In this document: positions 1-64,000 of the stretch, piece after piece | Layout: the number at the start of each line of letters is the position of its first letter | Numbering within the stretch: position 1 is the first letter of the stretch | IMG/VR virus record: IMGVR_UViG_3300035703_000010 | Location: 140,652 to 204,651 of that record | Length of the DNA stretch: 64,000 bases | Strand: one strand, 5' to 3' | Notes under the pieces: generated by a model | What the model was told of the DNA's origin: nothing | The model's database searches: none | The model's input: only the letters and a program-made list of their open reading frames with translations | Translations under genes and position numbers: made by a program

Positions 1-1
1 A

Positions 2-283
2 CTTGACATGAAATCAAAAACCGGTCAAAAGTTCCTCAAAGGAATTACTCATGAATGTATGCATGAGTTATTTGAAGCTAATCTTCTTTTGAAAAACTCA
101 AAAGACCATAGAGCTACTGACGTAAAAGAATTTAATCGTGAAGATTACATTGAAGAACTTGTCGATGCTCTTCACTACTTTTTTGAAATTGCAATTTGTA
201 GTGGTGTTACTATGGATGAACTTCATGAAGCATACATGAAGAAAGGTAGAATTAACATCAATAGAATTGAAAATGGATATTAA
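2..283 (+). CDS. All-alpha NTP pyrophosphatase (dUTPase/dCTPase, MazG-like superfamily), probably 5' truncated
   Basis: Motif YIEELVDALHYF and a C-terminal AYMKKGRININR; the frame is open to the window edge upstream of ATG 8. Confidence 0.7.
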   Translation, partial: LDMKSKTGQKFLKGITHECMHELFEANLLLKNSKDHRATDVKEFNREDYIEELVDALHYFFEIAICSGVTMDELHEAYMKKGRININRIENGY

Positions 284-381
284 AAAGTTCGTCGCACCCC
301 TTTTCAACTTTAATAAGGTGATTATCATCTTTTTGTAACGATGAAAATTAAATTTTCATCAATTTCTAAAGGAGAAATAAA

Positions 382-744
382 ATGTTGACTAGGTATTATG
401 GTACCGCTCGTACACCCATGTTTGATTTGTTCGATCCATTTAAGGTTTTTGATGATTTTGAAGCCTCTAAACATCGTTCAAGATTAGACACGATTGACGA
501 AGAAGGCATTAAAATCGAACTTCCCGGAGTTAAATCAACTGATGTTGATGTATCCGTTGAAGGTAGAACATTGAAAGTTTCAGGCAAGTCTAGACATGGA
601 AAAGAATTTAGCTATTCTTATAGTTTAAAATCTGTTGTTGATGATTCTGGAATTGTTGCAAAACTTGAAGATGGTCTTTTAACGATTACATTACCTAAAA
701 AGCAAGAAAGCTCTGTAAGAAAGATTCCGGTTTCGTCTACTTAA
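382..744 (+). CDS. Small heat shock protein (Hsp20/alpha-crystallin)
   Basis: IELPGV..DVDVSVEGRTLKVSG, AKLEDGLLTITLPK, C-terminal IPV (IxI/V) motif; SD AAAGGAG. Confidence 0.92.
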   Translation: MLTRYYGTARTPMFDLFDPFKVFDDFEASKHRSRLDTIDEEGIKIELPGVKSTDVDVSVEGRTLKVSGKSRHGKEFSYSYSLKSVVDDSGIVAKLEDGLLTITLPKKQESSVRKIPVSST

Positions 745-765
745 AGTTGTATTTGATGGTGCTCA

Positions 766-799
766 AGGCTCAATAATAAACGTTATTGAGCTTTTTTAT
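766..799 (+). terminator. Intrinsic terminator after hsp20
   Basis: GCTCAATAA (768-776) / TTATTGAGC (783-791) inverted repeat followed by a T run. Confidence 0.8.
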
Positions 800-809
800 T
801 TTCTACGAT

Positions 810-816
810 ATAATTA
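810..816 (+). promoter_or_regulatory. Putative late promoter element ATANNTA (ATAATTA)
   Basis: Member of the recurrent motif upstream of leader-bearing genes; 24 nt before ATG 841. Confidence 0.45.
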
Positions 817-840
817 CTTACATTAACTTTTGGTGATATC

Positions 841-1332
841 ATGAATATAACAGAATCTAAGCTTAGAGAAATAATCAAAGAAGAATACCTCCGTTTAACA
901 CCAGTTTCTGCTGGCGAATTGATGTCTGAACATAGAGCAATGCACCTCGCAGAAGAGTTAATTAATGAAGGACTATGGGACAGCATCAAAGCTTTAGCTG
1001 CTGGAAGTAAAGCAGCTGTAAAAACAGTGGCCGGTGCAGGAGCTGAAGCATTAGGAAGTGCTGCAAATTCAGTTGTTGCTCCGATGATCAAAGCTGGAAC
1101 TGAAGCAGCACAAGCTATTAAGGCAGTAAAAGATGATGCAGTTAAAGCTGCCGCTGCTGCTGCAGCAGAGTCTTTAAAGAAGTCTATTCAGGCAAGTTTA
1201 AAGACATCGATTGCTGATATGATCAAAAAGCTTGTTGCTTCTGGAAAAGATGAAGCGACGGCAAAGAAAGAAGCAGGTCAAGCTATCGGACCAGCGCTAA
1301 GCCAGGCAATTGCATCAGCATTAAATCAATGA
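841..1332 (+). CDS. Ala/Lys-rich putative internal virion protein with the MxITxxxLRxIIxEE leader
   Basis: N-terminus MNITESKLREIIKEEY; paralogous N-terminal region with the next gene. Confidence 0.6.
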   Translation: MNITESKLREIIKEEYLRLTPVSAGELMSEHRAMHLAEELINEGLWDSIKALAAGSKAAVKTVAGAGAEALGSAANSVVAPMIKAGTEAAQAIKAVKDDAVKAAAAAAAESLKKSIQASLKTSIADMIKKLVASGKDEATAKKEAGQAIGPALSQAIASALNQ

Positions 1333-1351
1333 TGAATATTTTAAGGAAAAT

Positions 1352-1927
1352 ATGAAATTAACAAAAGCTTATTTGCAACAAATTATTCGCGAAGAATACG
1401 TAAAAGTTTTGTTTGAATCAAACGGTCAAACGATTTCTGATGAAAAAGCGAGATTGATTGCCGAAAACCTTGAAGAAGGTCTTTTTGGAGATCTTGTTAA
1501 AACTTTTAAAGCAGGAAAAGAAGCTTTCGGTTCTGCGCGTAAAGAATCTTTAGCTTCATCTGCCGCTGCTGCAATGGATTCAATTGCATCAAAACTTGAT
1601 AAGTCCATGAAAGACCTTTTCTCTTCGACAGCTAGAGAGTTACAATCTAAAGCTAATCTTAGCATGGAAGATGCAGCAGAAAAAGCACAATCATTAATGA
1701 CAATTTCTGCATCAAAACTTGTTCCAAGTCTTGAGCCTGTTGCTCAAAAAATGGAAAGAGATATAGAATTAGATTTCACAGATCCAGATACATACGCATG
1801 GCTTCAAACGGGAGAAAGACCTTCTGGCGAGTATCCTGCTGCGAAAAAACAGAAAAAAATGATCGGCCGTCCTGTCCCACGGGTTAGAACAGGGTCTGGC
1901 CAGATGCGTGGCGCTAGCGGATTCTGA
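1352..1927 (+). CDS. Putative internal virion protein, paralog of 841..1332
   Basis: MKLTKAYLQQIIREEY; shares the A..xAExL.xEGLx pattern; SD AAGGA. Confidence 0.6.
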   Translation: MKLTKAYLQQIIREEYVKVLFESNGQTISDEKARLIAENLEEGLFGDLVKTFKAGKEAFGSARKESLASSAAAAMDSIASKLDKSMKDLFSSTARELQSKANLSMEDAAEKAQSLMTISASKLVPSLEPVAQKMERDIELDFTDPDTYAWLQTGERPSGEYPAAKKQKKMIGRPVPRVRTGSGQMRGASGF

Positions 1928-1948
1928 TAGGCATTAGATTAATAGTTT

Positions 1949-1985
1949 AAATCGTGTCATTTATACAAATGACACGATTTTTTTA
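1949..1985 (+). terminator. Intrinsic terminator
   Basis: Perfect 14-bp inverted repeat AAATCGTGTCATTT-ATAC-AAATGACACGATTT followed by a T run. Confidence 0.85.
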
Positions 1986-1996
1986 TTATTATTTAA

Positions 1997-2434
1997 ATGT
2001 CTCCTGACCTTGATAAAGTTCTTTGTGAAAAATACCCAAAGATATTTAAGAACAGAAACGGTTCTATCATGGAAACATGTATGTCATGGGGATTTGAATG
2101 TGAAGATGGATGGTTTGACATCATCGATATTTTATGTCATGAGATTCAGCATCATGTAGATTGGAAATCAAAGGATCTTTCTGAAGAAGAAAGAGAATCA
2201 TTCCAGGTCGTCGCTGATCAAGTAAAAGAAAAGTACGGTACACTTAGGTTTTATTACTACGGTGGAGATGAAGTTATTGAAGGAATGGTATCAATGGCTG
2301 AGTCAATGTCACATAGGACTTGTGAACATTGTGGCTGCCCAGGAGATCATAGGCCTGGCGGGTACATTAAAACCTTGTGCGATTCTTGCGATGACGAATG
2401 GAAAACATCAAGAGGAGTTATTCGGTGCAAATAG
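1997..2434 (+). CDS. Conserved phage hypothetical protein with C-terminal CxxC..CxxC zinc site
   Basis: GWFDII..., QVKEKYGTLRFYY, CEHCG..CDSC. Confidence 0.6.
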   Translation: MSPDLDKVLCEKYPKIFKNRNGSIMETCMSWGFECEDGWFDIIDILCHEIQHHVDWKSKDLSEEERESFQVVADQVKEKYGTLRFYYYGGDEVIEGMVSMAESMSHRTCEHCGCPGDHRPGGYIKTLCDSCDDEWKTSRGVIRCK

Positions 2435-3258
2435 GATGGGCAACTGACATTCACCTAGACATGGCAGGTGATGTTTTAGGAAAAGTAAAAATGTTATCTT
2501 CACAATTAAAAAATTGTGAAGCTTTATTGATAACAGGAGATATATCAGTTTCAGAGATGTTGGTTCCTCATCTTTCTATGCTGGAGACAGTTATAGAAAA
2601 ACCGATATATTTTGTTTTAGGAAATCATGATTATTATGGATCAAATATAGGAATCGTTAGAAGAAAAGTTACGAACATGTGTAATTCTTCTTCATTCCTA
2701 AGATACATGTCCAGCGTTCCTTTTATTAAAATTGACGAAGGGAAATACATTATAGGTCATGATGGGTGGTATGATACGCAAAACGGTAATCCGTACAGTG
2801 ATACATTGTTAATGAATGACTGGATAAGAATTGGAGATTTTAATTCTTCTATTCGAGCTTCCTATGATGGAAGAGCAATAAACAAAAATGTAATCGTTGG
2901 AATATCAAAACAGCTTGCTCAACAATCCGTAAATCATGTTGCTAACGCAATTAAAGCAGTGATAAAAAGCAGCGAGCACATTGTTGTGATGACGCATGTC
3001 CCTCCGTTTAAAGAATCATTTAATGCTTCAGAAAAATATTCTGGTATACCATCGACTGACATTTTACCATGGTACACTTCAAAAGTCATGGGTGATATGT
3101 TGCTGAATGCTGCGAAAACATATCCTCACGTTAAGTTTACAGTATTATCTGGACATGTCCATAGTCATTATGATGATGATTTGCTCAATAACTTAAATGT
3201 GAAAGTTGGAAGAGCAATTTATGGAAATCCGCAGCTAGCAACTTCGATATCTGTTTAA
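2425..3258 (+). CDS. Calcineurin-like metallophosphoesterase
   Basis: Motifs TDIH, TGD, GNHD, H, GHVH; GTG start at 2425 behind SD AGAGGAG (ORF track starts at 2398). Confidence 0.88.
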   Translation: MQIGWATDIHLDMAGDVLGKVKMLSSQLKNCEALLITGDISVSEMLVPHLSMLETVIEKPIYFVLGNHDYYGSNIGIVRRKVTNMCNSSSFLRYMSSVPFIKIDEGKYIIGHDGWYDTQNGNPYSDTLLMNDWIRIGDFNSSIRASYDGRAINKNVIVGISKQLAQQSVNHVANAIKAVIKSSEHIVVMTHVPPFKESFNASEKYSGIPSTDILPWYTSKVMGDMLLNAAKTYPHVKFTVLSGHVHSHYDDDLLNNLNVKVGRAIYGNPQLATSISV

Positions 3259-3274
3259 TTATATAAGGGCGGTT

Positions 3275-3805
3275 ATGAAGAGATCGCTACTACTAAACTC
3301 AAACGGCGAACCACTACAGTTCATTAGTGAAGTAAGGGCAATTAAGCTTGTACTTAGCGGAAGAGCAGATCCGCAAACCGGATCTACTGGTGAACCTTCT
3401 TACTGGGATGATGAATACAATACGTGTTCAAGCGCTTTTAAGCTTCCAGCTGTTTTACGATTGAAGAATTACATTGTTCGCAAAATTGATAGAAAACCTC
3501 CACGATTTCAAAAGCGAGTATTGTTTAATAGAGATTCTTGGTGCTGTCAATATTGTGGTATAGAATTAAGTTATTCTTCTATTACGGTCGACCATGTATT
3601 ACCAATTTGTAAGGGAGGCCCAACAACTTGGAATAATTGTGTTGCGGCTTGCAAGATTTGCAATCGTAAAAAAGGTGGAAAAACATTAGAAGAATCAGGA
3701 ATGAAATTAAAAAAGAGACCAACAGAACCATCGCCACTTCATTTTTGGGATATATCTAAGTCTACTGCATGGCATGATGATTGGTCTATTTTCGTGAATG
3801 TTTAA
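3275..3805 (+). CDS. HNH endonuclease (McrA-like)
   Basis: CQYCG..TVDHVLP..KGG..WNNCVAACKICNRKKG. Confidence 0.92.
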   Translation: MKRSLLLNSNGEPLQFISEVRAIKLVLSGRADPQTGSTGEPSYWDDEYNTCSSAFKLPAVLRLKNYIVRKIDRKPPRFQKRVLFNRDSWCCQYCGIELSYSSITVDHVLPICKGGPTTWNNCVAACKICNRKKGGKTLEESGMKLKKRPTEPSPLHFWDISKSTAWHDDWSIFVNV

Positions 3806-3865
3806 TTACTGACATTTACATAAACTGCGATTGAAGTGAATAGTTATGCTAGGAGTTTTTTACAC

Positions 3866-4918
3866 ATGCGTTTGAAGTTATCTGACTTACAGAAAGTTGT
3901 CAAAGAAACGTTGCAAGAAAAAAAGCAATCTGAAGAATTTTGTAATGAGATAAAAAAAGCTTTTGGTCCTTCTGTAGTTCTAAAAGATGATTTACAATCT
4001 TTAGCAGAAGCAGCAAATGAGCGTTTAGATGTAATCGAATACATGGGAAGAGAGTCAGTTAACTTCTCAAGAAAAGTCGCATTAGCAATGTCTTCTCATG
4101 AATCAGCTGAAGTCAGAAAACTCGCTGCAAGGTTGCTACCTGAAAACGCTTCTACAATCTTATTATTCGATCCGAAACCAAATGTTCGTTTAGCTGCAGC
4201 AAAAAAAGCAAAAGTTGAAGTATTAGAAGAAGCTGTAAAGAAATTTCCGAAAGACGTAGCATTAAAAGATTTATTTGAAGAAAAGAAAAAAGAAAAAGCA
4301 TCTGCAATCGAAGCATCTGCTAGCCATAAAGATGAAGATATGCTTAGCGATGAATGGTATGAAGGAGTAGCAAGAAAATTAATTCAAGATTATGCAAGAA
4401 CCCTAGATACAACATGGCAAGGTTCTGCAGTAAAACAATTTTGTTCTTCAGTTAGAGCAACGACAAGACTCCCAGTAGATCCATCAAAGTTAATGGAAAA
4501 AATGTCAGAACTTCTTAAAAATCATGATGAAGCAAGACAAGAGTATTTAGAAATTAACGAAAGCGTAGAATTTCCAGGTTCTGAGTCTTATGATCCTGTT
4601 GACGACATGATGTGTGAAAATCTCTCTTCACAAAAATTTATCGATCGTTGCAACGAAGTTTTAAACATCAAATATTCTCAACTACCTCCTTCTATAATGA
4701 AATTTAAAATTCAAGAAGGATATACGATTAAAAAAATCCCAGTTTCGTGTACGTTGCCTCACGGCGGAGCTCCCAGACGGATAGATGAAATTGCTTTAGA
4801 TACGTACGTAAAAAGCTGGAATGATAAGCAACGTTTAAATGGTGAACCATTCGAAATTAAGTGGTCTTCTCACCCAGACGCAATAAATAAGATTACATTC
4901 AAGGTGGAATTAAAGTGA
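3866..4918 (+). CDS. Hypothetical protein with leader motif and a HEAT-like helical repeat segment
   Basis: Start moved to ATG 3866 (SD AGGAG); MRLKLSDLQKVVKET; repeats EVRKLAARLL and NVRLAAAKK. Confidence 0.55.
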   Translation: MRLKLSDLQKVVKETLQEKKQSEEFCNEIKKAFGPSVVLKDDLQSLAEAANERLDVIEYMGRESVNFSRKVALAMSSHESAEVRKLAARLLPENASTILLFDPKPNVRLAAAKKAKVEVLEEAVKKFPKDVALKDLFEEKKKEKASAIEASASHKDEDMLSDEWYEGVARKLIQDYARTLDTTWQGSAVKQFCSSVRATTRLPVDPSKLMEKMSELLKNHDEARQEYLEINESVEFPGSESYDPVDDMMCENLSSQKFIDRCNEVLNIKYSQLPPSIMKFKIQEGYTIKKIPVSCTLPHGGAPRRIDEIALDTYVKSWNDKQRLNGEPFEIKWSSHPDAINKITFKVELK

Positions 4919-5478
4919 TGAAAAAGAAAAAGCTTTCTGAGTCTATGGAAATGATGCTTACTGTTGAACCAAACTTAATGGTGATGACTGACAATATGAT
5001 TGCTGAATGGGGCGGAACTCCTTATGCGGCTCTTTCAGTTTTGTTAGTTCATCTTAAGTACCTTTACTCTCTTCACCAAAATCATCATTGGACAGCAATG
5101 GGAGATCCTTACTATGGTGATCATCTTTTATTTCAACGCCTTTACGATGGAATTTTAAAAGAAGTCGATTCAGTTGCCGAAAAAGCAATTGGCCTTGGAT
5201 GCACAGGAAATGTTGATCTTCAATTAGTTAATTCTCAAGTTCTTAAGTTAATCTGCGGACAAGGTTCTGCTAGCATGATTCCTCAATCATCTGATTTAGC
5301 TAAAAAATCTTTGATTGCTGAAATGAACTTTATTAAAGTAATTGATCATGTTATTTCATCACTAGAAGAGTGTGGTCTTTTAACTTCAGGACTTTCAAAT
5401 ATGCTTGAAGGCATTGCAGACGTTCATGAAGGCCATGTATACTTACTGAAGCAAAGAATCTCTAAGCCTTTAGTTTGA
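4915..5478 (+). CDS. dps: Dps/ferritin-like protein
   Basis: HQNHHW, DHLLFQRLY, EVDSVAEK ferroxidase-centre pattern; carries an extra N-terminal segment. Confidence 0.72.
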   Translation: MMKKKKLSESMEMMLTVEPNLMVMTDNMIAEWGGTPYAALSVLLVHLKYLYSLHQNHHWTAMGDPYYGDHLLFQRLYDGILKEVDSVAEKAIGLGCTGNVDLQLVNSQVLKLICGQGSASMIPQSSDLAKKSLIAEMNFIKVIDHVISSLEECGLLTSGLSNMLEGIADVHEGHVYLLKQRISKPLV

Positions 5479-5488
5479 GGAATTTATC

Positions 5489-5722
5489 ATGGATCCAATG
5501 TTAGCAACAATCATGTACTTCGCAGGAAATTTTATCCCTCAAGGATGGATGCCTTGCGACGGTTCTACGTTACAGGCGCAACAAAACGTAGCCTTATTTT
5601 CTTTGCTTGGAAACAGATTTGGCGGTGATGGTATCCACACTTTCTGCCTTCCAAAGATTCCTGATCTAAATGGACTTAAGGCAATAATCTGCGTTGAGGG
5701 TATCTATCCTGCAAGACCATAA
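5489..5722 (+). CDS. Phage tail-collar domain protein
   Basis: FAGNF.P.GW..CDG......N.ALFSLLG..FGGDG..TF.LP and C-terminal IICVEGIYP. Confidence 0.85.
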   Translation: MDPMLATIMYFAGNFIPQGWMPCDGSTLQAQQNVALFSLLGNRFGGDGIHTFCLPKIPDLNGLKAIICVEGIYPARP

Positions 5723-5732
5723 GGAAAACAAC

Positions 5733-5993
5733 ATGAAAATTACAGCAACTCAACTTCGCAAAATTATCAAAGAAGAAGTAAAAAACGCAACTATCCTTGC
5801 AGAAGCTTCATCTGACTCTTACATGAAAGTTCAAGATACAGAAAATGGAAAGCAATATTCTGTTTTTGTTCAAGAAGGAACGACTCCTTATTCTGTTTCA
5901 ATTTCTTTCGGAAATTCTTTCTCTATTAATCTAAACGTTGAAGATGCACAGGCTCTGTGCGATGCAATCTCTAAAGCGTCAATGGAAATTTGA
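5733..5993 (+). CDS. Small putative internal virion protein with leader motif
   Basis: Start ATG 5733 (SD AAGGA); MKITATQLRKIIKEEV...ILAEA. Confidence 0.55.
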   Translation: MKITATQLRKIIKEEVKNATILAEASSDSYMKVQDTENGKQYSVFVQEGTTPYSVSISFGNSFSINLNVEDAQALCDAISKASMEI

Positions 5994-6016
5994 TACAATT
6001 TTATAAAGAGAACAAT

Positions 6017-6553
6017 ATGAAAATCACACCAGCAAAACTTCGTCAAATTATCAAAGAAGAACTTTCACGCGCTCTGAAAGAAGATGAATCGTGCCCCAAA
6101 GACACAATGAATGAAGCAATGTCAAGAATTACACCTGACGAAGTTGAAGCTTGGAAGAGCGGAGACTGGGGTTATGTTTCTGGTGATGAACCGCATCATG
6201 TGGATACGGGCAGTGAAGATCCTAACCGCTTCCTACATGGTAAGGATGGTCATGATGATGAAGGTGCAATGGTTAAGTCTCGTCTTCATTCAATGAAAGA
6301 TATGTCTAAAGACATTTGTGATGTCGTTCAACCTGAGGATCAACTTCCTGGTTGGGTTCAAGATCATATCTCTGTGGCTCATGAGAACCTTCAACAAGTT
6401 CATGGTTACCTTATGGGTAAGCAACATTCAATGGAACATGGCGTGATGGAATCAAAGAAGAATCTTACAGAAGCTCATAACAGAGTTACTCGTGAAGAGA
6501 TGGATGCTTGGATGCGTGGCGATTGGGGATTTGTTTCAGAAGAAAATGAATGA
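6017..6553 (+). CDS. Putative internal virion protein with leader motif, internal repeat and a DxEGxM..LPxWVQ domain
   Basis: MKITPAKLRQIIKEEL; two EA..R.T..E..AW..GDWG.VS repeats; domain shared with 56789..57190. Confidence 0.6.
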   Translation: MKITPAKLRQIIKEELSRALKEDESCPKDTMNEAMSRITPDEVEAWKSGDWGYVSGDEPHHVDTGSEDPNRFLHGKDGHDDEGAMVKSRLHSMKDMSKDICDVVQPEDQLPGWVQDHISVAHENLQQVHGYLMGKQHSMEHGVMESKKNLTEAHNRVTREEMDAWMRGDWGFVSEENE

Positions 6554-6589
6554 TACAAAGATAAGTTAATAGTATATCATTTATTAGAT

Positions 6590-7666
6590 ATGCAAAGAAC
6601 TTTATGCTTTGATGATGTACTATTAGTCCCTCAATACTCTGAAATTGAATCAAGAAAAAATGTTGATTTATCAGTTTCAGGGTTTGACGTTTCTGAAGCA
6701 CAACTGACTACTTCTCATCCTGTTTTAAAGTGTCCAATTGTTGGATCTCCGATGGATACAGTTATCAGTCCTGCTGCAGCTGCAATTCTAGAAGACTTTG
6801 GAGGCTTTGGAGTTCTTCATCGGTACTGTACGATTCAGGAATCAGTTAAAATGTTTTTAGAAACTGTCAGCAAATGCCCTGGCAGTCAAACGCCTAATAT
6901 CATGGTTGCTGTTGGAGCAACTGGCGATTATCTTGAAAGGGCCACTGCATTATACGAAGCAGGTTGTCGAGCTTTTTGTATCGATGTAGCGCATGGTCAT
7001 CATTCTTCTGTAAAGAATGCATTATCAGAAATGCGTTTAAAGTTTGCAAATGAAGTTCACATCATGACAGGAAACGTTGCAACCCTTGAAGCGTTTAACG
7101 ATTTAGCTGATTGGGGGTCAGATTCAATCCGCGTTGGCGTCGGAGGAGGTTCGATGTGTTCGACAAGAATCAGAACCGGTCATGGCGTTCCGACGTTACA
7201 ATCTATTATGGATTGTGCAAAATCTGATAGAGATGTTTTTATCGTTGCTGATGGAGGAATTCGCAATTCTGGCGATGCTGTTAAGGCTCTTGCTGCAGGT
7301 GCTGATATGATTATGCTTGGTTCAGTACTAGCAGGTCATGATGAATCTCCTGGAGAATTGATCGATTCGCACGGATTATCTTATCAAAACAAGCCATTAG
7401 GAATTAGCCTATTTAAAAAATTCAGAGGAATGGCGTCAAGAGAAGCTCAAATTCAATGGAGAGGAAGAGTTTCAGTCGTCGAAGGTGAATCAACAACAAT
7501 ACCTTACAAAGGATCATTATCAAACACAATAACTGATCTATTAGAAGGTATTAGATCTGGTCTTTCTTATTCTGGAGCTAGAACCATTAGAGAACTAAGA
7601 ACCAGCGCTAGATTCATCACAGTGACAGCACAAGGGGTCCGAGAAAACGGACCCCATGGTAAATGA
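6590..7666 (+). CDS. guaB: IMP dehydrogenase / GMP reductase family protein lacking CBS domains
   Basis: LCFDDVLLVP, SPMDTV, IDVAHG, catalytic loop GVGGGSMCSTR, ADGGI, GMAS, GIRSGLSYSGA; IMPDH versus GMPR not resolved. Confidence 0.85.
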   Translation: MQRTLCFDDVLLVPQYSEIESRKNVDLSVSGFDVSEAQLTTSHPVLKCPIVGSPMDTVISPAAAAILEDFGGFGVLHRYCTIQESVKMFLETVSKCPGSQTPNIMVAVGATGDYLERATALYEAGCRAFCIDVAHGHHSSVKNALSEMRLKFANEVHIMTGNVATLEAFNDLADWGSDSIRVGVGGGSMCSTRIRTGHGVPTLQSIMDCAKSDRDVFIVADGGIRNSGDAVKALAAGADMIMLGSVLAGHDESPGELIDSHGLSYQNKPLGISLFKKFRGMASREAQIQWRGRVSVVEGESTTIPYKGSLSNTITDLLEGIRSGLSYSGARTIRELRTSARFITVTAQGVRENGPHGK

Positions 7667-7678
7667 ATCTAAATTATA

Positions 7679-8182
7679 TCATTTTTCTCGTGGCCATTTC
7701 CCTGTAGCTTTATGCATCATCCATGCTGCTGCAGCTGCAGGGTTTTCTGCCCATCCTGATACTTTCTCCATTTTCTTAGCGAAAGTATCAGCTCCTTTTA
7801 ATATTTTCTTTGCCGTTTTTTTGCTTGGGCCTTTTTGCTTTTTCTTTTTTGCTTCAGTCATTGCGCAACCGCATGGTTGTTCGATTTGAGTAGCCATCAT
7901 TCCACATGCTGGGCAAACTCCGCTCATGTCACAAACACATTGTGAAACGGGTAATCCACATCCTTCGCAACTCTGCTCTGATGGCATGCATCCGCACTTT
8001 CCGGCGACGGACATCATTCCGCATGTTGGACAAATGTCACCCATACTATCTTCGTCTAAGTCTCTTGCTCCAATAGCTCCGACAACCTTTATTCCAGGAA
8101 CATCTCCAATTTTTGTTCCCATCTTAGAGTCAATAGGGTCGCCAAACATTTCTAATATTGTTTTTTCTACGTTCTTTTTCAT
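7679..8182 (-). CDS. Cys-rich (CPxCGM..CGC repeats) protein with a basic C-terminal domain
   Basis: Start moved to ATG 8182; three Cys clusters, then TEA-KKKKQKG. Confidence 0.6.
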   Translation of the reverse strand: MKKNVEKTILEMFGDPIDSKMGTKIGDVPGIKVVGAIGARDLDEDSMGDICPTCGMMSVAGKCGCMPSEQSCEGCGLPVSQCVCDMSGVCPACGMMATQIEQPCGCAMTEAKKKKQKGPSKKTAKKILKGADTFAKKMEKVSGWAENPAAAAAWMMHKATGKWPREK

Positions 8183-8216
8183 GAAATTAAATATTCTCAA
8201 TACATAGATTATACAA

Positions 8217-8522
8217 ATGGAATCTGATATTGCTTCTATGAATATCCTTTTATATTTCACCGCGTTTGTTTTAGGATACATCGTAGGGCGTATAACTGGA
8301 AAGCCTGACATCAGCGATCATAGAATCGATGCAAAAGGATCATTTTTTAAACCTGAAATTAGACAAAGAAAGCAAGTTGAAATTGATGAGAAGAAATTTG
8401 TAACATCTGTTTCTACTGATTCTTTAGAACGAAAAGGTAAAGATTTAGGAACGCAAACTATCGTAGAAGATGATCTTGCAACATCTGCATCAAAATTGGC
8501 GATGTTAAAGAAAAACAAGTAG
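8217..8522 (+). CDS. Small single-pass membrane protein upstream of the actin-like gene
   Basis: N-terminal hydrophobic ILLYFTAFVLGYIVG followed by a charged cytoplasmic tail. Confidence 0.6.
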   Translation: MESDIASMNILLYFTAFVLGYIVGRITGKPDISDHRIDAKGSFFKPEIRQRKQVEIDEKKFVTSVSTDSLERKGKDLGTQTIVEDDLATSASKLAMLKKNK

Positions 8523-8547
8523 TATATAATTCATCTAGGAGACAAAC

Positions 8548-9552
8548 ATGGCTAAAGGATTAGACGTCGGTACATCATTTATAGTTCTTGCTGAAGAAGG
8601 CGCAAAAGGAAAAGTTACATACAAAGATTTCCGCGATGCTTTTTATGTCATCAAACCTACAACTCCAATTGCAACAAAGATGATTGAAAAGGGATTAGCA
8701 GGAAAAACTTTCGTTAAGGATGCCGATGGTTCTTTCATCATCCTTGGAAAAGACGCAATTGAGAAGGCAGTCGAGAGAAACGATTCAGCTAAGAGACCGA
8801 TGTATAAAGGCGTAGTTTCTTCAAAAGAAAAAGATGCAAGAAGAATTTTGACTTATATCCTTAAAGAAGTATCAGGAACACCAGCAGAACCAGGAGAAAA
8901 ATTAGTCTTCTGCGTACCAGCTCAACCTGTCGATCAAGAAGATGAGGATTTTGACGTCGGATACCATGAAGACGTAATCGTAAAACTTCTTACAGAAGTT
9001 GGGTATTCAGCACGTGCAATAAATGAGGCCGAAGCTCTTTGTTATTCTGAACTAGAAAAGGATGATTATACTGGAGTGGCTCTATCATGGGGCGCGGGAA
9101 TGGTTAACGTTTGCGTAATGCTCAATGGTGAACCTGTCGTTACTTTCTCTACAACGAAGTCTGGTGACTGGGTTGATCGCATGGCTGCAGTGGCTACTGG
9201 AGAACCTGATTCTATCGTTCAGGCAGAAAAGGAAAATGGAGATTTTACCGTAGGTCAGCCGAATGACAATCAAGTTCTTGCTGCGGTTGCTTCTTATTAT
9301 GATCGTCTAATCGATTACACGACGAAGCAATTGGCATCATCCATGGAAGGACATAAGTCTATTCCAAAGTTCAAGGATCCGCTTCCAGTCGTCGTTGCTG
9401 GAGGAACCTCAAAAGCAAAAGGATTCGTCGATCTTTTTGCAAAGAAACTTAATGAGAATGGTTTTCCGCTTCCTGTCAAAGAAGTTCGTCATGCAGCTGA
9501 TCCACTTCATGCTGTTGCTCGCGGTTGCCTAATCGCTGCGCAAATTATGTAA
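8548..9552 (+). CDS. Actin-like ATPase (MreB/MamK/ParM superfamily)
   Basis: Phosphate-1 GLDVGT, connect-1 INEAEA, phosphate-2 SWGAG, adenosine VAGGTS, connect-2 AVARGCL; SD AGGAG. Confidence 0.88.
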   Translation: MAKGLDVGTSFIVLAEEGAKGKVTYKDFRDAFYVIKPTTPIATKMIEKGLAGKTFVKDADGSFIILGKDAIEKAVERNDSAKRPMYKGVVSSKEKDARRILTYILKEVSGTPAEPGEKLVFCVPAQPVDQEDEDFDVGYHEDVIVKLLTEVGYSARAINEAEALCYSELEKDDYTGVALSWGAGMVNVCVMLNGEPVVTFSTTKSGDWVDRMAAVATGEPDSIVQAEKENGDFTVGQPNDNQVLAAVASYYDRLIDYTTKQLASSMEGHKSIPKFKDPLPVVVAGGTSKAKGFVDLFAKKLNENGFPLPVKEVRHAADPLHAVARGCLIAAQIM

Positions 9553-9573
9553 GTTTATTGTCGAGTTGTTTGG

Positions 9574-9602
9574 AAAGGGCTCCGTGTGGAGCCCTTTTTC
9601 AT
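9574..9602 (+). terminator. Intrinsic terminator after the actin-like gene
   Basis: AAAGGGCTCC-GTGT-GGAGCCCTTT followed by T residues. Confidence 0.85.
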
Positions 9603-9660
9603 TTTAGAATCTTACTGGTGCAAAATATCTTGTCTTTAGGTTACAATATGAAAATAGGTA

Positions 9661-12354
9661 ATGACTACAAAAGTTCCTTCACGATTCGTAGGCCTTCACA
9701 GCCACTCGGGGTTTAGTACCTTTGATGGACTTGATTATCCGCAAGAACACATCGATTACGTTCTAGAGAACGGTATGGATGCCTGGTCGTTGACTGACCA
9801 TGGTCACATGAACGGATTCTGCCATGCATATCTTCATGCCGAGAAGATGAAAAAATCAGGTAAGAACTTCAAGTTCATTCCTGGCTGCGAGATGTACGTC
9901 CATCCTGATCTAAAACAATGGCAGATCGATCTCGATAAGTCGAGAGAAAAACCGATCAAGGACGAATCTATCCTCACACCCCTCGCTGCGATCGTTGACG
10001 GTAACGATGAAACGACTGACATCGGTACCGATGAAGCCGCATTGACCATCGAAAACGAGGAGGAAACAAAATCAGGCAAGTACAACGACCCGATCAAACG
10101 TCGGCATCATCTCGTTGTCCTACCGAAAACATCAATTGGCCTACAAAGGTTATTCCATCTAGTTTCTCGAGGTTATTTGGAGGGCTTCTATAGGTTCCCA
10201 CGAGTTGATTATGCGATGTTGAAGGAAGCCGCAAAGGGAGGTCATCTCATGATTTCAACAGCATGCCTAGGTGGTGTGCTGAGCTATGACGTCTTCTCAA
10301 AGGTTCAACGCGTCAAGTTCGATGACCTATCACACAAACTTCTTGATGATAGGAGCTTGCTTGAGTCAACCTTGCTTGAGATGGGTAACACATATGACAA
10401 ATTGGTTAATGCTGTAGGACGAGACAATGTTTGCCTTGAGCTACAATTCAACAAACTTCCAGCCCAACATCTTGTTAACCGCGCAATTCTTGAATTTGCG
10501 AAGAAGAATTCATTGACTGATCGACTCGTTGTAACTTGCGATTCTCATTATTCTCGTCCAGACAACTGGAAAGAGCGTGAGATCTACAAGAAGCTAGGAT
10601 GGCTTAATTACCAAAACTTCGATCCGAACATGCTGCCGAAGTCGAAGGACGATCTGAAGTGCGAGTTGTATCCAAAGAACGCACCTCAGGTCTGGGATTC
10701 CTACCTGTCCACGTCTGAAGACATGTCATTCTATGATGATGATGTTGTTCGTGAAGCAATCGAGCGGACTCATGACATCGTCCACAATGAAATCGGCGAT
10801 ATCCATCCTGATAAGGAGATGAAGCTACCATCCTACGTCATCCCTGAAGGATTCACTGAAGATAAAGCATTGGTCGATGCATGTAAGAAAGGTCTCATTT
10901 GGCGAGGGCTCGATGACAAGCCTGAGTACATCGAACGTATCAAGTATGAGCTATCGATCATCAAAGGTAAGAAGTTCTCACGCTACTTCTTGACGATGAA
11001 GGCGATCATGGATTTGGCACGAGAACATATGTTGATCGGGCCAGGTCGCGGATCTGCTGCAGGTTCTCTCGTTGCTTATGTTCTTGGTGTTACTAACCTT
11101 GACCCTATTGAATACGACTTATCATTTGAACGCTTCCTTAACCCATCTCGACAAGGCGCTCCTGATATCGATTCTGACATTGGAGATCGCGATAAACTAA
11201 TCGAGCTCATGCGCGAAAACTTTGGTAATAACAATGTTATCCCAATTTCTAACTACAATACTTTTAAGTTAAAGAGCCTCATTAAAGACATCGCGCGGTT
11301 CTACAACATCCCATTTGAAGAAGTCAATGCAGCCTTAGCTCCCGTTGAAGATGACGTAAAGAAAGAGGTCTTTAAGCCAGGAGTTGATAAGAATCTTTTC
11401 GTCTTGACTTATGAAGATGCGATGAAGTATTCAAAGTCGATGCAAGACTTCGTCGCAGCGCATCCAGAGGTTGCAGAACCTATCGAGATCTTATTCAAAC
11501 AAAACCGATCTCTCGGCCGACATGCGGGTGGCGTCATCGTGTCGGAGAACGTTGCAGAGAGGATGCCTCTTATTCTTGCTCGTGGCGAACCTCAAACCCC
11601 ATGGGTCGAAGGTATGCACTATAAACACCTAGAAGAGTTCGGCTGGATCAAATTCGATCTACTAGGTCTTGAAACCCTGCGCATTATCGAACGAGCTATC
11701 TACCTGATTCTGCAACGTCGAGAAGGTGTAGCAAATCCAACATTTAAGGATGTGAAGGCTTGGTTCGACAAGCATATGGATCCTAAGAATATCGATCTCA
11801 ATGATCAAAGGGTGTATGAATACGTTTATCATGAGGGACGATTTGCTGGTGTGTTCCAGTGTACGCAACCTGGTGCTCAACGATTGTTCACTAAGGCAAA
11901 GCCTCGCAGCATCATCGACATTGCAACTTTGACATCGATCTATCGTCCTGGTCCTCTAGCGGCCAATGTCGATAAGATCTATATCGGCGCCAAGAACGAA
12001 CCTGATAAGATCGATTACCAGCACCCTTTGATCAAGAAGGTGCTTGAGTCTACATACGGATGTTTACATGGATCAACTGTTATTACAACTGATATTGGAG
12101 ATATTACGATTGAAAAAATCGTAGAAGATCAGTTAGTCGGAACAAAATTGCCATCTTTTAACGAAGAATCTTGCGAGATTGAACAAGACGAAATTGTTGC
12201 TGCAGTTTGCACTGGCGTTCAAGAGACTCTAACGATTGAACTTGAAGATGGAAAAACTATTCGTTTAACATCAGATCATAGAGTGTACACAACTAGAGGC
12301 TGGGTCGAGGCTGGAGATTTGACTGCAGAAGACGAAATTTTTGGAATTGAATAG
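9661..12354 (+). CDS. dnaE: DNA polymerase III alpha subunit, N-terminal fragment (800 aa) fused to a split intein N-part
   Basis: PHP domain LHSHS..STFDG, LTDHG; GPGRGSAAGSLVAY; catalytic PDIDSD; HAGG; KFDLLGL; extein ends at ..LESTYG. Confidence 0.97.
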   Translation: MTTKVPSRFVGLHSHSGFSTFDGLDYPQEHIDYVLENGMDAWSLTDHGHMNGFCHAYLHAEKMKKSGKNFKFIPGCEMYVHPDLKQWQIDLDKSREKPIKDESILTPLAAIVDGNDETTDIGTDEAALTIENEEETKSGKYNDPIKRRHHLVVLPKTSIGLQRLFHLVSRGYLEGFYRFPRVDYAMLKEAAKGGHLMISTACLGGVLSYDVFSKVQRVKFDDLSHKLLDDRSLLESTLLEMGNTYDKLVNAVGRDNVCLELQFNKLPAQHLVNRAILEFAKKNSLTDRLVVTCDSHYSRPDNWKEREIYKKLGWLNYQNFDPNMLPKSKDDLKCELYPKNAPQVWDSYLSTSEDMSFYDDDVVREAIERTHDIVHNEIGDIHPDKEMKLPSYVIPEGFTEDKALVDACKKGLIWRGLDDKPEYIERIKYELSIIKGKKFSRYFLTMKAIMDLAREHMLIGPGRGSAAGSLVAYVLGVTNLDPIEYDLSFERFLNPSRQGAPDIDSDIGDRDKLIELMRENFGNNNVIPISNYNTFKLKSLIKDIARFYNIPFEEVNAALAPVEDDVKKEVFKPGVDKNLFVLTYEDAMKYSKSMQDFVAAHPEVAEPIEILFKQNRSLGRHAGGVIVSENVAERMPLILARGEPQTPWVEGMHYKHLEEFGWIKFDLLGLETLRIIERAIYLILQRREGVANPTFKDVKAWFDKHMDPKNIDLNDQRVYEYVYHEGRFAGVFQCTQPGAQRLFTKAKPRSIIDIATLTSIYRPGPLAANVDKIYIGAKNEPDKIDYQHPLIKKVLESTYGCLHGSTVITTDIGDITIEKIVEDQLVGTKLPSFNEESCEIEQDEIVAAVCTGVQETLTIELEDGKTIRLTSDHRVYTTRGWVEAGDLTAEDEIFGIE
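12061..12351 (+). mobile_element. Split intein N-fragment (IntN, 97 aa)
   Basis: Begins CLHGST (block A, Cys1); block B TSDHRVYT.RGWVEAGDL; ends at a stop codon with no endonuclease domain. Confidence 0.93.
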
Positions 12355-12364
12355 ACATATGGGT

Positions 12365-12400
12365 ATATTTATCTTCCAAGAAAGAGGCTCTTGGAAGATG
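12365..12400 (+). promoter_or_regulatory. Putative late promoter (ATATTTA) plus start-codon-sequestering hairpin of the endonuclease gene
   Basis: ATATTTA 12365-12371; ATCTTCCAAGA (12371-12381) / TCTTGGAAGAT (12389-12399) perfect 11-bp stem covering the AT of ATG 12398. Confidence 0.75.
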
Positions 12401-13303
12401 AGAACTTGTGAATGTTGTGATAAAAAATTTGTTTATACAGGACCAAAAGGAAAAAATTATCCCGCAAAGACTTGCAGCGCAGAATGTTATAAGATATTAA
12501 GATCAAAAAAAATATCTCAATCAAACATCGATAGAAGGATACACGAAAAAGTAGAAAAGATTTGCGAAATTTGTGGTACGATAATCATAACAAATGATAC
12601 AGAGAACCAACGCATAACTTGCTCTAAGAAATGTCATTCTAAGAGATTATCGAAATTATACGCAGGAAGAAAAATAACTGAAGAGTGGCGACAAAATCAG
12701 AATAAGTCAAAGACTAAAGACAAAATTGTAAAGCATGGAGATTTTTCATGTGATAAATGTCAAAAACATTTTGATACCAACACTTCGCTTAGATCTCATA
12801 GATCATATTGTACTCCTGGAAATGAAGGTCATATTTGTTGCGAAATATGCAATAAGAGTTTTTCTACGCGAGGGTACAAGATCCATTTTAAGAGTCATGA
12901 TTTAATATGGAGATCGAAGACTACAAGTTCTCTTCAAAAATCTCTACTAACAAGAACGAAATGTCAGACTACCTCTAAATCAGAGTTAGAATTTTTTGAA
13001 AAATTAAAGTCTTTGTTGGGTGATGATGTTGTACACAAGTTTAAAATTGAAGGAATTACTCATGAATATGATTTTTTTGTTCCTTCAAAAAATGTTATCA
13101 TAGAGTTTGATGGTGATTATTGGCATGGCAATAAGAAGCTATACGAGTTATCTTCTAGAATGAAACGTCAATATCAGATTGATAAAGTGTGGAATGAAAA
13201 AGCAATAGCTGCTGGGTATAGAATAATAAGAGTTTGGGCATCAGAGTCAAAAGATTTTAAGTTGGAAAATTATGTTAACACCCTTGAAAATAAAGTCGAT
13301 TAA
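12398..13303 (+). CDS. Free-standing homing endonuclease: zinc fingers plus a Vsr/DUF559-like nuclease domain
   Basis: CxxC..TCS..C twice, CxxC..H..C and CxxC..H..H fingers, then SKSELEF..YDF..IIEFDGDYWH..G.RIIRVW; sits between the two intein halves; ATG 12398 preferred over 12341. Confidence 0.85.
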   Translation: MRTCECCDKKFVYTGPKGKNYPAKTCSAECYKILRSKKISQSNIDRRIHEKVEKICEICGTIIITNDTENQRITCSKKCHSKRLSKLYAGRKITEEWRQNQNKSKTKDKIVKHGDFSCDKCQKHFDTNTSLRSHRSYCTPGNEGHICCEICNKSFSTRGYKIHFKSHDLIWRSKTTSSLQKSLLTRTKCQTTSKSELEFFEKLKSLLGDDVVHKFKIEGITHEYDFFVPSKNVIIEFDGDYWHGNKKLYELSSRMKRQYQIDKVWNEKAIAAGYRIIRVWASESKDFKLENYVNTLENKVD

Positions 13304-13385
13304 ACGTGACGTACCTGCAAAAGTTTATGATATTCAAACCAAGAAAAATCATAACTTCATTGCAAATGGCTTCTTAGTTCATAAT
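13272..13385 (+). mobile_element. Split intein C-fragment (IntC, 38 aa)
   Basis: MLTPLKIKSIK..VYDIQT..NHNFIANGFLVHN followed by Cys+1 (TGC 13386-13388). Confidence 0.93.
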
Positions 13386-14555
13386 TGCATAATTTTTCAA
13401 GAGCAAACTATGAAGTTATGTTCTGTCGTTGCTGGGTTCCCGGAGGCTGAAACTGACACGATTCGTAGAAACATCATGAAGCGTTCTGCGTCTAAAAAGG
13501 ATGCAGCTGCTGCAGACGCGAAGAAGGCAAAAGAAGACTTCGTCGCCGGAGCGATGAAGAACGGTGTGCCTGAAAAGGTGGCTGATGAACTATACGAGAA
13601 GATTCTCTTCTTCTCTGGCTACGGCTTTAACGCTTCTCACGCAGTGTCTTACGCAATTGATTCATATTACTGTGCCTGGCTTCTCACCTACTTTGAGGAG
13701 GAATGGCTATGCGCTTACCTCGAGTCGATGTCAGGAAATGATGAAAAGCGTGCTAAGGCATTCTCTGAAGTCAAGGCATTAGGTTACAAGATCGTCAACA
13801 TCGACATCAACTATGCAACGAAGAGCTGGACGATCCTGGATGGTAAACGATTCATGCCTAGCTTCCTTTCATGTAAGGGTGTAGGGGAATCCGCAGTAGA
13901 AGAAATCATGGAAAATCGTCCGTATAAATCAGTGGAAGATATGTTATGGAATGAGGATGGGTCATGGAGGCATTCCAAGTTCAATAAACGTGCCTTGGAG
14001 GCCCTCATTGCAATTAAGGCATTTGATTCTCTTGATTGTATCGGTCATGATAGGACTTTCACCGGATACAAACACATGAGTGAGATCTTGATCAACAGAA
14101 ACGGCGATATCAAGAAACATACAAAGAAGAATCCGACTGCAGGAATCGAAGCATTCCGTGAAGCTTTGATCGATACGAAGAACATGGATGAATGGTCCAG
14201 ATCAGAATTGGTAGATAACAGCATAAAGTATCTCGGTTCATTCAACGCTGCGATGCTGATGCCAGAAGAGATCTTACAAAAGCTTGAGAGCAGAGGAGTC
14301 AAGTCTGTTGATGATTTATCTGAAAGCGACATCTATTGGTTTATCGTTTCTGATACAAAGCCTAAGAAAACGAAGACAGGAAAAAACTATTTGTTGTTAA
14401 CGATTACTGGGCTTGGAGGACAAAACCATAGGTTGTTCTGTTGGGGATGGAATGGCGAAACAGAAATTCCCAAGTACAGCGTTTGCCTTTCAGAAATCAC
14501 CGTAGATGGCTACGGTAATAAAACTTTCATGAGTAAGATTAAAGTCCTTGATTGA
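13272..14555 (+). CDS. dnaE: IntC fused to the DNA polymerase III alpha C-terminal fragment
   Basis: After the intein: CIIFQEQ, FSGYGFNASHAVSYA, helix-hairpin-helix KGVGESA, C-terminal OB-fold-like region. Confidence 0.95.
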   Translation: MLTPLKIKSIKRDVPAKVYDIQTKKNHNFIANGFLVHNCIIFQEQTMKLCSVVAGFPEAETDTIRRNIMKRSASKKDAAAADAKKAKEDFVAGAMKNGVPEKVADELYEKILFFSGYGFNASHAVSYAIDSYYCAWLLTYFEEEWLCAYLESMSGNDEKRAKAFSEVKALGYKIVNIDINYATKSWTILDGKRFMPSFLSCKGVGESAVEEIMENRPYKSVEDMLWNEDGSWRHSKFNKRALEALIAIKAFDSLDCIGHDRTFTGYKHMSEILINRNGDIKKHTKKNPTAGIEAFREALIDTKNMDEWSRSELVDNSIKYLGSFNAAMLMPEEILQKLESRGVKSVDDLSESDIYWFIVSDTKPKKTKTGKNYLLLTITGLGGQNHRLFCWGWNGETEIPKYSVCLSEITVDGYGNKTFMSKIKVLD

Positions 14556-14566
14556 AGAGGTATAAT

Positions 14567-15088
14567 ATGGGAATGGTTATTTTATTTGACGGGCCTGACA
14601 AGGTCGGTAAAACTGAAATGGTCAAAGAACTTTCTAAAAGGCTAAACGTTCCTTCGTTTAAGAATGAATCTGAATGGAAAGCTTTTTCTGATGATCCTGA
14701 TTATTTCGTTAACGCTTTAAGATACGGTGATCCATACTTTTATAATTTTCTAAAATCTACAGGGACATCAGTCATTCTAGATAGATCATATCCTTCAGAA
14801 TGGGTGTACTCTAAAGTTTACGGAAGAAAGACTGATCAAGAAGCGTTGAGGCATATCGACTCTTTGGCTGCATCGTTTGGAGTAAAGATTATTGTTCCAT
14901 ATCGTACTTCTTACGATGGATTGCATGATGATATGCATGACATAGATTCTGAACAAATGAAAAAGATTTCAGACGTTTATATCGAGTTTATTGAATGGAC
15001 GAAGTGTAATGTCCTACGTCTGTGTGTAGATTCAGAAGACCTTGATTGGGAAATGAAAACCATTCTAAAATTTATTGGGAAAAATTGA
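14567..15088 (+). CDS. Deoxynucleoside monophosphate (thymidylate-like) kinase
   Basis: P-loop FDGPDKVGKT and ILDRS..SEWVY. Confidence 0.85.
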   Translation: MGMVILFDGPDKVGKTEMVKELSKRLNVPSFKNESEWKAFSDDPDYFVNALRYGDPYFYNFLKSTGTSVILDRSYPSEWVYSKVYGRKTDQEALRHIDSLAASFGVKIIVPYRTSYDGLHDDMHDIDSEQMKKISDVYIEFIEWTKCNVLRLCVDSEDLDWEMKTILKFIGKN

Positions 15089-15092
15089 TATT

Positions 15093-16118
15093 ATGAAACT
15101 AGGAATCAGTTATTGGGGATTTTGTGAGCCATTTGAAGCATCTAAAGAGGCAAAGACTCCTGATGGTCATCGTTACGGTCGGCCTATCATGGTAGATGCC
15201 TTACTTAATCAAGGGCATGAAGTGTATGCGCTGCAGGAAAGAAGAGAATCTACTCCATATCCTGGAATCACATATGACATGGGATTTCCTGATATTGACG
15301 TTCTATTTGTAGAATGGCGTTGGAAGACATACAAGAATTCTGGACCAAACAAGTTTGAAAAAGATTTGGACAGACAGTTTGAACTATTGACTCATTATCA
15401 TGGAAAGATTCCTGTCGTTATTTGGGATTGTGATTATAAAGTCACACACTTAGATGAAATGATGTGGCCTGAAGCGATTATCGCAGATCCAGCTTTTGAG
15501 CCCAGGTATCTTACAAGAAAACGAGAAAGAATAATGTTCTGGACGGATTGGAAAAAGCTTCTTCCAGCTGTTTCTACATCATTTGAATATGGGTATGTAG
15601 GAAATAACTATGAGCGTCCTCAAGCTTTTGAAAAGTATTATTCTTTTCCGTCGTCGACTCTTCGCAATTATGGAATTCAAACGACAGTTCATGGAAATTG
15701 GTTGGAAGTTTCACCAGAAAGAGAATCTCCGAAAGTATTGATTTCTTCTCACCCTAGTATTTCATTTGCTCAAAGATTGAATTTCTATGAATCGATGAAG
15801 AGATTAAACTCATTTATTTGTACGACACATATTACAAAACCAGAATATGCTCAAAGAGGTTTTGCTTCTCCTAGATATGTTGAGAATATCGTTTCGAACG
15901 TGCCAGCTTTGGTTCCAAAAGAATTTTTGAAGTCGAATCTATTAGGGAAAGACTGGGCAGTTGAAGGTGGAGATTCTGTCATTGAAAAAGTCAAATTAAT
16001 TTTTTCAATGAATTTAGAAGAAAGAAATTCGTTAATTTTAGAACAGGAAAATAATTTAAAATCTAGCGGTGTATTTTCAGTAAGTAATGTTGTAGATTTT
16101 CTTGAGTCGGTTAAGTGA
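15093..16118 (+). CDS. GT-B glycosyltransferase, candidate DNA base glycosyltransferase
   Basis: MKLGISYWGF..TPDG, GFPDIDVLFVEWRW, YVGNNYER, SPRYVE; resembles, from memory, GTs neighbouring modified-base thymidylate synthase homologues; located between the kinase and an epimerase. Confidence 0.65.
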   Translation: MKLGISYWGFCEPFEASKEAKTPDGHRYGRPIMVDALLNQGHEVYALQERRESTPYPGITYDMGFPDIDVLFVEWRWKTYKNSGPNKFEKDLDRQFELLTHYHGKIPVVIWDCDYKVTHLDEMMWPEAIIADPAFEPRYLTRKRERIMFWTDWKKLLPAVSTSFEYGYVGNNYERPQAFEKYYSFPSSTLRNYGIQTTVHGNWLEVSPERESPKVLISSHPSISFAQRLNFYESMKRLNSFICTTHITKPEYAQRGFASPRYVENIVSNVPALVPKEFLKSNLLGKDWAVEGGDSVIEKVKLIFSMNLEERNSLILEQENNLKSSGVFSVSNVVDFLESVK

Positions 16119-16125
16119 GGAAAAA

Positions 16126-17121
16126 ATGAAAGTATTAATTACAGGTATTGCTGGTCTTCTTGGTGCAAACTTTTCTCGTTATTTGCTTGATAAAGGCTAT
16201 AAAGTAGTTGGAATCGATGATTTAAGCGGCGGGTATGAAGATTCAGTACCAAAGGATGCTACTTTTTATAAGCTTGACTTGACCGACCAAAAGAAGGTTG
16301 ACGAGATTTTTAACGCAGAAAAGCCTGATTACGTTTTTCATTTTGCAGCATATGCAGCTGAAGGTCTTAGTCCATTCATAAGAAATTACAATTACACAAA
16401 TAATGTATTAGCTTCAACCAATGTAATCAACGCTTGCGTAAATCATGATGTAAAGAAAATCATCTTTACGTCGTCAATGGCTGTTTATGGAGTAGGAAAT
16501 CCTCCATTTACCGAAGAGCAACTACCAACGCCTGAAGATCCATATGGTATTGCAAAATATGCAGTTGAAATGGATCTGAAGTTGGCTCATGAAATGTTTG
16601 GTCTTCGATACAGCATTGTTCGACCGCACAATGTAGTTGGAATCTACCAGAACATTTGGGATCGTTATCGCAACGTAATTGGAATTTGGATTCGAAAAGC
16701 AATGAATGGCGAACCACTTTCGATTTTTGGAGATGGTACACAAGTTCGAGCATTTTCAGACATTAAGTTTTATTTGGAACCATTTGAAAAATTAATGGAT
16801 TCTTACGATGGAGAAATCTTCAACATCGGTGCTGACAAACATTACACAATTAATGAAGCTGCAGACACAGTAATCGGCGTTGCAAAAGAGCTAGGAATTA
16901 ACGCAACTAAAGTTCATCTAGAAAAGAGGAATGAAGTTCATACAGCATATTGTGATCATACTAAGGCTCATAAGCTCTTGTCTTTTGAGGACAAAACAGA
17001 TTTGCGAGAAACCGTTATGAAGATGTTTAAGTGGGCCATGGAACAGCCAAATCGTCCTACAAAGAGCATGAACTATGAAATTGAAAAGAACATGTATTCT
17101 TTTTGGAAGAACACAAAATGA
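16126..17121 (+). CDS. NAD-dependent NDP-sugar epimerase/dehydratase (extended SDR) 1
   Basis: GIAGLLG, FTSSMAVYG, YGIAK, RPHNVVG; SD GAGGA. Confidence 0.93.
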   Translation: MKVLITGIAGLLGANFSRYLLDKGYKVVGIDDLSGGYEDSVPKDATFYKLDLTDQKKVDEIFNAEKPDYVFHFAAYAAEGLSPFIRNYNYTNNVLASTNVINACVNHDVKKIIFTSSMAVYGVGNPPFTEEQLPTPEDPYGIAKYAVEMDLKLAHEMFGLRYSIVRPHNVVGIYQNIWDRYRNVIGIWIRKAMNGEPLSIFGDGTQVRAFSDIKFYLEPFEKLMDSYDGEIFNIGADKHYTINEAADTVIGVAKELGINATKVHLEKRNEVHTAYCDHTKAHKLLSFEDKTDLRETVMKMFKWAMEQPNRPTKSMNYEIEKNMYSFWKNTK

Positions 17122-17897
17122 TCACGAATTTATCTTTTCCTGAAAATTTAAAAGATAGAGAGAAATTTATTTTTGATCAAGTTTTGTTAGGAAACTTTGA
17201 TGCTTCATGGGTTCCTTTAACCTATGATATTTCTGGTAAAAAAGTTATTTTGAACGTTATGTCAGACGCGCTAAAAGTTGGAGGAATTAGAGTAAACGTC
17301 TCTGCGTTCCTCCAACAACAGCTAGCAGATGTTTTTGATGCTTCTTTGTTAACTGCGTTAGTTGCAGATTTGATGTACGTTCACGCGTCGAATATCCTAA
17401 ATCCAGTTCCACAACCGATATCATCAACAGTGTCTTCTATGATATCTCATGATGATAAAGTGACTAAACAATTGAAGTCTTATAATGGCGGAATAGTTTC
17501 TACAGTGGGAAAACATTGGATTTTAGATAAAAAAATAGATCAGCAACCTAGTAAAGCTTGCAATTATGGATGGCATTTTACAGGATCTAATTTTCAAGGA
17601 ATTAATGGATTTCCTTCTACAACATTACAAAAAACGTTAGATGGTAAACCAATCAAAGTGATTCAGCCGAATGCTACTGCTCATGATGCAAAGCATTCTG
17701 ATTATTCACAAATTTGTCAATTGGTTTCTCAACAATGTTGGATTAATGGAGTAGAACATAGATTTTCTGATCTATTGCAAGATTCTTCATTGTGTAATTT
17801 GGTCAACCACAATGGTACATTAAAAAATACTAGACAACCTGGAGTTCAAAAGATTTCTGGCCAAGTTGTGTTATTTCCAACAACAATTTCACCTTGA
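17118..17897 (+). CDS. Conserved hypothetical protein (..YGWH..IQP..H..H.DYSQ family)
   Basis: SDALKVG..RV, NYGWH, IQP.ATAHD..HSDYSQ; function unknown. Confidence 0.5.
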   Translation: MITNLSFPENLKDREKFIFDQVLLGNFDASWVPLTYDISGKKVILNVMSDALKVGGIRVNVSAFLQQQLADVFDASLLTALVADLMYVHASNILNPVPQPISSTVSSMISHDDKVTKQLKSYNGGIVSTVGKHWILDKKIDQQPSKACNYGWHFTGSNFQGINGFPSTTLQKTLDGKPIKVIQPNATAHDAKHSDYSQICQLVSQQCWINGVEHRFSDLLQDSSLCNLVNHNGTLKNTRQPGVQKISGQVVLFPTTISP

Positions 17898-17904
17898 GGA
17901 TATT

Positions 17905-18102
17905 ATGCCAACTTATGAATATCAATGCGAATCTTGTTCATTTTTTATGGAAAAAGTTCAATCAATAAAGGATGATCCTCTATCTGATTGTCCTCATTGT
18001 AATAAAAACTGCTTAAAACGCTTGATTTCAGTAGGAGGAGGATTTACTTTAAAGGGTGGAGGTTGGTACAAGGATCTTTATTCTTCTACTCCTTCGAAGT
18101 AG
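17905..18102 (+). CDS. FmdB-family zinc ribbon protein
   Basis: MPTYEYQCESC..CPHC..LKRLIS..F.LKGGGWY; SD GAGG. Confidence 0.88.
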   Translation: MPTYEYQCESCSFFMEKVQSIKDDPLSDCPHCNKNCLKRLISVGGGFTLKGGGWYKDLYSSTPSK

Positions 18103-18805
18103 ATCCCAACTTTTTTACGATGTTTCTGCTTGTTCTAGCAGCAGGATGAGATGGTTTAATTAAATTATGTTCGTCTTCATCAATTTTTGACTCAAATTTA
18201 GGTTTGATTTCTCCTGTCTCACAATTCAATATTATGTTGTATCCACCTTTTCCAAGCTTTAAAGGCTCAGTTAATGTGGATAGATAATCATATCTTCCTG
18301 CATTTATCATTTCTTTGTCAAACCATTGTTCTAGAACGAAATTAGAAACGCTGACATTAGTACCATTGACATTAATTTCATATGAATTGCTTTCAACAGG
18401 ATCACATAATTCAACAGCTACAAATGTTTCGTCTCCTCTATGCGACCATAAATTGATATAAGGATTATAAAAAGTTTCAAGTATTTCATGAGAAAGAACT
18501 ACGGAGACGGATTTTGATCCAGATAATACCGTTCCTCCATTGTCTAAAACAGGATTAACAAAAACTCTACCCCAAACTTTTCCATCTGGGTCTTGTGTGT
18601 GGTATCCTAATGCGCTAGCATGATCTGAATCATCCATTATCACCATTGGAAATCCATCGTTGCCTTCTATTTTTATTTCCCATGGTAGTCTTCCTAAAAT
18701 AGGACATGCATGATCTCTAAGTTGAATTCTGCACGCCTCGACCATAAGTTCGACATCTTGAGGAGATATTCTGTTTGATTTGTTTATGACGTTGAAAGTT
18801 TTCAT
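18086..18805 (-). CDS. Putative zinc metallopeptidase-like protein
   Basis: ALGYH, LSHEILE, ELCDPVE, VSVSNFV. Confidence 0.55.
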   Translation of the reverse strand: MKTFNVINKSNRISPQDVELMVEACRIQLRDHACPILGRLPWEIKIEGNDGFPMVIMDDSDHASALGYHTQDPDGKVWGRVFVNPVLDNGGTVLSGSKSVSVVLSHEILETFYNPYINLWSHRGDETFVAVELCDPVESNSYEINVNGTNVSVSNFVLEQWFDKEMINAGRYDYLSTLTEPLKLGKGGYNIILNCETGEIKPKFESKIDEDEHNLIKPSHPAARTSRNIVKKLGSTSKE

Positions 18806-18863
18806 AGATATTCATAATTAACAATGAACTTTTAAAATAAAAAAGCGTAATATAGGAAATGTT

Positions 18864-19832
18864 ATGAAAACCAAGAAAGCACTATTAACAGGCGCAGCTG
18901 GATTTATTGGAAGCAACTTGGCAAAAGAACTTTTGTCTAAAGGCGTAGACTTAGATGTTGTTGATGATCTTTCAAGCGGTCATGTAGAGTTTTTACCTCA
19001 GCAGCTTCAAGAAACGTTAATAAAAGAGGATTTTTCATCACAAAATGTTTTAGATTTGATTAAAAACAAAAAATATGATGCTGTTTTTCACATTGCAGCA
19101 ATTCCTCGAGTCAGCTATTCTGTAGATTTTCCAGTACAAACAAATGACAATAACGTATCTAAGACCCTGTCATTAATTGATGCTTGTAGAGGTAATGTAG
19201 GAAGATTTGTTTTTGCTTCTTCATCATCAGTGTACGGCGATACGAATATTTTACCAACTCCTGTTACATGTGAAAAAAATCCTAAATCTCCATATGCATT
19301 ACAAAAATCTATCATAGAAGATTATTTGAAAATTTATTACAATTTGTATGGATTGGACTCTGCTTGCTTAAGGTTTTTTAACGTATTCGGTCCTCATCAG
19401 CTTGGAAATTCTCCGTATTCTACTGCTTTAGGGGCTTGGTTGACTGCAATCCATTCTGGAAATCAAATGCGATCTGATGGAGACGGATCACAATCCAGAG
19501 ATTTATGTTATGTTGATAACGTTGTTGACGTTTGTATAAGAGCAGCAGAGTCCCAACAAGAATTAAAAGCCGTTAAATTAAACGTAGCTTGCGGAGTAAG
19601 AACTACGAATAAAGAAATTCTTTCTTACCTTTTATCCAAATATCCAAATGCAAAATATTATGATGCACCATGGAGACCAGGTGACGTAATGCATACATTA
19701 GCTGATATTTCTATGACAAAGGAAGTTTTAGGTTATGAGCCTTTAGTCCTTCCTTGGGAAGGGATTGATAAAACCATTAAATGGTATGATGAAAATTGGG
19801 ATATGATTAAAACTCTAGGTCTTTCAAAATGA
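18864..19832 (+). CDS. NAD-dependent NDP-sugar epimerase/dehydratase (extended SDR) 2
   Basis: GAAGFIG, HIAAIPRV, ASSSSVYG, YALQK, RFFNVFG, RPGDV. Confidence 0.93.
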   Translation: MKTKKALLTGAAGFIGSNLAKELLSKGVDLDVVDDLSSGHVEFLPQQLQETLIKEDFSSQNVLDLIKNKKYDAVFHIAAIPRVSYSVDFPVQTNDNNVSKTLSLIDACRGNVGRFVFASSSSVYGDTNILPTPVTCEKNPKSPYALQKSIIEDYLKIYYNLYGLDSACLRFFNVFGPHQLGNSPYSTALGAWLTAIHSGNQMRSDGDGSQSRDLCYVDNVVDVCIRAAESQQELKAVKLNVACGVRTTNKEILSYLLSKYPNAKYYDAPWRPGDVMHTLADISMTKEVLGYEPLVLPWEGIDKTIKWYDENWDMIKTLGLSK

Positions 19833-20830
19833 AAGTTTACGAGAATTTCACTGAAGCTTACGTCGACATTGTCAAAGATGTCTATACAGAGCCTGAATTC
19901 ATTTCGTCTCCTCGCGGAATGAAGATCAAGGAGATCTTGGGATACCAATTCAAGATCCTTAATCCTCGAAACAGAATTCCTTATGTTCCTGGAAGAGAGC
20001 TGTCGATCCACTACATGATCGCAGAGCTTCTTTGGTATTTGAGCGGAAATGATTCAACGGATTGGATCTCGAACTATTCTGCTTTCTGGTCAAAGATCTC
20101 AGATGACGGCAAGACGGCCAACAGCGCTTATGGCGCTCGTATTTTCAAGCCTCATGATAGAATCGCAGCTAAGGTAAAACAGGACTGGACCCAATGGAAT
20201 TATGTCGTAAATGAACTAAAGTCCGACCCTGATTCTCGCCGTGCCGTTGTTCATATCAGGTCTCCGCAGGATTCCATTCTTGCTAGCCTTGATGTGCCGT
20301 GTACTTTATCTCTTCAATTCTTTTTGAGGAATGACAAGGTTCACATGGTAACATCCATGAGATCATCCGATGTTATCCTTGGTTTAGCTTATGATGTTCC
20401 AGCATTTACTATCTTCCAAGAACTTTTGGCTCTTCAACTTACTCTAGAGCTAGGTCGTCCTATTGGTCTTGGGACATACACTCATTTAAGCGCTTCTCTT
20501 CATTTGTACGAGAGGCATTTTAAAATGGCAGAAAAAATACTTGAGGAAGATAAGAAGCAGGATTATAGAAATGTTTTAGAGATGCCTCCTATGCCTTCTA
20601 TGCCTCCGCTTGATGATCTGATGGTAGCGGAACGTGAGATTAAAAAGTGTATGACGGTTCCTGTTCTTTCAAGGGCGATTAATAACATCAACTTGAAAAG
20701 TGATTATTGGAACGATTGGTGTAGAGTTTTAGCATCTCATAAAGCTATTAAACTAAACGATGAACAAGCTTGTAACGAATTACTTTCTAATACAAAATTT
20801 GAAGGATACAGGTATTTCATAAAATCATGA
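19829..20830 (+). CDS. Thymidylate synthase homologue predicted to act on dCMP (dCMP hydroxymethylase-like)
   Basis: AELLWYLSG, SRRAV, catalytic PC (Cys158), MRSSDVILGLAYD with Asp189 at the position of E. coli ThyA Asn177, H.YERH. Confidence 0.8.
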   Translation: MKVYENFTEAYVDIVKDVYTEPEFISSPRGMKIKEILGYQFKILNPRNRIPYVPGRELSIHYMIAELLWYLSGNDSTDWISNYSAFWSKISDDGKTANSAYGARIFKPHDRIAAKVKQDWTQWNYVVNELKSDPDSRRAVVHIRSPQDSILASLDVPCTLSLQFFLRNDKVHMVTSMRSSDVILGLAYDVPAFTIFQELLALQLTLELGRPIGLGTYTHLSASLHLYERHFKMAEKILEEDKKQDYRNVLEMPPMPSMPPLDDLMVAEREIKKCMTVPVLSRAINNINLKSDYWNDWCRVLASHKAIKLNDEQACNELLSNTKFEGYRYFIKS

Positions 20831-21405
20831 CTACGACATTTACTGTATTTTGTGGACCCATGTTTTCTGCTAAGACCACATCTTTGTTGTCTGTTTTAGA
20901 CAGGTTTAAATATCAAGGTAAGAAGATTGCAGTTTTTAAACCCATGCTAGATGATCGATACAGTGTAGATAACATATCAACTCATGGAGGATGGAAAATT
21001 CCTGCAACTTGCGTAAAATTAGGAACCGATATTCTTGAGCATCTTGCAAATATGGATGAAAATCCTAATGTAATTGCAGTAGATGAAGCTTTTATGATTC
21101 CTGGAGTTGCCGATGTTCTTATTTGGTTGTATCGAAGCGGTTATTCTATCGTTGTTTCCAGTTTAGACTTGTCAGCAACTGGAAAGTCATTTAATGAAAT
21201 CGAAAAAATGCTTCCTTGGGCAACTAAGGTCGAAAAACTAAGCGCAGTTTGTACAGTATGTAATAAAGATGCTTTTTACACATATAAAAAGCAAACAGGC
21301 GGAGATGAGATTGAAGTAGGAGGCGTTGAATTGTATGAGCCTAGATGTTCTAGATGCCATCCTATAATTCTAAATCAAGATAGAAATTATGCCATGAAGG
21401 ATTGA
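20827..21405 (+). CDS. tdk: Thymidine kinase
   Basis: GPMFSAKTT, VDEA, C-terminal CxxC..CxxC, IEVGG.E.YEPRC. Confidence 0.95.
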   Translation: MTTTFTVFCGPMFSAKTTSLLSVLDRFKYQGKKIAVFKPMLDDRYSVDNISTHGGWKIPATCVKLGTDILEHLANMDENPNVIAVDEAFMIPGVADVLIWLYRSGYSIVVSSLDLSATGKSFNEIEKMLPWATKVEKLSAVCTVCNKDAFYTYKKQTGGDEIEVGGVELYEPRCSRCHPIILNQDRNYAMKD

Positions 21406-21408
21406 TTT

Positions 21409-21888
21409 ATGTCAAATTCTTTAGAACGTAGTATTCAAAAATTGAGCGTTTTCATGAAAATGTGCAATGAATTGTCTACGCTGTCATATGATGACAAATA
21501 TAAAGTTGCTTCTATAATAATAACGAAGGATTATAGAGAAGTTTGTGCTATAGGATATAATGGAGGATACAAAGGCGGTCCTAATAAAAGATCATCTTTA
21601 GAACAAGGAAAATCAGGGTTTTTGCATGCTGAAGAGAATGCATTGTTCCATTTATGCAAACCTTATGAACTTAGAGGTGATCTTTTGATGCTATGCACTC
21701 ATAAACCATGTTCAATGTGCGCAAGAAGAATTGTCAATAGTGGGATTAAGAACATTATCTATTATTCTGATTATATTGATGCAGAAGCCGCTTCCGATGA
21801 TATTTTTAAGGTTACTGGAACTTCTTGTGTTAAATTTGATCAACTTTTGCAGAATCCAGCTATTATCCTGAATATTCTAGAGTCCTGA
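21409..21888 (+). CDS. dCMP deaminase
   Basis: IGYNG, HAEENA, PCSMC, IVNSGI. Confidence 0.93.
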   Translation: MSNSLERSIQKLSVFMKMCNELSTLSYDDKYKVASIIITKDYREVCAIGYNGGYKGGPNKRSSLEQGKSGFLHAEENALFHLCKPYELRGDLLMLCTHKPCSMCARRIVNSGIKNIIYYSDYIDAEAASDDIFKVTGTSCVKFDQLLQNPAIILNILES

Positions 21889-21916
21889 TCGATAATTACT
21901 TAGAAGCGGAGTTGTT

Positions 21917-22282
21917 ATGAAGCATAAGCTTACAGAAAATTACATTATCAATATTATGAGAGAAGAATGGCAAAAAAAAATTAATTCTTTAATCTCAGAA
22001 TCAAAGAAAGAAAAGCCGCGTGGTCTTCGCATGCAGGTTGATGTTGACGGCGACGGAAATAAAGAAAACGTTATAGACGTTGGATTACGAGTTCAAAAAA
22101 AGAAGCCTGACGATAAAAGGATCAATGTAAAAAGTGATCCTTCCATGGGTTTAGTATATACGGTTGTTTCAGTAAATGAACGAGATGGTACAATAACGTT
22201 AGGACGTCCAGGATCAGGAGACGGAGATAAAACAATAGTTATAACTAAACAAGCTTTTGAAAGCGAATACGAAAGAAAGTGA
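21917..22282 (+). CDS. Hypothetical protein with leader motif
   Basis: MKHKLTENYIINIMREEW; ATAATTA at 21892-21898; SD GCGGAG. Confidence 0.55.
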   Translation: MKHKLTENYIINIMREEWQKKINSLISESKKEKPRGLRMQVDVDGDGNKENVIDVGLRVQKKKPDDKRINVKSDPSMGLVYTVVSVNERDGTITLGRPGSGDGDKTIVITKQAFESEYERK

Positions 22283-22292
22283 TAATAACATC

Positions 22293-23024
22293 ATGAACAT
22301 TAAATCTTTAGGCGTAGATTTAGATAACATCTTAAAAGATGTTGTGAAAAATTCTATTAAAACACAAACAAATCAGTTACCAACTATTGAAAAGTTAGAT
22401 GAAGCTTATGTTGCTGAACCAAAGGTTTTTAAGCAAGTATCAGAATTTTCTACACAAAAAACTAAAGATTCACATGATGCGTTATACAAAGGTTATGTAG
22501 AGTCATTAAACAAAATTTCTGCCGAATTAGATTCAGCCGATCGATCTTCTGCTGATTCAAAGCATTCTCAATATCGTTCTTTAAAGCTTGATGAAGTTTA
22601 TAATTTAAATGCAACATGGCTTCATGAACTATATTTTGCAAATGCATTTGATCCTCATTCTGAAATTACCATGGATTCTTTATCATACATGAGGCTTGAA
22701 CGCGATTTCGGAACTTTTGAAGATTGGCAAAGAGATTTTATGGCATGTGCAATGTCAGCCGGTAGCGGATGGGCAGTTTGCGGATATCACATGTTTCTTC
22801 AACGATACGTTAATACAGTAATAAGCAATCACAGTGATAATGTAATGTTGGGACTTTATCCCATTATCGTTGTAGACATGTGGGAACATGCTTATTATCG
22901 TGATTATCTAAATGACAAAAAGAGTCATTTAGTTGCAAGAATGAGAGAATTTGATTGGGAAGTTATCGAAGAAAGAATTAAAAAAGCAGAACTATTCGCC
23001 CAGACGCTAAAGGTGAACCGATGA
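22293..23024 (+). CDS. Fe/Mn superoxide dismutase
   Basis: Ligand pattern SHDALY.GYV, LHELYF, GSGWAV, DMWEHAYY; extra N-terminal segment; start moved to ATG 22293. Confidence 0.9.
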   Translation: MNIKSLGVDLDNILKDVVKNSIKTQTNQLPTIEKLDEAYVAEPKVFKQVSEFSTQKTKDSHDALYKGYVESLNKISAELDSADRSSADSKHSQYRSLKLDEVYNLNATWLHELYFANAFDPHSEITMDSLSYMRLERDFGTFEDWQRDFMACAMSAGSGWAVCGYHMFLQRYVNTVISNHSDNVMLGLYPIIVVDMWEHAYYRDYLNDKKSHLVARMREFDWEVIEERIKKAELFAQTLKVNR

Positions 23025-23575
23025 CTCGAAAATTAGACGTTTTTAAATTAAAGAAAATAATTCAGGAACAAGTAAAGCTAGTTCTTGAACAAAAAGAAAA
23101 AAAAGAAATTGAAGATTCTTTAGATCAACAAGTTGATGATCTGCTAGCATCCTATGAATCTGAATCAAGATCAAAGAAAAATGAAGGTTTAGATTTTAGA
23201 ATGATGACTCGCAGGTTTTTATCTTCAACAACTCGTACTTTAGTAGAAGCACAAGATGAAGATAAAAAAGAAGAAGAACCTTCAGAAGAAAAGAAAAAAT
23301 TAACAATTGAAGATATTGATGTTGAAGAATTTGCTTCAAACGTGGCAAGAATGATTGAGAATTATGATTCTTTGCTTGAAGTAAGAAATACTCTTGCTAG
23401 AAGAGCTGTCAATTTTTTAATTGAAAACTATGAAGAAGACGTCGTTAATCAATTCAAAGACGTATTAGAAGAAGTACACGATATTGAAATAGGAAAGTCA
23501 AAAGCAGAAATTGAAGATGAGAATTTTCAAGCACCACCAGCTGATCGTGCCGGAGGTGGTGGAGGTGCCGCTTGA
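23021..23575 (+). CDS. Acidic hypothetical protein with leader motif
   Basis: MTRKLDVFKLKKIIQEQV; LVEA site; GGGGG tail. Confidence 0.55.
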   Translation: MTRKLDVFKLKKIIQEQVKLVLEQKEKKEIEDSLDQQVDDLLASYESESRSKKNEGLDFRMMTRRFLSSTTRTLVEAQDEDKKEEEPSEEKKKLTIEDIDVEEFASNVARMIENYDSLLEVRNTLARRAVNFLIENYEEDVVNQFKDVLEEVHDIEIGKSKAEIEDENFQAPPADRAGGGGGAA

Positions 23576-23874
23576 TTCGTACTGATATTCTTTACGATAA
23601 AAAGTGCATTCATGTTAAGTTAACGAAAAATACTCATTTAAAATTAAGAGAAAAATTATTTCAGTATCAACTTTCAATGCAATCAGTTTTTGATGAATTT
23701 GCAAGACTGATAATAGAAGATGATAAAGTTGCAATTAAAGTATTAGAAGATCTTTGCTTAAGACGAGCAAAATTAGAACTTGAAAAACCTATAAAAAAGA
23801 CAACTTCATATAATAGAGATCGCATTAATGAACTAGATCATAATACGTTGTATAATATGATCAACGATGACTGA
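23572..23874 (+). CDS. Hypothetical protein, possible ribbon-helix-helix DNA binder
   Basis: CIHVKL (strand) followed by two helices; translationally coupled. Confidence 0.45.
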   Translation: MIRTDILYDKKCIHVKLTKNTHLKLREKLFQYQLSMQSVFDEFARLIIEDDKVAIKVLEDLCLRRAKLELEKPIKKTTSYNRDRINELDHNTLYNMINDD

Positions 23875-24166
23875 AGAAAAAAAACAAAAAGAAGATAGAC
23901 CAAAGATAAAATTATTTGATTATATCTTTGAGTCTTCAATCAAGTCTTCAAAAACAATACAAGGTATTGTTGCTGAGTTAGTCTTATTGACTGAAGACAT
24001 ACGTTCATTACGCGATACACTATTGGCACTATCAAAGGTCATACAAGTTCATCAAGGTATCATAGAAGATATTTGCATTGCATTTGAGCATGCTGCGAAG
24101 CAAGCTAAAAAAGATGAAATTTTATTACCTACGATTAAAGACGCAAAAAAGGATAAACTTAACTAA
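23867..24166 (+). CDS. Coiled-coil hypothetical protein
   Basis: Heptad-like helix; coupled ORF. Confidence 0.5.
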   Translation: MTEEKKQKEDRPKIKLFDYIFESSIKSSKTIQGIVAELVLLTEDIRSLRDTLLALSKVIQVHQGIIEDICIAFEHAAKQAKKDEILLPTIKDAKKDKLN

Positions 24167-24556
24167 ATGACTTGGAATAAAGTTTTAAAAACTGCAAAAA
24201 AATATTGGCAATATGTTGCTTTATTTTTTGTTGGTATTTTTGGATTTATAATTTTTAGAAAAAAAGAAGTTGCTTCTGATGATCAAAAATCTTCTAGAGA
24301 TTCAAAAAACAATCAATTAGACCAAATTGACGTTATAAGAAAAGATGAACGAGATCAACAAGATGCAGTTGATAAAACTCTTGAAGATGGATTAAAAGTT
24401 GTTGAACAGCAGTATGAGCAACAAAAGAAAGAATTGACGCAAAAGAAAAAAGAAGAAATAAAGAACGTTTTAGAAATGCACAAAAATGATCCAGTCGGAT
24501 TAGCAAAAAAACTGTCAGAGGTGACTGGATTTAAAATTATAATGCCAGAAGAATGA
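24167..24556 (+). CDS. N-terminal TM plus coiled-coil protein (possible spanin-like)
   Basis: YVALFFVGIFGFIIF then a long charged helix. Confidence 0.5.
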   Translation: MTWNKVLKTAKKYWQYVALFFVGIFGFIIFRKKEVASDDQKSSRDSKNNQLDQIDVIRKDERDQQDAVDKTLEDGLKVVEQQYEQQKKELTQKKKEEIKNVLEMHKNDPVGLAKKLSEVTGFKIIMPEE

Positions 24557-25128
24557 GATATATGAAAAATAAATTAATTAATTTAGTTGTAGCTTTGTCT
24601 ATTACGATGTCTTCAGTCTCTAATGCAGATGATTATTCTTTGAGTCCAGACCCTGAAGAAGCAATAGACATTAACGTCGTTCCAAAAACAACGACGTTAA
24701 CATTTCCAGAAATTCCAGAAATTCCAGAATCAGAACCTGATGTTGGTGAAGCAATTTCTCCAATGAAAAGATGGCAAAGGGCTCCTTTTACGGGCTTATT
24801 GCTTTCTCCAAGAGCTATTGCTTCTATCATGTATGATCTTCAAGAAAAACAAGATTTAATTGAAATTGAAGTCAATAAAGTAACAAAGAAGCTTAATTTA
24901 TTGCACAATCACGAAATATCAATTTTAAAGATTAGAAATGAATCAGATTCAAAAATTGATAAACTAAGAATTGAAGAACAGAAGAAAGAAATTGAAAAGC
25001 TTGATCTTCAAATAAAAAAAGAAAGAGAAAGCCGTCCTGATCCACTACTATGGGCATCAATCGGAGCAGGGGCAGGAATTGTATTAACAACACTAACGGC
25101 TGCAGTTATTGTTTCAGTTGGAAAATAA
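24553..25128 (+). CDS. Secreted coiled-coil protein with a C-terminal TM anchor
   Basis: Signal-peptide-like N-terminus ending SNA; C-terminal LLWASIGAGAGIVLTTLTAAVIVSV. Confidence 0.55.
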   Translation: MRYMKNKLINLVVALSITMSSVSNADDYSLSPDPEEAIDINVVPKTTTLTFPEIPEIPESEPDVGEAISPMKRWQRAPFTGLLLSPRAIASIMYDLQEKQDLIEIEVNKVTKKLNLLHNHEISILKIRNESDSKIDKLRIEEQKKEIEKLDLQIKKERESRPDPLLWASIGAGAGIVLTTLTAAVIVSVGK

Positions 25129-25138
25129 ATGAAATAGA

Positions 25139-25459
25139 ATGGTGGAAAAAATGGTAAAAAAATCGCAAGAAGATAAAAAAGTTCAAGACGCTCAGCAAAA
25201 AGAAAATAAAGTTCCTTGGTGGTGGATGAGAAATGATAAGGGACTTCAGTCTGTTTCAGTTACGTTTTCAGCTGTTTCTTTTATTGTTACCACTTTAATT
25301 TACTTAGGATCTGCATTTGAAAAAATAGGTCCAATCACGTTTAGGCCGTTTGACGTATCTGCAGCAATGACATATTTTATTCCTGTATTATCTTTGTATT
25401 TCGGCAGAAGACTTACTGATGCAAAATACAACGTTACGAATAAAAATGACGCAGTCTGA
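25139..25459 (+). CDS. Small two-TM membrane protein (holin-like topology)
   Basis: Two hydrophobic segments and a basic C-terminus. Confidence 0.45.
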   Translation: MVEKMVKKSQEDKKVQDAQQKENKVPWWWMRNDKGLQSVSVTFSAVSFIVTTLIYLGSAFEKIGPITFRPFDVSAAMTYFIPVLSLYFGRRLTDAKYNVTNKNDAV

Positions 25460-25480
25460 TAATACTTATCGACATTCGAC

Positions 25481-26338
25481 ATGCATCATATTTTAATAAC
25501 AGAATCATCTCTACGAGAATTGTTAAAAGAAATAATGGACTCATCTGCTCCTGTTAATGTAAACCCAGTAGTAGATCCACAGGCAGCAGAAACAAATCCT
25601 ACAAATCAAAATTTTTCTCCTGACAATAAAATAGAATTAATGTCTGCATTAAGAATGTTGGTAAATTCTGTAAATGATGAAGATGCTAACGATGTATACG
25701 TCGCAATTAAAGATGCAATAGAAGAAAAGGAAGATGAAATGAAAAAGGCTAACGTTGAAGAAGCAATTCGTATGACAATTAGAAAGATGCTAACTGAAGT
25801 GAACGATGATGATAGTGAAGACGATCTTCCAGGTCTTCCACCAGTAACAAAAATTCCAGCTGGACAACATGGTTCAGAGTTCATGAAAAGATTTGAGAAG
25901 TCAAAAGCAGGATTACAAAAAACGTTTTCATCCATGAGAGATGAAGATTATGAACAACCTAGAGCAGATGAGCCTGCAGCTGGTAGAGGAAGAAAAAACG
26001 TAATGATGACAGACGTTAGCGGTGCATCATTTAAAGATATAGCAAAAGAGATGGGTTTTGCAGCTGAGTCAGGGGCAAAACAAGCTGTAGAGAAAGCATT
26101 ATCAAAAGCAAAATTCGTTATGAAAATGGATTTAATGGATCCAGAACAATTAGAAATTATCGTTCTTCAAAGCATGAAAGATTACATTGATGTATTGAAG
26201 AATACAGGAGAACTTGACACAGCAGAAGTCAAGATATTAAAAGATAACCCAGGAATAGTTCGAGAATTAGATGGATTCAGAGAATTTTTGGATAAAGAAT
26301 TAAGAAAAGTAAGAAAATCCAACGAAGGCGAAGAATGA
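25481..26338 (+). CDS. Hypothetical protein with leader motifs and a C-terminal helix-turn-helix
   Basis: ITESSLRELLKEI; internal EEAIRMTIRKMLTE; ASFKDIAKEMGF..GAKQAVEKAL. Confidence 0.55.
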   Translation: MHHILITESSLRELLKEIMDSSAPVNVNPVVDPQAAETNPTNQNFSPDNKIELMSALRMLVNSVNDEDANDVYVAIKDAIEEKEDEMKKANVEEAIRMTIRKMLTEVNDDDSEDDLPGLPPVTKIPAGQHGSEFMKRFEKSKAGLQKTFSSMRDEDYEQPRADEPAAGRGRKNVMMTDVSGASFKDIAKEMGFAAESGAKQAVEKALSKAKFVMKMDLMDPEQLEIIVLQSMKDYIDVLKNTGELDTAEVKILKDNPGIVRELDGFREFLDKELRKVRKSNEGEE

Positions 26339-26342
26339 TAAT

Positions 26343-27101
26343 ATGAATGTTCAAGAAGCCATAGTAGCAGCCGTTCAGTTTGAACCTAAAATACTTAAAG
26401 TTCATGAAAACCTTGGTACGGCAGTTCAGCTTGTTCATGAAGCAGCTGCTAAAGGAGCTTCTGTTATCGTTCTTCCTGAACTTTGTATTAGCGGATACGC
26501 TTTAAGAAATTCTTCTGAGGCAATGGAATGTGCTCAAACAAGAGATGGGTATCAAACTCAAGCCTTTAAAAGAATTGCTGAAAATTATAATTGTCATGTA
26601 GTTTTAGGATACGTAGAACTTAGAGACGGTAATCTTTATAATTCTGCTGGAGTAATAGGTCCTACTGGGTTGGTTTCAAACCATCAAAAACATAATCTTT
26701 GGGGTAGTGATTATCTTTGGGCAACCCCATCTGATGCAATCAATCCAGTAGTGATTACAAGAGCTGGAAGATTAGGCACACTTATTTGCCGCGACGCGAT
26801 GAACAATTATAGAAATTCTTATAAGTTTTTTAATGAAAACCATCGTTTCTATAAAAAAGGATCTATAGATACATTAGCACTATTAACCAACTGGAGCGGT
26901 GAGTATGGCTATCCAGATAATAACTGGGTTGATTTAGCTGAAGAAACATGTTCAAACGTCATCGTTTCTAACAGGGTTGGCAAAGAAAGAGACTTAAGTT
27001 TCAAAGGCGGATCATGCATCATCGATAAAAATCGAAAGATTTGGTCTAATGGTTCATCATTTACCGAATCAGCAGTCGTCGGTGGAGTCATTCTTTTATG
27101 A
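26343..27101 (+). CDS. Carbon-nitrogen hydrolase (nitrilase superfamily)
   Basis: AAVQF, VLPEL (Glu), HQKHNL (Lys), LICRD (Cys), SNRVG. Confidence 0.93.
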   Translation: MNVQEAIVAAVQFEPKILKVHENLGTAVQLVHEAAAKGASVIVLPELCISGYALRNSSEAMECAQTRDGYQTQAFKRIAENYNCHVVLGYVELRDGNLYNSAGVIGPTGLVSNHQKHNLWGSDYLWATPSDAINPVVITRAGRLGTLICRDAMNNYRNSYKFFNENHRFYKKGSIDTLALLTNWSGEYGYPDNNWVDLAEETCSNVIVSNRVGKERDLSFKGGSCIIDKNRKIWSNGSSFTESAVVGGVILL

Positions 27102-27469
27102 AGCTAGTTGATTTAAATAGAGATTTTATAGAAAGAACAGTTAAACCTGTCGTTTCTGGTCTACCGATTAAGGTCTCAAATCCTGACAAATTAATCATTC
27201 CAATAGAAAAATGGAAGATTGATAAAGATAAGAAACTTACAAAAAAGTTTATCTTTGAATCGTACGAAGACAGAAATAGATTTCTTACTTCGATGTTATC
27301 GTACGAATTTCAATTAGGCCATCATGCATCTTTTGAGATGCATGAGCTTGAAATAAAAATATCTTTGTTGACTAAAGGCGTAGAAAAAATAACTGAACTT
27401 GATAAAGAATATGCTAAGTATGCGGACACGGTCCGAAGAGATTTAGTATATAAATTTAAAAATGATTGA
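27098..27469 (+). CDS. Pterin-4-alpha-carbinolamine dehydratase-like protein
   Basis: LTKKF.F.., GHHAS, ITELD..YA..D. Confidence 0.7.
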   Translation: MKLVDLNRDFIERTVKPVVSGLPIKVSNPDKLIIPIEKWKIDKDKKLTKKFIFESYEDRNRFLTSMLSYEFQLGHHASFEMHELEIKISLLTKGVEKITELDKEYAKYADTVRRDLVYKFKND

Positions 27470-27836
27470 CATAGACGATAAGCTAATGATGAGTGAGGAA
27501 TTAATAGGCTTAATTCCAGATCTTGAAGAATATCATAAAGAAAATAAGCCGTTTATTTCTTATAAACTTTTAGGAAATGAATCTGCTTTTAGTTTCTACT
27601 TAAATTCAATTTCGGCAGGAAATACATTTTTTATAGAATATTTCTGCGACTTGAAATCTTCATTAGAAATTACAAAAAATTATAATGAAATTGTAATAGA
27701 AGAATTTAATTTAATTTATAATGAGTTCATTTCTTCATTCGAAGGGCCATTTAAGATTTTAAACGTATCGTTAAAACCAAGTAGCCAATCTGATAAGTCA
27801 TTCTTATTACGTTTAGATTTAATCAAAGACGTGTAA
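27462..27836 (+). CDS. Hypothetical protein
   Basis: Coupled ORF, 124 aa. Confidence 0.5.
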   Translation: MIDIDDKLMMSEELIGLIPDLEEYHKENKPFISYKLLGNESAFSFYLNSISAGNTFFIEYFCDLKSSLEITKNYNEIVIEEFNLIYNEFISSFEGPFKILNVSLKPSSQSDKSFLLRLDLIKDV

Positions 27837-27880
27837 GTTATGTTTTTGTTTGTTCATCCTATTTATTAAAGGAGCGTATC

Positions 27881-28060
27881 ATGTCACAAGACAACGACAA
27901 CGAAGATCTTACTTTCACATTTGATAAATTCATGGATGATATCTTGATAAAAGAATCTGCACAAAAGCCAGTTCTTTTAGAAGAAACTCCATCACGCAAG
28001 TACGTAAAGCGTTACATTGAAAAAGCAGCGAATAGAATCAAATACACAAAGGTGACGTGA
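27881..28060 (+). CDS. Small hypothetical protein (59 aa, not in the ORF track)
   Basis: MSQDNDNEDLTFTFDKFMDDILIKES..; strong SD AAAGGAG; stop overlaps the next start. Confidence 0.7.
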   Translation: MSQDNDNEDLTFTFDKFMDDILIKESAQKPVLLEETPSRKYVKRYIEKAANRIKYTKVT

Positions 28061-28554
28061 TGTTGAAACGTGATGTGATTACAACTAAAATAGATTTAAA
28101 AGATTTTTTAAGCGGTGTAATTAAAGAATCTCTTCATTCAACGAAAAAAGTGATCAAAGAAGATGAAGAGAAAGAAGCTTTAAAAACTGGCGATGTGTCC
28201 GTAGAAGAAGTCATTGATAAGCTAAATACAATTAGAGCTGGAAAGTCTTTTAAAAGTGAAGAGATAAAATCTGCGATGGAATCTTATTTAAATGATTTAA
28301 ATTCTGCAGAGAAAACAGCTTTATTTGCATTTCTAAAAGGAATTTCTCAAGTTGTTGGTGGCGAGGTTGAAGGAAGCAAAGCCGTAGAACCTCAAGATTC
28401 ACCAGCAAATGTAAAAATGGAAAAGAAACCGTCTTCACAGAAAGTTACAGTTAAGCCAGTCGTAATTAAGAAACCAGAAGCGCAACCAGGTTCTGGCGCG
28501 AAAGGCAAAGAAGATACGACTCCTCCTGTGCCTATTGCACCCAAGAAAAAGTAA
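28057..28554 (+). CDS. Hypothetical protein with a leader-like motif
   Basis: LKDFLSGVIKES; Pro/Lys-rich tail. Confidence 0.55.
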   Translation: MMLKRDVITTKIDLKDFLSGVIKESLHSTKKVIKEDEEKEALKTGDVSVEEVIDKLNTIRAGKSFKSEEIKSAMESYLNDLNSAEKTALFAFLKGISQVVGGEVEGSKAVEPQDSPANVKMEKKPSSQKVTVKPVVIKKPEAQPGSGAKGKEDTTPPVPIAPKKK

Positions 28555-28576
28555 AGTCTAATAAACTTGGTGTATA

Positions 28577-28771
28577 TTGTTATACATGAATACCGATAGC
28601 ACCAAGTTTATTAAACTTCCTAATGGAAACACGTTAGAAGTTTCTATTTTTCCAGGTTTTTTAGAAAAAGTTAAAGAACATTTTTCTTTGAGTAATGTCG
28701 AAGAAGTCAATGATGATCATGTTAGAATGTATATTTATGGTGCATTTAAAAGCGCATTAGATAAGCAATAG
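28577..28771 (+). CDS. Small hypothetical protein
   Basis: 64 aa ORF filling an intergenic gap. Confidence 0.5.
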   Translation: MLYMNTDSTKFIKLPNGNTLEVSIFPGFLEKVKEHFSLSNVEEVNDDHVRMYIYGAFKSALDKQ

Positions 28772-28791
28772 CATGAAAGGAATCATTATAC

Positions 28792-29079
28792 ATGACCACT
28801 CCGATGTTGCAAGAGCTGATAAAACTTATTATCTTACAAGAATCTCGGATTAGAGAAGCTGAAATAACTGGTGATCGCAAGGTTCCATGGGGATCTGAAG
28901 ATCACGTTTCTGACTTAGAGAATCGCTGCGCAAATGTTGAGTATTGGAGAAATAAGTACCCAAGAGGTTCTGCAAAAAGAGATCATTACGGTACAGTTCT
29001 CAAACACCTAAAAAATGAATTAAAATCTGCAAAGAAAGCTGCGCAACATAGACAACTTCACGAAAAAGAAGAGGAATAA
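28792..29079 (+). CDS. Small hypothetical protein with leader motif
   Basis: MLQELIKLIILQES..REAE. Confidence 0.55.
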   Translation: MTTPMLQELIKLIILQESRIREAEITGDRKVPWGSEDHVSDLENRCANVEYWRNKYPRGSAKRDHYGTVLKHLKNELKSAKKAAQHRQLHEKEEE

Positions 29080-29082
29080 ATC

Positions 29083-30315
29083 ATGGGTGGTGCCGTTGGG
29101 CATTTGCAGCACTTGTATGACGATCGTAATCTCACATTCGATGAGATACAAGACATTCTTACTTCTGCCGCTACAGGCAAGCTTGAAAAAGTTTCAGAAA
29201 AGTTAGATGGATTAAACCTAGTTTTTTCTTGGGATGTTTCTTCAAATCTTTTAAAGGTTGCTAGGGCGGGAGGAGACATCAAGCGTGGAGGAATGGATGC
29301 AAAAGCATTAGCTTCTAAGTTTGCTGGAAGGGGTAATCTTACAGAGGCTTTTACTTTTGCATTTCATGTTCTAAATGAATCTCTTGTTGGATTGCCAAAA
29401 AAAGTAAAGTTGAAAATTTTTGGACCTCGCTCCAACAGATGGTATTCTGTTGAGATCATTTATGCAGCCAATCCTAACGTCATCAATTACAATTCTAACA
29501 ACGTAGTGTTTCACAGATGGCCTGTATTTTCTGTTAGCAAAAGCGGAAAAGTGCAGATGACCACTGATGACCTTGGTGGCTTTGACCTTTTGACAAAACA
29601 TATTGATAGAATGCAAAAGTCTATCAGCATGAAGGATTGGAACATTCAAGGTCCAACTTCTGTCAAACTTAAAAACTTTTCCAACTTAGCTTTTTTAAAT
29701 AATGTTCTTGTAAAGATTAAAGATGAGTTATCTACGGTGGGATTATCAGGTAATTCTACGATTAGAGAATATCTAGGAGAAAAGATTAGACGTGATGCGG
29801 AACGTCTAAATCTTCAGCCTCACGTCGTTGGTATGTTGATTGAACGATGTCTTGCAGAACCTGGTTCTCCGACCCTTGTTCAAATTAAAAAAAATGCTAA
29901 TAAATCAGACCATGATACAATCAACGATTTTGTTCGTAATTCTCTTGAAAGGATGAAGAGTTACGTGTTGCCAATTGAATTGGCTATCAACGATTTTGCT
30001 ATTGAGCTTTTAAAAGGCCTTGAGTCAACGTTCGTTAATAACGCTGAAGAAGAAGTGTTACGACTACGTAATCAAGTTGCAAAAGCGATTTCTACTATCG
30101 AATCATCTGGTGATGAAACAGCCATGAGTATTTTAAAAAACCAGATGAATAAATTGAAGTCGTTGGAAAATATCACATCACCAGTTGAGGGTGTAGTATT
30201 CATCTATAAAGGTAATGCATACAAATTTACAGGAAGTTTTAGTTCAGCGAATCAGATTTTAGGTCTATTCAAATATGGAAGAAAAGGTTCAGTCTTAAAC
30301 CCTGAATCAATCTAA
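29083..30315 (+). CDS. Ligase-like nucleotidyltransferase-fold protein (KxDG)
   Basis: GHLQHLYD, motif I SEKLDG, late EGVVF and KFTG motifs. Confidence 0.6.
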   Translation: MGGAVGHLQHLYDDRNLTFDEIQDILTSAATGKLEKVSEKLDGLNLVFSWDVSSNLLKVARAGGDIKRGGMDAKALASKFAGRGNLTEAFTFAFHVLNESLVGLPKKVKLKIFGPRSNRWYSVEIIYAANPNVINYNSNNVVFHRWPVFSVSKSGKVQMTTDDLGGFDLLTKHIDRMQKSISMKDWNIQGPTSVKLKNFSNLAFLNNVLVKIKDELSTVGLSGNSTIREYLGEKIRRDAERLNLQPHVVGMLIERCLAEPGSPTLVQIKKNANKSDHDTINDFVRNSLERMKSYVLPIELAINDFAIELLKGLESTFVNNAEEEVLRLRNQVAKAISTIESSGDETAMSILKNQMNKLKSLENITSPVEGVVFIYKGNAYKFTGSFSSANQILGLFKYGRKGSVLNPESI

Positions 30316-30319
30316 AATG

Positions 30320-31300
30320 TCATCCCCAGGTTTCTTTCCCTGATCGTCCTTTAACAGGTACTTTAAACTTTGGTTTGCCTTGCGATATCCTGCTGAATTT
30401 TATTTTGTCTTTATACGGGCTTTTAATCATCATAAATCCTTCAGGGGTGACTAAAATGATGCCTGTTAAATCAAATACATCTTCTGCTAAAATAGTTTTT
30501 TCCCATTGAGACTTTAAAATATCTGGATTTGAAAAAACAGGACTGTTTAGTATTGATAGAGCTGCAGCTATGCTTGAAACGTCGCCTAGTTTACTTGAAG
30601 CTTCATCTTCATCGATGCCTAACAATCTAAGTATTTTCAACATGTTCGTTGGAGCAACTTTATATGTTTTATCGTTTATTTTGACATTCATCACTTTGCT
30701 TTCTGCAATTTTGATTATGCTTGAAGCGGCCATAATGATTTTCATAATGTCATTGAAACGTGCAGCAGTTATCTCTCCGCTTTGTAACAAATCATAATTG
30801 CTTTTACCTGATTTTGTGACGGCGTCTTTCATAAAAGACACAATTTGATTGTATTCTGATGACATTCCGTTACTTTTTACAATTTCTTCAATGCCTGGAA
30901 AATCTATGAATTCTTGTAATTCATCAAACGCTATTCTTAGAGTCTTATTTATAGCACCTACAGCTAGATTTCCTTCCGTACCAGGTCTAATTTCGCTGTC
31001 TTTATCAGGGGCTTTTACTTCCCATTTTCCGCTGAATGGACCATCTGGGATGTCTAAATCATATGATTCTGATTGACCTTGTACTTTTCCGCCTAAAATA
31101 TCAGCTAGGCGATTTTCACCTGGTCCAACGCCTGTTTCTCCACTCAGCGGAACATCACTAGGAAAATCAACCCATTTATTTAATTCATCAAATTTAGGAG
31201 CATTATTAGGAGACTGTTCAGTTAATTTTTTTTCGAAGATCATCTTAGACAGCTCTTCATTTATTATGCTTCGTAATTCTTTAATACGCATCTTCATCAT
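30320..31300 (-). CDS. Leader-bearing protein with a possible PD-(D/E)XK nuclease core
   Basis: MKMRIKELRSIINEE; G.GE..L..YDL..WEVK. Confidence 0.5.
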   Translation of the reverse strand: MMKMRIKELRSIINEELSKMIFEKKLTEQSPNNAPKFDELNKWVDFPSDVPLSGETGVGPGENRLADILGGKVQGQSESYDLDIPDGPFSGKWEVKAPDKDSEIRPGTEGNLAVGAINKTLRIAFDELQEFIDFPGIEEIVKSNGMSSEYNQIVSFMKDAVTKSGKSNYDLLQSGEITAARFNDIMKIIMAASSIIKIAESKVMNVKINDKTYKVAPTNMLKILRLLGIDEDEASSKLGDVSSIAAALSILNSPVFSNPDILKSQWEKTILAEDVFDLTGIILVTPEGFMMIKSPYKDKIKFSRISQGKPKFKVPVKGRSGKETWG

Positions 31301-31367
31301 CTTAATTATACTTCTTGCTTGAGTACGACACTGCGTATTTTCGATAAAATAGGAATATTTTGACTTC

Positions 31368-32246
31368 CTACTTTACTTCAGGATCGCTACAACATCTAAA
31401 TCCTTGCTGGTAAAACGTGTGTAATTCTCCATGAGTTCTAATTGAACTTCTACATTGGGCTTTGGTACCAGACCAATATCCTCCTTTTAATATCGACCGG
31501 TATTTGTTTGAAATTGACGTCACAGTCCATTCTTCAACGTTTCCTATCATGTCATGAACGTTGAATGGGCTTGCACACTTAGTTCGTGATCCTGAAAGAT
31601 ACCCTTGCCATAAGTGGTTTAACTCTATGCCACTTTTCATCGTTCCCCTTGGGAACATTAATCTATTATCATAAGCCTTCCATGGTTTGTCGATATTGCA
31701 ACTTTCAGCATCTCGAATGTATCCATTCGGAAAAGGTAACATTTCTTCACCTTCGCATGCAAATGTCCATTCGTCTTCTGAACACAATCTTTTTCCTTTT
31801 AATTCGCACAATTCTTTTGATTCTTCCCATGTTGTCATAACCCATGGCGCTGCACCGTCACGGTTTGGCCATTCGTATGGGTCGATACAAAAATGCATAT
31901 CTTTTCTAGGAAGATCTTTTTTTATTTTTTCCCATTTTGCTTGATCAAATTCAAGACAATATTCTTTTTTTTCTGACCATTTTTTACATGTAGATTTTTG
32001 CAAATTTTCTATATTGTCATATGAAAATGGATTGGAATCACGGGTTATTCCCATTTTTCCTTTAATTTCTATCATATCATTTCCAGGACAATTTTGTGAA
32101 CCTTCATGAACAATTCCTGGATCTTTTTCAGCAATCCAGTATTTCTTATCGATAAACTTCCAATTTATAATGTTTGATTCGATTCGAGGGCAGTTTTCTG
32201 TGCATTCTGCAAATAGAAGTTGTGATAGAACAATAACAAAATTCAT
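31368..32246 (-). CDS. Formylglycine-generating enzyme (SUMF1) domain protein, secreted
   Basis: FCIDPYEWP, GKRLCSEDEW.FAC, FPNG, DMIGNVEEW, LKGGYW, GFRCC; N-terminal signal-like segment. Confidence 0.85.
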   Translation of the reverse strand: MNFVIVLSQLLFAECTENCPRIESNIINWKFIDKKYWIAEKDPGIVHEGSQNCPGNDMIEIKGKMGITRDSNPFSYDNIENLQKSTCKKWSEKKEYCLEFDQAKWEKIKKDLPRKDMHFCIDPYEWPNRDGAAPWVMTTWEESKELCELKGKRLCSEDEWTFACEGEEMLPFPNGYIRDAESCNIDKPWKAYDNRLMFPRGTMKSGIELNHLWQGYLSGSRTKCASPFNVHDMIGNVEEWTVTSISNKYRSILKGGYWSGTKAQCRSSIRTHGELHTFYQQGFRCCSDPEVK

Positions 32247-32250
32247 AGCT

Positions 32251-32508
32251 TTATTTTTTTACGTTATCGACCATACTGTACGGCACCCATCCCATTTCAG
32301 AATTACCTGTTAGGATTTTTATCCAAACTTGTGCGCCATGCCCTAGTCGTGATTCAATAATTATACCAATTTGGCCAGGTTCTAAATTTTCTATTCTAGA
32401 AAAAACGTATCCTGGTCCTATTCTCAGGACAACAGGAAATTTTCTTTTAGGTAAGATTACGATTAAGTCGCCTATGTCAAATTTTTTATCAAAAGATTCA
32501 TCATTCAC
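32251..32508 (-). CDS. Small SH3-like beta-barrel hypothetical protein
   Basis: FDIGDLIV..IGIII..IKILT..GWV; resembles 50138..50410 and 33106..33396. Confidence 0.5.
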   Translation of the reverse strand: MNDESFDKKFDIGDLIVILPKRKFPVVLRIGPGYVFSRIENLEPGQIGIIIESRLGHGAQVWIKILTGNSEMGWVPYSMVDNVKK

Positions 32509-33068
32509 ATTATAATTTCATCTACACAACCCCACTTTAGGGAGTCTTTAGCACTTAAATACCAGTCTTTCTTTTTGTTGTAGACTTTTTGTAGTTTTTC
32601 TTTAGTAATTTTTGTGCTTTCTAATGTCATCTCTTCAATTTTCTTTTGAAGTCGTTTTGTTTCAATGACATCCTCTTCTATTTCCTTTAGCTTCCCCCAG
32701 GCGGCAGAGCTAACTTGATGATACATCATTGTACCATGTTTATGAATAGAACGATGGTCACCATGGATCGCTATCATAAATCCGCAAGACATAGCGCAAC
32801 CAGTCACCACGGTGTTAACAGGTGTTCCTTTATCTTTCATAATTGAAAGAAGTCCAAAGCATTGATAAACAGCCCCACCATATGAATCGATGTGAATTAC
32901 GATGGGCTTTGGTTCATAAGATATTCCGTATATTGGATAAAACTTTTTTAGAAATTCGTCATGTTGCCTGATTTCTAAAATGCTTTTTGAAAGTTGATTC
33001 ATCGAATCTTGATCGACTTGTTGCGCAAGGAAAAGACTGCGTGGAAATGGTTTTTCTAAATCAGCCAT
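32505..33068 (-). CDS. clpP: ClpP-family serine protease
   Basis: IDSYGG.V, G.AMSCG (Ser), MMYHQ (His), DWYLSA.D.LKWG.VD.I. Confidence 0.85.
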   Translation of the reverse strand: MADLEKPFPRSLFLAQQVDQDSMNQLSKSILEIRQHDEFLKKFYPIYGISYEPKPIVIHIDSYGGAVYQCFGLLSIMKDKGTPVNTVVTGCAMSCGFMIAIHGDHRSIHKHGTMMYHQVSSAAWGKLKEIEEDVIETKRLQKKIEEMTLESTKITKEKLQKVYNKKKDWYLSAKDSLKWGCVDEIIM

Positions 33069-33105
33069 AATAAAATAACGTACTATACTATTTGATAGTT
33101 GTATA

Positions 33106-33396
33106 TTACGCTATTAAGCTGCTAAGGTATTTTGCACTAACCCAGCCTACTATGTTTCTTTCAGTGCATATCTTTGCGCCGACGGATCCTTTTAAGGGGC
33201 TATAAATTTCTAAAAGAACAGCAATTTCATTTTTATTAAATTTGCCAATAATTTTAGGCCAAAAATTTTCAAATAATTCTTCATGGCCTTCCCAAGTTTC
33301 CCAGATGGCTAATCCATTAGGCTGTCCAAAATCGACTAGAACGACAAGATCGCCTGGATTTAATAGATTTTCGTTTATTGAATTAAACTTCTTTAT
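33106..33396 (-). CDS. Probable 96-aa SH3-like protein with a non-canonical (ATA) start
   Basis: Open frame IKKFNSINENLLNPGDLVVL..AKICTERNIVGWV..; no ATG/GTG/TTG in the 5' part; not in the ORF track. Confidence 0.5.
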   Translation of the reverse strand: MKKFNSINENLLNPGDLVVLVDFGQPNGLAIWETWEGHEELFENFWPKIIGKFNKNEIAVLLEIYSPLKGSVGAKICTERNIVGWVSAKYLSSLIA

Positions 33397-33559
33397 ATTC
33401 TTCTATTTCCTTATCTTGTTCTAGGTTGTCTAATTCTATGATTAATTTAATTAATTCTTGAACTTCTTGAGAACAGTCTTTGCCAATACTTCGCAAGTGT
33501 CGAATGAGATCATTTAATTGATTGATCTCTTCGACAAGAGATTCGCGTTTGCTCGTCAT
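33383..33559 (-). CDS. Small helical hypothetical protein (58 aa, not in the ORF track)
   Basis: MTSKRESLVEEINQLNDLIRHLRSIGK..; SD-like AGGT upstream. Confidence 0.55.
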   Translation of the reverse strand: MTSKRESLVEEINQLNDLIRHLRSIGKDCSQEVQELIKLIIELDNLEQDKEIEEYKEV

Positions 33560-33765
33560 AACGTTACCTACGCGATTTTAAATATCAAGTAAGTTTGATA
33601 AAAACAAAAAATAAAAAAGAGCAAAAAAGTTGCAATGTATAAGATACATTATCTTATATGCAGCAATTTGCCCTAGAGATATTAAAAAAAGTTTTAGACT
33701 TTTTCTGGAAATTTCTCTTTTTTTCTGGATTTCTTGTTAAGTTTTTTGATTTTTTATACCTTTAA

Positions 33766-34017
33766 TCAATCGTCTAAACAAATATTAGAATCAAGTTCAT
33801 GATACGTTTGATCGCTTTGCAAGATTTCTTGCAGGCTTACTTTTTTAGTTTCATCTTTAGAAAAGTAGCAAGATCCTTCTTCTAATTCATTAATTTTTTC
33901 TTCGAAAAGAGATAATTGATTTTGTGGTTCATCATAAGAAACGTTCTTCATTTTAGGAACGTTGGGTAAGATGCAAATTGCGAAAGATGCTACGTATAAA
34001 ACTTTTAAAATTTGCAT
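33766..34017 (-). CDS. Small hypothetical protein with a hydrophobic N-terminus
   Basis: Follows aceA directly; signal-like start. Confidence 0.4.
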   Translation of the reverse strand: MQILKVLYVASFAICILPNVPKMKNVSYDEPQNQLSLFEEKINELEEGSCYFSKDETKKVSLQEILQSDQTYHELDSNICLDD

Positions 34018-34018
34018 A

Positions 34019-35269
34019 TCAACCCTTATTGATAAATTGTTGCATTTCAGTTGAATGTTCTAACGCTAGAGTTGATGAAGTTCCTCCTGAAATTACTTTT
34101 GATACTTCATCAAAGTAACCTGTTCCAACTTCTCTTTGATGCTTTGTTGCAGTATATCCAAATTCCTCTGAAGCAAATTCAGCTTGTTGCAATTCAGAAT
34201 AAGCCGCCATACCATGATCGCGATACTTTCTTGCTAACTCAAACATTCCATGATTCAATGAATGGAAGCCTGCCAAAGTAACGAATTGGAACTTGTAACC
34301 CATAGCGCCAAGTTCTCTCTGAAACTTTGCAATTGTCGTATCATCAAGCTTCTTCTTCCAGTTGAATGACGGTGAACAATTGTATGCAAGAGGCTTACCT
34401 GGGAATTTTGCATGGATGCCTTCTGCAAATGTTTTAGCCTCTTCAAGATCTGGTGTTGACGTTTCCATCCAGATCATATCTGCATAAGGCGCGTATGCAA
34501 GCCCTCTAGCAATAGAACGCTCCATTCCTGTCCTACATAGGTAATGGAATCCTTCTGGAGTTCTCTTTCCAGATTCGATGTAATCGTGATCATATGGATC
34601 AACGTCGCTAGTGATAAGATTTGCCGATTCAGCATCTGTTCTAGCAATGATAATCGTTGGAACATCCATGACGTCAGCAGCAAGACGAGCTGCAGTTAGT
34701 GTGCGAATAAATTGAGATGTTGGGACAAGAACCTTTCCTCCTAAATGACCACATTTCTTTTCTGATGCAAGTTGATCTTCCCAATGAACGGCTGCTGCAC
34801 CTGCTTCAATCATCGCTTTCATTAATTCAAAAGCATTAAGAGGACCTCCAAAACCAGCTTCTGCATCAGCTACGATAGGAGCCATCCAGTGTTTATCATT
34901 ATTCGGATTTTCAGCATGATCAATTTGTTCTGCGCGTAACAATGCATTATTGATTCTTTTAACGATTGCTGGTACGCTGTTTGCTGGATAAAGACTTTGG
35001 TCAGGATATGTGTTTCCAGAAAGATTTGCGTCAGCTGCGACCTGCCACCCAGATAGATAGATAGCTTCTAGACCTGCTTTAACTTGCTGTACGGCCATAG
35101 CTCCAGTCGACGCTCCAAGAGCATTGATATATGGTTTTTCGTTAATTAGCTTCCATAATCTTTCAGCTCCAAGCCGAGCAATAGTATGTTCTACCTTAGT
35201 TTTTCCTCTAAGTTTTTCAACGTCTGCTTGAGTATAAAGTTTTTTAATATTCGCAAATCTGTCATCCAT
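34019..35269 (-). CDS. aceA: Isocitrate lyase
   Basis: [33 protein letters not shown], catalytic [30 protein letters not shown]. Confidence 0.98.
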
Positions 35270-35333
35270 AAGTCACCTATAAAAGAATGTGGGAATAAAT
35301 CTATCTACTTCATTAAAAGTTTTTACAAGTTTT

Positions 35334-35987
35334 TTAACTTTTTATTAGGACTTGACGAACATATTTGCGGATCAATGATTCACCAATAATGTCATTCTTT
35401 AATATATCGAATATTTCATTGCCATGTTTTTGAATTGACTTTGGCAAAAAAGAAATGAATAGTTCTTTATTGTCATTTTCTTCTTCGACATCATCTTCGT
35501 CGTCAAATTCATTTTCATCTTCTTCAGCTGCATCTTCTAAGAAATCTCTCATTTGAGTTCCACTGATGTCAATCGTTTCTTGCCTGCTGATGCCTCTTGG
35601 AATAATCTGGCCATTCTTTAATAAATTTGGTGCAGATTCAATTAAGCTTTTTTCATTATAATTTCTGATGATGTCTTCATCATCAGAATAAATTGTGTAC
35701 ACATCTGTTGATGCTTCAGATTCAGCACGTTCTAATTCATTATAAACTTTTGCGACAGGAGAAGTACGATCATAATCTGGCGTTACGTTACTAGGTAACG
35801 TATCTTGAATATACGTTAACCAAATGTACAGCATCGTATCTCCACTTATTCCTATGTCATCTTCTCTTCTATCTGCAGTAGAAACATATAATTTAACTTG
35901 ATCATTTTCTTTTGCTGCAATTCTAACGAGCATATCATGACCAGCATGGTATGGTTTTGCAGCCATTGGAACTAAACCTATTTTCAT
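35334..35987 (-). CDS. Cytidylyltransferase-like (HxGH) nucleotidyltransferase
   Basis: KPYHAGH, ISGTQMR (KMSKS-equivalent); C-terminal ESLIRKYVRQVL. Confidence 0.8.
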   Translation of the reverse strand: MKIGLVPMAAKPYHAGHDMLVRIAAKENDQVKLYVSTADRREDDIGISGDTMLYIWLTYIQDTLPSNVTPDYDRTSPVAKVYNELERAESEASTDVYTIYSDDEDIIRNYNEKSLIESAPNLLKNGQIIPRGISRQETIDISGTQMRDFLEDAAEEDENEFDDEDDVEEENDNKELFISFLPKSIQKHGNEIFDILKNDIIGESLIRKYVRQVLIKS

Positions 35988-36026
35988 AATCCTATATTTA
36001 TCCTGAAATAATAATAAGTTTATGTT

Positions 36027-36449
36027 ATGTTAAAAACCGTAATATCATGCGGAGCAGTTGTTTATAAAAAAGAGGAAGAAAAAACTTACGTTCTTCTTGT
36101 AAAACAATCTGGACCGGTTCCTGGGTGGGGAATTCCTAAGGGACATATGGAACCAGGGGAAACTTACATAAAAACAGCGATTAGAGAAGTAAAAGAAGAG
36201 ACAGGAGCAGACGTAAAAATTTTGACGAGACTTCCTCACGTCGTTTTAGAAAAAAGGAACTATAGAAAAATCGTTATTCCTTACTTGGCAATTCAAGCAA
36301 AAAATTCAATTCCTCGTTGCGATCATAAAATGAGTGAAGTTGTTGATGTAAAGTGGTTTGATATCGAAAATCTTCCTCAAATATATTCTTATCAAAAGCC
36401 AATCATCGATGCAGCAATGCTTATTTTGGGAGGATACCTCGATGGATAA
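36027..36449 (+). CDS. NUDIX hydrolase (Ap4A hydrolase-like)
   Basis: Nudix box GHMEPGETYIKTAIREVKEETG. Confidence 0.93.
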   Translation: MLKTVISCGAVVYKKEEEKTYVLLVKQSGPVPGWGIPKGHMEPGETYIKTAIREVKEETGADVKILTRLPHVVLEKRNYRKIVIPYLAIQAKNSIPRCDHKMSEVVDVKWFDIENLPQIYSYQKPIIDAAMLILGGYLDG

Positions 36450-36675
36450 AAGAATTTTAGATGAAGCCATTGAAGCTGTGTCTTCATACGTTGGAAAAAC
36501 AGATAATTGGATTATTATAAAAAAAGAGCTTTTAAAGTCGTTGTCTTCTCAAGATAGAATGTATTTTTCCACGAGAGACCCTATCACAAAAAAGCAGTCT
36601 ATGAATGACTTTGAAAAAATTGTGGCAGAAAAATGGTATAAAAAAACAGGAATACGTCCTATACTTATCGAATGA
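36442..36675 (+). CDS. Small hypothetical protein
   Basis: ATG 36442 behind SD GGAGG. Confidence 0.55.
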   Translation: MDKRILDEAIEAVSSYVGKTDNWIIIKKELLKSLSSQDRMYFSTRDPITKKQSMNDFEKIVAEKWYKKTGIRPILIE

Positions 36676-36676
36676 A

Positions 36677-37609
36677 ATGAATGTCCAAGAAAAAATTATA
36701 AGAGAGTTTATAAGAGAATCTTTGCTTTCTAATGAAATTATTGTTGAAAGCTCTTTTACTTCTGGCGTGAAATCTGCTGTTTCAGATTTGGGGAAAGTCG
36801 TTGCTGGATCTGCTGCAACTATATTAGCTTCAGTGAAACAATTAACAGGTTTAACGTATCAAGCTATAAAAGAAGTAGGTTCGTTGGGGATATTTAAAGC
36901 TGACTACGATAAAGTAAAAAGTCAATATCACCAAAACTTGGCAGAGATACAAAAAGAATATGGAGCTGAAATTGATGCAGCTGAAAAAACTTTTTCAAAA
37001 GCCTTGTTCCCTTTAACTTCTGCAGCAAAAATAGGATTAGGAGCAACAGCTACAGCATTTTTCTTTGCAAACCCATTAGCGTTTATTGCCTTAGAAGGCA
37101 CGGCTACTGGAACATCTAAAAAAATAAAAGGTGAAGTTGTGCCAAAGATTAAAGATCTAAAATCTCAGGCACAAAAAGCCATTGATAAGTGGTCTGGTTA
37201 TGAAGAACAAAGTGAAACTAAAAATAAAGGTAATGACCTTTTAAGACAAGATTGGGTAAGAGAAGGACAACAAAAGTTTAAACAATCTACAGAGTTGTAT
37301 TTTAAACAAATAAATGATAAGATTAAAAAAATTTCATCTGCTGCAGATGTTAAAAGTCTTGGAATTCCTGATAAGATAGTTCAGCAGCTTTCGAAAGATT
37401 CAAAAAATCAAGCGGAAATATTAAAAGCTTGTAAAGCTTTAGCATTGAATGAAATTCTTAATACTGTAAAAGTCGACAAAGAAAAACAAATAGCTGATGC
37501 AAAAAAAGCTAACGTTCCTGAGTCTGCAATAACTGGATCTAAAAGTTTCATTAAATTATACGATAAGATCATAGTGACAATTAACGAAAAAATTTCATCA
37601 TTAAAATGA
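36677..37609 (+). CDS. Helical hypothetical protein with leader motif
   Basis: MNVQEKIIREFIRESLL; ATACTTA at 36661-36667. Confidence 0.55.
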   Translation: MNVQEKIIREFIRESLLSNEIIVESSFTSGVKSAVSDLGKVVAGSAATILASVKQLTGLTYQAIKEVGSLGIFKADYDKVKSQYHQNLAEIQKEYGAEIDAAEKTFSKALFPLTSAAKIGLGATATAFFFANPLAFIALEGTATGTSKKIKGEVVPKIKDLKSQAQKAIDKWSGYEEQSETKNKGNDLLRQDWVREGQQKFKQSTELYFKQINDKIKKISSAADVKSLGIPDKIVQQLSKDSKNQAEILKACKALALNEILNTVKVDKEKQIADAKKANVPESAITGSKSFIKLYDKIIVTINEKISSLK

Positions 37610-37651
37610 AATGTTCTAAACATGTGATCGACATCTTGTATAGTTTACATT

Positions 37652-37957
37652 ATGCCGAAACGACAACAAAAAAGTTATAATGTTGATTTGATGCAGCCAG
37701 ATGAACTAGGTGAAGTCAAAAAACTTGTAAAAGAGTTCGTGTCTAGAATTGAAAACGTTGATAATGAAATTGAACTCTTAAAGCAAGATAGAAAAGAAAT
37801 TATTGAAGAATATTCTACAAAGTTAGACTTAAAAGTACTCCAAGCTGCAATGAGGGTTGTTAAGATTAAGCAAGGAGTCGCTCATAAAGATACGTTTGAT
37901 CTCTTTTTGGAAGTTTTAGACCCAGAATTGGGATCATCATCAGAAGGTGATACATGA
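37652..37957 (+). CDS. GapR/DUF2312-like (T4 DsbA-like) DNA-binding protein
   Basis: EFVSRIENVDNEIELLKQDRKEI..D.KVL..AMR. Confidence 0.65.
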   Translation: MPKRQQKSYNVDLMQPDELGEVKKLVKEFVSRIENVDNEIELLKQDRKEIIEEYSTKLDLKVLQAAMRVVKIKQGVAHKDTFDLFLEVLDPELGSSSEGDT

Positions 37958-38337
37958 GTAAATCTCCTAAAAAAACGCAACCTCAGCAGGAAGTCGAATT
38001 GAAGCCAAAGAAAAGTTTTTCTTTAAAGCTTTCCAAGCAAGAGCTTGTTCACTTGCGAGATTTATTTGGTGTGATGCTACCTGCAGACATGAAGTCAACA
38101 GTCAGTCAATCTCTTGCTTCTAGCCAGGATAGACAATTGGTCGAATCAAAGCTCTGGAATAAGGTTATTTCTTTATGTTCTGAGGCTGAAATTCCAATGG
38201 GAGAATATGCTCCTGATTTCGTCATAAGCATATCTGCTCCACCTCAACTTAATGTTTTTGAAATGATTTCTGACGATGAAGCCGTGGCTGCTACAGTAGT
38301 TCAACAGATGTTAGAAGAAGATGATTCGGAGGAGTAA
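37954..38337 (+). CDS. Hypothetical protein
   Basis: Coupled ORF. Confidence 0.5.
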   Translation: MSKSPKKTQPQQEVELKPKKSFSLKLSKQELVHLRDLFGVMLPADMKSTVSQSLASSQDRQLVESKLWNKVISLCSEAEIPMGEYAPDFVISISAPPQLNVFEMISDDEAVAATVVQQMLEEDDSEE

Positions 38338-38750
38338 TGAAGTACTCTATAGGTCAAGTCTTATATGTTTTGATGAACCGTGAAACAAAAATTTGTCCAG
38401 TTCAAGTCGTAGAAGAAATTACTAAAAAGAGTTTAAACGGAGAAACTACAAATTACGTTGTTCGTACAGGAGCTAAGGGAGAAACTATTTCTTTGTCTGA
38501 TTTAGACGGACAAATATTTGATTCGATAGATACATTGAAGCAAACTTTACATGAAAAAGTAGTAAAGATGATTGATATTGTAGTAGAAAATTCAGAAAAA
38601 AGAGCAAAACAGTGGTTCTTCAATGAAGAGAAAAGTCTTGAAACTAATGTTGAAGAGATTCAAAACACATCAACGAATACTGATGATGCAATCGTAATTT
38701 TGCCTGATGGAACAAAAGCAAAAGTAAAAATACCTCTTTCGGGAACATGA
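38337..38750 (+). CDS. Hypothetical protein
   Basis: Coupled ORF; YSIGQVLY start. Confidence 0.5.
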   Translation: MKYSIGQVLYVLMNRETKICPVQVVEEITKKSLNGETTNYVVRTGAKGETISLSDLDGQIFDSIDTLKQTLHEKVVKMIDIVVENSEKRAKQWFFNEEKSLETNVEEIQNTSTNTDDAIVILPDGTKAKVKIPLSGT

Positions 38751-38753
38751 TCT

Positions 38754-39020
38754 ATGATAGAGCAAAGAAGTGATGAATACGATAATGTCTATAAGACATT
38801 AAATGAAATTAAGAAAAAACTGACGGAGTTATCACTTACTGATTTATCAAAAATTCATGTAGGCATTGAATGGACATGGATGCCTTATGTAAAAGATCAT
38901 ATAGATTTTTTGATAGAGCAAACAGACGGAATATTACAAAACATTCATGATTCTCCGCCTCCTGTAGCTAAAAATATCGATGCTGCAATCGATAACGATA
39001 ATTTATCGATGAATGAATGA
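38754..39020 (+). CDS. Hypothetical protein
   Basis: 88 aa ORF in operon. Confidence 0.5.
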   Translation: MIEQRSDEYDNVYKTLNEIKKKLTELSLTDLSKIHVGIEWTWMPYVKDHIDFLIEQTDGILQNIHDSPPPVAKNIDAAIDNDNLSMNE

Positions 39021-39024
39021 AAAA

Positions 39025-39058
39025 TCCATCACCTATGTGTTATCATATAGGTGATGGA
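39025..39058 (+). promoter_or_regulatory. Hairpin sequestering the RBS and start of the SpoU gene
   Basis: TCCATCACCTAT (39025-39036) / ATAGGTGATGGA (39047-39058) perfect 12-bp inverted repeat. Confidence 0.7.
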
Positions 39059-39635
39059 CTCGTTAGAAATCAAGCATGATCAAGAAAGCCCTTATTCTCT
39101 ATGGGCTAGAAACGTTATTGATGAATTTAAAAACCTGACAAATGATGAAATTTGTAAGCGAATTCAAGAACGTTCAAACGGATTTGCTGTTCTTATGACA
39201 CATGTTAATGGAGACTTTAACATTGGAACAGTTCTAAGGTCTGCAAACTCGCATGGAGTTAAAGACTTTTTCTACTATGGTCGTAAGAAATTTGATCGTA
39301 GAGGATGTGTAGGGGTTCATAACTATACTCAAATGCAATTTTTAAGAGATCTTGATGAAGTTATCAAGATCAAAAACGACTATTGTTTTGTCGCTTTAGA
39401 GAACAATATTGATGGTGTCGTATCATTACCAGATTTTGATTGGAATTTAAGTAAACCACCTTGCATTATCGTAGGAGAAGAATGCAACGGTATTCCAAAA
39501 GAAATTCTTGATCTTTGTGATGCGTTTGTAGAAATTCCTAGTTTTGGATCTGTAAGAAGCATGAATGTCGGTTCTGCTTCTTCAATTGCGATGTATGATT
39601 ATGTAAGTAAAAAACGAAAGATTAAATCTCAGTAG
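39051..39635 (+). CDS. SpoU/TrmH-family RNA 2'-O-methyltransferase (SPOUT)
   Basis: FNIGTVLRSA, VGEECNGI, VEIPSFGSVRSMNVGSA. Confidence 0.93.
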   Translation: MMDSLEIKHDQESPYSLWARNVIDEFKNLTNDEICKRIQERSNGFAVLMTHVNGDFNIGTVLRSANSHGVKDFFYYGRKKFDRRGCVGVHNYTQMQFLRDLDEVIKIKNDYCFVALENNIDGVVSLPDFDWNLSKPPCIIVGEECNGIPKEILDLCDAFVEIPSFGSVRSMNVGSASSIAMYDYVSKKRKIKSQ

Positions 39636-39660
39636 TTTAAACGTACTAAAAAACTGATTT

Positions 39661-40404
39661 TTATTTATCAAGAAATTTTCTTGTTACGCTAGGAAAATTT
39701 TTCTCAGCATATAAAATCCATGAATTTCTAATGTCTTCAATTGTTTTGTCAATCATTTGTTGATCATTTATCCCATGATTGATGAATGATCTTTCAATTT
39801 TTTGTAACATTTCATCTATGATCTCATAAAATGATTTTTTTTGTTTCTTTGACTGTTGTCTTGCTCCGGCAACAAATGCTGGTATTTCAGAAGGATCAGT
39901 ATAGTATTTTTTCTTTTTTTCTATGTCTTTTTTATCTTGCATCATTTCATATCCTGTCTGTATCGAAGAAACAGCTAATTCAGGACCTTGAGATGAATGT
40001 TCTAATTCATGTCTGATAGCGTTGTGTAGGTAAGGCTGAATCATTCTTAGATGAATAGGCATGAGCATTCCAGTAGTTGATTGAACCGTGATTGAAATGT
40101 TCAATTCATTTAATTGCCAGTCCCATGATGCTTCTGCTAAAGCTTTATCGTTCTTAGTATGAAGAACTTTAACGATCATACTTAATGAAATTTTTTCAGA
40201 AGTCTGTGGTGCAATATCATTGCTTATTTCTATAAGAAATTTTGCAATTCTAACAATGAAATTTCCTTCTTTCATTCTTGGAAGATCATTGATTTTTTCA
40301 ATAGAAGAAGCAAGTTTCTTCATTGCAATTCTACTGATCTTGCTAGCAAGAGAATCAAGCTTCGACTCTAAAAGTAAACGTCTAATTATCGACTCATAAA
40401 TCAT
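39661..40404 (-). CDS. HExxH-containing hypothetical protein with a leader-like start
   Basis: MIYESIIRRLLLES; IRHELEH; YY..PSEIPAF; start moved to ATG 40404. Confidence 0.55.
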   Translation of the reverse strand: MIYESIIRRLLLESKLDSLASKISRIAMKKLASSIEKINDLPRMKEGNFIVRIAKFLIEISNDIAPQTSEKISLSMIVKVLHTKNDKALAEASWDWQLNELNISITVQSTTGMLMPIHLRMIQPYLHNAIRHELEHSSQGPELAVSSIQTGYEMMQDKKDIEKKKKYYTDPSEIPAFVAGARQQSKKQKKSFYEIIDEMLQKIERSFINHGINDQQMIDKTIEDIRNSWILYAEKNFPSVTRKFLDK

Positions 40405-40467
40405 AAAGTAAATATTTGTTGAAATGCTATAATGCAATTTTTATTGTCTATGTAATATGATTGTTTA

Positions 40468-41157
40468 ATGAGCAAAACATTACTTTCAAGAATTTCTGCA
40501 TCTATGTTGAAAGACGGATTGTCTCCAACATTAGAGATGATATCATACGCATTAGTTTGTGATGAATACGCAGCAGGAGTTGCCGATGAAGATCAATTAC
40601 AGTTTGCTATGTGCAATTATCTCGATCAATCAGCAAGAAGATCAAGATCGCTTTCAGAAGTAATCAATAGAGTTAAAGAACCTCCTATTTCAGAGATTTT
40701 TACTGAATGCACGATCATGATGGTTGATGCGGTTATCAGATCACCAAAATTTATTCATAGATCACTTCACGTTTCATCAGAAAATAATATCAAAATAGGG
40801 GATGGGAAATACATCAAACCAGATGTAGCAATTTGGAATGACGATAAGATAATTGGAGTGATTGAATGTAAGACTAGTTTAGGAAGAGCTAGGAAAGAAT
40901 GGAAAAATGATTTTGAACAAAGAGTTGAGATTTTTAAAGGAGTTGGCATTAAGCCTGACTCGGTGTTCTTTGTAGTTGCAACAGAAAATTCTTGGCAAGG
41001 TTTTCCAGCAGATGATCCAAATACATTAAATTCGTGGTTTTCCTTATGCCCTAAAGGAACTTGGTTCGGAGGAGGAAAGCAAGGTGAACTTAAACTTTCA
41101 GATAAAATGAATCAAGGATGCTTGAAAAAATTAATTCAAAAATTAGAAAATCTATGA
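40468..41157 (+). CDS. Restriction-endonuclease-like PD-(D/E)XK nuclease
   Basis: IKPDVAIW..IGVIECKTSLG. Confidence 0.65.
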   Translation: MSKTLLSRISASMLKDGLSPTLEMISYALVCDEYAAGVADEDQLQFAMCNYLDQSARRSRSLSEVINRVKEPPISEIFTECTIMMVDAVIRSPKFIHRSLHVSSENNIKIGDGKYIKPDVAIWNDDKIIGVIECKTSLGRARKEWKNDFEQRVEIFKGVGIKPDSVFFVVATENSWQGFPADDPNTLNSWFSLCPKGTWFGGGKQGELKLSDKMNQGCLKKLIQKLENL

Positions 41158-41523
41158 TTTTTTGTCTTCAAACGTATCACGTTCATCTGGTCTTTTAGAC
41201 AATTTTTTATCTGATTCTTGTTCTTTTCTTTCTTCGTCTTGAAACTTATCTTGAGCTCTCTGTAGCTTTGAAGACATATTGATATAATCGTACATTCTTC
41301 TTATGCTGATTCCAAGGGTTTTTGCAGCTTCTCTTGCATTACCATCAGAAGCTGCAAGAGCTTTCATTGCATCAGCAATTGCATCTGATCTTTCTATTTT
41401 ATATTCTGCGCCGAATTTAGTTAGACCACCACCTGGCTTATCATCTTCATTTAATAAAGATTCTTTTACAAATTCTCTAATGAGAACCTTTAAATTTGAT
41501 AGTGTTCTTTTATTGCTCATCAT
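41152..41523 (-). CDS. Fis-type helix-turn-helix protein with leader motif
   Basis: LKVLIREFVKESLLNE; ALAASDGNAREAAKTLGISIRRMY. Confidence 0.7.
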   Translation of the reverse strand: MMSNKRTLSNLKVLIREFVKESLLNEDDKPGGGLTKFGAEYKIERSDAIADAMKALAASDGNAREAAKTLGISIRRMYDYINMSSKLQRAQDKFQDEERKEQESDKKLSKRPDERDTFEDKKS

Positions 41524-41582
41524 TTTTATTCATGATAATTATCTATCGATAGCCTTTTTTAAACTACTCGATACATATTACC

Positions 41583-44435
41583 GTGACTACGACGCAAATA
41601 AAAGGAAGCCAAATTCAAGATGGTTCTATCAAATCAGAAGATGTTGATGATTCTCTTGAAAAAGATTTTACCAGAGTTAGAGTAACAACAGGTGATTCGT
41701 CACCAGACTTTCTTTCTACGAAGATCATAGCTGGTGATAATATCACGCTCAACATTGTCGGTTCTTCTGGATCGATTCAATATCTCGCCATATCTGGATC
41801 AGCAGGTGGTGGTGGTGGGGGAGGCAGCGGCGACATAACCTCAGTTTCTGCAGGAACTGGATTGAGCGGTGGTGGGACAAGCGGCGACGTTACTTTAGCG
41901 ATAAATGATTCTATCGTTGCGACCGTTTCAGGAACAACATTTATAGGACGAACAGTTCATTTAAATGGACTGAGCGGATCATTAACAACGCTTGCTGACG
42001 GAACTTCTTATCTAATCGCTGGTAATAACGTTGTTATAACATCTGGATCAGCTGGATCAATCACGATATCTAGCCTTGGAGGTTTCGTCGGTGGGAATGG
42101 GACTAATAACAACTTAGTTACCGCTGATGGAAGCGGAGCAATTGTCGCTGAATCAAACTTAAACTTTAACGGATCTATCCTTGACGTAACAGGAAGTATC
42201 ATTGCTTCTAATTTAAGCCTGTCAGACAAGGTATTGATTACTTCTGGTTCGACTAGAACGATATCTCAAGCTTCGAATTTGACATGGGATAGTACAAACA
42301 GCTATCTTGGTATCAACGTTCCAACGGCTGCAAGAAACTTACACGTTCCAGCTGGAATCAGGGTTGGGACTACAAACTATCTTGAATGGGTTCAAGTTAG
42401 TTCTGCAGTACAAAGATTTACAGGAGGAGGTTCAACAACAACTTTAGAATCCAACGCAGACATTTTGTTGCCTCCTGGGAAAACTTTAGGATTTCAACCA
42501 GGATTAGGCCAAACAAAAGATGCAGGATTTATTAGAGCTGGAGCTGGAATTATAAACGTTAGCGGTTCTGCTCCCGGTGTAGTTCTAAGATTTAATGATT
42601 CCTCTACCCCATTAGCCGCTGGTGATCTTGGGATGAATGTATCTACAGGCCGCCCATCTGCTTTCATAGGAGGAGCTGTAAGATCCCTGGCTCACACAGA
42701 TGAAATGGGAAATGTAGTAGGGCCAGCTTCAGCGACTGACAATGCTGTAGTACGTTTCGATCTTACAACTGGAAAACTAATCCAAGATTCGGTCGTAACA
42801 ATTGCAGACACGACTGGCAACATTACAACACCAGGAGATCTTGCAGTTAATGGCGGAGATATAACAACAACGGCTGCTTCGTTTAATCTTCTGAACGGTG
42901 CTAGCACGTTAAACATTGGCACTTCGAACATCGCAAGAACTATTAACGTTGGAACGCCGTCGTCAGAAGCGCAATCGATTAACATAGGTAGCAACTCTTC
43001 TCCAAATTCAATCATTATTGGAAACACGACGACAGCGACGACCACAAGAATTCGAGCTGGTGATTTGTACTTAAATGACCTCAGCAGCGGTCTTGTGACT
43101 GTAGGAAGCACGACCAGCACTGGAAGTATAACAATCGGTCGTTCTACTGCAAGCAACTCAATATCGATAGGAGCTTCTGGAAACAACACTTCGAATACAC
43201 AAACGATCAACATTGGTTCTGGAACTGGAACTTCTGCAATCATGATCGGATCGAAGTCAGGGGCTTCTCCTGTCGTTATTCAAGCTGGAACTTCAGGACT
43301 ATCCATCAGCGGATCAGCAAGGTTTAATCAAGGATTCAGTGGTTCATTGACACAGTTAACTGACGGAACCCCATACCTTCTTGCAGGATCTAATATTACA
43401 TTGTCAACTGGATCAAACGGAGCAGTGACAATATCGTCTACGGCTTCTGGCGGATCTGGAGCGCCGACAGATGCTTCATATGTAGTTCTTTCCAGCAATG
43501 GAACATTAACATCAGAAAGAGTTCTTACTGCTGGATCTGGTATCAGCATCACAGATGGAGGTGCAGGAGGTAATGTTACTATCGCCGCTACAGGAGCTGG
43601 TGGGGGATCAGGAGGAATAAACTACTTTGATTCAACTGCAGCTGGATCAATTTTTACATCAGGATCGACTGCATTTAAAGGCAACGAATTAGTTAGCTCA
43701 CCGCGAAACAAGGGCTCTGATGTATTTTTCTATGTAAGCGGATCATCTGCTGATAAAACTTTGTTTGGTGGAGACGTTAGGATAAGTGGATCATTGACGA
43801 TAGGATCAGGTTCTATAACGCTTACGTCGAATGACATTCAGTTCGGTTCGTCTGCTAACAGAATACAATTGAATGGTTCTGATCTAACGTTCGTAGATGT
43901 TTCAAACCCGAGCGGTAGGACGTTATCAAATATCTCAGATCTTATCTTAATTGAAAGTAAATATATTGAAAGTAATACGCAGTCAGTCGTATTTTCTAAC
44001 CTAGATGGGAACAGAGATAGAAATTATTACTTAGTTGGTAGAAGAATCAACGGAGTCAATACGGTAACTTACGAAGTTAGACCGAACCAGTCAAATGCGA
44101 ATCTTTTCGCGGTTTACCACATAATTGCGACCAACGGTTCGACTGTAACACACGCTGCATCTACTGCTTATGGAGCAAATTTTTACTGGGGTTCTTCTTT
44201 ATCATCAGGATCTGTCGGAGATATCGAGATGTTTTTTAATGCCGAAAGTAGTAGGAATAGATTTTTTACATTAAAATCTCGTTATACTTCTGTATCTTCT
44301 TTGTATAATAATTTAGAAGTTTTTACTCGATGGACAAGTTCCGATAACTTTACTTCCCTTGAGATTAGAGGAAGCGCAGCAGATTCCTTTGTTTCAGGTT
44401 CTGAGTTCCATCTATATAGACTTAGAAGAGGTTAA
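41583..44435 (+). CDS. Long tail fibre / virion appendage protein
   Basis: 950 aa, Gly/Ser/Thr-rich; internal repeat SGSLT.L.DGT.YL.AG.N..; C-terminal domain shared with the collagen-like proteins. Confidence 0.8.
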   Translation: MTTTQIKGSQIQDGSIKSEDVDDSLEKDFTRVRVTTGDSSPDFLSTKIIAGDNITLNIVGSSGSIQYLAISGSAGGGGGGGSGDITSVSAGTGLSGGGTSGDVTLAINDSIVATVSGTTFIGRTVHLNGLSGSLTTLADGTSYLIAGNNVVITSGSAGSITISSLGGFVGGNGTNNNLVTADGSGAIVAESNLNFNGSILDVTGSIIASNLSLSDKVLITSGSTRTISQASNLTWDSTNSYLGINVPTAARNLHVPAGIRVGTTNYLEWVQVSSAVQRFTGGGSTTTLESNADILLPPGKTLGFQPGLGQTKDAGFIRAGAGIINVSGSAPGVVLRFNDSSTPLAAGDLGMNVSTGRPSAFIGGAVRSLAHTDEMGNVVGPASATDNAVVRFDLTTGKLIQDSVVTIADTTGNITTPGDLAVNGGDITTTAASFNLLNGASTLNIGTSNIARTINVGTPSSEAQSINIGSNSSPNSIIIGNTTTATTTRIRAGDLYLNDLSSGLVTVGSTTSTGSITIGRSTASNSISIGASGNNTSNTQTINIGSGTGTSAIMIGSKSGASPVVIQAGTSGLSISGSARFNQGFSGSLTQLTDGTPYLLAGSNITLSTGSNGAVTISSTASGGSGAPTDASYVVLSSNGTLTSERVLTAGSGISITDGGAGGNVTIAATGAGGGSGGINYFDSTAAGSIFTSGSTAFKGNELVSSPRNKGSDVFFYVSGSSADKTLFGGDVRISGSLTIGSGSITLTSNDIQFGSSANRIQLNGSDLTFVDVSNPSGRTLSNISDLILIESKYIESNTQSVVFSNLDGNRDRNYYLVGRRINGVNTVTYEVRPNQSNANLFAVYHIIATNGSTVTHAASTAYGANFYWGSSLSSGSVGDIEMFFNAESSRNRFFTLKSRYTSVSSLYNNLEVFTRWTSSDNFTSLEIRGSAADSFVSGSEFHLYRLRRG

Positions 44436-44438
44436 TCC

Positions 44439-44747
44439 ATGAATCATCCTTGTAATTGTAATCCACCTGCAGTCGTATCTACTATAGTCGGTGATAGATG
44501 CCACATCACTAATGAAAGAGGAGAATGGTGCGCAATAATAAACAAAGATGGAGTTTACTTACAAAACCTATTAGTTCCATCATCAGAAGAAATAACCAGA
44601 GAACAGGAACATCAACAAAAAATTCTTGCTGAACAATCAATTGCTGAATCACGTGAAGCAAGAAAACAAGAGTTAAAAGCTAAATTAGACAGTGGCGAAA
44701 CTTTAACTCTTCAAGAACTCACAGAATTATTAAAATTAGCATTATAA
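44439..44747 (+). CDS. Small protein, possible fibre chaperone/assembly factor
   Basis: Position directly after the fibre gene; C-terminal coiled coil; SD GAGG. Confidence 0.45.
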   Translation: MNHPCNCNPPAVVSTIVGDRCHITNERGEWCAIINKDGVYLQNLLVPSSEEITREQEHQQKILAEQSIAESREARKQELKAKLDSGETLTLQELTELLKLAL

Positions 44748-44759
44748 TTGGAGAAAACA

Positions 44760-45005
44760 ATGCCTTTAGATATTACGCCAAACACAGTTACATTAGACAA
44801 AGTTCGTATTGAACAGTTTACCGTCAGCCCTCAGTTAAACGCCGTTATGGTTCAATACTCAAAAGGTTATGATGATGCAAATGGACAGTATGTTCCAAAG
44901 GAATATACTCATGTTAATTTTACAGACGTATCATTCGATCAAACACTTTATGAACAAGTGAAAAATACCTTATACTCTATGTTGAGCTCTCATCTCAATC
45001 AATGA
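44760..45005 (+). CDS. Small hypothetical protein in the fibre cluster
   Basis: ATG 44760 behind SD GGAG. Confidence 0.5.
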   Translation: MPLDITPNTVTLDKVRIEQFTVSPQLNAVMVQYSKGYDDANGQYVPKEYTHVNFTDVSFDQTLYEQVKNTLYSMLSSHLNQ

Positions 45006-45131
45006 TTTTGAAGTAAAATAAAAATAAATTACGAACTTTAAAAAAATCGCCGCGGAATTTGATAAATATTTAGACGGCGAATTCGCCATCGCACGCCTTT
45101 CGCTTGAACATAAAAAGAAAGGGCCTTAAGA

Positions 45132-46655
45132 ATGGCAATCTTATCAATAAGAAACTTCGGCAATATACAAATATTGAGAGTTGATTCTAATCCAGAGGGT
45201 ATATCTGCTCCTACAAATTCACTTGCGACAGTATCCACTAGTCGAAACGTTTACAGAAACGTCGGAGGGACTAGCTGGCAATTATTGAATTCTGTTTCTA
45301 TATTACCTCCAGTTGTTCCGAAGCCAGGTTCCGGATCTGGTTCAGGTTCCGGAGGCGCACAAGGTGCTCAAGGAAGAGTTGGGCATCAAGGTCTTCAAGG
45401 CCTTCAAGGATATCAAGGAAGCCAAGGTACTATGGGCACACAAGGTGTTCAAGGTGCACAAGGCGCTTTTGGGTATGGACCTCAAGGAAATAGAGGTCCT
45501 CAAGGCCTTCAAGGCGTCCAAGGTGATGATGGTGTCCAAGGACCTCAAGGTGTTCCAGGATCTCAAGGAGCAACTGGTATTGGAGCTCAAGGATATCAAG
45601 GCCGACCTGGAAATAAAGGAGAAGATGCAACTGAACCTGGTCCTCAAGGTTATCAAGGTCCTCAAGGTAATACAGGACCTGCAGGAACGTCAGGAACTCA
45701 AGGCCTTCAAGGAGCTCAAGGCGTTCAAGGAGCTCAAGGAAGAGTAGGCCCTAACGGGTCTATTGGTCCTCAGGGTCTTCAAGGTGCCCAAGGACGACAA
45801 GGATCAGGCGGAATCGGTCAACAAGGTTCACAAGGATATGATGGTGCGCAAGGTAGATCTGGATCAGCTGGATCTCAAGGTACTCAAGGCGCTCAAGGAC
45901 ATCCTGGATCTGACGAAATTGGAGCTCAAGGTGCTCAAGGAGTTCAAAGCGTAGTTGCAGGCCCTCGAGGATATGCTGGATTAATTGGCCCACAAGGTGG
46001 GATAGGCCCACAAGGCGATACTGGAGCTCAAGGATACGGAATACCAGGTCCTCAAGGTGACGTTGGTGCTCAAGGGCATCAAGGTAGAATCGGTTCGAAT
46101 GGGTTATCAGGAAATACTGGAGATTCTAACGGGTCAGCTTTGATTCTAGTTGAAGCAAAACAAATCAGCACTGGAGTTCAAACAGTAACATTCGAAAATC
46201 TAGATGGAGATTCTGATAGAATTTATTTTATTAGAGGAAGAGTGTTAAGACCAGCAGGATCTGCAGGAACTACATTTACTTATTCAGTTCGTCCTAATGG
46301 ATTAACAACTAATTTAGCTTATATAAGCTACGGTGGATATTATAGCACCGCTGCAGGATCAAACGCTATCTCAACCAGCGCAGGATCTAGTGGGTATTTG
46401 ATAGGTAGCAGCACTTCTACAACAAGATTTGATCTTCAGATGTGGATTTCTGCTGAAAAAACGTTGCCTAGACTCTTCGACATCGCTATTAGCAGAAGAG
46501 TTTTTGATGGATCAAACCAACAATTTGATGTTTGGAGAAGCGGGGTTCGTTGGAATGAAACTACAACGAATTTAACATCAATAGAAATTAACTGTGATAG
46601 ATCTGGCGGTCTTGCTGCTGGAACTGAGCTTTACCTTTATAAATTAGTATGCTGA
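45132..46655 (+). CDS. Collagen-like fibre protein 1 (Gly-X-Gln)
   Basis: Long G-X-Y run dominated by GAQ/GPQ; shared N-domain (LRVD..P.G..NVGGTSW) and C-domain. Confidence 0.88.
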   Translation: MAILSIRNFGNIQILRVDSNPEGISAPTNSLATVSTSRNVYRNVGGTSWQLLNSVSILPPVVPKPGSGSGSGSGGAQGAQGRVGHQGLQGLQGYQGSQGTMGTQGVQGAQGAFGYGPQGNRGPQGLQGVQGDDGVQGPQGVPGSQGATGIGAQGYQGRPGNKGEDATEPGPQGYQGPQGNTGPAGTSGTQGLQGAQGVQGAQGRVGPNGSIGPQGLQGAQGRQGSGGIGQQGSQGYDGAQGRSGSAGSQGTQGAQGHPGSDEIGAQGAQGVQSVVAGPRGYAGLIGPQGGIGPQGDTGAQGYGIPGPQGDVGAQGHQGRIGSNGLSGNTGDSNGSALILVEAKQISTGVQTVTFENLDGDSDRIYFIRGRVLRPAGSAGTTFTYSVRPNGLTTNLAYISYGGYYSTAAGSNAISTSAGSSGYLIGSSTSTTRFDLQMWISAEKTLPRLFDIAISRRVFDGSNQQFDVWRSGVRWNETTTNLTSIEINCDRSGGLAAGTELYLYKLVC

Positions 46656-49150
46656 TGAAAGGAACATGATATGGCTGTTTTATTAAGAAAAAAATTTGGC
46701 ATCATAGACTTGTTAAGAGTTGATGCTGTTCCTGATGGAATAACGGCTCCTGTTAATTCATTGGCAACGTTGTCGACTAATGGAAGCATCTATAAAAACG
46801 TAGGAGGGACTTCATGGCAATTAGTGAGTTCTTCAACGTTACTTCTTCCTTCTAATGATGAAGGTGGACAAGAAGGAGGCGGAGGAGCGGGTTCTCAAGG
46901 CGCTCAAGGAGCAAGAGGCGTACAAGGTGCTCAAGGTGCTCAAGGACCAGTCGGAAATGAAGGTTCAAAAGGAACTTCTGGATTAGGTGGGCCAGGAGGT
47001 GATTCTGGTTCCGGAGCGCAAGGTTTACAAGGGCCTCAAGGATTATTAGGACCACAAGGTCGTCCTGGGATGGTCGGCGCGCAAGGACATCAAGGAGTCC
47101 AAGGAGCAAACGGCGATACTACCCAACAAGGGCCGCAAGGAAATCCTGGAATCAAAGGTGCAGATGGTTCAGATAGCATTGGGTCAATTGGCCCGCAAGG
47201 GTTGCCTGGATCGCAAGGACCTCAAGGACAAAGTTATGCTGGTTATGCTGGACATAGAGGCATGTCAGGAGATACTGGTCCTCAGGGATCTTCTAATAAT
47301 TCTCCAGGATTAACTGGACATACTGGATCACCAGGGCTTCCTGGAGATGGTGTACAAGGACCAGCAGGAAGCCCTGGTGATCCAGGGCCTCAAGGCGAAC
47401 CTGGTAATTCTGGATCTAGAGGTCATCAAGGAGCCCAGGGTATTCAAGGAAATGGAATCCAAGGGCAACAAGGAGCTCAAGGGGATAGAGGACCTCAAGG
47501 AACTATAGGGGTCATAGGGTCGCAAGGATCAATCGGCCCACAGGGCATAATAGGATCTCAAGGAGCTCAAGGTCCAATACTTCAAGGCGCTCAAGGTGTT
47601 CAAGGAAACGTTGGAGCTCAAGGTGATGTTGGAAATCAAGGATCAGCAGGATCTTCAGGAGTTCCAAATAGCGGATTGATATTGATAGAAAGCAAGTATG
47701 TTACTGACTCTGCAGCTTCATCTTTAACATTTTCAGATTTAGATGGAGATGTCGAAAAGAGTTACCTTCTAGTGTATAGATTATATGTTGAAGGATCTTC
47801 CTCAACGTTGTTCAATATTGATCTTAGACCTAACGGACAAACGACAGATATTTCAGGCGTTTACAGAACATCATATTCTTCAACGACGACAAACGGAAGT
47901 TTGTCTTCTCCATTGATCACTTCCGTTAGAGGAACTGGGTATGCTTTCGGAACATTTAGAATTTCAGGAAAAACAGGAATTCCTAGGTTCCTTTTTTCAA
48001 ACTATGTAGGTTATTCTCCTGCTCTTTCTGCTTTCTTTTCAGCCGAAAATGCGGTCTACTGGAATGAAACGACAACAAACTTGACTTCTCTAGTCGTTTT
48101 TGGTTCAAGTTCAGGGGTAGAAAGCTCATGTATAGGAGTTGGTAGCGAGTTTCATCTTTACAAATATGAGGTAGCATAATGTCAGTCTTATCTAGAAGAA
48201 GTTTTGGTAACATTGAATTATTAAGAGTTAATTCAAACCCAGATGGATCTGTAAGTTCTACCGTCGGATCTCTAGCAATAGTTGCATCCACTGGAATTAC
48301 TTACAAAAACGTAGGAGGAACTAGCTGGATAGCGACAAACTCTTCTGGTGTCGGAGGGTCAGGTGCACAAGGTGCGCAAGGAGCACAAGGTTTCATCGGA
48401 CTTCCTGGTGACAGAGGGACTCAAGGAGTTCAAGGTGTTCAAGGTGACGTCGGTTCTCAAGGAGCTCAAGGTGATACAGGAAGCGGTGCTCAAGGCGTTC
48501 AAGGAGACATAGGCCCTCAAGGGGCTCAAGGAATTAGTCCAACAGGAGCCCAAGGCGCTAGAGGATATCAAGGAAATGATGGCTCATATTCACCTCCAGA
48601 GAACATGAGAGGACCACAAGGCGTTCAAGGAGCTCAAGGAAGTTCTGGAGTAAGCCAAAGAGGAACTCAAGGTGTGATTGGGCAAACCGGTCCACAAGGC
48701 GATCCATCTGATGGAGAAATTGGCGCGCAGGGAGCTCAAGGGCTTCCTGGATTTCAAGGCGCTCAGGGATTACCTGGAGAATCTTCGAACGTTCAAGGTC
48801 CTCAAGGTTCTCAAGGCGCTCAAGGATATCAAGGATATGCAGATGGTCCAATGGGTGCCCAAGGCACTCAAGGTTCGCAAGGATCTCCTGGTGCAGCTGG
48901 GCCTCAAGGATATCAAGGCTATCAAGGGTTCGGAGGCGTAGTTGGCCCGCAAGGGCACCAGGGAGCATCAGGCCCACAAGGATATCAAGGTGCTCAAGGT
49001 GTACAAGGACTTACTGGACCTGATGGAAATCCAGGATTCCAAGGGTATCAAGGTCCAGAAGGAGTACAAGGTCCTCAAGGATTACAGGGGCATCAAGGAG
49101 CACAAGGCGTCCAAGGAACAATAGGGTTACAAGGAGTACAAGGATCTGGG
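45350..49150 (+). repeat. Three blocks of 9-nt periodic coding repeats (..CAAGG..)
   Basis: Recurrent GCTCAAGG/CCTCAAGG/TTCAAGG from Gly-X-Gln codons at about 45350-46130, 46890-47660 and 48360-49150. Confidence 0.85.
46671..48179 (+). CDS. Collagen-like fibre protein 2
   Basis: Same tripartite architecture. Confidence 0.88.
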   Translation: MAVLLRKKFGIIDLLRVDAVPDGITAPVNSLATLSTNGSIYKNVGGTSWQLVSSSTLLLPSNDEGGQEGGGGAGSQGAQGARGVQGAQGAQGPVGNEGSKGTSGLGGPGGDSGSGAQGLQGPQGLLGPQGRPGMVGAQGHQGVQGANGDTTQQGPQGNPGIKGADGSDSIGSIGPQGLPGSQGPQGQSYAGYAGHRGMSGDTGPQGSSNNSPGLTGHTGSPGLPGDGVQGPAGSPGDPGPQGEPGNSGSRGHQGAQGIQGNGIQGQQGAQGDRGPQGTIGVIGSQGSIGPQGIIGSQGAQGPILQGAQGVQGNVGAQGDVGNQGSAGSSGVPNSGLILIESKYVTDSAASSLTFSDLDGDVEKSYLLVYRLYVEGSSSTLFNIDLRPNGQTTDISGVYRTSYSSTTTNGSLSSPLITSVRGTGYAFGTFRISGKTGIPRFLFSNYVGYSPALSAFFSAENAVYWNETTTNLTSLVVFGSSSGVESSCIGVGSEFHLYKYEVA

Positions 49151-49645
49151 TTTTCTGACCAGGACTTAGTTTTATTAGAAAGCATATACGTTACTGGATC
49201 TGCGGCATCTTCAGTTACGTTTTCTAACTTAGATGGAAACACGGATAGAATGTATCTCATGGTCTACACAATAAAAGTTGGTGGCCCTTCAACGGGAGTC
49301 AACTATGACATTTCGATAAGGCCAAACAATTTAACCACAAATCAAGTTAGCTTCTTTAACGTAGCTTCTTCTGCAGGAATAGGACGTGGTTATTATTCTC
49401 CTATATTATTATCTAGAAACGCAAAAGGTACGACGCTGTTCGGAATGGTCGAAATAGCTGCGCAAACATCAGCGCAAAGAATATTCTCTATTAGATACAC
49501 TGCAACAACAGCAGTTACTGGCACGGCTTTTGGACATTGGAATGAAACTTCTACAAATTTGACTTCATTAGTCATCACGTCGGGTACATCCAGCACTTTA
49601 GACGTTGGTAGCGAATTCCACCTGTACAAGTATGCCACTGCATGA
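48179..49645 (+). CDS. Collagen-like fibre protein 3
   Basis: Same tripartite architecture; start overlaps the previous stop. Confidence 0.88.
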   Translation: MSVLSRRSFGNIELLRVNSNPDGSVSSTVGSLAIVASTGITYKNVGGTSWIATNSSGVGGSGAQGAQGAQGFIGLPGDRGTQGVQGVQGDVGSQGAQGDTGSGAQGVQGDIGPQGAQGISPTGAQGARGYQGNDGSYSPPENMRGPQGVQGAQGSSGVSQRGTQGVIGQTGPQGDPSDGEIGAQGAQGLPGFQGAQGLPGESSNVQGPQGSQGAQGYQGYADGPMGAQGTQGSQGSPGAAGPQGYQGYQGFGGVVGPQGHQGASGPQGYQGAQGVQGLTGPDGNPGFQGYQGPEGVQGPQGLQGHQGAQGVQGTIGLQGVQGSGFSDQDLVLLESIYVTGSAASSVTFSNLDGNTDRMYLMVYTIKVGGPSTGVNYDISIRPNNLTTNQVSFFNVASSAGIGRGYYSPILLSRNAKGTTLFGMVEIAAQTSAQRIFSIRYTATTAVTGTAFGHWNETSTNLTSLVITSGTSSTLDVGSEFHLYKYATA

Positions 49646-49705
49646 TTTTAGAAAAAAATCGATAAAATGTCTTCAGTACAACAATAAACAAATTATTTCA
49701 ATTTT

Positions 49706-50122
49706 ATGAGAGGCATTTCCGAGGTACATGGATATGACTTGATAAAAAGAGTTGCCAACGAAAAGCTCAATGAAAAGAATAATAAGTCAAGAGTTTGGTC
49801 TGAAGAGATGCAAAGTTGGGGGTTTTTTTCTAAAAACCCCAATGAAAATGACGTTTTTTTGATAATCGGATGTTGTAGTCCTGGGGATATGTTTATTCCC
49901 ACGATGGAAAATCCTCATTTGTTTTTATTCAGCGTTCCGGATTGTAATTTTGTAGAAAGCGTAAATCAAAATAATCCTCACATTATCTTGAAATTAACTG
50001 AATTTTTTTCAAATGGATCTCATGTGTATGGTCTTGAAATGTTAGGATCAAATCCACCAAAAGTCGTGCAGCTCTTGGCATATCATAAAACTTTATTTAA
50101 GATCGCTTGGGAGTCTTTGTGA
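49706..50122 (+). CDS. Hypothetical protein
   Basis: 138 aa ORF. Confidence 0.5.
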   Translation: MRGISEVHGYDLIKRVANEKLNEKNNKSRVWSEEMQSWGFFSKNPNENDVFLIIGCCSPGDMFIPTMENPHLFLFSVPDCNFVESVNQNNPHIILKLTEFFSNGSHVYGLEMLGSNPPKVVQLLAYHKTLFKIAWESL

Positions 50123-50137
50123 GAAATAATTACCCCT

Positions 50138-50410
50138 ATGGATGAAGCTTTGCATCCTGGTCTTCGTTTTTGTGTTGGAGACATCGTCATTCCGTCTAAA
50201 CGATCTTATCCAATTTTGCTTAGATCAGGGCCATACGAAAAAATTTCTAATTGGGAATCATGTCCATCATGGGTTTATGGTACGACTGCTGTCATTGTCG
50301 ATATAAAAATTGATATGCAAAGCATAGGAGAAGTCATGGTAAAGATCATGACTCCTACAGCGACGGGGTGGACTGATTGGTGGAATTTGTCTCACTGCTT
50401 AGACATGTGA
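50138..50410 (+). CDS. Small SH3-like hypothetical protein
   Basis: FCVGDIVI..AVIV..VKIMT..GW; ATAATTA 5 nt upstream. Confidence 0.55.
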   Translation: MDEALHPGLRFCVGDIVIPSKRSYPILLRSGPYEKISNWESCPSWVYGTTAVIVDIKIDMQSIGEVMVKIMTPTATGWTDWWNLSHCLDM

Positions 50411-50787
50411 ATTCTTCTTGCTTTAATTTCTTCGGTTAAAAACTTACGATGATCAGGGTTTTTTAAGAAGTTTTTTGCATCATCTTTTACTTTAGGATTG
50501 TAACATCTCCAAGAGTCTCCATGTCCTATTTCTAAATGACACTCATTTTTTCCCATGCATAAAGTTATTAAATTATCTTCTTCAAGTTCTAAACTTTCAT
50601 CTACATGAAATGGAATTATATGATGAACTTGTAGTTTTTCTGTTCCTCCGCATGCAGCACAATTTGGGTGTAATAACAGGAAATTGTCTCTTACTTCTGC
50701 CCATTCAGAAGATCTTTGTTTTTCTTTCTTCTTTTCTCTGATTCTTGAAGAGAAAACTCTAAAATTATGTTTTAATTTTAAAAACAT
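50392..50787 (-). CDS. HNH endonuclease
   Basis: CAACG..LQVHHIIP..NLITLC..CH..IGH. Confidence 0.88.
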   Translation of the reverse strand: MFLKLKHNFRVFSSRIREKKKEKQRSSEWAEVRDNFLLLHPNCAACGGTEKLQVHHIIPFHVDESLELEEDNLITLCMGKNECHLEIGHGDSWRCYNPKVKDDAKNFLKNPDHRKFLTEEIKARRIHMSKQ

Positions 50788-50793
50788 AACTCT

Positions 50794-51108
50794 TTATCTT
50801 CTATGGTCTGCTTTGGGCGTGACATGCCAATTTGTTGTATAGGGATCTATAAAGACCCCTGGTTCTTCTGCAGTCGGAGGAACTGGACCATAGCAATCTT
50901 CCATGTCGGCTTCTGGTTCCATTAAGTGAGCAGATATTTCATCTTCTTCTTTTTTTCTTTTTTTTCCTAAATAAGGAATTTCATCTCTTTGAGCAAGATG
51001 AGTTGACATTACGTTTGATACATGGGGACCATCTATATTACTAGCATATGCTTCTTTTAAGAAGCATCTTATGTAATGTCGTAAGACTGATTCACTTAAT
51101 TTTTTCAT
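50794..51108 (-). CDS. Small hypothetical protein with leader motif
   Basis: MKKLSESVLRHYIRCFLKEA. Confidence 0.55.
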   Translation of the reverse strand: MKKLSESVLRHYIRCFLKEAYASNIDGPHVSNVMSTHLAQRDEIPYLGKKRKKEEDEISAHLMEPEADMEDCYGPVPPTAEEPGVFIDPYTTNWHVTPKADHRR

Positions 51109-51113
51109 CAAGA

Positions 51114-51248
51114 TTAACTATTGCAGTTATTCATCTTTTTATGTTGTTTTGACTCTGCGATTTTTGAAACGCAAACATTGACTGAAGTTATCGCATACAT
51201 CAATAAAATCATAAACATGTAAGGATGATGTTCGATCCATGCATTCAT
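51114..51248 (-). CDS. Small membrane protein (44 aa, not in the ORF track)
   Basis: MNAWIEHHPYMFMILLMYAITSVNVCV..; fills the gap after infA. Confidence 0.45.
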   Translation of the reverse strand: MNAWIEHHPYMFMILLMYAITSVNVCVSKIAESKQHKKMNNCNS

Positions 51249-51254
51249 GTTTAA

Positions 51255-51473
51255 TTACCTTCTTCTCATGATCCGTCCACGCGTCGTATCATATGGAGAA
51301 ACTTCAATAATAACCTCATCACCAGGAAGTACCATAATGTGGTTTTGCCTCATTTTACCTGATAATGTTGCTAAAACAGTCTGTCCTGTTGTCGTTTTTA
51401 CTTCAAATAATGTTCCTGGTAACGATTCGACGACGTGCCCAATCAATTCCATTCTATCTTCACGATCATTCAT
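51255..51473 (-). CDS. infA: Translation initiation factor IF-1
   Basis: G.VVESLPGTLF.V..LATLSGKMR.N.I.VLPGD.V..EVSPYD.TRGRI..R; 72 aa from ATG 51473. Confidence 0.95.
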   Translation of the reverse strand: MNDREDRMELIGHVVESLPGTLFEVKTTTGQTVLATLSGKMRQNHIMVLPGDEVIIEVSPYDTTRGRIMRRR

Positions 51474-51699
51474 GTCCTGATAACGACCACTCTTTTTCAT
51501 ATTTTGTTTCTTCATTCTCCTTATCAATATCATTTTCATCACCAGAATCTGATCCTAGACCTGGTGGAACACCGTAGTTTATTCCCTTGCTGGGTTTATT
51601 AAGTTTTGCACCATCAGCTGAGATACCAGCAGACCATCTAAGGTTTCTCTCAACTTCTTCCCTTATCATCTTTCTCAGATTTGACATTCTTATTTTCAT
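51466..51699 (-). CDS. Small protein with leader motif
   Basis: MKIRMSNLRKMIREEV. Confidence 0.6.
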   Translation of the reverse strand: MKIRMSNLRKMIREEVERNLRWSAGISADGAKLNKPSKGINYGVPPGLGSDSGDENDIDKENEETKYEKEWSLSGHE

Positions 51700-52051
51700 G
51701 ATTCATACCTATTTCAAGATTCATGAGTTGTAATTCTTTTGAAGAATTTAAAATGTCTTCTGAATCGACTGTAACAATCATGTCATCTAAAATAAATTCT
51801 AAAATAGAACCATTGTTCACTGGATAAACTTCTAGAATATTTTTCTTGCAATTAAAAAATTGATCAGTATTCATTTCCTTTAAACGTCCAGAAGAAGTAA
51901 GAATGATTAATTCTTGGGTTTTAGGATGTATACCGCACGAAACAATTGCGCTGTTTCCATCATCATAAAAAACTTCTAATGTATTCATATATGAAGGAAG
52001 ATCAATTTCGCAATTTCCATGGATAGAATATGAAGGACTATTTTCTGACAT
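51650..52051 (-). CDS. Hypothetical protein
   Basis: 133 aa ORF in operon. Confidence 0.45.
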   Translation of the reverse strand: MSENSPSYSIHGNCEIDLPSYMNTLEVFYDDGNSAIVSCGIHPKTQELIILTSSGRLKEMNTDQFFNCKKNILEVYPVNNGSILEFILDDMIVTVDSEDILNSSKELQLMNLEIGMNHENKNVKSEKDDKGRS

Positions 52052-52275
52052 TAAACTACCTTTGATAACTCGCTTGAAAGAAAAGGACCTTCTATTAAAT
52101 CTTCAAAAAGAACATAATGATTCCAACAATAACTTTCAGAAACATTTTCTACATGTTTACTAGGATAATTGTTTGATGGTTTCGAAGACACAACAATACC
52201 ACATTTAGGTTTAAAGATATGATATACTAAGTCTCCGTTGTTTATTTTGCTTAACAAATTATACCTTAGAATCAT
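52051..52275 (-). CDS. Small hypothetical protein
   Basis: NGDLVYH..GIVV; coupled. Confidence 0.45.
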   Translation of the reverse strand: MILRYNLLSKINNGDLVYHIFKPKCGIVVSSKPSNNYPSKHVENVSESYCWNHYVLFEDLIEGPFLSSELSKVV

Positions 52276-53869
52276 TTAAAACTACGGCGTCTAAAGTCAT
52301 GAAAAGTTTTGCTACAGAAGTTGAATTTTTCAATGCTGTCTTAGTCACTTTTGCTGGATCAATAATTCCTGCTGAAATTAAATTGATAAACTTTCCTGTA
52401 GATGCATCATATCCTAGTCTTTGTTCTTTGTTTCTTGCCATTTCTTCTTCAACGACGTCAGCAGACTTATCTGAATTTTCAACAATTCTTCTTAAAGGCG
52501 CCTTACAAGCCTTAAGAACAACTTCTATACCAGCAAGAATATCTCTATCATAATCATTCTGCAATAGAACTGTCTTTGCTTCTTCTGCTGCGTAAAAAAG
52601 AGCTGAACCGCCGCCTGGAACAATTCCATCTTCAGCTGCTGCTCTTGTTGCATGTAAAGCATCTTCAATTCGATACTTTCTTTCAATCATTTCAATTTCT
52701 GTTGCACCACCGACCTTAATGATAGCAACACCAGAAGCTAATCTCGCAATTCTCATTTTTAAAATTGAAAGTTCTTCTTGGCTTAGCGTAATATCAGCCG
52801 ATCTGTTTCTTAGATCTTCTACATAAGAACTTACGTTTTCTTGAGTTGATTCGACACCAACAATAGTCGTTGATTTTGCATCAACGATAACTTTTTTCAT
52901 TTTGCCGAGTTCATTTAATGTCGTTTTTTCAAGAGAAGTTCCGTTTGTGCTCGAAATTAAAGTTGCTCCAGTTAGGACGCAAATGTCATTCAAGTAATCT
53001 GTTTTTGATGGACCGAATCCAGGAGCTTTGATTGCAATCACTTGAAGCTGAGTTTTTACTCTATTCAAAACCAATCCTTGTAGAGCTTCTCCTTCTACAT
53101 CATCAGCGATGATTAATAGAGGTTTTCTTGCTTCTAAAGTTCTTTCTAGAACTGGAAGGATGTCTTTAATCGTCGAGATTTTCTTGTCAGTAACTAGAAC
53201 ATATGCATCGTTATAACATGCATGCATTTTTTCATTATTTGTTACGAAATAAGGCGATAGATACCCTCTATCAAATTGCATGCCGTCGACGACATCAAGA
53301 GCAGTTGTCGTTCCTTTTGCGTCCTCTACAGTAATGATTCCGTCTCTTCCAACCTTTTCCATTGCCGAAGCGAGGATTTCTCCTATTTTTTCATCACCGT
53401 TTGCACTGATCGTGCCAATTTGTTTAATTTTTTCTGATGATTCTACTGGAGTTGACATTACTGACAAAAAGCTAGTTATCGTTTTAGTAGCTATGTCTAA
53501 TCCTTCGCATAACTTTTTAGAGTTATACCCAGCATCTAGAAGTTTCATTCCTTCTTTTACTAACGCGTGAGTAAGAACAGTAGAAGTAGTTGTACCATCG
53601 CCAGCAACATCATTGGTTTGAGAAGCTGCTTCTCTAAGTAGCTGAGCTCCCATCATTTCAAGAGGATCTGATAGTTTTACTGATTTGCTTACAGTAACTC
53701 CATCTTTAGTGACGATAGGAGAATTATTGCCGTTTTGGATTAGAACAGTCTTTCCGTTGGGTCCTAGCGTGCAGCTTACTGCTTCTGCAGCTAATCTCAA
53801 TCCATTATAAAGCTTTTTTCTTGCGTCTTTAGAAAAGACAATTCCTTCTACTTTAGTTTCAACATTCAT
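52259..53869 (-). CDS. groEL: Chaperonin GroEL (group I)
   Basis: TLGPNG, VTKDGVTV, AGDGTTTST, GMQFDRGYLSPYF, KVGGATE, VPGGG, GIIDPAKV; no GGM tail; start moved to ATG 53869. Confidence 0.97.
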   Translation of the reverse strand: MNVETKVEGIVFSKDARKKLYNGLRLAAEAVSCTLGPNGKTVLIQNGNNSPIVTKDGVTVSKSVKLSDPLEMMGAQLLREAASQTNDVAGDGTTTSTVLTHALVKEGMKLLDAGYNSKKLCEGLDIATKTITSFLSVMSTPVESSEKIKQIGTISANGDEKIGEILASAMEKVGRDGIITVEDAKGTTTALDVVDGMQFDRGYLSPYFVTNNEKMHACYNDAYVLVTDKKISTIKDILPVLERTLEARKPLLIIADDVEGEALQGLVLNRVKTQLQVIAIKAPGFGPSKTDYLNDICVLTGATLISSTNGTSLEKTTLNELGKMKKVIVDAKSTTIVGVESTQENVSSYVEDLRNRSADITLSQEELSILKMRIARLASGVAIIKVGGATEIEMIERKYRIEDALHATRAAAEDGIVPGGGSALFYAAEEAKTVLLQNDYDRDILAGIEVVLKACKAPLRRIVENSDKSADVVEEEMARNKEQRLGYDASTGKFINLISAGIIDPAKVTKTALKNSTSVAKLFMTLDAVVLNDSKV

Positions 53870-53911
53870 ATAATGTGATAATAGTAAGGTCTTTATCAAT
53901 CTTGTACACGG

Positions 53912-54235
53912 TTATGCTTTAGTTACTTGAATATAAACCGGTTGACCTCTTCTCCATGCCAGTGCGACATCACCTTTCATATAGTCATGTAATAAAGCGT
54001 AAAGAACCATCTTTTGTTGAGCATCATCAATAGTGTCGATATAGCGCTCAAGCTTTTTTTGTGAATAATCAATTAAATTCTTTCTTTTTCCAGAAAGAAT
54101 TGTCTGCTGACTAACATGCAAAGTAAACTCAGTGCATGAACCAAGTTTTGTATTTTGACCTTTAATGCCGTTAGTTCTCATTTTAAGCTTATTATCTACT
54201 GAAGCTTGTTCATAAGTAGTATTCGTTCCAAACAT
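53912..54235 (-). CDS. Hypothetical protein
   Basis: 107 aa, with SD GGAG and an upstream promoter. Confidence 0.55.
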   Translation of the reverse strand: MFGTNTTYEQASVDNKLKMRTNGIKGQNTKLGSCTEFTLHVSQQTILSGKRKNLIDYSQKKLERYIDTIDDAQQKMVLYALLHDYMKGDVALAWRRGQPVYIQVTKA

Positions 54236-54267
54236 TTATATTAAATCTCCATCCTCTATAGAAGATG

Positions 54268-54296
54268 ATTATAAACTAAATCAATGTTAGTAACAA
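54268..54296 (-). promoter_or_regulatory. Sigma70-like promoter driving the 53912/groEL unit
   Basis: TTGTTA-N17-TATAAT on the minus strand. Confidence 0.65.
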
Positions 54297-54316
54297 TTAC
54301 ACTAAATAAAAAATAT

Positions 54317-55210
54317 TTATTTTTTATCATATTTTCGTGACATTTTATATGCTTTTTCCTTTGGAATGCCACCAGAAACATATACTCTCATCTTATAATC
54401 AGCAGAATCTACATCACCATCTTTATCGATATCTAATTCATCATTATGCTTACTGTCTGATAATTCTTTTTCTTCTTCAACAATTTCTTTGATCATCTTT
54501 CTAAGATCACTAATGCTTATTGATTCTAAAAACTTTGGAGTTTGTTTCGAATACATGGGAACTTGAAGTTCAGGAGCAATCTCAGTTTGTTTTCCATATC
54601 CTGCAATATATTTTGAAGGCTGTTCAATTTCTTGTTGATATAACCCGTTTATAGTATCACGAATAAACTTTTTTAATTTTAACTCGTGTCCACCGCTCGT
54701 GCCTTCACCACGTCCAGGATCGACTGACATATGCCATTGAACAACTTTTTCTTCGATGTATCTTCTGAACTCAGGATCTAATTTTAATGGTGAATCTTTT
54801 TTAAGATTGTCATCACGAACAAGCATGTTTTCGAGAGTATCATACAATAAGTCATCGTCATATCCACCGGGGATTGAAAAAACATGCTTTTCTAATTCAT
54901 CTTTTGACAAAAAAAACTTTGCATCTTTTTTTGTTGGAGCAGCAAGAAATGCAGCTTCTTTACCTTCGGGGCTCATTAAAGTTGTAATAGCTTCTCTAAT
55001 TAACTGGCGTAATTCTGATAAACGAATTTGCATGGTTGAATTTCTTTCTACACTTTCTGCTTCTATTGCCGCGATTTGCCCTCTAGCTTTTTTGCGAGAC
55101 GTATGACAAGCTCTGTGCTTTTTCCCCTTTTTATCAGTATAAGATAGAACGTGGGTTCCTCTTTTTCCTGAAGACTGCTTACATTTCTGTTTTCTTATCT
55201 TATAAGGCAT
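54317..55210 (-). CDS. Multi-module hypothetical protein with two internal leader motifs and an EF-hand-like loop
   Basis: Basic N-domain; MQIRLSELRQLIREA (55033); ISISDLRKMIKEI; DIDKDGDVDSAD. Confidence 0.6.
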   Translation of the reverse strand: MPYKIRKQKCKQSSGKRGTHVLSYTDKKGKKHRACHTSRKKARGQIAAIEAESVERNSTMQIRLSELRQLIREAITTLMSPEGKEAAFLAAPTKKDAKFFLSKDELEKHVFSIPGGYDDDLLYDTLENMLVRDDNLKKDSPLKLDPEFRRYIEEKVVQWHMSVDPGRGEGTSGGHELKLKKFIRDTINGLYQQEIEQPSKYIAGYGKQTEIAPELQVPMYSKQTPKFLESISISDLRKMIKEIVEEEKELSDSKHNDELDIDKDGDVDSADYKMRVYVSGGIPKEKAYKMSRKYDKK

Positions 55211-55217
55211 AGGGTAA

Positions 55218-55433
55218 TTATTTCTTGCTAGTCGATAGACCCATATCTTTTGCCCACTTTTTTATTTTCTTTTTTATATCGTCTGGAACGTAAACGCTTC
55301 CAGCATTAAAAGCAGAATCATCTAATAGTTCTTCATCATATTGTTCTTCAGGATGTGAACCACCCCTAGATTTATGCGCAGTTACAAACTCTCTTATTAA
55401 TTTTCTTAACATAAGCTCTTCTTTTAAATTCAT
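55218..55433 (-). CDS. Small protein with leader motif
   Basis: MNLKEELMLRKLIREFV; SVYVPDDIK..I.KW..DMGL. Confidence 0.6.
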   Translation of the reverse strand: MNLKEELMLRKLIREFVTAHKSRGGSHPEEQYDEELLDDSAFNAGSVYVPDDIKKKIKKWAKDMGLSTSKK

Positions 55434-55462
55434 GTGGATACTTATGTTTGAGGTGCGGACAA

Positions 55463-55780
55463 ATGAAAAAACATCGCATCATTATAGGGTTTTTGATTCT
55501 TAGCACTGGAATGTCTTGCGCAGAAGAAACAGCAATGGATGAAAACCCTGCATCTTCTTCATCAGGAATGGAGGGGTATGGTCCATATCCGAATGTTATC
55601 AATTATGATAAACACGAAGATGAAAAACAAGAACCTTGGGTATGTGGATATGAATTGATTGAATCAATTGGGCCACAGGGAGAAATATTTTTAATAGAAG
55701 TTCAGGTTCCGTGCGATCCTTCGGCTGACGTATACAAGGGATGTCCACAACCCGACATAAAAAACAAGAAAGCCCCGTAA
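55463..55780 (+). CDS. Putative lipoprotein
   Basis: MKKHRIIIGFLILSTGMS-C; SD GAGGTG. Confidence 0.55.
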   Translation: MKKHRIIIGFLILSTGMSCAEETAMDENPASSSSGMEGYGPYPNVINYDKHEDEKQEPWVCGYELIESIGPQGEIFLIEVQVPCDPSADVYKGCPQPDIKNKKAP

Positions 55781-55795
55781 CTACGGGGCTTTCTT
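55766..55795. terminator. Bidirectional terminator between convergent genes
   Basis: AAGAAAGCCCCGTA-AC-TACGGGGCTTTCTT 14-bp inverted repeat. Confidence 0.85.
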
Positions 55796-55815
55796 TACTG
55801 ATTATAAAGATCTAA

Positions 55816-56118
55816 TCAAGTCCCGCCAGCACCACCGGCACCAGGAGATCCGCCAGTTCCTGGAGCGCCTCCAGCTCCAACACTGCTAGAAGCTGAAGAA
55901 CTATCTACGCTAGACATTCCGCCTGTACCTTGTTGACCTCCAGAAGAAGCTGTAGAACCTCCTTGACCAGACTCAGAAGTCCCACCAGCTCCTCCTTGAC
56001 CAGATGCTGAGGAAGCGACGACTGATGAAGGTGAAGACTCATCTGTATCGCACTTTTTCTCTTCGCACCCAACAACTAGAGAAGCCAAACAAATAAAAGC
56101 AAAAGTATTCTTAAACAT
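55816..56118 (-). CDS. Lipoprotein with a Gly/Ser-rich low-complexity tail
   Basis: MFKNTFAFICLASLVVG-C then SSASGQGGAGGT.. repeats; SD AAAGGA. Confidence 0.7.
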   Translation of the reverse strand: MFKNTFAFICLASLVVGCEEKKCDTDESSPSSVVASSASGQGGAGGTSESGQGGSTASSGGQQGTGGMSSVDSSSASSSVGAGGAPGTGGSPGAGGAGGT

Positions 56119-56193
56119 TTTATATCCTTTCATCTCACAAGAGATGAAAACATTATACAACACTATAAAACGATTTTTTACTTAATTAAAGCT

Positions 56194-56754
56194 TTATTTT
56201 CCTTTAAGAATTTTAGAAACTGGTTTTCTAGACCACATTCTGCAACTCCAGTAAGCTGCTTTTGTTCTATTAGAAGCTCTTGGTGTACCACACCCATGCC
56301 TTGCTCGGAAAGATTTTCTGGCTTTTGGATTATCTCTACGAATTTCCATGTTTGGATCACCAAACTCTACCTTTTTAACGTTTCCTGTCTTAGGATCTTT
56401 GACGTATACTTTGTATTTTTTTACGTCACCTTTCATAGGTTTTCCTAACTTGACTTCTCTTCCTTTGTATTTTGCTTCAACGATACATTCTCTTACTGAT
56501 TCATAATCAAGTTCAAATTGTTCAAAAACGTTCAAGTTTTGTAACATGATTCCTTCAGCAACGATTTGTTCTACTACTTCTTCAGGAAGATCTTCTTCTT
56601 CTATTCCATCTGGAAACCCCGCATAATAAAGCTGGTCAAGCTCGTCTGGTTCTAATGGTTCTCCAGTGGATGGTTCGTATCGACCAGGAGGATAGTTAAT
56701 TTGAGACAAAGACTCTCTAATTAATTGCTTTAAATTTGTGATTGATATCTTCAT
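56194..56754 (-). CDS. Leader-bearing protein with a basic C-terminal domain
   Basis: MKISITNLKQLIRES; IVEA-KYKGREV..SFRARH.C..AAYWSCRMW. Confidence 0.65.
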   Translation of the reverse strand: MKISITNLKQLIRESLSQINYPPGRYEPSTGEPLEPDELDQLYYAGFPDGIEEEDLPEEVVEQIVAEGIMLQNLNVFEQFELDYESVRECIVEAKYKGREVKLGKPMKGDVKKYKVYVKDPKTGNVKKVEFGDPNMEIRRDNPKARKSFRARHGCGTPRASNRTKAAYWSCRMWSRKPVSKILKGK

Positions 56755-56788
56755 ACGATATTTGATATATATCCTTTAAGGTAAAGAT

Positions 56789-57190
56789 ATGCACGATAAC
56801 ATGAATGGAAAAGACTGGAATGAAGGTCATCCAGACCATGAAGGAGAAATGGCTGTTTCTCAGCTTCATCGGTTGGTTGATATGGCGCAAATGTTACTAG
56901 ACGTCATTGGAGAAAATGATGAGTTACCTGCTTGGGTACAATACAAGTTAGGTAGATCTTATACTGATTTATCTGATGTTTTCGGATATATTGAGTCAGA
57001 ATCTCATCAAGGAATTCAATACGATCAACATGGAATGATGTTGCCAAACATCGATTCTCAAGTTTCTGAAGCGAAAAAAAGAGGTCTTTGGTATAACATT
57101 CACAAAAGACGAAAAGCAGGGAAAAAACGTCGCAAACCAGGCGAAAAGGGATATCCTGACGCAAAAGCTTGGAAAAAATTGACCAAATAA
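56789..57190 (+). CDS. DHEGEM..LPAWVQ domain protein with a basic tail
   Basis: Paralogous domain with 6017..6553; SEA-KKRGLWYNIH. Confidence 0.6.
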   Translation: MHDNMNGKDWNEGHPDHEGEMAVSQLHRLVDMAQMLLDVIGENDELPAWVQYKLGRSYTDLSDVFGYIESESHQGIQYDQHGMMLPNIDSQVSEAKKRGLWYNIHKRRKAGKKRRKPGEKGYPDAKAWKKLTK

Positions 57191-57221
57191 GTTAAGTTAA
57201 TTAAATTTTGAGAATTATTAC

Positions 57222-57377
57222 ATGATTATGATAGCATGTCATATGATCATTGCTACTCTAGCAATTGGTCTATTCGTTTGCACGTTAAAAATAAAGTCTA
57301 ATCCAAAGATTCCAAAGCCATCATTTTCTAGCAGCAGAAGCGTTGACTTTCCCGACGATTTTGATTTTTGGAATTAA
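57222..57377 (+). CDS. Small membrane protein (51 aa, not in the ORF track)
   Basis: MIMIACHMIIATLAIGLFVCTL..DFDFWN. Confidence 0.4.
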   Translation: MIMIACHMIIATLAIGLFVCTLKIKSNPKIPKPSFSSSRSVDFPDDFDFWN

Positions 57378-57431
57378 TGTTATTTATCGAATATTCATTT
57401 TGCTGATAGGTACTTATAATCAAGGTATCTA

Positions 57432-58598
57432 ATGAGTATTTTTAGAGAACACAAGACAGTCGCTGATCGTACGGCTTCTGACCGTAGAAGACATAAGCAT
57501 AAGATTGAAAAAGCCATACGAGAAGGTATTCATCATATCGTTGCTGATGAAAGCATTATCAGCAAAGATGGAAAACAAAAATATCGTATCCCAGTAAGAG
57601 GAATAAAAGAATATCGTTTCGTATACGGAAGTAACGGTAAACAAGTTGGATCTGCTCCTGGGAGAGATGTAAAACGAGATCAAAAAATTGGTGATCCTCC
57701 GCCTCAAGGCCAGGGAGGGCAACCAAACAAGGCAGGTGGCGATAAAGGTGAAGAATATTATGATGTTGAAATTACGCACGAAGAGTTAGCTGAATATCTC
57801 TTTGCGGAATTAAAACTTCCAGAACTTCAAAGAAGACAATTAAAAAACATTGAATCAGAAAAGCTGAAAAGAAAAGGTTATCGTCCACAAGGAATCATGC
57901 CGAGGTTGGACAGGAAGAAGTCTGCAATTGCTCGCATCAAGCGAATGAAGGCTGCTGGATTTGATCCTGAAAAAGCCGAAGACGGAGAAACCTTCTCTTT
58001 TCATGAAGATGATCTTGTTTATCGACACTACAAGATGAAGAAAAAGCCATGCACAAATGCCGTTATTTTCTTCGTCATGGATGTTAGCGGATCGATGTCA
58101 CAAGAAAAGAAGTTTCTCGCAAGATCGTTCTTCTTCCTTCTATACCAATTTCTTCGTCTTAAGTATGAAACGATTGACATCGTCTTCATATCTCATGATA
58201 CCGAAGCTAAAGAAGTTGAAGAAAAAGAATTTTTTACAAAGGCTTCGACAGGAGGAACTAGAGCTTCTTCAGCTATATCAATGACGAACGATATTATAGA
58301 GAAGAGATATCATCCTTCATCATGGAACATTTATTTGTTTCAATGTTCTGATGGTGATAATTTTTCCGATGATAATGAGAAATTTATACAAGAAGTTCAA
58401 AAAGCTATGTCAGTTTCGCAGCTATATGGTTATTGCGAAATTGAACCTGAAACAAGCTGGATGTCAGAACCTGGAAGATTGTATGGGTTATTGCGGCCTC
58501 TTCAAGGAAACGTTTTAAAAGAAGTTAGAATTCAAAAACGAGAAGATGTGTGGCCAGCATTCATGAGTTTAATGAACGGCGCGAAGGAGGATGAGTGA
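57432..58598 (+). CDS. yeaH: YeaH/YhbH-family (DUF444) von Willebrand A domain protein
   Basis: D..RH..I..AI, IPVRGIKEYRFVYG, MIDAS FFVMDVSGSM, GGT..SSA, WNIY.FQCSDGDN. Confidence 0.93.
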   Translation: MSIFREHKTVADRTASDRRRHKHKIEKAIREGIHHIVADESIISKDGKQKYRIPVRGIKEYRFVYGSNGKQVGSAPGRDVKRDQKIGDPPPQGQGGQPNKAGGDKGEEYYDVEITHEELAEYLFAELKLPELQRRQLKNIESEKLKRKGYRPQGIMPRLDRKKSAIARIKRMKAAGFDPEKAEDGETFSFHEDDLVYRHYKMKKKPCTNAVIFFVMDVSGSMSQEKKFLARSFFFLLYQFLRLKYETIDIVFISHDTEAKEVEEKEFFTKASTGGTRASSAISMTNDIIEKRYHPSSWNIYLFQCSDGDNFSDDNEKFIQEVQKAMSVSQLYGYCEIEPETSWMSEPGRLYGLLRPLQGNVLKEVRIQKREDVWPAFMSLMNGAKEDE

Positions 58599-59905
58599 TG
58601 GATTATAAATTAGAAGACCTAAAAGTGTGGGATGAAAGAATCGTCGCTCTAGCTAAAAAGCACAATCTAGATTGGTTTGAACTAGATTACGAGGTCATCG
58701 ATTATCATGAAATGATCGGTGCCATGGTCCATCATGGCATGCCATCCATGTATTCTCATTGGTCGTTTGGAAAGTCTTTCGAACAAACGATGAATCGTTA
58801 TAATCTCGGAGCCGAAGGACTACCTTACGAGCTAATCATCAACAGTGATCCTTCTCTTGCTTATCTCATGAGAGAAAATCCGTTATACCTCCAGATTCTC
58901 ATCATGGCTCACTGCGTTGGACATTCAGATTTCTTCAAGAACAACAGAATGTTCAAGAACACACGTCCAGAATCCGTGATCCAACGTTTGCGTTCTGCCA
59001 AGAAGAGAATTCAAAAGTACGTGGAAGATCCCCACATCGGAATTGATGCAGTAGAAAGAACGTTAGACGCATGTCAGGCTCTTCAGTTTCAAACGACAAA
59101 GTATGGTCAAGTTCGTCGCCCTCATGCCGAGATAAAAGCAGAATACATCGAATTGATCAACAACGATAAAGACGGAAAATACAAAAACTTCAACATCGAT
59201 ATCGTTCCACTAGAACCAGACTACGATCTTCTTGGATTCATCGAAGAAAACGCTAGGATTCCAGAGTGGAAGCGCGATATCATCCATGTTTGCCGAGAAG
59301 AAGGTCAGTATTTCTGGCCACAAATTCAAACGAAGATCATGAATGAAGGTTGGGCTTCATACTGGCATTACACGCTTTGCCACGAGCTCGAGCTTCCTGG
59401 TGAACTTCACCTTCCAATCGTCAAGATGCACAATGCCGTCGTCAGACCACACATCGGAGCAATTAATCCTTACCACCTTGGATTCCATCTTTTCCAAAAG
59501 ATAAAGGAACGTCATGGAATTGAAGAGTGCTTCTTGGCTCGCGAGGTTTGTTACGACTCATCGTTCTTGCGTCAGTATCTTACTGAAGAAGATTGCATCG
59601 ATTTAAATCTTTTTTCTTATTCTTTCAAGAAAAAGATTGGAATCACGGTTGATGACGTTTCTGACGAAAGAGGATGGAAACAAGTAAAAGAAGATTTAAT
59701 TTCAAACGTTGCGGGAGGATCAATTCCTGTCGTATATGTAGATGAAGTAAAAAAAGATAGAATGCTAATTGTTCGTCATGAACATGAAGGTAGAGATTTA
59801 GACATAAAGCATGCAAATGAAGTAGTTGAACACATAAAAAATTTATGGGATGGTCAGGTTAAGTTTTATACGATGTTAGAAGACGAACCTTGGGAAATTG
59901 ATTAA
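58595..59905 (+). CDS. spoVR: SpoVR/YcgB-family protein
   Basis: GMPSMYSHWSFGK, YELIINSDP, AHCVGHSDFFKNN, TKIMNEGWASYWH, NPYHLG. Confidence 0.95.
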   Translation: MMDYKLEDLKVWDERIVALAKKHNLDWFELDYEVIDYHEMIGAMVHHGMPSMYSHWSFGKSFEQTMNRYNLGAEGLPYELIINSDPSLAYLMRENPLYLQILIMAHCVGHSDFFKNNRMFKNTRPESVIQRLRSAKKRIQKYVEDPHIGIDAVERTLDACQALQFQTTKYGQVRRPHAEIKAEYIELINNDKDGKYKNFNIDIVPLEPDYDLLGFIEENARIPEWKRDIIHVCREEGQYFWPQIQTKIMNEGWASYWHYTLCHELELPGELHLPIVKMHNAVVRPHIGAINPYHLGFHLFQKIKERHGIEECFLAREVCYDSSFLRQYLTEEDCIDLNLFSYSFKKKIGITVDDVSDERGWKQVKEDLISNVAGGSIPVVYVDEVKKDRMLIVRHEHEGRDLDIKHANEVVEHIKNLWDGQVKFYTMLEDEPWEID

Positions 59906-59936
59906 CTCTAGCCTTAGAAGAGGATACATATAAATT

Positions 59937-61874
59937 ATGAGCAGCATCAAGAAACAACTTTTACAACAAATTAAAACAGCACGCGAAGAATCTAGCAAGA
60001 CCAAAAAGTTTTCTGGAAACTTAATGGACTACATCGAGATGGTCGAAAAAGATCCATCCGTCGTCAAGTCCGCCCACAAACGTCTTCATGACGCTATCGA
60101 AGAACACGGCTCCTACGTGTTGCCGGATTCAGATCCAAGAAAGTTTAAGATTTTTGATGGCGAGAACATCAAGATTCACAAATACTTCGAAGGCGAGTTC
60201 TTCGGAATGGAAACCGTCATCGAGAAGGTCATGAGCTTCTTGTCATCCGCAGCTCACAAAGGTGAAGAGTCACGTCAGGTTCTTCTCCTCATGGGACCAG
60301 TCGGCGCTGGTAAGTCTGCCCTAACAGAGCACATCAAGAAGTCTCTTGAAGGCAAGAAGTACTACACACTAAAGGGTGATCCCCATCGTGGCGAACCTCT
60401 TCAGTTAATTCCAAGATCTCTTCGTCCTTCAGTAGAGTCAGCCATCAATGTGAAGATCGATGGTGACATCTCACCTGTCGCCCGTCACAAGCTTCTCAAC
60501 GATTACGCTGGCAAGTACGAGGACTTCGAGGTTGAAGAAGTTACCTTCTCGCAACGTGGTCGTCGTGGTGTAGCTTCTGTTCCTCCGATGGATGCTAACT
60601 CTCAAGACGTTTCCGTTCTCATCGGATCAGTCGATATTTCAAAGCTTGATAAGTTTGCAGAGGATGATCCAAGAGCTCTTTCTCTTAATGGTGCATTCAA
60701 CGTTGGTAATCGTGGCATCGTTGAACTCGTCGAGGTCTTCAAGAACGAGATTGAGTTCCTCCACACGATCATCACCGCGACCCAAGAGAAGCGCGTCCCA
60801 TCACCAGGCAAGTCAGACATGCTTCACTTCGATGGTGTCATCCTCGCACACTGTAACGAGGCTGAGTGGAATCGTTTCCAGTCAGAACACACCAATGAAG
60901 CCATCATGGATCGTATCGTAAAGATCTCAGTTCCTTACTGCCTTGAGCTTAACCAAGAGGTTAAGATCTATGAGAAGATGCTGGGTAAGTCAGAGTTTAA
61001 GTCACACATCGCTCCACACACCTTGAAGATTGCCTCAATGTTCTCCGTCATGAGTCGACTCAAGGATTCGGCTAAGTGTGACCTTCTCACCAAGATGAAG
61101 ATCTACAACGGTGAAGACGTCCTTGAAAAGGGACGCGTTCGTAAGGTCGACATCAAGGATCTCAGAGAAGAAGCTAAGCATGAAGGAATGGATGGAATTT
61201 CAACACGCTTCATTACGAAGGCTCTTGACAATGCTCTTACTGCATCCGACAAGAACATGATCACACCAATCTCTGTCATGGATTCTTTGACCAAGATGGT
61301 GAAAGAACAATTAATCGATGAACAATTTAAGTCAAAGTGCCTTGAGCTTCTTCAGAAGACTATCCGCGAAGAATATCTAAAGATTTTAGAGACAGAGATA
61401 GCAAAAGCTTTCATTACTGCTTATGAAGAACAAGCTCAATCTTTGTTTGAATCTTATTTAGATAACGCAGAGGCTTACACAACTCGTGCAAAGCTTAAGG
61501 ATAGAGTTACTAAAGAAGAAAGAAAGCCTGATGAACAATTTATGACTTCTATCGAAGAGCAAATTGGAGTTACAGGTTCTTCTCGTGACGGATTCCGCTC
61601 TGACGTTACTGCATACATGTTTGCAAAGATGCGCAGAGGAGAAAAGGTTTCTTATGCTACGTATGAACCTTTGAAGAATGCAATTGAATCATATTTGATT
61701 TCTTCAGTTCGCTCTATGGCACGAATTGTCACTAAGTCCAAGACTCGTGACGAAGATCAACAAAAGAAATACAGCGACATGGTTCAAACTATGATCAAAG
61801 ATTATGGTTATTCTGCAGAATCAGCAGAAGAGATTTTAGTCTTCGCTTCAAATAACCTTTGGAGAGACTCTTGA
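59937..61874 (+). CDS. prkA: PrkA/YeaG-family AAA+ ATPase/serine kinase
   Basis: FFGME, Walker A GPVGAGKS, NRGIVELVEVFK, ILAHCNEAEW, EGMDGISTRF, YSAESA. Confidence 0.96.
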   Translation: MSSIKKQLLQQIKTAREESSKTKKFSGNLMDYIEMVEKDPSVVKSAHKRLHDAIEEHGSYVLPDSDPRKFKIFDGENIKIHKYFEGEFFGMETVIEKVMSFLSSAAHKGEESRQVLLLMGPVGAGKSALTEHIKKSLEGKKYYTLKGDPHRGEPLQLIPRSLRPSVESAINVKIDGDISPVARHKLLNDYAGKYEDFEVEEVTFSQRGRRGVASVPPMDANSQDVSVLIGSVDISKLDKFAEDDPRALSLNGAFNVGNRGIVELVEVFKNEIEFLHTIITATQEKRVPSPGKSDMLHFDGVILAHCNEAEWNRFQSEHTNEAIMDRIVKISVPYCLELNQEVKIYEKMLGKSEFKSHIAPHTLKIASMFSVMSRLKDSAKCDLLTKMKIYNGEDVLEKGRVRKVDIKDLREEAKHEGMDGISTRFITKALDNALTASDKNMITPISVMDSLTKMVKEQLIDEQFKSKCLELLQKTIREEYLKILETEIAKAFITAYEEQAQSLFESYLDNAEAYTTRAKLKDRVTKEERKPDEQFMTSIEEQIGVTGSSRDGFRSDVTAYMFAKMRRGEKVSYATYEPLKNAIESYLISSVRSMARIVTKSKTRDEDQQKKYSDMVQTMIKDYGYSAESAEEILVFASNNLWRDS

Positions 61875-61906
61875 GATTCTGAGTAATTTAAAATAATCTA
61901 AAATAA

Positions 61907-61930
61907 AAGGCCAATGGAAACGTTGGCCTT
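61907..61930. terminator. Terminator-like hairpin after prkA
   Basis: AAGGCCAA-TGGAAACG-TTGGCCTT flanked by A/T runs between convergent genes. Confidence 0.7.
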
Positions 61931-62036
61931 ATTTATTTCTATTTTTTAAACGCCTATAGGCATAGGCAATCCCAGGTATAACGAATGTCCACGGTGTTGC
62001 TAGCACTATAAAAATTAAAATAGATTTATAGTTCAT
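61929..62036 (-). CDS. Possible 35-aa membrane peptide
   Basis: MNYKSILIFIVLATPWTFVIPGIAYAYRRLKNRNK. Confidence 0.35.
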   Translation of the reverse strand: MNYKSILIFIVLATPWTFVIPGIAYAYRRLKNRNK

Positions 62037-62043
62037 TATAAGA

Positions 62044-63348
62044 TTAAATATATTTTGCGCCTGGTTGTCGTTGGTCTTTTAATGCAACAAGGTCTGCAAC
62101 AACATAAGGTACTTCGTAAGAAAACGGACTGGGACCCATAATCCTAGTTTCTTTGTATAATCTTACAGGTTGAAATCTTGATTTTGCTGGCGGGTATGCA
62201 GATTCAAGGAACGGTCTTAGACCTTTGTGGCACCAGTACAAAAATCTTCTCTCATCCCATTTTGATCTATGAGACGGATCGCAGGTTGCTCCTATTCCTA
62301 ATGCATGAGGAGTATATGATAAAAACCATCCTCCTGGAACCAAGCATCTATAAATTTCATCCATCAGCCAGAAAGCATCAAGATCTTCGCCATGCTCAAG
62401 AAAATCAAATGCCCTGAAAGCGCCGATAGAGTTATCTTCAAAAGGAAGTTTTTTTGAACCAAAAACGTCATGAAACACGTCTGGATTTCCAGATATGTCT
62501 AGCGTTTTCCATCCAGGAGCTCCAAAGATACCGCCGCCTAGATCAAATTTAGGCAATCCTTTTACGTCACACTCTCTTGCGACTAAGTCATGTATGTACT
62601 TGTCGCGGAGCAACATAGGTTGAGCCTCGGCAGGTATTTCTAAGTTTTTTCCTTGGCCGCAAAGTCTTTGAATTTCATCACAGTTTTTAAGCCAAGTATT
62701 TTCGCCGTCTGCCCGTCTACGATAACCATAAAGAGGCTTTTCTATATATCGAAATTTTGTTTTTAAATACGTTCTTGCGATTAAATCAAAGTCATCAGCA
62801 ACGTTCAAAGTAACGTCATGACCTCCGACTTCATCATATACTGATTTTCTCCAAGCCCTGAAATGGTTAGGAGCATAAAGTATTTGACATATAGATCTAG
62901 CAGTGGGATGAAATGACCTTGTAGCAAGAAGATTTCTGCCTCTTATTTCACAAGGATAAGATTCCCATCCATACGCTTCACCGTATGTGAAGGGTTCTCC
63001 TGTAGCATCTACCCATTCTGCACAATCTGAATAAGCAAATCCGACTTCAGGATCTTCAAATGCCTTTTCTGCTTCAAGAAGAGCATTTTCAGCTAAAATG
63101 TCATCATGATCTAACTCAAGAAGAATTTCTCCATGAGCAGATTGGCATAGTTGCTTTTTTGCATCTCCTACGCCTTTCCATTCTCCTGTACTAATAATCC
63201 TAACTCTAGGATCTTTAGGAATATTATCTAAGTCAGGATTTCCATTAATTCCTATCAACCATTCAAATTCGACAGGTTGATCAACTAATGATTCCCATGC
63301 ATCTTTTAACCAAGTTGTATTATTAGTAGGAGTAAAAATTGATATCAC
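62044..63348 (-). CDS. GT2 glycosyltransferase fused to a class I SAM methyltransferase-like domain
   Basis: ISIFTPT, LELDHDD (DxD), DDFDL; C-terminal DLGGG..LPF..NSI..DFLEH..LVPGG. Confidence 0.85.
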   Translation of the reverse strand: MISIFTPTNNTTWLKDAWESLVDQPVEFEWLIGINGNPDLDNIPKDPRVRIISTGEWKGVGDAKKQLCQSAHGEILLELDHDDILAENALLEAEKAFEDPEVGFAYSDCAEWVDATGEPFTYGEAYGWESYPCEIRGRNLLATRSFHPTARSICQILYAPNHFRAWRKSVYDEVGGHDVTLNVADDFDLIARTYLKTKFRYIEKPLYGYRRRADGENTWLKNCDEIQRLCGQGKNLEIPAEAQPMLLRDKYIHDLVARECDVKGLPKFDLGGGIFGAPGWKTLDISGNPDVFHDVFGSKKLPFEDNSIGAFRAFDFLEHGEDLDAFWLMDEIYRCLVPGGWFLSYTPHALGIGATCDPSHRSKWDERRFLYWCHKGLRPFLESAYPPAKSRFQPVRLYKETRIMGPSPFSYEVPYVVADLVALKDQRQPGAKYI

Positions 63349-63364
63349 TCTGACATTTTATACA

Positions 63365-63673
63365 CTATTTTCCAGGTGGAAAATGTAATCCATCATCAGA
63401 AGGATATGAAAAATCAAATTTTTGATTCTTTAGTTTGGATAAATCTTGAGTTAATTGAGAAATTTTCTTTTCTTCATTTTTTACCCAAGTCGAAAGCTTC
63501 TCTTTGTTTTGATTTTGGTACAACTTTTCTAATGAATCTTGGATCGTTTCAGATAATTTTTCTCTAATTTGAACCAGAGATTCACGTTTTGAAGATGCAT
63601 TAGAAGAAAAAGACGCGCTTGAAACTAGCTCGTATAATACTACAAATTGTTCGGGTGTAAGTTGCAAGTTCAT
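63365..63673 (-). CDS. Hypothetical protein
   Basis: 102 aa, coupled to tilS. Confidence 0.5.
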   Translation of the reverse strand: MNLQLTPEQFVVLYELVSSASFSSNASSKRESLVQIREKLSETIQDSLEKLYQNQNKEKLSTWVKNEEKKISQLTQDLSKLKNQKFDFSYPSDDGLHFPPGK

Positions 63674-63999
63674 AGAGTTTTATCAATATACTTCTTGTCT
63701 AAAAGAATATTCAACCCATCGAGATATTTCTTCTTAATAACCTTGTGCAAACCTGGATTAACACGTAAGGCTTCTGGCACGATACGATGTCTAATCAAGT
63801 TACGCATGAATCGTAGATCGCAATTTGAACTATCCTCGATCCATCGAAGTTTCTTCCTCTCACACCAAGAGATAAACTCTGCCTTCGGTGTGATGAGGAA
63901 CGGATGAACCACGTTTCCACTTGCATATGGAATCAATCGTGATTCACCATGCAGAGAAGTAAAGATCCAGGTCTCTACAGCGTCATCTAGATGATGTGC
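63670..63999 (-). CDS. tilS: tRNA(Ile)-lysidine synthetase, 3' part (truncated by the window edge)
   Basis: Frame open to the edge: AHHLDDAVETW..HPFL..IEDSSN..MRNLIRH.IVP. Confidence 0.85.
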   Translation of the reverse strand, partial: AHHLDDAVETWIFTSLHGESRLIPYASGNVVHPFLITPKAEFISWCERKKLRWIEDSSNCDLRFMRNLIRHRIVPEALRVNPGLHKVIKKKYLDGLNILLDKKYIDKTL

Positions 64000-64000
64000 T

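Follow-up and report, generated by a model that had tools for sequence, protein, structure and literature searches.

A shared N-terminal leader on unrelated proteins of an uncultured T4-like phage appears to be a form of the T4 capsid targeting sequence not described before

In phage T4 a short capsid targeting sequence (CTS) is carried by the internal proteins IPI, IPII and IPIII, by Alt and by gp24 (Mullaney & Black 1996, as reviewed in PMC9026906, PMC5694885 and PMC3012670). Residues 4 and 7 of this CTS are needed for targeting and residues 8 and 10 for processing (PMC9026906), which places them at P7, P4, P3 and P1. The hypervariable IP loci of T-even phages encode diverse defence-countering proteins (PMC3012670, PMC9026906). 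In phiKZ, 201phi2-1 and SPN3US a gp21-like protease processes many head-internal proteins after Glu; their propeptides are believed to direct proteins to the prohead (PMC5694885). These propeptides are mostly longer than 100 residues and do not share one portable sequence, and their cut sites read (S/A/G)-x-E. Encapsulin cargo-loading peptides, an analogy only, are short portable peptides that send unrelated cargo into a protein shell; they mostly sit at the C-terminus, make direct contact with the shell protein, remain uncleaved and belong to bacterial nanocompartments, not virions.

The window analysed here is a 64-kb stretch at the end of a 204,651-bp IMG/VR contig from an uncultured T4-like phage of about 205 kb. 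A sequence-only reading of this DNA had proposed that about 19 unrelated proteins share an amphipathic N-terminal leader that acts as a portable capsid-targeting tag. The consensus leader is M-K-[IL]-T-[KR]-x-Q-L-R-x-I-I-[KR]-E/E-[LIV], with 14 residues before the proposed cut (a slash marks cut sites throughout). A regular expression for the leader, [LIVM][RKQ].[LIVMF][LIVM][RKQN]E, was applied to the 95 called genes, with the first 25 residues taken as the N-terminal zone. This zone held 16 matches in 15 genes while only 2 were found among 18,168 later positions (Fisher odds ratio ~60, p = 1.2e-13), confirming that the shared leader is real. The window was also scanned in six frames with a leader HMM; the 14 top matches fell on the proposed leader sites and no strong matches were found in non-coding frames, a result that is circular for discovery as the HMM was trained on the same sites but informative on position. 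Every proposed start yielded the reported N-terminus on translation. Amphipathicity was not borne out: at 0.40 versus 0.30 +/- 0.15 for shuffles, the consensus had no significant excess of helical hydrophobic moment, which is also a point against a T4-like targeting role.

Leaders were graded by PSSM score, with canonical or near-canonical leaders at 17-24 bits and degenerate or displaced ones at 7-15 bits. Ten of the approximately 19 proposed leaders were canonical or near-canonical and the remaining starts were degenerate or displaced. On the plus strand the canonical group comprises 841..1332 (163 aa, Ala-rich cargo; MNITESKLREIIKE/EY, 23.7 bits, P1 = E14), which has a leader-bearing orthologue in L048; 1352..1927 (191 aa; MKLTKAYLQQIIRE/EYVKVLFE/S, 21.8 bits), with a second site L-F-E/S at +8; 5733..5993 (86 aa; MKITATQLRKIIKE/EV..ILAE/A, 23.8 bits), for which a low-confidence single-sequence AF2 model predicts a helix at residues 5-15; 6017..6553 (178 aa; MKITPAKLRQIIKE/ELSRALKE/D, 24.4 bits); 23021..23575 (184 aa; MTRKLDVFKLKKIIQE/QV, 17.2 bits), with the N-terminus MNKLSKSYLRRLIVEEL in its L006 orthologue; and 36677..37609 (310 aa, including a hydrophobic stretch rich in Gly and Ala; MNVQEKIIREFIRE/SL, 16.8 bits). 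On the minus strand are 30320..31300 (326 aa; MMKMRIKELRSIINE/EL, 20.0 bits), whose L006 orthologue is 56% identical and begins MSNLLETYIKTLIEG; 51466..51699 (77 aa; MKIRMSNLRKMIRE/EV, 22.3 bits), with an orthologue in L101; 55218..55433 (71 aa, weak RHH; MNLKEELMLRKLIRE/FV, 18.0 bits); and 56194..56754 (186 aa; MKISITNLKQLIRE/SL, 18.7 bits). The last is laid out as leader, acidic linker, ..CIVE/AKYKG.. and phrog_7595 domain, and its homologue in Kyanoviridae phage C48C1 begins with a canonical T4-type CTS, MKKFKQYIDE/G, and keeps L-T-E/A before the domain.

The degenerate or displaced leaders on the plus strand are 3866..4918 (350 aa; MRLKLSDLQKVVKE/TL, 11.8 bits), 21917..22282 (121 aa; MKHKLTENYIINIMRE/EW, 9.1 bits), 25481..26338 (285 aa; MHHILITESSLRELLKE/IM, 15.3 bits; L006 orthologue MESISKKNLRLIIDDLL), 28057..28554 (165 aa; ..DLKDFLSGVIKE/SL, 8.9 bits), which has an extended N-terminus with P1 = E24 and an L006 orthologue reading ..KDLDRLIRE/AT, and the weakest member, the leader-like N-terminus of 28792..29079 (95 aa; MTTPMLQELIKLIILQES, 6.6 bits; L006 orthologue MKNLSKAHLRSMILREM). 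On the minus strand, 39661..40404 (247 aa; MIYESIIRRLLLE/SK, 13.7 bits) contains HELEH and gave no PDB relative by sequence, 41152..41523 (123 aa; ..LSNLKVLIREFVKE/SL, 12.6 bits) has a tandem motif and a weak Fis-type HTH, and 50794..51108 (104 aa; MKKLSESVLRHYIRCFLKE/AY, 12.7 bits) completes the set. A proposed C-terminal variant was present in the nucleotidyltransferase-like protein 35334..35987 (minus strand), where a leader-like helix (..GESLIRKYVRQVLIKS, within a C-terminus reading ..LIRKYVRQVLIKS) runs to the stop codon without a Glu at the expected cleavage position and is conserved in the L006 orthologue (..LLRTYIDTILG, also at the stop). The ORF at 54317..55210 (minus strand, 297 aa) contains the proposed internal copy at 55033 (M60, QIRLSELRQLIRE/AI) and a second near 54505 (..SDLRKMIKE/IV, near residue 243). 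These two copies are the sole internal matches of the regular expression in the window; the ORF could be a gene fusion or encode something like a polyprotein.

Past residue 28 the leader proteins of the window had no BLAST similarity to one another, in agreement with the claim that their downstream domains are unrelated, and a Pfam/PHROG search of these proteins returned no confident family, the one exception being phrog_7595, matched by the C-terminal half of the protein from 56194-56754. An N-terminus shared in this way might have no function of its own and be a by-product of gene birth, with new genes arising by duplication or recombination around a 5' cassette that they share (promoter, RBS and first codons). 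Such an origin would fit the frequent tandem arrays of small leader ORFs (seven in L125, 15 of 24 in L139, four in L282) and an upstream element common to some leader genes. An ATANNTA element had been proposed for many leader genes, which is partly right: the window has 12 copies of ATAMTTAY, as many as chance would give, but 10 of them precede a start codon by ~10-50 nt, and just 5-6 of these are starts of leader genes. The promoter-like element precedes the fibre and sheath genes as well as several leader genes, which counts in favour of a T4-like targeting tag; ATAATTAC lies 31 nt upstream of 841..1332 and 25 nt upstream of 21917..22282, and ATACTTAT lies 16 nt upstream of 36677..37609. 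What a cassette does not account for is that the amino acids are fixed while synonymous codons vary freely, with Leu8 and Arg9 each encoded by six codons over 152 distinct leaders, so that conservation is on the protein and not the DNA. The L006 orthologues likewise keep the leader pattern while their sequence drifts, and the motif persists across leader-bearing contigs of 21-58% GC. Together these data indicate purifying selection on the peptide, and we regard a functionless by-product as highly improbable.

The leader extends well beyond the window. A strict leader DNA pattern gave at least 162 matches in IMG/VR, all at ORF starts among the matches listed. The distance from Met to the conserved Leu was exactly 7 residues in 89% of 327 leaders, and the P1 Glu was 98% conserved. 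The cargo was highly varied, with 285 leader ORFs resolving into 238 non-redundant cargos and a Pfam domain in only ~5 of the 60 longest; one leader-bearing protein outside the window is ClpP. Prokaryotic genomes (596 Gb) contained 29 stretches with the strict pattern. About 13 matches look like chance; the others were canonical leaders carried by MAG contigs, many of which have several copies, and none of the isolate genomes in this set contained a canonical leader. As judged from these searches the leader is virus-restricted. No cultured phage with a canonical leader was found, and the leader-bearing genomes differ from T4 in belonging to uncultured aquatic phages of a 'Far-T4'-like type, which have a DnaE-type polymerase.

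At P7, P4, P3 and P1 the leader reads L, I, I and E, the same spacing as in the T4 CTS and gp21 cleavage site (IPII/IPIII MKTYQEFIAE/A; gp24 MAKINELLRE/S; Alt MELITELFDE/D; gp22 MLKEQLIAE/A). A P7-P1' matrix made solely from environmental leaders was scored on 158 T4 ORFs and ranked gp24 first, gp2 second, gp22 third, IPIII and IPII sixth and seventh, and Alt twelfth. Like the T4 CTS, the leader is an apparent short propeptide at the extreme N-terminus of unrelated proteins, with hydrophobic P7, P4 and P3 and a P1 Glu forming an (L/I)-x-E/ site. Unlike the T4 CTS, it has 14 residues instead of 10 with an extra M-K-I-T start, is basic where T4 is acidic at P5 and P6, often shows another site 7-8 residues further on, is almost invariant over hundreds of cargos and many lineages, and is carried, as read from sequence, by about 16-19% of genes across the sampled regions versus fewer than ten proteins in T4. 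The cargo load, ~19% of genes or about one in five in the window and as many as 15 of 24 successive genes in L139, is far above the handful of T4 CTS proteins, and the leader is far more uniform than T4 CTSs; both observations count against a T4-like packaging role. The leader shares with encapsulin peptides, by analogy only, a short portable peptide on unrelated cargo, but is N-terminal and proposed as cleaved.

The primary cut would most likely fall inside the leader, at I-[KR]-E14/E. It had been proposed instead that the downstream domains begin after an x-E-A/G/S site, and such a site was recovered as a probable second cut: [LI]xE[AGS] was enriched 2.5-fold over shuffles (z = 9.3) within 40 residues after the leader and not farther downstream, and [LI]-x-E showed a sharp peak at +7/+8, in 32% of leaders. 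Capsid proteins of leader-bearing phages have T4-type L-x-E/ propeptide sites (..QVLKE/SSS, ..QLLDE/ATQ). A gp21-family protease and post-Glu processing would be shared with phiKZ, 201phi2-1 and SPN3US, but the leader is short and uniform and [AGS]-x-E was not enriched in leader proteins. Conservation also takes in the first two residues past this cut, E15 and a hydrophobic position 16, and this or the uniformity of the leader could mean a function beyond, or instead of, a cleaved propeptide. The leader might be a general N-terminal docking or oligomerisation helix for another conserved phage or host partner. Candidates would be the GroEL of the phage, the membrane, or a factory for replication or transcription, and the likeness to the T4 CTS would be coincidental. 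Heptad-like hydrophobics (L8, I11/I12, 16, 19/20) that continue past the cut, the great uniformity despite the range of GC, as expected with a single conserved binding partner, and the recurrence of GroEL in leader-bearing genomes are consistent with this, but it leaves unexplained the fixed distance to Met1, the invariant P1 Glu, the enrichment and position of the second [LI]xE, the T4 head proteins atop the PSSM ranking and the leader genes located between protease and scaffold, and we consider it unlikely.

Most leader genes in the window neighbour replication, nucleotide-metabolism and auxiliary genes, and no head genes are within these 64 kb. The position of leader genes mostly outside structural regions counts against a head function, though T4 ipI-III and alt are likewise dispersed. 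Because the head module of this phage lies before contig position 88,978, its protease was deduced from relatives. A gp21-like protease was present in 25 of 120 loci fetched by leader pattern alone, versus ~5% expected (an estimate from 9-kb samples of 150-250 kb genomes). Thirty loci, close relatives of the window's genome among them, carried a prohead protease of the gp21 type (S77), and there leader genes abut the protease or sit between it and scaffold/gp23, the positions of T4 gp67/gp68. Loci L319, L321, L322, L334 and L335 were fetched via an unrelated structural gene and are free of ascertainment bias; the leader was on 2 of 4 protease-to-scaffold genes in these, and its frequency in all such loci was 4%. 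L335 is a 187-kb relative of the window's contig with several structural proteins 59-91% identical, a protease matching T4 gp21 (PDB 5JBL, E = 1e-15; phrog_207) and a Gp23 capsid protein. As with the T4 CTS, leader genes are dispersed or beside a gp21 protease in a lineage with a T4-type protease, scaffold and gp23 head. Their tandem small, unrelated, fast-evolving ORFs with only an N-terminal tag in common resemble the T-even IP loci, but the arrays reach a larger scale, with as many as 15 of 24 genes in a row, and differ in consensus and lineage.

A protease signal could also exist without packaging, in which case the leader would be a pro-peptide or degron recognised by the prohead protease or another such as phage ClpP, controlling activation or turnover of leader proteins in the infected cell. 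The fit of [LI]-x-E to gp21 specificity, the ClpP gene in the window at 32505-33068, the leader-bearing ClpP elsewhere and the many leader genes amid non-structural genes point this way. T4 gp21, however, works inside the prohead core, where cut propeptides also target (PMC9026906, PMC5694885), the conserved hydrophobic P7 and P4 are targeting and not processing positions of the T4 CTS, and leader genes hold prohead-core gene positions beside protease and scaffold, leaving this a rather improbable account.

The explanation with the best support is a portable tag that a gp21-type protease would cut off behind a Glu. The T4 CTS match, the S77 neighbourhood and the viral confinement lend partial support to the tag proposed by the sequence-only reading, with the details of the cut site revised. 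We think it reasonably likely that the leader is a lineage-specific T4-type CTS, a propeptide cut behind Glu14 and in many cases once more 7-8 residues on, with packaging, cleavage and injection inferred. Through the 14-residue leader, otherwise unrelated proteins would dock onto the scaffolding core while the prohead is being assembled, possibly via helix-helix contacts with a CTS-like scaffold N-terminus. The gp21-type (peptidase S77) protease would then cut after Glu14, with Ile at P3 and Glu at P1. In roughly one case in three it would cut again at [LI]-x-E 7-8 residues downstream, and the mature cargo would stay in the head alongside the DNA and enter the host at infection. If true, the tag would mark a large set of orphan proteins for loading into the phage head.

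An N-terminal leader shared by about 19 unrelated proteins had been proposed for the window and this observation was confirmed, as each claimed start translated to the peptide described. A simple regular expression for the leader matched 16 times within residues 1-25 of the 95 genes and twice in 18,168 later positions, both of these within a single ORF (odds ratio ~60; p = 1e-13), which places the leader at the N-terminus. BLAST comparison upheld the claim that the parts downstream of the leader (the cargos) are mutually unrelated, and a paralogous family was rejected as the proteins had no similarity past the leader. Searches of Pfam and PHROGs with all 20 leader proteins of the window returned only phrog_7595, apart from faint similarity to HTH, RHH and nucleotidyltransferase families. 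About ten leaders were canonical and the others were degenerate or displaced, with the Glu before the proposed cut (P1) at E13-E17 in most of the genes. Three further leaders were found on the same contig upstream of the window. The pattern was kept in the orthologues of L006, a syntenic relative, despite drift in the individual letters. The description of the leader as amphipathic was not supported, as the hydrophobic-moment test was not significant; the AF2 model of the protein encoded at 5733-5993 (mean pLDDT 62, low confidence) supported only a helix at residues 5-15. Leader genes of the window sit mostly among non-structural genes, as do ipI-III and alt of T4.

Two proteins carried leader-like helices at the C-terminus, ending in LRLFIRETLQEIFKS and LIRKYVRQVLIKS (L282, another viral stretch, 9790-9960, and window 35334-35987, minus strand), with no Glu at the expected cleavage position. 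The C-terminal variant at 35334-35987 had been pointed out in the sequence-only reading and is also kept in L006. C-terminal propeptides are also found in T4 Alt and gp21 (PMC9026906). In a 297-aa ORF at 54317-55210 (minus strand), two internal leader copies, near residues 60 and 243, come after a basic domain at the N-terminus. The ORF may have arisen by fusion of three genes of the leader type, or may encode a polyprotein that is cut at these internal sites.

The leader was then followed across IMG/VR using a DNA pattern for M-K-x5-L-R-x-I-I-x-E-E, which gave at least 162 matches in at least 120 stretches. Among the matches listed the pattern was always at an ORF start, and positions left unspecified in the DNA pattern were conserved as well. 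The logo built from 327 leaders was M-K-[IL]-T-[KR]-x-Q-L-R-x-I-I-[KR]-E-E-[LIV]. Within the 1.07 Mb of stretches listed, all fetched by the pattern, the leader was present on 285 of 1,773 ORFs (16%), which reduced to 238 non-redundant cargos, and the densest 11-kb stretch carried it on 15 of its 24 genes. Leader-bearing contigs spanned 21 to 58% GC and the synonymous codons of the leader varied freely. This free variation led us to reject a signal acting at the DNA or mRNA level, and codon usage indicated selection on the leader peptide. Selection on the peptide also argues against the leader being a functionless 5' cassette, to which we assign a lower probability.

The same pattern run on 596 Gb of prokaryotic genomes returned no more than 29 stretches. 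Some 13 of the matches appear to be chance hits and the remaining ones were canonical leaders, many grouped on a few MAG contigs; none of the canonical leaders among these matches was in an isolate genome. The leader is restricted to viral sequence. No canonical leader was found in a cultured phage. Searching 50,697 cultured phage records by tblastn with the leader proteins and with a canonical leader of 25 aa gave no match, where the low-complexity filter may hide matches, and in two cultured relatives, immuto and Mel-JY01, the head modules had degenerate leader-like N-termini only. Leader motif strings had no match in the searchable literature, and neither searches for capsid targeting sequences (CTS) in marine phages nor the Far-T4 paper turned up the consensus. 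Pfam and PHROGs had no family matching the leader, the nearest ESM Atlas clusters to residues 1-24 were all unnamed, and PDB sequence searches with two cargos gave no match. Separately, four tandem genes at 5723-7963 of L024, a stretch from a 190-kb contig that also carries MKIT leaders, share a second and different N-terminal motif, MKKLLTEWRKFLKE / MKQLLTEWRKFV, which is possibly a second tag class.

Comparison with T4 was made by counting positions back from the proposed cut. In 89% of the 327 leaders the conserved Leu follows Met at a distance of exactly 7 residues, and the proposed propeptide is 14 residues long, or about 21-22 when a second site is included. The conserved positions were P7 (Leu, 84%), P4 (Ile, 73%), P3 (Ile, 86%) and P1 (Glu, 98%). 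The T4 N-termini (NC_000866) read MKTYQEFIAE/A in IPII and IPIII, MAKINELLRE/S in gp24, MELITELFDE/D in Alt and MLKEQLIAE/A in gp22, where the slash marks the cut. In the IPIII CTS, targeting depends on residues 4 and 7 and processing on residues 8 and 10 (PMC9026906); these residues are P7, P4, P3 and P1, which in the leader are Leu, Ile, Ile and Glu. A P7-P1' matrix made from environmental leaders only was scored on 158 T4 ORFs and ranked gp24, gp2, gp22 and IPIII/IPII among the first seven, with Alt twelfth. The gene ranked second, that of the DNA-end protector gp2 (NC_000866 76061-76885), encodes the N-terminus MAIFQIINE/ST, and judged by this sequence match the head-internal protein gp2 has a CTS-like N-terminus.

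Beyond the first site, a second [LI]-x-E peaked 7-8 residues downstream in 32% of leaders, and [LI]xE[AGS] was 2.5-fold enriched (z = 9.3) only within 40 residues after the leader. Both observations fit the multi-site trimming of T4 propeptides (PMC5694885). The only cargo domain with known relatives was phrog_7595 (56194-56754). The phrog_7595 protein of a Kyanoviridae phage has a canonical T4-type CTS, MKKFKQYIDE/G, and a conserved [LI]-x-E-A lies ahead of this domain in three lineages.

Genomic context also pointed to the head. A protease like gp21, the T4 prohead protease (peptidase S77), was present in 25 of the 120 leader-fetched loci among the matches listed, compared to about 5% expected by our estimate for 9-kb samples of 150-250 kb genomes. 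In 30 protease loci, leader genes adjoin the protease or sit between it and scaffold-like or Gp23 genes. The corresponding position in T4 is that of the prohead-core genes 67 and 68. The same arrangement was seen in five loci that had been fetched without use of the leader. Among them is L335, from a 187-kb relative of the window contig, where the leader is present on two of the four genes that separate protease from scaffold. The L335 protease matched T4 gp21 (PDB 5JBL, E = 1e-15) and phrog_207, and a Gp23 capsid protein was present; Peptidase_S77 and Gp23 were also found together in another stretch, L070. The capsid proteins of these phages retain a T4-like propeptide site, L-x-E, with the predicted cut after the Glu. 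That the window contig encodes such a protease of its own we infer from relatives whose structural proteins are 59-91% identical.

A promoter-like element, (G)ATAATTAC / ATACTTATC, was located at window positions 810, 21892, 25462, 36661, 41535, 50126 and 55221 and at contig positions 98820 and 105356 (stretches L289 and L160). The element (ATAMTTAY) lies 10-50 nt upstream of the start codons of fibre, sheath and several leader genes. The earlier association of an ATA element with leader genes stood in part: placement was non-random and before several leader genes, but the count in the window was at the level of chance. The placement hints at shared, possibly late, transcription of structural and leader genes, and the element is possibly the late promoter of the lineage.

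The window is the final 64 kb (positions 140,652-204,651) of a viral contig of 204,651 bp, IMGVR_UViG_3300035703_000010. Its capsid protein places the lineage among T4-like phages of the 'Far-T4' kind, with Flavobacterium phage immuto (47%), Rhodothermus phage RM378 and Microcystis phage Mel-JY01 as the closest cultured relatives. The window had no near relative among the 50,697 cultured phage records, and exact-protein look-up for longer copies of the genome found only Logan contigs of at most 7.7 kb. The contig was read back to position 88,978. Walking upstream from the window we found RNR, helicase and RecA-like genes, and farther upstream baseplate, tape-measure, tube, sheath and neck genes; head genes were not within that span. 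Three tail-sheath-like paralogues with similar N-termini (1016, 1016 and 945 aa) follow each other at contig ~102.3-111.7 kb (L160 3422-9580 and L159 103-2940). The window encodes nucleotide-metabolism enzymes and a 950-aa fibre protein, 3' of which are three collagen-repeat paralogues in tandem (507, 502 and 488 aa; 45132-49645, plus strand) that are probably fibres.

A DnaE-type polymerase is split at an intein (9661-14555, plus strand). The N-part (9661-12354) ends in an intein N-splicing region, the C-part (13272-14555) opens with an intein C-splicing region, and between them is a free-standing ORF of 320 aa whose N-terminus is Cys-rich (12341-13303), all on the plus strand; the arrangement resembles a 'fractured' gene in which the intein is split. 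A complete phage-borne operon of YeaH(DUF444)-like, SpoVR-like and PrkA kinase genes lies at 57432-61874 (plus strand), with homologues of 56-67% identity in the leader-bearing contig L023. The window also encodes GroEL (52259-53899, minus strand), found again in further leader-bearing contigs, ClpP (32505-33068, minus strand) and an HSP20-family small heat-shock protein (382-744, plus strand). Auxiliary metabolic genes encode isocitrate lyase (34019-35269, minus strand), an FGE-sulfatase-domain protein (31368-32246, minus strand) and a carbon-nitrogen hydrolase (26343-27101, plus strand).

On each sequence and context feature that could be compared, the leader agreed with membership of the T4 CTS class as far as sequence alone can place it, and we consider it probable that the leader is a T4-type capsid targeting sequence cleaved by a gp21-like protease. 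T4 anatomy and head-module context strengthened the core of the packaging-tag interpretation proposed earlier, while some of its details were corrected. By the mechanism of the T4 CTS, which we propose for the leader, tagged proteins would be packaged in the prohead and the leader cut after Glu, and by analogy with the T4 internal proteins (IPs) and Alt the cargo would be ejected into the host along with the DNA. T-even phages, with their hypervariable IP loci, offer the closest known parallel to the leader gene sets (PMC3012670, PMC9026906). In contrast to T4, the leader is 14 residues long with its own near-invariant consensus and often a tandem second site, belongs to uncultured aquatic phages that are Far-T4-like and replicate with DnaE, and is carried by unrelated orphan proteins in their hundreds, roughly a sixth of the genes in the sampled regions.

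Two other known systems were rejected. Propeptides of phiKZ-like phages are cut at (S/A/G)-x-E and usually exceed 100 residues, whereas the leader tag has 14-22 residues, and no enrichment of [AGS]-x-E was seen downstream of the leader (z = -2.9 to 1.4). The encapsulin cargo-loading peptide is C-terminal, uncleaved and shell-binding, whereas the leader is N-terminal, has an invariant Glu at the cleavage position and occurs with a T4-type virion module. A processing or degron signal without packaging, or a docking helix for another partner, would each be a less probable explanation than a T4-type CTS. These two and the functionless cassette keep that lower probability because the protease is assigned through relatives, the implied cargo load is far above that of T4, conservation runs two residues beyond the proposed cut, the tag is unusually uniform, the hydrophobic-moment test was not significant and the AF2 model was weak. 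More tentatively, we suggest that uncultured 'Far-T4'-like aquatic phages use this near-invariant, portable tag of 14 residues to fill the capsid with a very large, fast-evolving arsenal for co-injection. Such an arsenal would comprise tens of different proteins per genome, or 10-20% of gene content, with orphans plus ClpP, L,D-transpeptidase, P-loop kinases and DNA-binding proteins.

The CTS-tagged proteins of T4 are a pre-made first strike that includes the anti-restriction protein IPI* and the RNA-polymerase modifier Alt, and elsewhere such proteins are hard to recognise because they evolve fast. The leader is conserved and easily searched and would make hundreds of orphan ORFs of aquatic viromes candidate injected effectors, as the tag is virus-restricted, present on hundreds of unrelated orphans and tied to a protease and scaffold module. 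These candidates could include anti-defence or host-takeover proteins. The leader is also a defined peptide for trying to load foreign proteins into capsids and, if the interpretation is true, a ready-made packaging handle. The T4 core-loading mechanism would then run on a far larger scale than it does in T4 itself, and the injected effector repertoire of uncultured phages would be readable straight from sequence.

What the first reader, a model, noticed from the sequence alone, without database searches (positions are those of the whole stretch)
8182..55445. ATANNTA element 4-7 nt upstream of ten start codons: candidate late promoter giving leaderless mRNAs
Seen (motif position; start; gap): 8188-8194(-); 8182; 5. 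31303-31309(-); 31297; 5. 35995-36001(-); 35987; 7. 40409-40415(-); 40404; 4. 41571-41577(+); 41583; 5. 50126-50132(+); 50138; 5. 51115-51121(-); 51108; 6. 51706-51712(-); 51699; 6. 55215-55221(-); 55210; 4. 55439-55445(-); 55433; 5. There is no room for a spaced SD in any of these. Further copies with longer leaders lie at 810, 21892, 25462, 36661, 41536, 45062, 56765 and 57406. Established: the T4 late promoter TATAAATA contains ATAAATA and starts transcription a few nt downstream. Inference: a degenerate gp55-like -10-only promoter whose start site coincides with the AUG. In DNA this AT-rich the 5 fixed bases occur by chance every few hundred nt (rough estimate), so the tight spacing is the real signal.
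Basis: partly seen in the sequence, partly recalled or inferred. Interest (0 to 1): 0.78.

Follow-up and report, generated by a model that had tools for sequence, protein, structure and literature searches.

The report
Phage promoter abutting start codons
A short conserved DNA signal (ATAnTTA) in an uncultured freshwater giant phage and its relatives behaves like the phage's own promoter, and in about one gene in twelve it sits exactly 5-6 bases before the start codon, so those genes are probably transcribed as leaderless messages without a ribosome-binding site.

Summary
ATANNTA 4-7 nt before a called start occurs 9 times in the window against 1.5 in local shuffles, and 16 against 3.3 in the whole 204.6-kb phage record.

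The same peak, sharpest at a gap of 5, appears independently in two related phages (22 vs 3.5 and 16 vs 2.8). An unbiased motif search recovers ATAnTTA from SD-less upstream regions. Orthologues keep motif and spacing while the flanks diverge (14/19 against 6/212).

The same motif is also the top de novo motif 12-45 nt upstream of operon-head genes in all five phages examined. There it precedes SD-bearing leaders, follows terminators, and sometimes precedes tRNA genes. It therefore behaves as a promoter -10-type element, not a ribosome-binding signal.

Spacing is bimodal: about 5 nt without SD, or 15 nt or more with SD. Gap-5 sites carry pyrimidine at -1 and A at +1, which fits transcription starting on the ATG.

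A diverged sigma factor lies elsewhere in the genome; its best sequence match is T4 gp55. No gp33 or gp45 homologue was found, so this is not a T4-type late system.

No transcript data exist. The start site, the "late" timing and the sigma assignment are inferred.

The parts
8188..8194 (-). ATATTTA, 5 nt before ATG 8182 (167 aa). Head of a divergent pair, 34 nt from the start of the + gene at 8217. Leaderless class.
   Evidence: Orthologues in G001 (ATACTTA-5-ATG) and G002 (ATATTTA-5-ATG) keep motif and gap while the flanks differ.
31303..31309 (-). ATAATTA before ATG 31297 (gap 5). ATGs also lie at 31300 (gap 2) and 31291. Leaderless class, start ambiguous.
   Evidence: The G001 orthologue aligns only from residue 24, so the start is not confirmed.
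35995..36001 (-). ATAAATA, 7 nt before ATG 35987 (217 aa, weak NMN-adenylyltransferase-like N-terminus). Divergent pair with 36027(+).
   Evidence: G001 keeps ATAAATA-7-ATG.
40409..40415 (-). ATATTTA, 4 nt before ATG 40404 (247 aa). Divergent junction.
   Evidence: No orthologue in G001-G004, so conservation is untested.
41571..41577 (+). ATACATA, 5 nt before GTG 41583 (950 aa, tail-fibre-like). Divergent pair with 41520(-).
   Evidence: G001/L024 keeps ATACATA-5-GTG and the N-terminus TTQIKG. The ORF has no upstream alternative start.
50126..50132 (+). ATAATTA, 5 nt before ATG 50138 (90 aa). Lies 15 nt after the stop of ORF 49706-50122. Internal position.
   Evidence: G001 has ATACTTA-5-ATG, with NN and spacer changed and the gap kept. 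The 15-mer ATAATTACCCCTATG recurs twice in G001.
51115..51121 (-). ATAGTTA, 6 nt before ATG 51108 (104 aa). A TTG lies at 51111.
   Evidence: Identical in L023/L024 (G001 lineage). Absent in the second-tier relatives.
51706..51712 (-). ATAGGTA, 6 nt before ATG 51699 (77 aa). Lies inside the 3' end of the upstream gene 51650-52051.
   Evidence: ATAG[GA]TA at gap 6-7 is kept in four lineages. The coding constraint of the overlapped gene is a confounder.
55215..55221 (-). ATAATTA, 4 nt before ATG 55210 (297 aa). The TAA inside it is the stop codon of gene 55218-55433. Weakest site.
   Evidence: The start MPY(K/T)IRKQKC is conserved in more than 15 loci. The motif is kept only in the closest relatives. 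Distant orthologues have SDs instead.
55439..55445 (-). ATAAGTA, 5 nt before ATG 55433 (71 aa). Divergent junction. Best-conserved site.
   Evidence: ATA[AG][GA]TA at a gap of exactly 5 in six lineages, with ATG or GTG starts and unrelated upstream sequence.
59924..59930 (+). ATACATA, 6 nt before ATG 59937 (645 aa, phrog_22605).
   Evidence: Kept at gap 5-6 in G001 and G002. G004-lineage loci L038/L039 have a GGAG SD instead and G003 lacks the motif.
768..816 (+). Intrinsic terminator (hairpin 768-791, T-run 792-802), then ATAATTA (810-816), then a 24-nt leader with GGTGA SD and ATG 841. Leadered promoter copy.
   Evidence: The terminator / motif / SD-leader order is conserved in G001 and G002 while the flanks diverge.
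21892..21898 (+). ATAATTA, 18-nt leader with GGAG SD, ATG 21917. Leadered promoter copy.
   Evidence: The motif is conserved in G001 and G002; G001 keeps a GGAG SD, the G002 leader shows no GGAG.
25462..25468 (+). ATACTTA, 12 nt before ATG 25481, no SD. Predicted 7-nt leader.
   Evidence: Gap 12 is conserved in G001 (ATACTTA) and G002 (ATAGTTA).
56765..56772 (.). Palindromic ATATATAT in the divergent spacer. Reads as the motif for 56754(-) at gap 11, and for 56789/56801(+) with an AAGG SD leader.
   Evidence: Kept in six lineages. Orthologues of the + gene in G002, L026 and L029 have ATA[CT]ATA-5-ATG instead, a switch between leadered and leaderless.
41536..41546 (-). ATAGATAATTA: two overlapping copies 15 and 19 nt before ATG 41520 (122 aa), no SD.
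   Evidence: Not conserved in G001, so it may be chance.
45062..45068 (+). ATAAATA, 63 nt before ATG 45132, the first of three collagen-like tail-fibre genes.
   Evidence: Not confirmed in G001. Uncertain.
57406..57412 (+). ATAGGTA, 19 nt before ATG 57432 (388 aa), followed by cTTATAATc and an AAGG SD.
   Evidence: The motif is absent in G001 and present at gap 16 in G004. The TATAAT-like box is the conserved part in G001 and G002.

Best explanation
**What it is.** The class is shared by this uncultured freshwater jumbo phage and its relatives. It has no -35 element.

**How it probably works.** Transcription is inferred to start about 6 nt after the motif, with pyrimidine at -1 and purine at +1.

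**Two arrangements.**
- Most copies lie 15-45 nt before a gene. They give an ordinary leader with a Shine-Dalgarno sequence.
- In this phage and its two closest relatives, about 8-12% of called genes have the motif 4-7 nt before the ATG or GTG, mostly 5 nt. The predicted start then falls on the first base of the start codon, so the mRNA is leaderless. That explains why these genes have no SD.

[quoted passage not shown] It is 250 aa, at record position 28140-28892(-), outside the window. Its sigma-2 domain is most similar in sequence to T4 gp55.

**Shown:**
- the motif, its spacing and its statistical excess;
- its evolutionary conservation;
- its promoter-like contexts;
- the presence of the sigma gene.

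**Inferred:**
- the exact start site;
- the pairing of sigma and motif;
- the temporal class (middle or late);
- translation of these messages without a leader.
For: **1. Positional excess, replicated.** Window 9 vs 1.5; G000 16 vs 3.3; G001 22 vs 3.5; G002 16 vs 2.8 in local dinucleotide shuffles. Gap histograms peak at 5.

**2. De novo recovery.** ATAnTTAnt emerges from SD-less proximal regions.

**3. Conservation.**
- 14 of 19 orthologue pairs keep the motif at gap 4-7, against 6 of 212 for other genes (Fisher 4e-14).
- Flank identity is about 57%, so chance retention of five bases would be about 6%.
- Individual families keep the exact gap across up to six lineages, with ATG/GTG and NN changes.

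**4. Promoter-like behaviour.**
- The same motif is the top de novo motif in non-coding -55..-13 of operon heads. In G003+G004 it is ngATAtTTA (56.8 vs 30 or less) and in G000-2 ATAnTTaT (68 vs 30 or less), at variable distance.
- It is followed by SD leaders in 63-88% of cases.
- It is sense-biased in co-directional spacers, 199 vs 121.
- An intrinsic terminator lies within 60 nt upstream in 13 of 237 motif genes, against 7 of 921 (p 1.6e-5). This includes terminator-motif-5/6 nt-ATG cases at G002 261277 and G004 250000.
- Four tRNA genes have it 8-10 nt upstream (expected 0.45).
- Leadered copies at 810, 21892 and 25462 are conserved in G001 and G002.

**5. Start-site geometry.**
- Gaps 0-3 are essentially absent. 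Gaps 8-14 are sparse and SD-less. Gaps of 15 or more carry an SD.
- Position -1 is a pyrimidine in 26 of 29 gap-5 sites and never G (p 7e-5).
- In leadered copies of G003/G004, Y then R is weakly enriched at motif +11/+12.
- The register equals T4's TATAAATA, with A at -12 (PMC7892883, PMC2988020).

**6. SD and leaderless arrangements swap at orthologous genes.** Seen for 59937, 55210 and 56789.

**7. Sigma candidate.**
- phrog_234 'late sigma transcription factor', E 3e-7 in four of five records.
- Best PDB profile hit is T4 gp55, E 0.0099.
- AlphaFold model, pLDDT 77.
- All top 50 structural matches are sigma factors: gp55 Z 10.6, and sigma-2 fragments at 2.3-2.9 A.
Against: - No transcript 5' ends are available. 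The single possible RNA run gave only low-depth fragmentary contigs, indistinguishable from the DNA runs.
- 39% of gap-4-7 sites are internal to same-strand gene strings. Only 61% are at operon heads, against 51% of all genes, so head enrichment is weak.
- Three window sites overlap or abut the upstream gene's end (50126, 51706, 55215). Coding or stop-codon constraints could contribute there.
- Four of 54 sites use GTG, which is a poor leaderless start codon in E. coli-type systems. The host is unknown.
- G003 and G004 carry the sigma and the motif but lack the gap-5 peak. The leaderless arrangement is therefore clade-specific and not intrinsic to the promoter.
- The sigma-to-motif assignment is by analogy only. 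A host sigma could read the motif.
- The sequence link between the sigma candidate and gp55 is weak (E about 1e-2 to 1e-7). The protein also has a second, sigma-4-like domain, although no -35 is conserved.
- The degenerate 5-base pattern has many chance copies. Outside the proximal peak, G000 shows little excess over a reversed-pattern control.
Confidence: 0.65

Rival explanations
1. The motif is a -10-type promoter element, but the host's own sigma factor reads it rather than the phage-encoded sigma. On this view it is a housekeeping sigma with a TAnnnT-like or AT-rich -10 preference, as in Deinococcota and Actinobacteria, where a -10 box next to the ORF gives leaderless mRNAs. The leaderless reading is unchanged.
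For: - -10 motifs placed a few bp before ORFs that drive leaderless mRNAs are a host-encoded feature in Deinococcus-Thermus (PMC12340547).
- ATAnTTA can be read as xATAnT plus TA, a TATAAT-like hexamer with a 7-8-nt discriminator.
- The sigma-to-motif link here is only by analogy.
Against: - In the sigma-70 register, the position that should be T(-12) is T in only 13 of 54 sites.
- T(-7) would be only 63-72% conserved.
- The near-invariant TA would fall in the discriminator.
- Canonical host-type boxes are seen separately in these phages: TGTTATAAT and TTGACA before tRNA genes, and TGTATAAT upstream of 8182. This suggests two promoter classes.
- A conserved phage sigma is present in four of five records.
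Confidence: 0.17
2. At the proximal sites the motif acts in the RNA, not the DNA. It would be an SD-independent, A/U-rich ribosome-recruitment or translational-coupling signal placed 5 nt before the start codon on ordinary leadered or polycistronic mRNAs.
For: - 39% of proximal sites are internal to same-strand gene strings.
- Several abut or overlap the upstream gene's stop (50126, 51706, 55215), where termination-reinitiation could operate.
- A/U-rich upstream tracts are known translation enhancers (my general knowledge).
Against: - The identical motif is the top de novo motif at variable distances of 12-45 nt, upstream of leaders that carry their own SD.
- It follows terminators.
- It precedes some tRNA genes, which are not translated.
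- An RNA signal does not predict the empty 0-3 nt zone, the pyrimidine at -1, or the 8-14 nt trough.
- No complementarity to the 16S 3' end is apparent.
Confidence: 0.1
3. The motif marks an RNA-processing site. An endoribonuclease cuts a few nt after AUAnUUA, trimming polycistronic RNAs to leaderless or short-leader messages and releasing tRNAs.
For: - It would explain internal sites and motif copies 8-10 nt before tRNA genes.
- Nuclease-generated leaderless mRNAs are known (MazF in E. coli, my general knowledge).
Against: - Copies directly downstream of intrinsic terminators, where little upstream transcript should exist, are enriched about sevenfold.
- At divergent junctions only 34-60 nt wide there is no upstream transcript to process unless a promoter lies inside the neighbouring gene.
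- No candidate nuclease was sought.
Confidence: 0.04
4. The pattern is a by-product of AT-rich, stop-codon-rich spacers and start-codon miscalls, with no function.
For: - The pattern has only five fixed bases.
- TAA/TAG-containing words are depleted in coding DNA, so any upstream region is enriched for them.
- EM on G000 alone over -45..-1 found nothing above shuffles.
Against: - Local shuffles that keep each region's dinucleotides give z 6-10.
- The reversed-pattern control shows no peak.
- The peak is replicated in two unseen genomes.
- The motif is recovered de novo.
- It is retained across orthologues with diverged flanks.
- Starts are confirmed by conserved N-termini.
Confidence: 0.02

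Closest known systems
Leaderless middle/late transcripts of Thermus thermophilus phage phiYS40 (Sevostyanova et al. 2007, J Mol Biol 366:420; summarised in PMC3594737)
   Same: A large lytic phage in which a class of phage promoters sits directly before the ORFs. Many non-early mRNAs therefore lack a leader and an SD. Some genes of the same phage keep ordinary SD leaders.
   Different: - In phiYS40 the 5' ends were mapped experimentally. Here nothing is mapped.
- phiYS40 uses the host RNAP holoenzyme in a host phylum where leaderless mRNAs are common. Here the host is unknown, and a phage-encoded sigma is the likely reader.
- phiYS40 shifts the host IF2/IF3 balance. No such function was looked for here.
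T4 late promoters (TATAAATA) read by gp55 with gp33 and the gp45 sliding clamp (PMC2988020, PMC7892883)
   Same: - A -10-only element with no -35.
- The same register if the start is 6 nt after the motif: A at -12 and TA at -7/-6.
- An AT-rich melting segment.
- A phage sigma whose sigma-2 domain is the best sequence match to gp55.
   Different: - The consensus is ATAnTTA, not TATAAATA. AA at the NN positions occurs in only 3 of 54 sites, and no T precedes the motif.
- No gp33 or gp45 homologue is detectable, even in the 92-100% complete relatives.
- The sigma is 250 aa with a second, sigma-4-like domain.
- T4 late mRNAs have SD-bearing leaders (my general knowledge).
-10 motif (TANNNT) adjacent to ORFs giving leaderless mRNAs in Deinococcus-Thermus (PMC12340547), and likewise in Actinobacteria (PMC4633059)
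   Same: A -10-type box with a strict short spacing to the start codon and no RBS. It coexists with a second gene class that uses GGAG-type SDs. The two-motif picture found by MEME upstream of ORFs there is what was found here.
   Different: Those are cellular genomes read by the housekeeping sigma. The motif TANNNT differs from ATAnTTA in register. Here the arrangement is viral, clade-specific, and toggles with SD leaders between orthologues.

Membership tests
T4-type late transcription system | 8-bp TATAAATA box about one helical turn upstream of the start, with no -35 conservation | tested here: inconclusive
   A -10-only element with no upstream conservation is met. The sequence is ATAnTTA, with NN=AA in 3 of 54 sites, and the base before the motif is rarely T. 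The register matches only if the unmapped start is 6 nt downstream.
T4-type late transcription system | gp55: small diverged sigma with a sigma-R2 homology domain plus a helix-loop-helix | tested here: inconclusive
   - A 250-aa protein hits phrog_234 (E 3e-7 and 1e-5).
- Its best PDB profile hit is gp55 7d7c_F (E 0.0099).
- Structural Z is 10.6 to gp55 over 125 residues.
- It also aligns over both domains to sigma-E and sigma-H, so it is a sigma-70-family protein but not clearly a gp55 orthologue.
T4-type late transcription system | Co-activator gp33 and sliding clamp gp45 | tested here: not met
   phrog_254 (gp33) and phrog_223 (gp45) give no match at E<=1 in any of the five records, including the 92% and 100% complete ones. 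Very diverged analogues cannot be excluded.
T4-type late transcription system | Drives late (virion structural) genes after DNA replication | not testable with these tools
   Structural genes do carry the motif: three tail-sheath paralogues with leaders and the tail-fibre-like 41583. Many small genes of unknown function carry it too. No timing data exist.
Leaderless-mRNA promoters (-10 box adjacent to the ORF) | -10-type element at a fixed short distance (about 5-8 nt) from the start codon | tested here: met
   54 sites in three genomes: gap 5 (29), 6 (15), 4 (6), 7 (4). Gaps 0-3 are nearly empty.
Leaderless-mRNA promoters (-10 box adjacent to the ORF) | No Shine-Dalgarno sequence; AUG strongly preferred | tested here: met
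   There is no room for an SD. 50 of 54 starts are ATG and 4 are GTG. My caller's prior favours ATG, so the ATG share is soft evidence.
Leaderless-mRNA promoters (-10 box adjacent to the ORF) | Primary transcript 5' end on the first base of the start codon | not testable with these tools
   No RNA data are available. Indirect support comes from pyrimidine at -1 and A at +1 in 26 of 29 gap-5 sites.
Housekeeping sigma-70 -10 hexamer (TATAAT / TANNNT) | T(-12), A(-11) and T(-7) as the best-conserved positions, often with a -35 or TG extension | tested here: not met
   - In the sigma-70 register T(-12) is T in 13 of 54 sites and T(-7) in 63-72%.
- The invariant TA would fall in the discriminator.
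- No -35 or TG is conserved.
- A TTGACA-17-TATAAT scan is not enriched (56 vs 60).
Non-SD ribosome-binding motif | Fixed position relative to the start codon only; absent from untranslated genes and from positions upstream of SD leaders | tested here: not met
   The same motif occurs at variable distance upstream of SD leaders and before four tRNA genes.

The most novel reading that the evidence does not exclude
A widespread clade of freshwater jumbo phages encodes its own two-domain, gp55-like sigma factor. Its sigma family has more than 1,500 homologues in metagenomes, all unannotated. The sigma reads a -10-only ATAnTTA promoter without gp33 or a clamp. One sub-clade has moved many of these promoters onto start codons, creating a phage-controlled leaderless regulon. 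Evolution toggles genes in and out of it by swapping the abutting promoter for an SD leader. This may be coupled to a phage-induced shift of the host translation apparatus towards leaderless initiation, as in phiYS40.
Probability: 0.3. Interest if true: 0.7.

Novelty: new variant of a known kind. Interest (0 to 1): 0.55.

Why it matters
- **Annotation.** It gives a usable promoter model, and probable transcription-unit boundaries, for an abundant but uncultured group of freshwater jumbo phages whose genes are almost all unannotated.
- **SD-less genes.** It explains why about a fifth of their SD-less genes lack a ribosome-binding site.
- **Sigma family.** It identifies a large unannotated protein family as sigma factors.
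- **Evolution.** Orthologous genes switch between leaderless and SD-led expression, which offers a natural comparative series.
- **If confirmed.** It would be only the second well-documented phage system built around leaderless non-early mRNAs, and the first with a phage-encoded sigma.

Tried and rejected
- **Phage RNA polymerase (phiKZ/AR9-like).** No Rpb2_6 or Rpb1_2 match in the record. Rejected, although the record is only about 60% complete.
- **Sigma searches.** Pfam Sigma70_r2 found nothing and phrog_12791 found nothing. The sigma surfaced only through phrog_234.
- **EM on G000 alone.** Run on -45..-1 of its 102 SD-less genes, it found nothing above shuffles. The motif emerged only with a narrower window and three genomes.
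- **EM on -60..-14 including coding sequence.** It returned only coding-composition patterns.
- **Sigma-70 consensus scan.** Not enriched. Whole-window shuffles for TGNTATAAT and ATANTTAN5ATG were uninformative.
- **Known phage relatives.**
  - Megablast found no relative.
  - The best polymerase hits were below 30% identity.
- **Transcript evidence.** Two run searches and one read-laying produced no usable RNA.
- **tRNA-cluster promoter test in G002.** The head of the 12-tRNA cluster has no motif. Only four isolated tRNA genes do.
- **Host.** Could not be inferred.
- **phiYS40 primary paper.** Not held, so I cite a review for it.

Full report
**Context**

The window is bases 140652-204651 of a 204,651-bp linear IMG/VR virus record, estimated about 60% complete. 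GC is about 36-37%.

It is a tailed jumbo phage. Identified genes include:
- a DnaE-like polymerase, GroEL and three collagen-like tail-fibre genes in the window;
- three tail-sheath paralogues, an SbcC-like nuclease and ribonucleotide reductase elsewhere;
- a gp25-like baseplate protein.

It has no close relative among deposited phages. Near-identical DNA occurs in subsurface, groundwater and freshwater metagenomes.

**Checking the observation**

All ten motif/start pairs are exactly as described. I built a motif-blind gene caller based on a periodic Markov coding score. Eight of the ten starts coincide with its calls.

About half the genes have a good AGGAG-type SD, and the rest have none.

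Counting ATANNTA by distance to the called start gives a sharp peak. Gaps 0-3 are empty, gap 5 is the mode, then 6, 4 and 7.

Against dinucleotide-preserving shuffles of each gene's own 30-nt upstream region:
- the window has 9 genes with the motif at gap 4-7, against 1.5 +/- 1.2;
- the whole record has 16, against 3.3 +/- 1.7;
- none of 500 shuffles reached either value.

A reversed-pattern control shows no peak.

The search for related loci with the 297-aa protein that starts at 55210 returned syntenic relatives. I fetched four whole records:

| Record | Size | Relation to the window phage |
|---|---|---|
| G001 | 211 kb | 60-90% aa identity |
| G002 | 278 kb | 45-70% aa identity |
| G003 | 281 kb | more distant |
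| G004 | 284 kb | more distant |

G001 and G002 show the same peak, 22 vs 3.5 (z 9.9) and 16 vs 2.8 (z 8.2). G003 and G004 do not.

An unbiased EM motif search used the -22..-1 region of the 309 SD-less genes of G000-G002. It returns ATAnTTAnt:
- base frequencies A .94, T .95, A .90, n, T .74, T .95, A .88;
- log-likelihood 63.7, against 28 or less for shuffles;
- about 22% of the sequences carry it, with the mode at a 5-nt gap.

**Conservation**

Starts are confirmed by conserved N-termini. For example, MPY(K/T)IRKQKC is present in more than 15 loci.

The motif and its gap persist while flanks, NN and spacer letters change:

| Start | What is kept |
|---|---|
| 55433 | ATA[AG][GA]TA at exactly 5 nt in six lineages, with ATG or GTG |
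| 8182 | ATATTTA, ATACTTA and ATATTTA at gap 5 in three genomes |
| 41583 | ATACATA-5-GTG in two genomes |
| 50138 | ATAATTA changes to ATACTTA, gap 5 kept |
| 59937 | ATACATA at gap 5-6 in three genomes |
| 51699 | gap 6-7 in four lineages |
| 35987 | gap 7 in two genomes |

Overall, 14 of 19 orthologue pairs retain the arrangement, against 6 of 212 for genes without it (Fisher 4e-14). Flank identity in those pairs is about 57%, so chance retention of five bases would be about 6%.

Where the motif is lost, an SD appears instead:
- 59937: GGAG in the G004-lineage loci L038 and L039;
- 55210: GAGG, AAGG or GGAG in distant loci;
- 15800 and 47301: SDs in G002.

The gene at 56789 has an SD leader here but ATA[CT]ATA-5-ATG in G002, L026 and L029.

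**Promoter or ribosome signal?**

Several independent lines point to a DNA promoter element.

1. De novo EM on purely non-coding -55..-13 regions of operon-head genes recovers the same motif.
   - G003+G004: ngATAtTTA, 56.8 against 30 or less.
   - G000-G002: ATAnTTaT, 68 against 30 or less.
   - Distances from the start are variable, 12-45 nt.
2. In G003 and G004 the motif is followed by a leader with an obvious SD in 66 of 75 cases. One copy directly follows a tRNA 3' end.
3. At 810 the order terminator, motif, SD leader is preserved in all three.
4. A strict intrinsic terminator lies within 60 nt upstream of the motif in 13 of 237 motif-bearing genes, against 7 of 921 others (p 1.6e-5). Two cases have only the motif and 5-6 nt between terminator and ATG (G002 261277 and G004 250000).
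5. Four tRNA genes have the motif 8-10 nt before the mature 5' end (expected 0.45).
6. In co-directional spacers the sense orientation outnumbers the antisense, 199 to 121.

An RNA-level ribosome signal predicts none of these.

**Where transcription would start**

The aggregate spacing is bimodal:
- gaps 0-3 are nearly empty;
- there is a peak at 5-6;
- gaps 8-14 form a sparse zone without an SD;
- gaps of 15 nt or more mostly carry an SD.

This is what a fixed start about 6 nt after the motif predicts. A start codon cannot lie upstream of the start site, and a leader is either absent or long enough to hold an SD.

At the 29 gap-5 sites position -1 is C or T in 26 and never G, and it is followed by the A or G of the start codon (p 7e-5). 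This is the pyrimidine(-1)/purine(+1) preference of bacterial RNAP.

Leadered copies in G003 and G004 show the same tendency, more weakly, at motif +11/+12.

No -35 is conserved.

With a start on the ATG, the register is A(-12) T A n T T(-7) A(-6). That is the register of T4's TATAAATA, whose A(-12) enters a gp55 pocket (PMC7892883). T4 late promoters likewise lack a -35 (PMC2988020).

**The sigma factor**

The record has no phage RNAP subunits and no Pfam Sigma70_r2 hit.

The PHROG family of T4 gp55 (phrog_234) matches a 250-aa ORF at record position 28140-28892(-), and its orthologues in G002, G003 and G004, at E about 1e-7. G001 is incomplete.

Further evidence on this protein:
- A profile of the four orthologues finds T4 gp55 as the best chain in the PDB (E 0.0099, residues 19-134 against 7-128). 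The tyrosine corresponding to gp55 pocket residue Y97 is invariant.
- An AlphaFold model from 21 homologues has pLDDT 77.
- Its top Foldseek matches are nearly all sigma factors, as are all top 50 VIA-align matches.
  - gp55: Z 10.6, 4.2 A over 125 residues.
  - Sigma-2 fragments: 2.3-2.9 A.
  - Sigma-E aligns over both domains.
- The family has more than 1,500 members in metagenomes, all unannotated.

It is therefore a sigma-70-family protein with two domains. It is not a clear gp55 orthologue.

gp33 and gp45 families are undetectable in all five records. This is not the T4 late system.

That this sigma reads ATAnTTA is an inference. It rests on co-occurrence, on the non-canonical register of the motif, and on the presence of separate host-type boxes (TGTTATAAT and TTGACA before tRNA genes, TGTATAAT upstream of 8182).

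**Caveats**

- There are no transcript data. The only candidate RNA run behaved like low-depth DNA contigs.
- Proximal sites are only mildly enriched at operon heads (61% against 51%).
- Three window sites touch the upstream gene's end: 50126, 51706 and 55215. Site 55215 contains that gene's TAA and is the weakest.
- The start at 31297 is ambiguous. The site at 40409 has no orthologue.
- GTG starts (4 of 54) are poor leaderless initiators in E. coli-type systems, and the host is unknown.
- 'Late' timing is suggested only by the presence of the motif before tail-sheath and tail-fibre-like genes.

**Comparison with known systems**

- The closest functional analogue is Thermus phage phiYS40, most of whose middle and late mRNAs are leaderless (PMC3594737).
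- The general principle, a -10 box adjacent to the ORF, has been validated in Deinococcus-Thermus (PMC12340547) and is common in mycobacteria (PMC4633059).
- The closest mechanistic analogue for promoter recognition is T4 gp55/TATAAATA, but defining co-factors are missing and the consensus differs.

I rate this a new variant of a known kind. It is real and conserved, and it is useful for annotating an abundant uncultured phage clade. It still awaits 5'-end mapping.

Noticed in passing
G000:C1:28140-28892 (-), outside the window; locus L100:1099-1851:-: A 250-aa two-domain sigma-70-family protein. Its best sequence match is T4 gp55. It has more than 1,500 unannotated homologues in freshwater metagenomes and no Pfam domain. 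It sits in an operon after a GT4-type glycosyltransferase.
   Followed up: yes
window 45132-49645 (+): Three tandem paralogous collagen-like tail-fibre genes (507, 502 and 488 aa). They have ordinary SDs, and two are separated by 0-15 nt.
   Followed up: partly
G000:C1:102281-111697 (+) (L008:6281-15697): Three consecutive tail-sheath paralogues (1016, 1016 and 1039 aa). Each is preceded by its own leadered ATAnTTA copy, and the third also by a terminator.
   Followed up: partly
window 52259-53899 (-): A phage-encoded GroEL chaperonin (phrog_5725, E 1e-151), 70-89% identical in the relatives. Its N-terminal 8-10 residues and its start are not conserved among lineages.
   Followed up: no
G002:C1:57515-79024 (L056-L057): A 21.5-kb stretch of 57% GC inside a 43% GC phage record. 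It lies next to a 12-tRNA cluster and is not called by the phage-trained coding model. It may be a foreign island or a chimeric assembly.
   Followed up: partly
G001:C1:142906-143363 (L050) and window 50126-50140: The exact 15-mer ATAATTACCCCTATG occurs twice within 450 nt in G001 and once in the window. A near copy, ATAATTAATCCCATG, lies between the two G001 copies. This looks like a small array of short genes, each with the same abutting promoter.
   Followed up: no
window 8209-8216 (-) and G001 orthologous site: A conserved TGTATAAT / aaTATAAT host-type -10 box lies 14 nt upstream of the ATATTTA of gene 8182. The gene may have two stacked promoters, an early host-type one and the phage-type one.
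   Followed up: no
G004:C1:248233-248474 (-) and G001 tRNA genes: Several phage tRNA genes are preceded by canonical host-type promoter boxes: TGTTATAAT in G004, and TTGACA or TTAACA in G001. This suggests a separate, probably early, promoter class in the same phages.
   Followed up: partly
window 54317-55210 (-): A 297-aa protein with a strikingly conserved N-terminus, MPY(K/T)IRKQKCKQSDG. It is found in more than 15 jumbo-phage contigs of 140-285 kb. It has no PHROG match and its function is unknown.
   Followed up: partly

Follow-up and report, generated by a model that had tools for sequence, protein, structure and literature searches.

How does a phage obtain its replicative polymerase when a stop codon and a foreign reading frame break up the gene for it? 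The question is raised by an uncultured phage of ~205 kb (IMG/VR UViG 3300035703_000010), studied here through a window of 64,000 nucleotides, that is, the whole stretch of DNA that was analysed. In this phage dnaE is encoded as two genes, the first ending and the second starting with one half of a split intein, and an endonuclease gene lies between them. The best explanation, and one that we hold with high confidence, is a fractured polymerase gene that carries a selfish IntN–HEG–IntC cassette of 1325 bp, the intein halves of which would splice in trans. The locus is a complete example of a 'fractured gene', an arrangement first described in 2009, and is thus not new in kind.

The Interrupted dnaE Gene

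The locus consists of three open reading frames on the + strand, each in a frame of its own, so that all three frames are used. ORF1 (9661-12354, 897 aa) holds the N-terminal part of DnaE and IntN, running from VLESTYG into CLHGST...FGIE and ending at a TAG stop. ORF2, the endonuclease gene, is a separate frame (open from 12341, with the gene itself at 12398-13303), and ORF3 (13272-14555) begins with the 38 aa of IntC, which end in VHN, and goes on directly with CIIFQEQ and the C-terminal part of DnaE. No terminator on the + strand was found between the three, and ORF3 has only a weak ribosome-binding site.

The two DnaE parts were identified by profile searches. The N-extein (9661-12060, 800 aa, ending KVLESTYG) matches the Pfam families PHP and DNA_pol3_alpha, as well as phrog_405 (E 7e-165), and extends into the finger domain, of which it holds the initial portion. 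The C-extein (13386-14555, 389 aa and a stop, beginning CIIFQEQ) contains the remaining finger domain and a helix-hairpin-helix region (HHH_6). The finger-domain profile DNA_pol3_finger is divided between the two, ORF1 matching its positions 9-114 and ORF3 its positions 113-165, and the NCBIfam DnaE equivalog NF004226 is covered from 4 to 676 in ORF1 and from 675 to 1016 in ORF3. Judged by these profiles, DnaE is continuous across both exteins, and the match is far beyond chance.

The cassette interrupts the finger-domain motif TYG/CIIFQEQ (the slash marks the site) after its Gly codon and before its Cys codon. The preliminary description of this DNA had proposed that joining the exteins would restore this motif, and the same junction, T[YFH]G/[CTA]I[IV]FQE[QS], is read straight through in 11 intein-free relatives, with Cys at +1 in seven of them. 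Empty-site alleles with the identical junction reach up to 97% identity over the flanking 100 aa. Because such close insert-free relatives read the motif unbroken, the insert can be delimited as exactly 12061-13385, 1325 bp.

The Intein Halves

The first 97 codons of the insert (12061-12351, closed by TAG at 12352-12354) encode IntN, with the block A nucleophile Cys1 at 12061-12063 as its first residue and T70-S-D-H73 as the TxxH of block B. The 38 codons at 13272-13385 encode IntC, with YDI as block F and VHN as block G. The coordinates given earlier hold, and both assignments were borne out by profile searches. TIGR01445 (intein_Nterm) matches ORF1 residues 801-877 with 37.3 bits (cut-off 24.5), and TIGR01443 (intein_Cterm) matches ORF3 residues 17-39 with 40 bits (cut-off 15.6), while PF14890 is shared out between the halves, its positions 10-92 falling in IntN and 122-155 in IntC. 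The halves also match solved inteins at complementary positions. The best match of IntN is the NrdJ-1 intein (8ubs, E 7e-8), itself from a fractured gene, and IntC matches residues 106-137 of the Spl DnaX mini-intein (7cfv).

Each half belongs to a different polypeptide, in which it is joined to a single extein part, as IntN is followed by the TAG and IntC has an ATG of its own. The break is at the canonical split position between blocks B and F, and together the halves make up one HINT domain. IntN has a net charge of -16 (pI 4.1) and IntC one of +5 (pI 10.1), which makes them electrostatically complementary. At the same site in relatives, contiguous mini-inteins are found (P0008 and P0010) that consist of IntN, a linker of 2-4 aa and IntC, the linker sitting exactly where the intein of the window is broken. 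By its sequence features, the insert is a class 1 intein and a naturally split one.

For the same site, 31 IntN and 13 IntC sequences were compared. None of the 31 departs from C1, T70 or H73, nor any of the 13 loci from H37, N38 or Cys+1, and this holds down to ~40-50% identity. The dN/dS values are 0.03 for IntN and 0.04 for IntC. From the invariant catalytic residues and the strong purifying selection we infer that the halves splice in trans.

These data also bear on the possibility that the halves do not splice and simply hold the DnaE fragments together non-covalently, comparable to phage Aeh1, whose NrdA is split but has no intein. Fragmented enzymes that work without splicing are documented (PMC3045599). 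However, Cys1, T70/H73, His37-Asn38 and Cys+1 do not vary in any homologue examined, so that the chemistry, beyond mere binding, appears to be under selection, and the very low dN/dS of the halves argues in the same direction. We regard non-covalent assembly as very improbable. A slightly poorer case can be made for decay, in which insertion of the endonuclease gene inactivated dnaE, and replication is left to the host polymerase or another enzyme. A stop codon and a foreign frame do break the gene, but both extein parts are full-length with every domain present, and the arrangement has been kept in dozens of diverged genomes with every part under strong purifying selection. Decay is rated as having little chance of being correct.

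The Endonuclease Gene and Its Hairpin

The separate nuclease frame noted between the halves was confirmed as a free-standing homing-endonuclease gene (12398-13303, 301 aa) of predicted Vsr-like/EDxHD type. Its product has two N-terminal CxxC...CSxxC (Cys4) modules, followed at residues of about 116-167 by one CCHC and one classical C2H2 zinc finger, and a C-terminal Vsr-like/EDxHD nuclease domain at about residues 190-290. The profile of the family matches C2H2 proteins (E 1e-17), and the protein matches PHROG 'homing endonuclease'/HNH families. The match to the Vsr profile TIGR00632 (E 1e-4, 22.5 bits) is under the curated cut-off of 97.85 bits, so that it is the modelled fold and conserved motifs that place the protein in this family. 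The AF2 model (pLDDT 86.8) has Vsr 1cw0 (E 3e-4), I-Bth0305I 3r3p (E 1.7e-3) and 1vsr (E 3.6e-3) as its best Foldseek matches, each with a probability of 1.00, and a TM of 0.63 to 3r3p (normalised to target). The modelled fold is that of a Vsr/I-Bth0305I-type nuclease.

Among the conserved residues, E196, D225, G239, W242, H243, N245 and D262 are invariant, and in a sequence comparison of 30 homologues the candidate catalytic residues D225, E236, D238, H243 and D262 were invariant or nearly so, in line with the family motif. An E-x-D-G-D-x-W-H block is kept, flanked by the invariant acidic residues D225 upstream and D262 downstream. The dN/dS of the gene is 0.07. With CCHC and C2H2 fingers, two Cys4 modules and an EDxHD domain, the modelled protein looks like a natural 'zinc-finger nuclease'.

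The start of the gene lies within an RNA hairpin (12368-12402, + strand) with a 14-bp stem that has an AGAGG Shine-Dalgarno sequence in the loop and the AUG (12398-12400) in the 3' arm. It folds with an energy of -22.2 kcal/mol (z -3.3). The hairpin is kept in five loci, where 95.5% of cells are paired, versus 46-57% in slid controls, and compensatory changes are seen at three of its pairs. Another possible start, the ATG at 12359, lacks conservation in the related locus L002.

The placement of this gene also speaks to an alternative that the preliminary description had raised, in which 12352-13271 is a self-splicing intron with an endonuclease gene, and its removal from the RNA leaves a contiguous, cis-splicing mini-intein. 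The frames would indeed join on deletion of exactly those nucleotides, contiguous alleles with a mere 2-4 aa linker exist, and Vsr-like endonucleases are known inside group I introns (PMC2677866, PMC3239194). Nevertheless, the search of 11800-13700 gave no Rfam family, group I, group II or other, at E <= 1. With only 46 nt of non-coding sequence 5' of the endonuclease gene and a 32-nt overlap of its 3' end with IntC, an intron core would not fit. The start codon of IntC, ATG or GTG, is conserved in relatives, and in another locus (L026) the intein halves are separate frames without any gene between them. The intron alternative thus found no support and is considered most improbable.

Relatives and Probable Mobility of the Cassette

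The same arrangement is present in dozens of diverged genomes and in independent assemblies. The DNA does come from a contig of an uncultured virus, but a misassembly or chimera has a negligible probability, as more than one independent contig encodes proteins 99-100% identical to those of the window (for P0001, 7 sequences on 2 contigs; for P0121, 10 sequences on 3 contigs), and homologous loci were drawn from JGI, ENA and Logan samples.

At this one site the relatives have empty alleles, contiguous mini-inteins, split inteins with the endonuclease gene, split inteins without it and split inteins with extra genes, and in some of them DnaE is in up to four pieces. In the intein tree, contiguous and split forms are interleaved. 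The endonuclease family is tied to the site, since 10/10 contexts examined place it between IntN and IntC at the dnaE TYG...QEQ motif, and this includes loci whose exteins share no more than 31-39% identity.

Comparison of two of the phages (L001 and L002) gave a DNA identity of 83-87% for the cassette and 67-73% for the exteins, with synonymous differences of 0.53-0.62 and 0.83-0.84, respectively, the latter saturated. That the cassette is better conserved than the gene around it suggests that it was transferred horizontally not long ago. On the N side its raised identity climbs by degrees, and the limits of the transferred unit could therefore be blurred by gene-conversion tracts.

Comparison with Known Systems

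Fractured genes were described by Dassa, London, Stoddard, Schueler-Furman and Pietrokovski in 2009 (PMC2677866). That such genes with Vsr-like endonucleases are known had been stated correctly in the preliminary description, which nonetheless understated the prior art, as DnaE was already among the hosts in that paper. Three fractured DnaE loci (DnaE-1, DnaE-2 and DnaE-3) were reported there from GOS metagenomes, and their three insertion points are all other than the cyanobacterial one and may include TYG/C. These loci resemble the present one in host protein and in the order, on one strand, of host-N with IntN, a free-standing endonuclease gene and IntC with host-C, the N and C halves adjoining it. 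Fractured genes in that study likewise have an endonuclease 3' end that overlaps the C-half gene and a hairpin before the endonuclease start. The Vsr domain of the DnaE-2 endonuclease is at residues 196-315, compared to about 190-290 of 301 here. The 2009 DnaE loci were built from short reads, whereas the present locus is complete inside a 205-kb genome, and none of the full-length split-intein pairs listed or modelled in 2009 came from a DnaE locus. NUMOD-3 motifs were noted in two Vsr-like proteins and zinc fingers go unmentioned, while the present endonuclease has zinc fingers.

The Ssp and Npu DnaE inteins share with the present one the host enzyme, class 1 chemistry with Cys1 and Cys+1, the canonical natural split and an acidic IntN with a basic IntC, and the similarity is detectable (1zd7, E 5.5e-7). 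Their site, EY/CFNKSH, is different, as had been claimed, because its counterpart GYGFNASH is uninterrupted at ORF3 residues 116-123, and the present insertion lies 80 residues upstream. The cyanobacterial halves are in unlinked loci, whereas the present ones are neighbours on either side of a homing-endonuclease gene, and the closest solved relative of the present intein is NrdJ-1, neither Npu nor Ssp.

The predicted nuclease domain superposes on I-Bth0305I (3r3p), of the Vsr-like EDxHD family, and on Vsr (1cw0, 1vsr). I-Bth0305I is intron-encoded and has NUMOD/HTH elements (PMC3239194), in contrast to a protein that is free-standing between intein halves and has CCHC and C2H2 fingers and two Cys4 modules.

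Among bacterial PolIII-alpha genes, intein sites a-d and g cluster in the finger domain within 75 residues (Novikova et al. 2016, PMC4760082), and the present insertion is, like these cellular ones, in that domain. A cellular DnaE on a 1.3-Mb contig (P0207/P0325) has a large contiguous intein at TYGI/C...HN/CVYQEQ, one residue downstream of the present site. That intein is contiguous and of about 430 aa, while the one in the window is split, phage-borne and accompanied by a free-standing endonuclease.

Proposed Mechanism

The sequence shows that dnaE is read as two polypeptides, DnaE(1-800)-IntN and IntC-DnaE(801-1189), and that the endonuclease between them is translated separately from the third frame. 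In the proposed mechanism, translation of the endonuclease would be throttled by the conserved hairpin, which would occlude the ribosome-binding site and AUG. The acidic IntN and basic IntC would associate into one HINT fold and splice by the class 1 pathway, with an N-S acyl shift at Cys1, trans-thioesterification to Cys+1, cyclisation of Asn38 and an S-N shift. The product would be full-length DnaE with the junction STYG-CIIFQEQ, the same as that of intein-free alleles. The endonuclease, reading DNA through its predicted zinc fingers, has as its probable targets cassette-free dnaE alleles, either intein-free or with a contiguous mini-intein, and during co-infection the whole cassette may be copied into the cut allele by recombinational repair. 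Such homing would explain a cassette that is younger than its host gene and spreads independently of it.

Significance

The locus does not overturn current understanding. Two of its aspects are perhaps undescribed, although the odds seem slightly against both being new, namely the combination of zinc fingers with a Vsr-like nuclease and the DnaE allelic series at a single site. The literature searched contained no report of a natural zinc-finger and Vsr-like EDxHD nuclease architecture, and the related loci reveal an endonuclease family with predicted zinc-finger DNA recognition. Those who build intein tools gain from the locus an uncharacterised natural pair of 97 and 38 aa with predicted trans-splicing activity. 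The pair is related to the fast NrdJ-1/gp41 group and has a native junction of G at -1 and C-I-I at +1 to +3; its natural contiguous versions serve for comparison.

The intein halves and the endonuclease gene appear to behave as one mobile unit, subject to the blurring by gene conversion on the N side noted above. The related loci supply all of the intermediates that have been proposed on the way to a fractured gene and, if the reading given here is correct, the allelic series would make the 2009 model of gene breaking directly testable. The phage itself, seen in complete genome context, may depend on protein trans-splicing for its replicative polymerase.

The dnaE gene and its split intein

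The phage DnaE was found to be encoded in two pieces. ORF1 (9661-12354, 897 aa) comprises the PHP and Pol III alpha domains plus the initial two-thirds of the finger domain, and runs on beyond ...KVLESTYG for another 97 aa, the N-terminal intein half (IntN), which opens with CLHGST and is closed by a TAG stop. ORF3 (13272-14555, 427 aa) begins with the 38 residues of the C-terminal half (IntC), ending VHN, and continues with CIIFQEQ and the remaining DnaE. Profile matches join seamlessly across the two ORFs, with Pfam DNA_pol3_finger covered from 9 to 114 in ORF1 and from 113 to 165 in ORF3, NF004226 from 4 to 676 and from 675 to 1016, and phrog_405 up to 716 and from 714. The curated cut-offs of both NCBIfam intein models, N-terminal and C-terminal, were passed, and solved inteins match IntN and IntC at complementary positions; IntN is closest to the NrdJ-1 intein (8ubs), whereas the best hit of IntC is the Spl DnaX mini-intein (7cfv). 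The preliminary description, made from the sequence alone, had recognized a fractured dnaE with an endonuclease gene between the intein halves; its three ORFs were borne out exactly in their coordinates and intein-half boundaries, and the feature is real and was correctly read. ORF1, the endonuclease gene (ORF2) and ORF3 use three different frames, which rules out a frame-shifted bifunctional intein.

Many intein-free DnaEs are present among the relatives in IMG/VR and other metagenomes, with up to 97% identity to the window over 100 residues on each side of the junction. Both their DNA (...ACATACGG, then A or T, the insertion point and TGCAT...) and their protein (...TYG/CIIFQEQTMKLCSVV, the slash here and below marking the insertion point) are uninterrupted there, and the insert is therefore exactly 12061-13385, or 1325 bp. 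Close intein-free relatives already have Cys at +1, and farther ones have Thr or Ala.

Evidence for a functional intein

A search of metagenomes for the same site, as the preliminary description had proposed, yielded 31 distinct IntN sequences (46-100% identical) that keep Cys1, Thr70 and His73 without exception, and His37-Asn38 and Cys+1 are kept in 13/13 IntC sequences. Between the window and L002, a related locus, dN/dS was 0.03 (IntN), 0.04 (IntC) and 0.07 (endonuclease). Like those of other natural split inteins, the halves are oppositely charged, with a strongly acidic IntN (net charge -16) and a basic IntC (+5). A contiguous mini-intein occupies the same site in two independent metagenomic lineages (proteins P0008 of L020/L021 and P0010 of L022), each consisting of IntN, 2-4 residues and IntC, from which it follows that the window halves are two parts of one HINT domain and that the intein is broken at the canonical position. 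Trans-splicing of the DnaE halves, and homing, are inferred with good support.

Removal of the interval as an intron was rejected, as Rfam gave no intron or other family with E <= 1 over 11800-13700, just 46 bases are non-coding, and the endonuclease ORF overlaps IntC. Three further readings, an association of the halves without splicing, the decay of dnaE and an assembly artefact, are each at odds with the conservation data and with recurrence in independent assemblies. No plus-strand terminator was found between the ORFs, which makes co-transcription of all three likely. Sites resembling promoters or terminators were no commoner near the locus than in shuffled sequence, and the endonuclease gene is accordingly assigned no promoter.

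The endonuclease

The conserved start of the endonuclease gene is the ATG at 12398, held in the 3' arm of a 14-bp hairpin (12368-12402; -22 kcal/mol, z -3.3) whose loop contains AGAGG. Across five loci, 95.5% of cells were paired, with compensatory changes in three pairs, against 46-57% in slid controls. The hairpin matches the translational hairpins found in 15/16 of the fractured-gene endonucleases studied in 2009 (PMC2677866). Two other starts were rejected: L002 lacks the ATG at 12359, and neither this ATG nor the TTG at 12341 is the codon presented by the conserved hairpin.

Several of the 55 homologues carry the JGI label 'very-short-patch-repair endonuclease'. Their alignment has two N-terminal CxxC...CSxxC modules, zinc fingers of which one is CCHC and one CCHH, and a C-terminal block, ...HEYD...IIEFDGDYWHGN...D...GYxIxRVW. 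The family profile matched C2H2 proteins (E 1e-17), with zinc fingers making up all 60 matches listed, and phmmer of the full protein against the PDB returned only C2H2 zinc-finger proteins and no nuclease. The nuclease fold was therefore tested via a predicted structure. The top four PDB matches of the AlphaFold model (pLDDT 86.8) include Vsr (1cw0, 1vsr) and the catalytic domain of I-Bth0305I (3r3p), each with a probability of 1.00. In 10/10 genomic contexts examined, the endonuclease family lies between IntN and IntC at the dnaE motif of the window. These include L032:3111-4521, where the exteins, the flanking DnaE parts, are only 31-39% identical and the insertion is two residues downstream (SRGLL/CYQEQ); the cassette of IntN, endonuclease gene and IntC, or its target preference, has shifted there by 6 nt inside the same motif.

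Mobility of the cassette

L002 has the cassette of the window within a far more diverged dnaE. DNA identity between the two is 83-87% in the cassette and 67-73% in the exteins, falling sharply at the IntC/extein boundary; the synonymous difference is 0.53-0.62 for the cassette and saturated (0.83-0.84) for the exteins. The loci nearest to the window by DnaE have no cassette, which, together with a cassette more alike than its exteins, argues for horizontal transfer, apparently as one unit. In the IntN tree, the contiguous alleles are nested in a clade of split ones (support 98/97), a placement indicating that breaking, or re-fusion, occurred more than once.

Members of this phage DnaE family are fractured elsewhere too: near residue 205, in the interval from about residue 465 to 502, and at GYGFNx/SH, which lies four residues past the cyanobacterial intein site. 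DnaE is in three or four pieces at L025:267-6178, L027:1340-8041 and L028:1437-7050, with L025 and L028 also broken at GYGFNx/SH, and L025 and L027 also broken upstream of the TYG/C site; some breaks have different intervening ORFs, such as a TnsA-like ORF of 346 aa in L027. At L026:6311-6771, dnaE is split at the site used in the window, but the halves adjoin each other and the endonuclease gene is absent; the GTG that starts the IntC ORF shares bases with the TGA that closes the IntN ORF (GTGA), an overlap suggesting that translation became coupled once the endonuclease gene was lost. In two distant relatives (L023:7814-10573 and L024:7901-9474), the halves are 1.6-2.8 kb apart with extra ORFs besides the endonuclease gene, one on the opposite strand, an arrangement that resembles a stage on the way to unlinked halves. 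At an upstream split site in the PHP domain (L020:2461-2658 and L022:3789-4004), the gap between IntN and IntC has just a 65-71-aa ORF in place of the endonuclease gene; this ORF could be what is left of an endonuclease, or a small gene of other origin.

The source phage

The window comes from the IMG/VR contig UViG_3300035703_000010 (204,651 bp); the phage is large and encodes collagen-like tail fibres as well as a GroEL homologue. Three tandem paralogous genes of ~500 aa each, with collagen-like tail-fibre repeats, are at 45132-49645 (+), where G+C is raised (0.39-0.49, ~0.35 in the whole window), and the GroEL-type chaperonin is at 52259-53899 (-; phrog_5725, E 1.5e-151). Directly upstream of dnaE, an actin-fold protein is encoded at 8548-9552 (+), with a full-length match to Pfam Volactin (PF25216, E 1e-66) and a weak one to MreB; such an actin-like gene beside the replication genes of a large phage may merit a separate look. 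The locus had no Megablast match among 50,697 phage records, cultured phage DnaEs are <30% identical to that of the window (tblastn), and its intein was found in no cultured phage, the best matches (36% identical) being in ribonucleotide reductase and helicase inteins.

Relation to known fractured genes

Fractured genes were defined by Dassa et al. 2009 (PMC2677866), whose study includes three DnaE loci in which a split intein accompanies a free-standing endonuclease, Vsr-like in the DnaE-2 locus; the insertion points are unlike one another and unlike the cyanobacterial site. The window locus is a complete new member of that kind, as compared with DnaE-1, -2 and -3 by description only. IMPDH, a fractured host gene in the same study, is unbroken in the window, where an intact IMPDH/GMP-reductase-like gene lies at 6590-7666 (+). 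The cyanobacterial DnaE site maps 80 residues downstream of the site used here and its motif is intact, which upholds the earlier claim of a different site.

In the finger domain, bacterial PolIII-alpha inteins a-d and g all fall within a span of 75 residues (Novikova et al. 2016, PMC4760082). The IntN search, through 1.84 billion representatives, showed that the TYG motif of DnaE is itself an intein hot spot, with insertions at TYG/C, TYGx/C and TYGxx/C. In a cellular DnaE, encoded on a 1.3-Mb contig, TYGx/C holds an intein that is large and contiguous. A search of the literature found nothing relevant on later fractured DnaE or inteins in jumbo-phage Pol III, nor any relevant report of C2H2-Vsr homing endonucleases; of all the features, the zinc-finger/Vsr architecture and the allelic series have the best chance of being new. 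Split-like N fragments made up 79 of the best 150 IntN matches and, judged from the residues directly before Cys1, came apparently from several hosts, namely DnaE, ribonucleotide reductases (...NP/C), ligases (KxDG/C) and helicases (...DE/C), and the window intein therefore belongs to a general phage split-intein pool.
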